Of a DNA stretch of 13,501 nucleotides, positions 1-13,501 are shown one piece after another. This stretch comes from a virus. A model generated the notes under the pieces. It saw nothing but the letters and a program-made list of their open reading frames with translations, was not told where the DNA came from and searched no databases. A program made the position numbers and the translations under genes. Numbering within the stretch: position 1 is the stretch's first letter; every line of letters starts with the position of its first letter. The stretch lies in IMG/VR virus record IMGVR_UViG_3300045988_042346; one strand, written 5' to 3'.

Positions 1-48
1 CGAGATTGCCTCTTGTCTCGTGGGCTCGGAGATGTGTATAAGAGACAG
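1..48 (+). other. Illumina Nextera i7 adapter remnant (technical artefact, not biology)
   Basis: Reads CGAGAT-TGCCTCTT-GTCTCGTGGGCTCGG-AGATGTGTATAAGAGACAG. These are the 3' end of P7, an 8-nt i7 index (I recognise TGCCTCTT as the N711 oligo index), the Nextera read-2 primer site and the 19-bp Tn5 mosaic end. The exact reverse complement is at 13454..13501. Confidence 0.95.
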
Positions 49-154
49 TAATAGCAGATTGCACAAAATTTTCTTCCCCAACGGCACAAACTTTGTGCAA
101 AATGTCAATAGACACAAAATATAGTGCCCACGCCCCCCATAGGGTAGGGGAGTG
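49..154. repeat. Left inverted terminal repeat (106 bp) of a linear phage genome
   Basis: 49..154 is the exact reverse complement of 13348..13453 (compared base by base); identity breaks at 155/13347. It contains CACAAAAT motifs at 62..69 and 113..120, a 15-bp palindrome GCACAAA-C-TTTGTGC at 84..98, and a C/G-run segment at 126..154. Confidence 0.95.
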
Positions 155-175
155 GGCACAAAATATGGTTATACG

Positions 176-2392
176 TTATACAGGGGCTGTACTAATTTTT
201 TGCAGGTCAGCTTCCTCGTTGCTAAGCTCTGTACCTGCTACTGAGTTAAGACCCATGATATTATTATTGCAGGCTCCTTCAAATCTTATTCCCGCCAAGT
301 AGAAATAGTCGGCCGCTTCCGGGATAATGGAGTTATTAGTGACACGATTCTGGCTACTAGTTCCTGTGATTTTAATTGCATAGTCGTTAGCCCATTTTTT
401 ATTGCGATTAAAAACATTATCGCTAATAACTCCCGCGTAACCGTCCAGAACGCTAATAGGGTGATCCATGTTGATAAACTGATTTGTTGTTAAAATAACA
501 CCTTGGCTACTTGTAACAACAATTCCTTTAGATTCTCTGTCACCTAAAAATACGCTGTTAGATACGGTTGCGCTCGAATTTACAAATTCTATGCACACGT
601 TCCGAGCATTAAAATATCCGTTGTCGATCGTGACCTGACTGCGCCCTAGATTAGTGCAATAAATGCAGCGCTCACACTGATCTGCTGTGTATCCGCGAAT
701 AAAAATGTTCCAAGCTGCTAGAGCTGTGCCTGTACTATTGATTTGAATACCAAAATGCGGGTGAGAACATTCGCAGTTGTCTATATAAATATCGCGAATA
801 TCGTTGCTATTGTAAATGATGAATTGCGAGCTGTCGCAGGTTAGATTTAACATACTGCTGTTGCAATTAAAAAAGCGAATAGATGCGTTGCCGCTTATAG
901 CGGTAGGGCCGTCGCTTGTTTCATCTAGCACGAACGAGCAGTAGCTATCACTTGGTGTACTTGTGTAGAAAGTATCGTGAAATACATTGCTCACTTGCAC
1001 ATTGATTGTATTTTTATAAAAGCCAACTCTGTGGCCACCTACACAATGTAGACTGTCGAAAAAAACTCGCTGAGCACCTACAACTTCGGTGAATTGTAAC
1101 ACCGTTTCGACTGTGGCGCACAATGTGGCATTCACCAACCATGTTCTTTCCAGGAATCCTTCGGACGCCGAAATGCACGCATTAGTAGTGTCAAATGCAA
1201 TAACTCCACCGCAAAAATCATATCTGGTATGCGATGCCATTAGGACTTTGTTTGTCAGATGATACGGCGTATCAGCCGATACGGTGTTGTCGGAGGCGCT
1301 CCAACTACCCGGAGACGGAAATTTGATTGTACCTGTAAATTCAGTTAGCGCTCCTCCTTTGAATACATCAGCCAGACCGGCGTCAATAAACCAGTCACCG
1401 AGTATAAACCCTCCAGTAACTTTATATTTGCCGCCTTTTGTACGTTTAAAATGCAAGCAGCAGGGGGCCACTGGTGCCGACATTGTAATGGTGACACCCT
1501 GTGCAATGATTATTGCGTCGCGAGTCATCAGCGGGGCCCCGATATCAATAGTCCCGGTAATTAGATATTCACCGTCCGGGAAGTATAGGTCTCTACCAGA
1601 TGCAATTGCTGTCTTTATAGCTTTGGTATCATCTGTGGCTCCGTCGCCTGTGGCTCCGTAGTTTTTAACGTTTGCGTAATCAAGGACTTTAGTAATATCT
1701 TGCTTTAGCTGATCGATACTATTTTGGAGGCCGTTGTCTGCGTTCTCTCTGGCCGTCTGCTCTGCGGCGATAGCCGTCTGAAGCTGGTTGTCGGCATCCT
1801 CCCGGGCCGTCTGCTCTGCGGCGATAGCCGTCTGAAGCTGGTCGTCTGCATTCTCCCGGGCCGTCTGCTCTGCGTTCAATCGCTCATTAAACGTAGTAAG
1901 CAGGTAGTGCAGCACTTCATTGGTAGAGCTGCTCACGCAGTTCGACCCCGTCACGTAGGCGTCACCGGCGTTCATTGCTCTTGTGATACGCACCAACGAC
2001 CCATCGACCCACACAAGATCGTTGGCAGCTCTGGCAGCTGTCGCGGTGGAGCTGTGGCCCTCATCGTTGGGGGTGATGGCCTTTTTGACATCGGCCCATA
2101 GTTCGTCAAAGTTACCAATTTTTGTCCAAAACTCGGGGCGGTCCAGAGACACACCGGCGGGGACAGGCCGCACGGACAGGTACGCGTTGCCGTTGTTGTC
2201 CACTACGACGGTGTTTGCCTCGTACTGGCTTGTAATGTTCCACTGAATGGGGTCCGCATACTTAATTGTGGCCAAGCTGACGAAGTCTGTCAGTTTTGTA
2301 TTAAACTCGTTCAGCACCTCAATAATCCAATCCAGATTGAGGTCATGGAAATTGGTGTAGGGTGCTTTGTGAATAGGATTGACGATACCCAT
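176..2392 (-). CDS. Tailspike / pre-neck-appendage-like receptor-binding protein with pectate-lyase-type beta-helix
   Basis: ORF track gives 176..2425. I prefer the ATG at 2392 (MGIVNPIH...) because AAGGAG lies upstream and overlaps the stop of the preceding gene, while the 2425 start lies inside that gene. The protein contains VKNYGATGDGATDDTKAIKTAI, the N-cap motif of Pectate_lyase_3-type tailspikes. About 450 aa of N/I/V/C-rich segments typical of parallel beta-helices follow (e.g. IRFFNCNSSMLNLTCDSSQFIIYNSNDIRDIYIDNC). Three 18-aa AEQTARE(N/D)AD(D/N)QLQTAIA repeats form a coiled-coil stalk. It is the last gene before the left ITR, the position of phi29 gp12. Confidence 0.8.
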   Translation of the reverse strand: MGIVNPIHKAPYTNFHDLNLDWIIEVLNEFNTKLTDFVSLATIKYADPIQWNITSQYEANTVVVDNNGNAYLSVRPVPAGVSLDRPEFWTKIGNFDELWADVKKAITPNDEGHSSTATAARAANDLVWVDGSLVRITRAMNAGDAYVTGSNCVSSSTNEVLHYLLTTFNERLNAEQTARENADDQLQTAIAAEQTAREDADNQLQTAIAAEQTARENADNGLQNSIDQLKQDITKVLDYANVKNYGATGDGATDDTKAIKTAIASGRDLYFPDGEYLITGTIDIGAPLMTRDAIIIAQGVTITMSAPVAPCCLHFKRTKGGKYKVTGGFILGDWFIDAGLADVFKGGALTEFTGTIKFPSPGSWSASDNTVSADTPYHLTNKVLMASHTRYDFCGGVIAFDTTNACISASEGFLERTWLVNATLCATVETVLQFTEVVGAQRVFFDSLHCVGGHRVGFYKNTINVQVSNVFHDTFYTSTPSDSYCSFVLDETSDGPTAISGNASIRFFNCNSSMLNLTCDSSQFIIYNSNDIRDIYIDNCECSHPHFGIQINSTGTALAAWNIFIRGYTADQCERCIYCTNLGRSQVTIDNGYFNARNVCIEFVNSSATVSNSVFLGDRESKGIVVTSSQGVILTTNQFINMDHPISVLDGYAGVISDNVFNRNKKWANDYAIKITGTSSQNRVTNNSIIPEAADYFYLAGIRFEGACNNNIMGLNSVAGTELSNEEADLQKISTAPV
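1729..1876. repeat. 54-bp in-frame tandem repeat (about 2.7 copies) inside the tailspike gene
   Basis: Units 1751..1804 and 1805..1858 differ at only a few positions (ggccgtctgctctgcggcgatagccgtctgaagctgg...). Partial copies flank them. They encode the AEQTAREnADnQLQTAIA heptad-like repeats. Confidence 0.9.
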
Positions 2393-2406
2393 TTTATTGC
2401 ATCTCC

Positions 2407-3096
2407 TTAATATACAAGCAAACAAAAATTTGCCCGGATGTCCGTAACGATTTTATGAACGGCGTTCTCCATTGCAAGGGTCAATTCTTTTGCAATAAGG
2501 TCTTGCGGGTCTCGCCCTGCCCGGCCCTTCTCGGTCACGGTGTCGTTGTATCCGTCGTGTAACTCCGAGACGTTGTCATCGGTTGTTGTCTGATCGGTGG
2601 TGGTCGTGTCCGTGCCGCTGCTGGTAATAGTGTTCCCAGTACCGAGGGCCGTTGTGCTCCTCTCCGCAGTTTGTAATGCCCCACTGTCGAACCCTGTGAC
2701 GTCCCGGGTGGTGCTGTCACTGCCGTTGTTCTGGCCTGTGGTGGTCAGGTTAGGCGCTCGGGTGGTCGTTCCCTTCACGCCGTTAGTGCGGTTGATTGTG
2801 CCGCCGCTGGTCCCTGCATGGTCGGTTGTTCTGGTTCGGTCATCCGATGTCAAAGCGTCGTATTTAAGGCCCAGGGCCTCAGCGTACCGGGTCCAGCTCG
2901 GGAGCATGGTTTCAGAATATATACCCAGCGCCCTTCGCATTGTGGGGCCATCTGCATATAGTACCTCTAATTCCAGCGTATCAAACAGTAATTGATTGCA
3001 AACGGTCTCTTTAGATACACTGTCGGGAACTTTCAAGTCATCGAACAGCTCCGGGTATCCTGCCAACAGGCCGTTAAAGCTCAATGTTGCGCGCAT
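2407..3096 (-). CDS. Putative lower collar / tail tube protein (phi29 gp11 position)
   Basis: 229-aa ORF with ATG at 3096 preceded by AGGAGGTGA at 6-nt spacing. It overlaps the connector gene by 23 nt. It lies immediately downstream of the connector as gp11 does in phi29. A central stretch of about 95 aa is Thr/Ser/Gly/Asn-rich (TTRAPNLTTTGQNNGSDSTT...TDTTTTDQTTTDD), compatible with extended beta-hairpins. The assignment is positional only. Confidence 0.5.
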   Translation of the reverse strand: MRATLSFNGLLAGYPELFDDLKVPDSVSKETVCNQLLFDTLELEVLYADGPTMRRALGIYSETMLPSWTRYAEALGLKYDALTSDDRTRTTDHAGTSGGTINRTNGVKGTTTRAPNLTTTGQNNGSDSTTRDVTGFDSGALQTAERSTTALGTGNTITSSGTDTTTTDQTTTDDNVSELHDGYNDTVTEKGRAGRDPQDLIAKELTLAMENAVHKIVTDIRANFCLLVY

Positions 3097-4015
3097 CGTT
3101 GTTCACCTCCTGCGCCCCAGTGTCGGGCGGAAAACGCCAGTCAACCCACAAAGTAGACTTGTCAATTCCAAAGAGCTTGTGTACTCGCTCACACCCACGC
3201 TGTAGGCTGTCCAACCATAGCGACGCTTTGGCGGCTGTTTCGACGTTGTTTGAATTGACTTCGTCGGTTAACATCCTCTCTTTTTTGCTGGTATTTGTGT
3301 TCGGAATGCCTACTTCAGTATCAAACAGCGCTTTAATGGTTTTAAGGGCGGTTAGCAGTTCGTTTGTGATGAAGTTCCCTTTGAGGTCTGCCGAAAAATA
3401 CATCCACGGGGCTTGTCCGGATGCCCCATTCTTGGGCGCCTTGAGCAAAGAGGCATCAACAAAAACGGCGGGGTCACCCTGCATAATCGCGTCAAACATC
3501 TTTTTAAAAGATTCTGCACCCGCTTTGTTGCCGGACGCAAACACGTAGGCAAGGCGGCTATTGATTAAATTGCTCTGGATGGTCTGGGCGGCAAGGGCCA
3601 TCATGTCCCCATAATATGCCACAATATCCACCATGCCCCGGTAATCGGGCTGCAAATTGATGATCTCGCATTGTTTTCCGATCTGTAAATATGGGGACCC
3701 TTTGATAAAAGGGTTGGCAATGATGGAGTGTGTGGGATTGTAGAAAATGTTAATGCCGGTAAGTCCCATTCGGTCATATACTAGGCCATAACGGTCAGTG
3801 TTGAACACCGTTACACCGCCGGAACCGAAAACAAGATACTGCAAGCGGTTACTGGGCCACGTGTCGGGGAGCGTCCATCGTACCATAGACACGGCCTCAA
3901 GAAATAGATACTTGCGGAAATAATAGGACAGGCTATTTCCTTTTGTGTGCATCACAGAGGGAGTCACCGGCGACACATGGGCGTTAATTTGCTCGTAGCT
4001 GTATGGAGCACTCAC
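3074..4015 (-). CDS. Head-tail connector / portal (phi29 gp10-like upper collar)
   Basis: 313 aa (phi29 gp10 is 309 aa). TSKKERMLTDEVNSNNVETAAKASLWLDSLQRGCERVHKLFGIDKS aligns with my recall of phi29 gp10, [45 protein letters not shown]. The N-terminal YFRKYLFLEAVSMVRWTLPDT aligns with [21 protein letters not shown]. GTG start at 4015 has GGGGAGG 9 nt upstream and a GTGA overlap with the M23 gene stop. Confidence 0.88.
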   Translation of the reverse strand: MSAPYSYEQINAHVSPVTPSVMHTKGNSLSYYFRKYLFLEAVSMVRWTLPDTWPSNRLQYLVFGSGGVTVFNTDRYGLVYDRMGLTGINIFYNPTHSIIANPFIKGSPYLQIGKQCEIINLQPDYRGMVDIVAYYGDMMALAAQTIQSNLINSRLAYVFASGNKAGAESFKKMFDAIMQGDPAVFVDASLLKAPKNGASGQAPWMYFSADLKGNFITNELLTALKTIKALFDTEVGIPNTNTSKKERMLTDEVNSNNVETAAKASLWLDSLQRGCERVHKLFGIDKSTLWVDWRFPPDTGAQEVNNDARNIEL

Positions 4016-4575
4016 AACAGACGACCTCCCCTCGCCATCTTAAACAGCAACCATACCGGCAATTTGCCAGTAGGCCACGGCCCGGGACCCGGACCAGGGC
4101 CCGGACCAGGGCCCGGACCAGGGCCCCCGCCCGAGTCCCACTCTACGTCCCATGTCCCCACCTGATTCGGGATCCTGATAATGCTGGACGGGTCCCTCAG
4201 GTTTCCGGCGGCATCGGCATATTCCCAGTGTGTGTGAATGCCCGTCGCGTTGCCGGTTTCGCCCTGCGTGCCGATGAACTGCCCCTTGGAGATTGTGTCG
4301 CCCACGTTCCAAATTTGCGAGGCAAAGTGTGCGGCTCGCCATGTCGTGCCGTCGGCCATCCGTACTTTAATCATGTTGCCCCACGACTGATTGCCCGAGG
4401 TGCTGCCATTCCAGTGCTGAGCCACGACCACGGTGCCCGCTTCGGGCGCATATGCTTTATGGTCTCCATGCACCGTGTCAATGCCCCGGTGAGGGCTGCC
4501 GTCAGCGTATGCCGGATAACCGGCGGTTACTCTGATCGGTGATACATCAGTAATGCACTGTTTATATACTGCCAT
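4012..4575 (-). CDS. M23 family zinc metallopeptidase (peptidoglycan endopeptidase; probably tail-associated lysin, phi29 gp13 C-domain-like)
   Basis: HxxxD motif (PHRGID) and HxH motif (GIHTHWEY) in the spacing typical of M23/LytM domains. ATG at 4575 with AGGAGG 8 nt upstream. C-terminus is GGG(PG)8PWP followed by a 21-aa tail, TGKLPVWLLFKMARGGRLL. Confidence 0.85.
   Translation of the reverse strand: MAVYKQCITDVSPIRVTAGYPAYADGSPHRGIDTVHGDHKAYAPEAGTVVVAQHWNGSTSGNQSWGNMIKVRMADGTTWRAAHFASQIWNVGDTISKGQFIGTQGETGNATGIHTHWEYADAAGNLRDPSSIIRIPNQVGTWDVEWDSGGGPGPGPGPGPGPGPGPWPTGKLPVWLLFKMARGGRLL
4077..4131. repeat. GC-rich 12-nt tandem repeat encoding a (Gly-Pro)n linker
   Basis: gggcccggacca-type units repeated about 4 times on the plus strand, translating on the minus strand to GGGPGPGPGPGPGPGPGPWP within the M23 gene. 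Confidence 0.9.
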
Positions 4576-4587
4576 AGTTTACGCCTC

Positions 4588-5991
4588 CTACTCTAAAAAG
4601 AATCCATTTTTCATATAGCTTTTAACGCTGTCAATCTCGGCGGCAGTCGCGGTTAATGCAATGTCGGGATCATCTACCATAATGAACCCCGGGATACTGA
4701 ACAGCTGGACGCGCTGGCAAAGGGGCCTTCCGTGGTCCTCGTTGTTGTCGTCCACAAGAATTTTAAAACGGGCAACTATATAAGGGATTGTATCAAAAGC
4801 TATTGTGGACCCCGTTGCGCCCTTGCTCGCTACATCTGCATTAGTTGCCTGTGCAGCATTTAAAATACCATTTCCAACGTCAGAAATAGAACCACCGGAT
4901 AACGCGGCCTGTAGACCTCCAAACGCAGCAGCAATACCGGTTTGAAGCAGTCCGTTGTTACCTGATGGGATGTCAAAAGTAATATTAGATAGTTGAATAG
5001 AAACCCCGAGTTTTGCTGTTGTTTCGTGTACTAACTGATTTGCGTTGGTGAATATACGTAAAATACTGTCGCCGGTAAAAAGGTCAACCATATATTGTAT
5101 AGATAAGGTGACAGCGCCCCACAGTTTAGATGCGTCAAGAGGTATCACTCCAAAGGGCTGCAAGAAGATAGTGTAGTCCGTGTAGGGGGAGGCATTACAA
5201 TACCCTCCGCGGCTTGCCGCTTGAGGGTGCTTCGGGATACTCACGCTCACCGATTTTGTTAATTTGTTATTGTCTTCTCCCAAAATCCAACATGGAACGT
5301 CTATCGACCACCACCCCACATCGACACTAGAAACAAGCGGCAAATGCGCGGTGATTTCTGCAATGTTAAATGGATAATAGTTGCAACTGACGATATATTG
5401 ATATGGATTAAAAAGGACCTTTGTTAAATTGTCGCTAATTTCTGAATTGTCAATACTAAGGTAGGACACATCAGTCAGCAATTTTGCAGATAGTTTTTTG
5501 GCATTTGTAGGGGTCATTACTACATATGTAATAGCCCCAATGGAGTTGGCCGCTTTGGCGATAAACCCGATAACAAAAAATCCGCCGCTAATTGTTTCAG
5601 CGAAACCACCTTGAAAAGCGGTTGTTACCGTCTGCACTTTAGCCGACGCCGGGTAGAGTCCATCTGAAATTGTACCATCATACTGCGCCGACGATCTTGT
5701 GACATACTCCGTACTATTGCCGATCTGTTCCCGGTAGCTGGCAAGAGTGTCAACAGTCAGCGACGCATTCCAAAGCCCGTCCGAATATGTCCAGTTCTTC
5801 ACCCAGTAATACCGGCTGAACGTGGGAAGGTAACAATAATTGTACCCGGTGGGGTCACTCTGTGTTGCAATCTTGATCTCGGGGTCAATGATATTACAGG
5901 GGGCTTTAAGGTCAATTCCGAACCCCTGCCCACCGCTGGGCCGCTTTGTGCTGTTGGTGCGCTTTGCGAATTGGTAAAATGTTGCTTGCAT
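4588..5991 (-). CDS. Putative tail knob / distal tube protein (phi29 gp9-like)
   Basis: ORF track start 6021 lies inside the terminator hairpin. I prefer the ATG at 5991 (MQATFYQFAKRTNSTKRP) with AGGAGG just upstream. The gene sits between MCP and connector as gp9 does. NYCYLPTFSRYYWVKNWTYSDGLWNASLTVDTLASY resembles the gp9 N-terminal pattern as I recall it ([42 protein letters not shown]). A Gly/Ala-rich hydrophobic loop is present (GLLQTGIAAAFGGLQAALSGGSISDVGNGILNAAQA). Confidence 0.6.
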   Translation of the reverse strand: MQATFYQFAKRTNSTKRPSGGQGFGIDLKAPCNIIDPEIKIATQSDPTGYNYCYLPTFSRYYWVKNWTYSDGLWNASLTVDTLASYREQIGNSTEYVTRSSAQYDGTISDGLYPASAKVQTVTTAFQGGFAETISGGFFVIGFIAKAANSIGAITYVVMTPTNAKKLSAKLLTDVSYLSIDNSEISDNLTKVLFNPYQYIVSCNYYPFNIAEITAHLPLVSSVDVGWWSIDVPCWILGEDNNKLTKSVSVSIPKHPQAASRGGYCNASPYTDYTIFLQPFGVIPLDASKLWGAVTLSIQYMVDLFTGDSILRIFTNANQLVHETTAKLGVSIQLSNITFDIPSGNNGLLQTGIAAAFGGLQAALSGGSISDVGNGILNAAQATNADVASKGATGSTIAFDTIPYIVARFKILVDDNNEDHGRPLCQRVQLFSIPGFIMVDDPDIALTATAAEIDSVKSYMKNGFFLE

Positions 5992-6000
5992 AACGCCTCC

Positions 6001-6031
6001 TATAAAATAACCGGCGGGCAATGCCCGCCGG
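6001..6031 (-). terminator. Rho-independent terminator/attenuator directly after the major capsid gene
   Basis: Minus strand reads CCGGCGGGC-AUU-GCCCGCCGG (9-bp all-GC-rich stem, 6011..6031) followed by UUAUUUUAUA. It starts 7 nt after the MCP stop codon and is immediately followed by the tail-knob RBS. Confidence 0.7.
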
Positions 6032-6037
6032 AGCCGG

Positions 6038-7312
6038 TCAGGACTTTGAGGGGTCCTCGTCCTTGTGCGTGGTGGTTTTCAGGGTGGAGGCTCTCGCCGC
6101 CTGGGATGCGCTCGGCGCGGTGACGTCTCCTTTGGTCATCAGGAACAAAACGGCATTCTCGGTGAAGTCATCGTACCACGACCAACCGTAGTGGTACCAG
6201 AAGTTCGTGTACAGGCCGCGGGCGTTCATGGGGGTAGGGACCACACGAGACAGCTTCGGAGTGTAGCCGATGGCATCCCAGTCCAGCAGACACCCGAATA
6301 CATTAGATAGCTGAACCGCTGCATTCTTGGATGCCACACCGGCGGCAGTGGTCACAACAGGCGTCGCGGAAATGGTCTCGCGCTTGTCGATGTTCTGCCA
6401 GAACGTGACCTGTTCTGCGTCGCGGTATTTCAGCATATTATCATGGAACACCTCGGGAATCACGCGGGCGTCGATCTGGCTTTGCGTGCCGCTGTACAGA
6501 TAGAGGTGCTGACGATCATACGGAGTGTGGCGCATGATGTTGTACGTCGTGCTGCCGATCTTCCAGTTTTGATGCCAGTTGATGGACCGCTCTTTCATCA
6601 GGCGCGAAATATCGTTGATACGGCCATAGGCGTATTTTGCGAAACCAGGGAAGTTCGCTTCTTTGTAGACGTCCTGCACCGTCAGTTTGGTGCCCTGCTG
6701 GGTGTTATACTCATCAAGCAGATATACGACGCTGTCGGGGCTGGTCACAGTCATGCCGGTCAGATGGTTGGCCATCAGGTTGTTGGCAAGGTTGCGCCGG
6801 TCTGCCTCGATCTGGTTCGACAGATGCAGCACGAACGAAGACCAGAACTGTGCCAGTTCCTCGGGCCCCTTGAATGCTGCCTCCATCTGGGTGTCTGCCT
6901 GGGTATACACGCGGCTGTAATTGGTCTGGCCGTAGTAGTTCGTCTGGAGGACTTTGGGCTTGTGGACTTCGTACATGTCCACGCTCTGGCCGTCCACCAG
7001 CGACCACGCCTTGTCGGTGACGGGGTCAGTGTCGCAAAAATTGATCTTCCGTACATGGTTCGACCAGTCGTCGCCCGTGACCTGCAAGCGTTTCAGGGGT
7101 GCGTCGTAGGGGCGGACGGCAAAAATGGTACGTCCCAGCACCTGGCTAATCGCTTTAGTGTAGTTGTCGGTGCCGGTCAGCAACGTGGCCTGCGCCACGG
7201 AAACGAAGCTAGACGTGTCCACGATGGGGGACGTCGGGGTCTGACCGGTTGCCAGTTTGTTGATCTCGGTCAAAATTGCGGCAATATCCGCAAAATCCAT
7301 ACCAAGAGGCAT
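6038..7312 (-). CDS. Major capsid protein (phi29 gp8-like, HK97-fold family)
   Basis: 424 aa. NARGLYTNFWYHYGWSWYDDFTENAVLFL aligns with recalled phi29 gp8 [29 protein letters not shown]. It follows a small helical scaffold-like gene as in phi29 genes 7-8. ATG at 7312 lies 1 nt after the upstream stop. Confidence 0.88.
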   Translation of the reverse strand: MPLGMDFADIAAILTEINKLATGQTPTSPIVDTSSFVSVAQATLLTGTDNYTKAISQVLGRTIFAVRPYDAPLKRLQVTGDDWSNHVRKINFCDTDPVTDKAWSLVDGQSVDMYEVHKPKVLQTNYYGQTNYSRVYTQADTQMEAAFKGPEELAQFWSSFVLHLSNQIEADRRNLANNLMANHLTGMTVTSPDSVVYLLDEYNTQQGTKLTVQDVYKEANFPGFAKYAYGRINDISRLMKERSINWHQNWKIGSTTYNIMRHTPYDRQHLYLYSGTQSQIDARVIPEVFHDNMLKYRDAEQVTFWQNIDKRETISATPVVTTAAGVASKNAAVQLSNVFGCLLDWDAIGYTPKLSRVVPTPMNARGLYTNFWYHYGWSWYDDFTENAVLFLMTKGDVTAPSASQAARASTLKTTTHKDEDPSKS

Positions 7313-7313
7313 A

Positions 7314-7667
7314 TTACTTCACTTCCTTTCCATAGGTCGGGTCGATAATTCGGGCCGTCACCGTGGCAGCGTCTGCCGTCGGCTGCGGCTGGATGCCGAG
7401 GCCAAGCGCGTTCGCCTGCAACGTCTGGGTCATGGTCTGCATCGCCTGCGCGGTGGTCTGCTGACCCTGCAAAAGCTGCTGCAACAGGGTCTCGAGGCCG
7501 TCGTACTGCGCCGCAGGCTGCGGTGTGGGCTGAGGTGTGGGCTGCGGCGCGGGCTGCGGCGCGGGCTGCGGCGCGGGCTGCGGCGCGGGCTGCGGCCTCT
7601 CCATCGCTTCAATTTCTGCTTTGGTGTAGCCCGCCATAGCGAGGGCCGCTTTTTCACTGATTTTCAA
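7314..7667 (-). CDS. Putative scaffolding protein with (PQPA/PQPT)7 linker
   Basis: 117-aa ORF immediately upstream of the MCP gene (phi29 gp7 position, similar size). TTG start at 7667 has GGAGGCG 7 nt upstream. The C-terminal half is Gln/Leu/Ala/Thr-rich and predicted helical (LETLLQQLLQGQQTTAQAMQTMTQTLQANAL). The functional call is positional and compositional only. Confidence 0.5.
   Translation of the reverse strand: MKISEKAALAMAGYTKAEIEAMERPQPAPQPAPQPAPQPAPQPTPQPTPQPAAQYDGLETLLQQLLQGQQTTAQAMQTMTQTLQANALGLGIQPQPTADAATVTARIIDPTYGKEVK
7516..7598. repeat. 12-nt tandem repeat (gggctgcggcgc, about 7 units including variants) encoding the PQPA repeats
   Basis: Directly visible: gggctgcggcgc repeated 4 times perfectly, plus variant units gggctgaggtgt and ggctgcggtgt. 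Confidence 0.9.
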
Positions 7668-7887
7668 CTGTAGTCGCCTCCATCACAACGTATGTGTCAT
7701 GTGCCAAGCATTTAACTACTTGGTCTTTGTCTCCTTTGGTGACAGGACCCACGGCGCAACACTGCCGCGTGTGGGAATTGTCGGCCCAGTCGCTATAGTA
7801 GGCAACACCCAAACGGGTGCACAAATCAGCCAGCAGAAACGAGCGTTCGTTTGTGATTGACTGGGCAAAAATGATATAACAACCCAT
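7654..7887 (-). CDS. Hypothetical 77-aa Cys/His-rich protein
   Basis: ATG at 7887 with AAGGGGGA 6 nt upstream, starting 2 nt after the holin stop. The 3' end overlaps the scaffold start by 14 nt. It contains 5 Cys and 2 His (SHTRQCCAVGPVTKGDKDQVVKCLAH). I recognise no family. Confidence 0.6.
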   Translation of the reverse strand: MGCYIIFAQSITNERSFLLADLCTRLGVAYYSDWADNSHTRQCCAVGPVTKGDKDQVVKCLAHDTYVVMEATTVENQ

Positions 7888-7889
7888 GG

Positions 7890-8225
7890 TTAATCCCCCT
7901 TGAGTTTTGCAAAAATTTTAGTAAGAGGCCCCACCAATTCAGGATTGATCGTTCCTATATTCTCAATGATGCTGCCAATTTCCATCAAAACAAAGTAGGC
8001 GCAACCAATGGCCGAGAAAGATACATTGACATTAACGCCGACAATGGGCAGATAGAAATCAGCGGCAGCGAGCAACCCCACGGCCAGAACTTCACCAAGT
8101 TTGTGATAAAACCCCTGACGCATCACGCTGGAATCAAACCCAGTGGTAGAAAAGGCTTTAATCATGCCACTGACGACATCCATGCCGATGAACACCAGAA
8201 CGGCCAGCACTGCGTAAACGTTCAT
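7890..8225 (-). CDS. Holin (Phage_holin_4_1 / TcdE-like family)
   Basis: 111 aa with three hydrophobic segments (VYAVLAVLVFIGMDVVSGMI, LGEVLAVGLLAAADFYLPIVGV, FSAIGCAYFVLMEIGSIIENI). The E-x-x-S-I-x-E-N signature of this holin family is present. Near-perfect RBS GGGAGGTGAT lies 5 nt before the ATG at 8225. Confidence 0.8.
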   Translation of the reverse strand: MNVYAVLAVLVFIGMDVVSGMIKAFSTTGFDSSVMRQGFYHKLGEVLAVGLLAAADFYLPIVGVNVNVSFSAIGCAYFVLMEIGSIIENIGTINPELVGPLTKIFAKLKGD

Positions 8226-8256
8226 ATAACATCACCTCCCATTGCAGATACAAGTA

Positions 8257-8326
8257 AATCCCCGGTTCTTGCGCTGGCTGACGCTTGCCCGCCCCTTCTG
8301 GGGGCTGCCTGTGGGCACCGGGGATT
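8257..8326 (-). promoter_or_regulatory. GC-rich three-helix structured element at the ATPase/holin (early/late) boundary; function unknown
   Basis: On the minus strand a 10-bp outer stem, AAUCCCCGGU (8326..8317) with ACCGGGGAUU (8266..8257), encloses two hairpins. The first is GCCC[ACAGGCA]GCCCC-CAGAA-GGGGCGGGC (9 GC pairs with a 7-nt bulge). The second is GCGU-CAGCCA-GCGC. It is followed by UUACUUGUAUCUG and then the holin RBS. Confidence 0.4.
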
Positions 8327-8352
8327 ATCTTTAATATATATTGACTGCGCAA
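8324..8352 (-). promoter_or_regulatory. Candidate sigma-A-type promoter for the late (holin/structural) block
   Basis: Minus strand TTGCGC (8352..8347), 17-nt spacer, GATAAT (8329..8324). The -35 matches only TTG. The -10 overlaps the first 3 nt of the outer stem of the structured element, so the predicted TSS falls inside its 5' arm. Confidence 0.3.
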
Positions 8353-8357
8353 AAAAG

Positions 8358-9419
8358 TCAAGTACCGCAATACTCGCGGAAGAATATTTCATCCGAGTAC
8401 CGCTCAAATTCTAGTTGCCGCTGCAAGTATGCGGGCCAGATGTACCCATACGCGGCCCTAAACCGTTTCCGCTCATAATCGCCGGTGCCGTATGTGGGCA
8501 TCTCGCCAGACCTGTGACGGCATACATAGTATAGTGGCTTGCTCTTGTGCTCGTAGATGCAACACCGCCCAATTTGTACAAGCGGGTAGTATTCCCGAAG
8601 GGGCCGGGACACAACCAAGCTCTTTTCTTCGGCGCTGTACTGATTCTCGATAGCTGATCTGTAAAAATCTGTGCCGGTCATGGACCTATAGAGGGCCGTA
8701 TTTGCTTTTTCTTTTGCAATAGGGCTGTCCACAAGATCAATCAGCAAAATGCCTTTATCGGCCAGCAGCTTTACGCGCTCTTTTTTGCCGATCATCTTTT
8801 CTACTGTGTCGGTGATCTCCCATTGCATATAATAGGGGTTCGCCATGCCAACAGCGTTCGACATACACAACAGCGTCAGGGGCTTTTGCCCCTTTAATTC
8901 GCGGTTACGGTTTACAGTTTCATATATGTTAGCAAGGCCCACGCCCTCACCGCGCCGGTAATAGTCGGACTCTTCTTTCTGGTATTCATCCAAGATAATT
9001 ATATTGGTATGGGGACTTGAAAAACCACGGGTGCGGGCCAGAGTTACGACGCTCCCCACGACGCCCGCCATCTGCGCCGGTTTTATGGGAGAACCTGTAT
9101 CAGTGTAGGCCCCCGCGTTACCCACTTCATAGAGCCCGGCGATTTTAGGTATATTAAACGGGGCATAATGTGTTCGCAAATCGTCGTTCAATGGAGACCA
9201 TGGCCACATGCTGGGCGATGCGCAAATAAGTTCCGCTTGCTGCGGCGTGCGGCGCAGATACAAAAATTCCTCCCCGGTCTGGTGTACGTGCTTTAATGCT
9301 CCGTAGGTCTTACCCGTACCACGCCCGCCCCATATAAAAATAATAGACGCCCCTGTTGACAAAATGCCGTCTTTTTCGGAAAAATTCGGCCATCCTTCAT
9401 CGGTGTACAGTTTAATCAT
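8358..9419 (-). CDS. DNA packaging (encapsidation) ATPase, phi29 gp16-like
   Basis: Walker A is IFIWGGRGTGKTYG and Walker B is NIIILDEY. IYETVNRNRELKGQKPLTLLCMSNAVGMANPYYMQWEI aligns with recalled phi29 gp16 LMDTVFRNRERVRCICLSNAVSVVNPYFLFFNL. The ATG shares one base with the polymerase TGA (TGATG), and GGAGG lies 7 nt upstream. Confidence 0.92.
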   Translation of the reverse strand: MIKLYTDEGWPNFSEKDGILSTGASIIFIWGGRGTGKTYGALKHVHQTGEEFLYLRRTPQQAELICASPSMWPWSPLNDDLRTHYAPFNIPKIAGLYEVGNAGAYTDTGSPIKPAQMAGVVGSVVTLARTRGFSSPHTNIIILDEYQKEESDYYRRGEGVGLANIYETVNRNRELKGQKPLTLLCMSNAVGMANPYYMQWEITDTVEKMIGKKERVKLLADKGILLIDLVDSPIAKEKANTALYRSMTGTDFYRSAIENQYSAEEKSLVVSRPLREYYPLVQIGRCCIYEHKSKPLYYVCRHRSGEMPTYGTGDYERKRFRAAYGYIWPAYLQRQLEFERYSDEIFFREYCGT

Positions 9420-11509
9420 CAGATAACCTCCATAATCTTGTACCCTAATATCTTTGCGTATTCGTCGGTTATTCCCAAAGTGTAGGTATTATCACAAATA
9501 CACAGGTTTCTTGTAATGTGGACCGTATGCCCATCAACCACAAAATCGGGCACACTTGGGCGGTCATTATAAATAACCTGATTTCCTGCCGCCAGACAAA
9601 AAGTGAACCCGGGCTTGAATACCTCAAAACCACCCCACAGGGCCAGCTCTAAACCGCCCTTCCGCTTGCTGACTCCTGCTATAGTGGTAGTGATCGGCCC
9701 GCCCTTTTTATAGGTAGTTGCGTATTTTTTAGCGCCCCATGTCATGAATTCCGCATAGCTGCGCTCCTGCTCGTATACGCCCATATAATGAGTGTTGCCT
9801 TTTGGGTCTGTAGCGCAAGCGCCATTGTCTTTTGCGAGCTGCTTCACTGCTTTGTTAAAGTCCGACAAATCAATACTACCCATATATTTGACACTGTCGG
9901 TGTCGCAGTACACGCCATTCTTGCCCGCGGCCCATTGCGCTATTTTTAGGCGCTTGCGAGTGTGGGCAGTAGTCCATACGCCCCATTGGTAGGGCAAAAA
10001 CAGATGGGGGAGGTGGTCGTTATAACTGCCCTCCGGGTCGTCGGTGCATTCGCTCCAAAGATTGTCGGAGTCGTCCTCGTCAAAAAGTGTGTCCAGCTGT
10101 AGGGGGTCTTGTGCGGTCATACCATAATAGCTATTCAGATCGCCCTTGGCTTTGACATAATACAAATCTTGACCGGCTACACCTTTAAGGGATGTTTTGC
10201 CGGTGTAGCTTTCTTTTACACAATTCGTCAACGGTTTAGGCAATTTGCCATAATCGGACGTGTATAGGTCCAGAACGTTAAGTGCATCCCAGTCATATTC
10301 TTTGGCAATGATTCTAAAATCTATATCGGTTATGGTAATCTCGAAATGTTCAGCAGACAACAGACGACCATTGTCGTTAATGTATCCTTCACAGTGCCGA
10401 ACTTTAGCAAGCGGGATATAGGGAAATCCCCACCACTTGAACCGCTGGCGCAAACCTTTCACTTGCAAGCGCATTAAACACGCCTTGCCGTGGCGCATAC
10501 ATTGCATTAACCGTTCTACAGTCGCCGGTTCCTGTCGGAATGGCGTCATAGGGAAATAACATTCACATTGTACCGCGGGATATGCGCTAGACATATCCAC
10601 GGATCCGACGTTTTCTAAGTGCATCCCCACATAATAGCGGTTGGCGTGCGTGTCACCGCCTCGGAATGCCTCGCGTAGCATTTGATATAGTTCCCACGAC
10701 GGCAGTAAACGCTTGACCCGTTTAATGCCCCATTTGTACATAGCTTCACGGGCCATTCGTCTGACGTATCCGGTGCGCGTTAATGGTAACGTATACAGGT
10801 CGTCGCCGTCTCGCTTCATCTCGATTAACAAGCACTCCACAATACACCGAACATCATTTATACAGTACGCTAATTCTGTAGATGTCAGGGGAGTCCAGGG
10901 ATACCGCACTTTTGAATAATCGAGTGTACCGGTCAATTTGGCATGTGGGGCACCCAGCTGCTTGCCCCAAGCATCAAGGGACAGGTTGCTGTGGCGCATA
11001 CTGCAACGATATTCAATAGCGCGGTTGTCACATTTTAATACCCTGCGGGGCTTGCTGGCGAATACGTCACCGGGACCAAAATCCAGAACCCCCGACAGAT
11101 ATTGGAATTCGTGGGCAAGATTATGGACGTACATACACAGATACCAGTCACCTTGTGGGCCACTGTTTGCTTGCAAGTAGTCGCTAATCGCACCTGTAAA
11201 ATTCAACCACTCATCCCACGTCCTACCAATAATGGTAATATCCAAACCTAGTTGACATTGCCAGATATACATAATGGTGTGGGGGTTGTCGTCGGCGTCA
11301 ATACATACTCGGCTAGTCTCAATATCAAATGCGCAAGGCATATCCACATACAATCGTTTTTTGTTTGTTTTGCGCTTCTTGCCTTTAGTGTGCTTTCTGT
11401 CCAGATGCTCCATGAGCCAGGGAACCGGATTGTAATTACAAGCCTCCTCCAAAACCTCCGCGCAGGTCGGCAGAGCTGCTCCCCTCGCTATAGTCCCACT
11501 CTTTGCCAT
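9419..11509 (-). CDS. Protein-primed family-B DNA polymerase (phi29 gp2-like)
   Basis: Motifs present: Exo I FDIETS; Exo II HNLAHEF; (S/T)Lx2h SLDAW; Exo III YCINDVRCIVE; motif A DMSSAYPA; motif B KGDLNSYYG; Tx2xR TTAHTR; motif C YCDTDS; KxY AKKYA. About 46 aa lie between motif B and Tx2xR, consistent with a TPR2-type insertion. The ORF is open from a GTG at 11521. I prefer the ATG at 11509 (MAKSG...), which has AAGGTGAGG 6 nt upstream. Confidence 0.95.
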   Translation of the reverse strand: MAKSGTIARGAALPTCAEVLEEACNYNPVPWLMEHLDRKHTKGKKRKTNKKRLYVDMPCAFDIETSRVCIDADDNPHTIMYIWQCQLGLDITIIGRTWDEWLNFTGAISDYLQANSGPQGDWYLCMYVHNLAHEFQYLSGVLDFGPGDVFASKPRRVLKCDNRAIEYRCSMRHSNLSLDAWGKQLGAPHAKLTGTLDYSKVRYPWTPLTSTELAYCINDVRCIVECLLIEMKRDGDDLYTLPLTRTGYVRRMAREAMYKWGIKRVKRLLPSWELYQMLREAFRGGDTHANRYYVGMHLENVGSVDMSSAYPAVQCECYFPMTPFRQEPATVERLMQCMRHGKACLMRLQVKGLRQRFKWWGFPYIPLAKVRHCEGYINDNGRLLSAEHFEITITDIDFRIIAKEYDWDALNVLDLYTSDYGKLPKPLTNCVKESYTGKTSLKGVAGQDLYYVKAKGDLNSYYGMTAQDPLQLDTLFDEDDSDNLWSECTDDPEGSYNDHLPHLFLPYQWGVWTTAHTRKRLKIAQWAAGKNGVYCDTDSVKYMGSIDLSDFNKAVKQLAKDNGACATDPKGNTHYMGVYEQERSYAEFMTWGAKKYATTYKKGGPITTTIAGVSKRKGGLELALWGGFEVFKPGFTFCLAAGNQVIYNDRPSVPDFVVDGHTVHITRNLCICDNTYTLGITDEYAKILGYKIMEVI

Positions 11510-12035
11510 AGTTGACCTCACCTTGATGCCACTTTACAAAATCGTCAATACTGACGTTGTAGCCGCCTTTCTCGCGCCAGTACATGACTGGCTGGTCAGA
11601 CGGATAGTAATACACGCCCGACGCCTTTACGATCTCCCACCACTCGGACAATGATGTATATTGATCCTCGGAAACGTCGGCTATATCAATACCGCCGACT
11701 TTCATTTTTTGCTCAAATTCTGCACGCGCACCCCCAACGGTGGAGCCTTTAGAGCGAACAAACCGCGCTACATCTGCAAGGGCTTGCTCCAATGCTTTTC
11801 GGTCTCCGCGCATCGCCTTTAGAGTTGGGAACCCTCCGGCAAATTCTTTATAAACATCGCTGGTGCCGCTGATGGGGTCTGTTGATAGTCGCTTAATACG
11901 TTTCTGTGCAATGTCACGCAATCGAGTGTATTCTTTGCGCATCTGACTATCTGGCCACGATTCCAAAGCATACGGGGTGTATAGCTCTGGACTGTATTTA
12001 AGGGTTGCCCTTGCTTTAGCTGCGCCTGCTGCCAT
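11436..12035 (-). CDS. Candidate terminal protein (phi29 gp3 position)
   Basis: 199-aa ORF immediately upstream of and overlapping the polymerase gene, the conserved position of TP genes in phi29-like phages. The basic N-terminal segment KEYTRLRDIAQKRIKRL loosely recalls the phi29 TP N-terminus. The C-terminus is Ser/Tyr-rich and acidic (WDYSEGSSSADL). ATG at 12035 has AAAGGAG 10 nt upstream. No confident sequence homology from memory. Confidence 0.5.
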   Translation of the reverse strand: MAAGAAKARATLKYSPELYTPYALESWPDSQMRKEYTRLRDIAQKRIKRLSTDPISGTSDVYKEFAGGFPTLKAMRGDRKALEQALADVARFVRSKGSTVGGARAEFEQKMKVGGIDIADVSEDQYTSLSEWWEIVKASGVYYYPSDQPVMYWREKGGYNVSIDDFVKWHQGEVNYGKEWDYSEGSSSADLRGGFGGGL

Positions 12036-12246
12036 ACTTCCCCGGCTCCTTTCTATTCATAATCATATAATACCAGTCGAGGGGGTCTGCTTCGATGCCA
12101 AGACCGTTAAAAATGATTTTGGCCCATTCAGAACGGAAAAAATTAACATCTTTATTTGTGACTCCACTGTATACAATGGCAGATGCTAGATATATCAGGG
12201 AGTCATCGCAATTCAGCAAGGATACTCTGTTGTCTTTACTTTTCAT
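12016..12246 (-). CDS. Hypothetical early protein, 76 aa (phi29 gene 4 position)
   Basis: ATG at 12246 with AAGGAGG 4 nt upstream, directly after a terminator-like hairpin. It overlaps the next gene by 20 nt. No recognisable motifs. Confidence 0.6.
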   Translation of the reverse strand: MKSKDNRVSLLNCDDSLIYLASAIVYSGVTNKDVNFFRSEWAKIIFNGLGIEADPLDWYYMIMNRKEPGKYGSRRS

Positions 12247-12254
12247 GTGGCCTC

Positions 12255-12290
12255 CTTATAACAAATATGGCCGCCGTATGTGCGGCAGCC
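12255..12290 (-). terminator. Rho-independent terminator/attenuator after the SSB gene
   Basis: Minus strand GGCUGCCG-CACAUA-CGGCGGCC (8-bp stem with one G-U, 12269..12290) followed by AUAUUUGUUAUAAGG. It begins 10 nt after the stop of the 144-aa gene. Confidence 0.6.
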
Positions 12291-12300
12291 ATTGGTTAGA

Positions 12301-12735
12301 TTAAACCAGATTCAAAGACAAAACCTGACCCTTTTTGGTGCTGATAAGAACCGGCTTGATCTTCACCGGCTCCGTCCATGTGTCAGGGGTTCCGAGCAGC
12401 GTAAACATACGCTTCAGAGACTGATACACGCCGACGGAGACGCAGGAATACGACTGCCCGTCATCGGTAATGAGGACCACCCGCGGGGCAATCGTTTTGC
12501 CCTCGGGGACATCGTCCTTGCTGACCTCTACACACTCCACGGAAACATGAACCAGCGACAAAACCTCATTGACATGCTCCTTCAGCTTGTTGGCGGGGTT
12601 GCTCGTTGCATTGTAGAATGCGACCGCGGCAGAGCGGTCAGAAAGGTTCATGTCTGTGTACCCGACACCAGTGTTCAGCACGTCGGACACCATCATAACA
12701 CCATTGTTTTCGGACTTCATCATCGCTTCAGACAT
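12301..12735 (-). CDS. Single-stranded DNA-binding protein (phi29 p5-like)
   Basis: 144 aa. The C-terminal half VVLITDDGQSYSCVSVGVYQSLKRMF...PVKIKPVLISTKKGQVLSLNLV parallels recalled phi29 p5 TIFAADGSLYSAISKTVAEAASDLI...FKVKVVQGTSSKGNVFFSLQLSL. It lies upstream of the TP and polymerase genes as gene 5 does. AAAGGAG lies 9 nt before the ATG, and the gene is followed by an attenuator, consistent with high expression. Confidence 0.6.
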   Translation of the reverse strand: MSEAMMKSENNGVMMVSDVLNTGVGYTDMNLSDRSAAVAFYNATSNPANKLKEHVNEVLSLVHVSVECVEVSKDDVPEGKTIAPRVVLITDDGQSYSCVSVGVYQSLKRMFTLLGTPDTWTEPVKIKPVLISTKKGQVLSLNLV

Positions 12736-12820
12736 AATACAAAACTCCTTTCAGTATGTGCCCTGTCATTATCAATACCGGGCGGGCGGTCCCGGTAGAC
12801 GGCCCAAGGGCCGTTTCGAC

Positions 12821-13096
12821 TTAATGAATGTACTTATTGTATAACTTATGATAAAAAGTACTCATGTGATCGCGCACTTTGACGGCGCCCTGATACTCAA
12901 GATCAGCCGACAAACAAGAGCCCCTAAATGTTTCGAGGACACTTATTTTATCATCACAATGAATAAGCGCCTGCCGATAACCTTCCAACCATGCACGATT
13001 ATATGCGGCTTTGGCCGCGTCCTTTGGGTCCTCATACTCGCAGCACGTCAACGTGCCATCCGGGTGTATCTCGATAATAAATTTACGCATTTCCAT
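12821..13096 (-). CDS. Hypothetical early protein, 91 aa (phi29 gene 6 position)
   Basis: The ORF track extends to 13165. I prefer the ATG at 13096 (MEMRKFIIEIHPDG...) because GGAGGAAGGAG lies 9 nt upstream and this start overlaps the stop of the preceding small ORF (ATGGAAATGCGTAA). No recognisable motifs. Confidence 0.6.
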   Translation of the reverse strand: MEMRKFIIEIHPDGTLTCCEYEDPKDAAKAAYNRAWLEGYRQALIHCDDKISVLETFRGSCLSADLEYQGAVKVRDHMSTFYHKLYNKYIH

Positions 13097-13259
13097 CTGT
13101 GGTGTCTCCTTCCTCCCAACCAAACATGACCTTCGCAAGACTGACAAGTACCTTGATACTATCAATAATGTCGGCTTCGGTCAATTCTTGTAGGTTCTGA
13201 CCATCGAGAGTGATGTTATCATCGGTTAAAGTGATTTTAATGACACTTCTTTTCTTCAT
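13083..13259 (-). CDS. Small acidic early protein, 58 aa (below the ORF-track length cutoff)
   Basis: Hand translation from the ATG at 13259 gives MKKRSVIKITLTDDNITLDGQNLQELTEADIIDSIKVLVSLAKVMFGWEEGDTTDGNA, then TAA at 13083..13085. AAGGGAG lies 7 nt upstream. It is the first gene downstream of the right-end promoter region. It has 11 Asp/Glu against 6 Lys/Arg. Confidence 0.55.
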   Translation of the reverse strand: MKKRSVIKITLTDDNITLDGQNLQELTEADIIDSIKVLVSLAKVMFGWEEGDTTDGNA

Positions 13260-13293
13260 GGTGTAGCTCCCTTCGTCTTAATGGATTATATAT

Positions 13294-13338
13294 AGTATAC
13301 CACATGTTATATTGTATATGTTGCTATAAACATTGCAA
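13294..13338 (-). promoter_or_regulatory. Candidate early promoters reading leftward from the right end
   Basis: Minus strand TTGCAA (13338..13333), 16-nt spacer, TACAAT (13316..13311). A second extended -10, TGGTATACT, is at 13302..13294. Both sit in the AT-rich 88-nt gap between the right ITR and the first gene. Confidence 0.45.
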
Positions 13339-13347
13339 AAATTGCGG

Positions 13348-13453
13348 CACTCCCCTACCCTATGGGGGGCGTGGGCACTATATTTTGTGTCTATTGACAT
13401 TTTGCACAAAGTTTGTGCCGTTGGGGAAGAAAATTTTGTGCAATCTGCTATTA
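13348..13453. repeat. Right inverted terminal repeat (106 bp)
   Basis: Exact reverse complement of 49..154. Confidence 0.95.
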
Positions 13454-13501
13454 CTGTCTCTTATACACATCTCCGAGCCCACGAGACAAGAGGCAATCTC
13501 G
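13454..13501 (-). other. Illumina Nextera i7 adapter read-through (technical artefact)
   Basis: CTGTCTCTTATACACATCT-CCGAGCCCACGAGAC-AAGAGGCA-ATCTCG is the canonical Nextera read-through sequence with index read AAGAGGCA. It is the reverse complement of 1..48. Confidence 0.95.

Follow-up and report, generated by a model that had tools for sequence, protein, structure and literature searches.

Probable near-complete linear genome of a small phi29-type podophage common in the human gut, with two conserved RNA elements

Relation to described phages

Several phages with small phi29-type genomes have been isolated. Amedibacillus phages AD70P2 and AD70P3 (12.2–12.3 kb, listed under Guelinviridae in NCBI) have ITRs, carry almost every gene on the same strand and follow the order candidate terminal protein, polymerase, ATPase, capsid, tail knob, connector, collar, fibre. 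Astrithrvirus (Salmonella phages astrithr, assan and Astrid), together with DU_PP_III, Phanie and Vibrio K58 g2, has genomes of 10.4–11.9 kb with short ITRs; these phages infect Gram-negative hosts, carry a separate endolysin and four small genes on the opposite strand, and order their modules as ATPase, connector, capsid. Phage phi29 itself (Salasmaviridae) has a 19.3-kb genome whose ITR measures 6 nt and whose early and late operons diverge; it encodes a pRNA, a head fibre, the gp15 endolysin, gp16.7, gp17 and the regulators p4 and p6. Small phi29-like clusters from the gut were catalogued in a 2024 review (PMC11476376).

We analysed a 13,501-nt stretch of DNA (the window), whose nearest isolates, Amedibacillus AD70P2 (12.3 kb) and Astrithrvirus (11.6 kb), are smaller. 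The window shares ITRs, strand bias and gene order with AD70P2 and AD70P3, and its polymerase and capsid protein are 35% and 29% identical to theirs; however, nucleotide similarity is 0.8%, their GC content is 26.7% against ~50% in the window, and they contain no match to its M23 gene, no hammerhead ribozyme and no four-helix RNA. Identity to the Astrithrvirus group is ~32% for the polymerase and ~22% for the capsid protein. The SSB, polymerase, ATPase, capsid, tail knob, connector, lower collar, M23 domain and appendage are of the same kinds as in phi29. The earlier note on this DNA had rightly set it far from phi29: the polymerases are only 23–26% identical over part of their length, the phi29 capsid protein gives no tblastn match, and nucleotide similarity is below 1%. 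It had also reported the absence of a head fibre, endolysin (gp15), gp16.7 and gp17, and indeed neither these nor the p4 and p6 regulators of phi29 were detectable in the window in Pfam and PHROG searches.

Much closer relatives exist in public metagenomic data. One IMG/VR contig (L006, IMGVR_UViG_3300045988_032291) is 99.1% identical (ANI) across 99.3% of the window, 185 or more IMG/VR contigs have polymerases 95–99% identical to that of the window, and the exact proteins of the window are already in public clusters of 3,000–8,600 members each. The proposed distinct minimal lineage is therefore not supported as a novelty, and small phi29-like gut clusters of this sort are among those in the 2024 review (PMC11476376); the phage is a very common yet undescribed one of the human gut. 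The earlier note had named more than 70% nucleotide identity to a classified phage as the mark against novelty; GenBank MT836263.1, itself unclassified, is ~73% similar genome-wide and shares 15 genes with the window, identically ordered. Nor is the genome among the smallest of tailed phages, as closer relatives measure 10.4–12.3 kb, and its one-strand layout is not unusual: in AD70P2 a single strand carries 14 of the 15 genes, in matching order, Cp-1 has nearly everything on one strand, and MT836587, MT836115 and MT836155 show the same layout over the genes matched. Both RNA elements described below are conserved in L006 and the surrounding genus, which includes MT836263.1. L006 and MT836263.1 differ from the window in having no ITRs, and genus relatives differ in the lysis cassette, the spike, the tail knob (52–55% identity in most) and sometimes the gene following the ribozyme.

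Gene content and layout

All 16 genes lie on the minus strand, cover ~96% of the sequence and are nearly all preceded by strong Shine-Dalgarno sites (Table 1). Start codons were corrected for g02 (ATG 13096), the polymerase (ATG 11509), the tail knob (ATG 5991) and the spike (ATG 2392). Gene calls agree with the earlier note on 16 genes on one strand, and profile searches essentially bear out its assignments, with matches for SSB, B-family polymerase, gp16 ATPase, holin, capsid, connector, M23 and spike. Its gp9 counterpart is confirmed by structure, since the top seven Foldseek matches of the g12 model, which includes a disordered Gly/Ala-rich loop (residues 339–385), are all phi29 gp9 (E 1e-11, TM ~0.5). 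The morphogenesis set is complete, comprising the gp16 ATPase, phi29-type capsid, connector, lower collar, tail knob, M23 wall peptidase and beta-helix spike. Within it, g13 aligns with residues 188–285 of phi29 gp13 (BLASTP, E 9e-9), g15 with gp11 of phi29, GA-1 and Cp-1 (hhalign, 88.5% probability, E 2.7e-6), and the spike contains three 18-aa coiled-coil repeats (D2). No tRNA was found in the window, and an Rfam search of it returned no pRNA match, as had been reported.

The sole PDB match of the polymerase is phi29 DNA polymerase (E 1.9e-8), and replication is presumably protein-primed. By its position, g05 is a candidate terminal protein; its equivalents across relatives share a conserved KRxxRLxK motif, its hhalign comparison with phi29-type terminal proteins gives 1% probability, and its AF2 model (pLDDT 69) has no PDB match. 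For g01, no Pfam or PHROG match was found. The holin belongs to a variable cassette that is exchanged among relatives: of 50 full-length relatives just 10 have it, and the remainder encode in this slot a 52-aa protein whose hydrophobic stretch looks, on visual inspection, like a single transmembrane segment. Ribosome-binding sites and holin type make the Firmicutes or clostridial host suggested earlier plausible; it is probably a Gram-positive gut Firmicute. In genome collections the holin matches nothing but this phage contig, which had been binned with a Prevotella MAG; this speaks weakly against a Firmicute host.

Table 1 Features of the window, listed from the early-gene end.
Feature	Coordinates	Strand	Evidence
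Presumed Nextera adapter as reverse complement, opposite end	13454..13501	.	inverted-repeat scan and sequence
ITR, early-gene end	13348..13453	.	repeat scan, relatives
Putative tandem early promoters, TTGCAA-N16/17-TACAAT, then TGTGGTATACT (extended -10); both kept in relatives	13294..13338	-	promoter scan, relatives
g01, early protein, 58 aa	13083..13259	-	gene call; in 47/50 full-length relatives
g02, early protein, 91 aa	12821..13096	-	gene call; in 50/50 full-length relatives
Type II hammerhead, UUGAUAA (U3/A8) core, between g02 and SSB gene	12757..12821	-	Rfam RF02276, 35.9 bits, E 2.9e-4
g03, phi29 p5-type ssDNA-binding protein (SSB)	12301..12735	-	PF17427 (Phi29_Phage_SSB) 2e-9; phrog_6243 3e-18
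Terminator-like hairpin 3' of SSB gene, possible attenuator	12267..12292	-	terminator scan
g04, 76 aa	12016..12246	-	gene call
g05, candidate terminal protein, 199 aa	11436..12035	-	position only: immediately upstream of polymerase gene, overlapping
g06, protein-primed-type B-family DNA polymerase	9419..11509	-	PF03175 (DNA_pol_B_2) 6e-9; phrog_1907 3e-41
g07, gp16-type DNA packaging ATPase	8358..9419	-	PF05894 (Podovirus_Gp16) 2e-15; phrog_2150 3e-25
Putative promoter, TTGACT-N17-TATATT, overlapping ATPase stop codon	8333..8361	-	promoter scan; hexamers conserved, spacer variable in relatives
Conserved 66-nt four-helix-junction RNA (P1-P4), followed by U-rich tract and ribosome-binding site of next gene	8259..8324	-	RNAalifold, relatives
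g08, Phage_holin_4_1 (TcdE-like) family holin	7890..8225	-	PF05105 2e-15
g09, 77 aa	7654..7887	-	gene call; in 50/50 full-length relatives
g10, 117 aa, PQPA repeat (D1); candidate scaffolding protein	7314..7667	-	position upstream of capsid gene
g11, phi29-type major capsid protein	6038..7312	-	PF25622 (Phi29_MCP) 6e-17
Terminator-like hairpin, nine G-C pairs, immediately 3' of capsid gene	6011..6031	-	terminator scan
g12, tail knob, phi29 gp9 fold	4588..5991	-	AF2 pLDDT 89.4 and Foldseek
g13, M23 peptidase corresponding to the C-terminal half of phi29 gp13	4012..4575	-	PF01551 (Peptidase_M23) 5e-14
g14, connector (portal), gp10 type	3074..4015	-	PF05352 (Phage_connector) 2e-15; phrog_2038 9e-26
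g15, probable lower collar (gp11-like)	2407..3096	-	hhalign; directly 3' of connector gene
g16, tail spike/appendage, right-handed beta-helix	176..2392	-	PF12708 (pectate-lyase-type) 4e-11; phi29 gp12 (3gq7) E 2.7e-6
ITR, spike-gene end; holds CACAAAAT repeats, without terminal >= 7-8 nt (GGGACACG) of relatives	49..154	.	repeat scan, relatives
Presumed Nextera adapter (P7 tail, i7 index TGCCTCTT = N711, transposase adapter); non-phage	1..48	.	sequence

Conserved RNA elements

Hammerheads of Rfam family RF02276 from bacteria and prophages combine a conserved core with loop-closed stems I and III and an open stem II that is short, loop I forming a pseudoknot with the 3' tail; they occur at intergenic sites in phage operons and show natural U3-A8 covariation (Perreault et al. 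2011, PMC3088659). The element in the window shares all of these features, including the pseudoknot, and is predicted to cleave after C12798 (GUC↓U). It differs in belonging to a lytic protein-primed podophage, where it has a fixed place within the early operon, and in that the U3/A8 form is the majority in the present genus. We found the hammerhead in 65 of the 70 loci that hold the region, regardless of the gene that follows. Its pairing is maintained at 99.7%, against 30–46% in slid controls, with compensatory changes: the closing pair of stem I is UA in 49 copies and CG in 9, and the C3-G8 pair is UA in 35, CG in 12 and UG in 10. All comparisons of this element and of the four-helix RNA are within one closely related genus, so the covariation events are few. 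Neither RNA was among the observations of the earlier note.

The copy in the window scores 35.9 bits, 1.1 below the Rfam gathering score of 37, which 11 orthologues exceed (43–48.5 bits); it also has a 1-nt insertion (an extra U) between the core and stem II, and clear core defects do occur in a few relatives; in four, point changes in the core may abolish ribozyme activity. These features would fit a decayed copy, in which the U3/A8 core and the extra U had abolished cleavage and which persisted as a hairpin-rich intergenic spacer. We consider such decay unlikely: UUGAUAA, the core of 39 of 69 copies, is more frequent in the genus than any other and has the C3-G8 pair in exactly compensated form, whereas the uncompensated CUGAUAA occurs in only one of the 69, and every stem is retained along with the pseudoknot. 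Moreover, U3-A8 variants are natural and active in vitro, and their covariation together with the loop I/3'-tail pseudoknot is documented in active type II hammerheads (PMC3088659).

The second element lies between the ATPase and lysis genes. Across 70 distinct copies, RNAalifold and pair counts showed 99.9% pairing, with compensatory changes in five pairs and none broken; helices P2 and P4 are invariant in the compared copies. G-U pairs place the RNA on the gene strand. It has no Rfam family match, its core pattern was found only in contigs of at most 14.1 kb, and it is kept whichever lysis cassette comes next. Its most likely role is that of a leader acting in cis to control or stabilise late expression.

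It might instead be a short free RNA that starts at a promoter of its own and ends at the U-rich tract following P1. As the counterpart in this lineage of the phi29 prohead RNA (pRNA), it would dock the gp16 ATPase on the connector. The element sits immediately 3' of the gp16-type ATPase gene behind a conserved putative promoter, its 5' and 3' ends form a pRNA-like terminal helix round a multi-helix junction with AUUUACUUGUAU after P1, its loop and junction nucleotides are invariant, as expected of a binding RNA, and the genome has no Rfam pRNA elsewhere. We nevertheless regard a pRNA role as very unlikely, given that the loops, inspected by eye, have no complementarity for the intermolecular kissing contacts typical of pRNA, that 66 nt compares with 120 nt for a minimal pRNA, and that the terminator scan made no call at the weak U-tract. 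In addition, the element was not detected in more distant relatives sharing the same ATPase, and its slot holds a tRNA-Gln in one relative (L086) and a plain terminator in another (L005). A cis-acting leader remains our preferred reading.

Genome ends and a proposed scheme of expression and replication

A 154-nt, 100% complementary inverted repeat (1–154 and 13348–13501) runs to both ends of the window. Its outer 48 nt read CGAGAT-TGCCTCTT-GTCTCGTGGGCTCGG-AGATGTGTATAAGAGACAG at each end, which we take to be the Illumina Nextera P7 tail, i7 index N711 and transposase adapter; the phage DNA is therefore 49–13453 (13,405 bp) and the ITR 106 nt, in line with the perfect repeats previously noted. 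A repeated octamer, CACAAAAT, is concentrated at the genome ends. Independent IMG/VR assemblies of relatives start with GGGACACGTAATAGCAG (L049, L054, L069), GGGACATG (L063), CACG (L010, L034) or CG (L045). These starts (GGGACAC...) place the true terminus at least 7–8 nt outside position 49, so that, of the earlier description as a complete, linear, ITR-bounded phi29-like genome, everything stands except completeness.

That the ITR is an assembly artefact of a circular molecule, or of a fragment excised from a larger element, is extremely improbable despite the adapter at both contig ends and the fold-back chimeras in related contigs L012 and L042, since at least 10 independent assemblies have ITRs of 55–189 nt that differ in sequence from one another, seven of these begin at or within ~7 nt of the same GGGACAC terminus, no relative runs on into other DNA (the sole longer contig is a palindromic chimera), the genes are those of a protein-primed phage, and isolated relatives have ITRs (AD70P2 55 nt, astrithr 18 nt).

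Overall, the window probably represents the near-complete linear genome, ~8 nt short at each end, of a lytic podophage of the phi29 type that occurs very commonly in the human gut. We propose the following scheme for it. The 199-aa protein encoded upstream of the polymerase would prime replication from both ITRs, and the GGG start of relatives is consistent with sliding-back initiation. Transcription would proceed in one direction, the conserved tandem promoters beside the left ITR serving g01 through the ATPase gene. In this early transcript, the hammerhead would cut between g02 and the SSB gene, splitting the two small first genes from the replication genes, which would keep a structured 5'-OH end. 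The second conserved promoter would start a transcript whose first ~70 nt fold as the four-helix junction that precedes the lysis and structural genes, and the hairpins 3' of the SSB and capsid genes may tune gene dosage.

A prevalent genus of small phi29-type podophages

This phage belongs to a genus that is prevalent and already sequenced yet undescribed, within the known group of small phi29-type podophages. A megablast comparison with 50,697 phage records returned MT836263.1 as the sole match, a record titled 'UNVERIFIED Bacteriophage sp.' that carries no annotation and stems from human faeces in Mexico. This record keeps the order of 15 of the 16 genes and shows an intergenomic similarity of ~73% in our own VIRIDIC-like calculation, above the ICTV genus guideline of at least 70% intergenomic nucleotide similarity. 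A related contig, L006 (IMGVR_UViG_3300045988_032291), is 99.1% identical across 99.3% of the window (identity × coverage = 0.98). Scanning IMG/VR with the polymerase yielded 185 contigs, and the 80 listed all have 95–99% polymerase identity, most being 12.8–13.9 kb long. Identical versions of the capsid, connector, ATPase, tail-knob and SSB proteins can be found in the public protein collection, in 90%-identity clusters of 3,187–8,632 members; the tail knob is listed there from a JGI/ENA contig of 13,501 bp, a length equal to that of the window. At 50% identity the tail-knob family comprises 5,131 clusters, and GenBank TPA records carry homologues named 'Terminase' and 'Single stranded DNA binding protein'. 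The earlier note had proposed a distinct, new lineage and had named nucleotide identity above 70% to an already classified phage as the finding that would speak against it; MT836263.1, itself unclassified, exceeds that value, and together with L006 and the public proteins it removes the claim of novelty.

Of the features of phi29-type protein-primed podophages, the former Picovirinae in the broad sense, the genome has an inverted terminal repeat (ITR), a DNA_pol_B_2 polymerase, the ATPase, capsid and connector, a tail knob and a lower collar. The close phi29 similarity and divergent early and late operons of Salasmaviridae are lacking, with all genes on one strand. Outside the genus, the small gut contig MT835998 has a polymerase 46% identical to that of the window, and the Amedibacillus isolates AD70P2 and AD70P3 (12.2–12.3 kb) have 35% polymerase and 29% capsid identity. 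Clostridium phage HM2 and the Gram-negative Astrithrvirus group (genomes of 10.4–11.9 kb) are also among the next relatives, while polymerases of phi29-like Bacillus phages align at 23–26% identity over about half the length and tblastn with the capsid gave no match to these phages. NCBI places AD70P2 and AD70P3 in Guelinviridae, a placement questioned in a 2024 review (PMC11476376). The same review catalogues more than 2,000 phi29-like entries in MCP clusters and tabulates Virus sp. ctxAI8 (13,382 bp, 49.8% GC, Clostridia (suggested), human metagenome), which, judged on size and GC, very probably belongs to the same lineage.

Neither the size nor the layout sets the phage apart, as had been supposed. 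The Amedibacillus isolates and the Astrithrvirus group have smaller genomes, AD70P2 matches the window's gene order and has 14 of its 15 genes on a single strand, and Cp-1 has almost all genes on one strand. MT836587, MT836115 and MT836155 share order and strand for the genes matched, whereas in MT835998 the replication module is inverted. The one-strand arrangement is thus known and common outside the Bacillus phages. An 18-kb relative (L042/L101, IMGVR_UViG_3300045988_033841, 18,010 bp), the only related contig longer than the rest among the matches listed, was rejected as a larger genome, being a palindromic fold-back chimera. L012 is another such chimera among the public contigs of the genus, and fold-back contigs of this kind could pass for larger genomes or longer ITRs.

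Genome ends, genes and host

A repeat finder detected a fully complementary inverted repeat of 154 nt touching both ends of the window. Direct reading of the ends revealed that the outer 48 nt on each side are CGAGAT-TGCCTCTT-GTCTCGTGGGCTCGG-AGATGTGTATAAGAGACAG, which we take to be the Illumina P7 tail, Nextera i7 index N711 and the Nextera transposase adapter. With adapter on both contig ends, the apparent repeat is 154 nt instead of 106 nt, in agreement with the earlier assignment of a 13,405-bp phage part (49–13453) bounded by a perfect 106-nt ITR. At least ten independently assembled IMG/VR relatives have ITRs of 55–189 nt that differ in sequence and have a terminus in common. Three of the related contigs (L049, L054, L069) start with GGGACACGTAATAGCAG, some bases beyond the phage end of the window; L063 starts with GGGACATG, L010 and L034 with CACG, and L045 with CG. 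Since relatives start further out, the true terminus lies at least 7–8 nt outside position 49, and the missing bases are probably GGGACACG, as judged from these starts. The genome is therefore a linear, ITR-bounded molecule that is nearly complete, its ends short by at least 7–8 nt compared with relatives. Such a loss would fit tagmentation, which fails to recover extreme ends. Sliding-back initiation, established for protein-primed systems including PRD1 and phi29, needs a terminal reiteration, and by analogy the GGG start of the relatives would be consistent with one. The window has six copies of an octamer, CACAAAAT, where 0.77 would be expected; five of them are in the terminal 165 nt, and the octamer may be a candidate site for origin-binding or DNA-binding proteins. 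A near-copy, GTGCAAAATG, lies among them.

Long open reading frames all lie on the minus strand, and a ribosome-binding-site check left 16 genes covering ~96% of the sequence, with corrected starts for g02 (13096), the polymerase (11509), the tail knob (5991) and the spike (2392). GGAG, GGAGG or AAGGAG precedes almost every start codon. Both the gene count on a single strand and the strong ribosome-binding sites had been described before, and that observation was correct and carefully placed; the earlier note was right on the identity of the phage and wrong on its newness and unusualness.

Positions (window coordinates) and database matches of genes, repeats and RNA elements.
Feature	Position	Strand	Details
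Inverted repeat as assembled	1-154 / 13348-13501		154 nt, 100% complementary
Outer end sequence	1-48, 13454-13501		48 nt each
Octamer CACAAAAT, terminal copies	62-69, 113-120, 157-164, 13382-13389, 13433-13440		
Octamer near-copy	96-105		
SSB (g03)	12735-12301	minus	Pfam Phi29_Phage_SSB 2e-9
DNA polymerase (g06)		minus	Pfam DNA_pol_B_2 PF03175 6e-9; PHROG phrog_1907 3e-41
Packaging ATPase (g07)		minus	Pfam Podovirus_Gp16 PF05894 2e-15
Holin (g08)	7890-8225	minus	111 aa; Pfam Phage_holin_4_1 2e-15
Tandem repeat in g10	7494-7608		in-frame; 12-nt unit encoding PQPA repeats
Major capsid protein (g11)		minus	Pfam Phi29_MCP PF25622 6e-17
M23 protein (g13)		minus	Pfam Peptidase_M23 5e-14
GP repeat in g13	4072-4119		in-frame
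Connector (g14)		minus	Pfam Phage_connector PF05352 2e-15
Spike (g16)		minus	pectate-lyase-type beta-helix; PHROG matches 'pre-neck appendage', 'tail spike'
Repeats in g16	1714-1875		three in-frame 54-nt units, AEQTARE(N/D)ADNQLQTAIA
Hairpin directly 3' of SSB gene	12267-12292	minus	strong, terminator-like
Hairpin directly 3' of capsid gene	6011-6031	minus	strong, terminator-like
Hammerhead ribozyme	12757-12821	minus	Rfam Hammerhead_II (RF02276), 35.9 bits, E 2.9e-4, full model covered
Hammerhead stems			stem I UACCGGG/CCCGGUA; stem II GUC/GAC, then GAAA; stem III CGGCCC/GGGCCG
Hammerhead pseudoknot			GCCC/GGGC, loop I with 3' tail
Hammerhead predicted cleavage site	12798/12797	minus	between GUC and U
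Promoter-like site	8361-8333	minus	TTGACT-N17-TATATT; hexamers conserved in relatives, spacer variable
Four-helix-junction RNA	8324-8259	minus	66 nt; starts ~6-8 nt downstream of the -10 hexamer
Four-helix RNA helices			P1 8 bp; P2 UGCC/GGCA; P3 GCCCC/GGGGC; P4 irregular

Most of the gene identities proposed earlier are borne out by these matches, namely the counterparts of p5 (SSB), gp2 (a polymerase of protein-primed type), gp16, the gp8-type capsid and gp10. The polymerase has YCDTDS and other B-family motifs, and phi29 DNA polymerase is its only match among solved structures (E 1.9e-8). Upstream of it, g05 (199 aa) is by position the terminal-protein candidate, and its KRxxRLxK motif recurs in its counterparts in relatives; when its family profile was compared with terminal proteins from phi29, GA-1 and Cp-1, the probability was 1%, and its AF2 model, of moderate confidence (pLDDT 69), had no Foldseek match. 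The M23 protein aligns with residues 188–285 of phi29 gp13 (34% identity, E 9e-9), as expected for the M23 half of that protein, with a GP repeat as its internal linker, and residues 251–295 of the beta-helical spike match phi29 gp12 (3gq7, E 2.7e-6), in line with a gp12-type appendage.

No match to PDB sequences emerged from phmmer and profile searches with the 467-aa protein encoded between capsid and connector, and hhalign gave 4–8% probability against gp9. Its identity was settled by predicted structure alone: an AlphaFold2 model from 102 diverse homologues (pLDDT 89.4, pTM 0.80) has phi29 gp9 as all of its best seven Foldseek matches (E 1e-11 to 1e-9, probability 1.00, TM ~0.5), with the eighth match at E 0.011, so that the modelled protein has the gp9 tail-knob fold that had been assigned to it. 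The single disordered stretch of the model, the Gly/Ala-rich residues 339–385, presumably resembles the membrane-active loop described for gp9. For g15 (229 aa), next after the connector, the gp11 lower collar profile was matched by hhalign (88.5%, E 2.7e-6), weaker evidence than that for gp9. The PQPA-repeat protein g10 is a candidate scaffold; no match backs this role, nor the earlier note's tentative '(6?)' and '(4?)' assignments. BLASTP of the holin against phi29 gp14 was without significance. The terminator-like hairpins 3' of the capsid and SSB genes may be attenuators setting gene dosage.

In 50 full-length relatives, identity is 89–100% for the polymerase, ATPase, capsid and connector, while for the tail knob it is mostly just 52–55%, and the spike is recognisable in 29, variability as expected of host-contact proteins. 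A Phage_holin_4_1 gene is found in ten of these 50, which are among contigs L006–L085; most others have in this slot a 52-aa protein, MDANTVIQAISNVGFPIAAFLLMWYQ..., whose one hydrophobic stretch looks by eye like a single transmembrane segment. The protein presumably resembles YvrJ-type small holins. This distribution points to exchange of the lysis cassette. Separately, four contigs of 13.7–14.3 kb (L018, L043, L066, L011) have an extra ~0.4–0.65 kb between the polymerase and ATPase genes.

A Gram-positive gut Firmicute is the probable host, to judge by the strong Shine-Dalgarno sites, the TcdE-type and small single-TM holins, the M23 wall peptidase and the entry 'Clostridia (suggested)' in the review. 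A holin scan of 185,579 genomes matched only the phage contig itself, binned in a Prevotella MAG. A copy of the genus, L095 (CAAGKM010000040.1, 13,236 bp), lies in the MAG 'uncultured Prevotella sp. HGM04866', probably as a binning artefact carrying no host evidence; the Prevotella-binned match says nothing on the host or, at best, hints weakly against a Firmicute.

As a phage genome the window adds little: public collections already include its sequence along with thousands of close relatives, and smaller phages related to it are available as isolates. What it does offer is a cleanly annotated reference for an undescribed gut phage genus of very high prevalence, with all sixteen genes placed and the true terminus inferred. 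The most interesting content of the genome is the two conserved RNA elements.

A predicted hammerhead ribozyme ahead of the SSB gene

The 85-nt gap from the g02 stop codon to the SSB start codon is occupied by a predicted hammerhead ribozyme on the gene strand, which has the conserved core and stems I–III in the type II topology. Its score lies just under the Rfam gathering score of 37, and eleven orthologous hammerheads score 43–48.5 bits, over that value. The core has UUGAUAA in place of CUGAUGA, a compensated U3-A8 form, with GAAA and the GUC before the cut intact. In 65 of 70 related loci holding the region the hammerhead is present irrespective of the next gene, and four more have single core changes. 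Among 69 copies the core reads UUGAUAA in 39, CUGAUGA in 17, UUGAUGA in 12 and CUGAUAA in one, which is covariation at the C3-G8 tertiary pair. Partners are paired in 99.7% of cells across 58 distinct sequences, compared with 30–46% when partners are slid, and both C3-G8 and the base pair closing stem I (UA 49, CG 9) show compensatory changes.

These traits have an exact precedent in Perreault et al. (2011), who described type II hammerheads in prophage operons, with natural covariation to U3-A8 and a pseudoknot joining loop I to the 3' tail, and who suggested that long phage transcripts are processed by ribozymes of this kind (PMC3088659); the 2024 phi29-like review leaves ribozymes unmentioned (PMC11476376). 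By its predicted fold, the element is a further member of this known ribozyme class; what it contributes is that, in a lytic protein-primed phage, it occupies a fixed and conserved site within the early operon. Cleavage would part the g01–g02 RNA, with a hairpin end and a 2',3'-cyclic phosphate, from an SSB-to-ATPase RNA that would begin with a 5'-OH and a structured end, and the two RNAs might thereby differ in stability or translation.

A four-helix RNA between the ATPase and holin genes

The second element lies in the 132-nt gap from the ATPase stop codon to the holin start codon, directly after a promoter-like site. RNAalifold and pair counting on 70 distinct copies gave 99.9% of cells paired, against 31–45% in slid controls, with compensatory changes in five pairs and no pair broken. 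The covarying pairs are in P1 (CG64/UA6; CG57/UA9/UG4; CG43/AU26/UA1) and P3 (GC62/GU5/AU2; CG68/UA2), with G-U pairs that assign the RNA to the gene strand. No variation occurs in P2, P4, the loops or the junction, an invariance that is silent on pairing but suggests specific contacts. The RNA is retained whichever lysis cassette comes next.

Rfam contains no family matching this RNA, even at E 10. A covariance model built from the 70 copies did not find it in AD70P2, astrithr, HM2, MT835998, MT836587, MT836115, MT836155, phi29, Cp-1 or GA-1, the model being so sequence-specific that distant homologues could have escaped. A pattern scan of IMG/VR had matches solely in contigs of up to 14.1 kb, and the RNA was found only in this genus; it is apparently an undescribed motif. 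In the equivalent slot, between ATPase and capsid genes, MT836587 (L086) carries a tRNA-Gln(UUG) at 5131–5206, and MT835998 has a plain terminator.

The RNA is best read as a 5' leader that acts in cis on the transcript for lysis and morphogenesis. With low probability it acts instead as a free small RNA with a role like that of pRNA, the prohead RNA of phi29; its loops lack loop-loop complementarity by eye, and the region has no Rfam pRNA match. pRNA is a trait of phi29 and close Bacillus phages alone, and the Rfam Phage_pRNA model gave no match at E up to 1 across the window or at E up to 10 in the ATPase–holin gap, as the earlier note's failure to recognise one had indicated. A tRNA-like element was rejected, ARAGORN and the Rfam tRNA model giving no match.

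A bolder proposal, which we regard as unlikely, combines the cis-acting leader with the hammerhead: the early-to-late programme would be run largely by RNA devices, in place of the p4/p6 proteins and divergent promoters of phi29. Cleavage by the hammerhead would divide the early transcript upstream of the replication genes, and the late transcript would open with the four-helix RNA as a switch, working by attenuation, by antitermination or as a leader that binds a ligand or protein; in the boldest version this RNA would be a miniature packaging RNA. A covariation-supported RNA outside any Rfam family stands at the junction of ATPase and late genes, a neighbourhood that phi29 biology makes worth testing, and the natural C3-G8, U3-A8 and U3-G8 variation of the hammerhead within one genus would be a handy system for the roles of ribozymes in phage operons.
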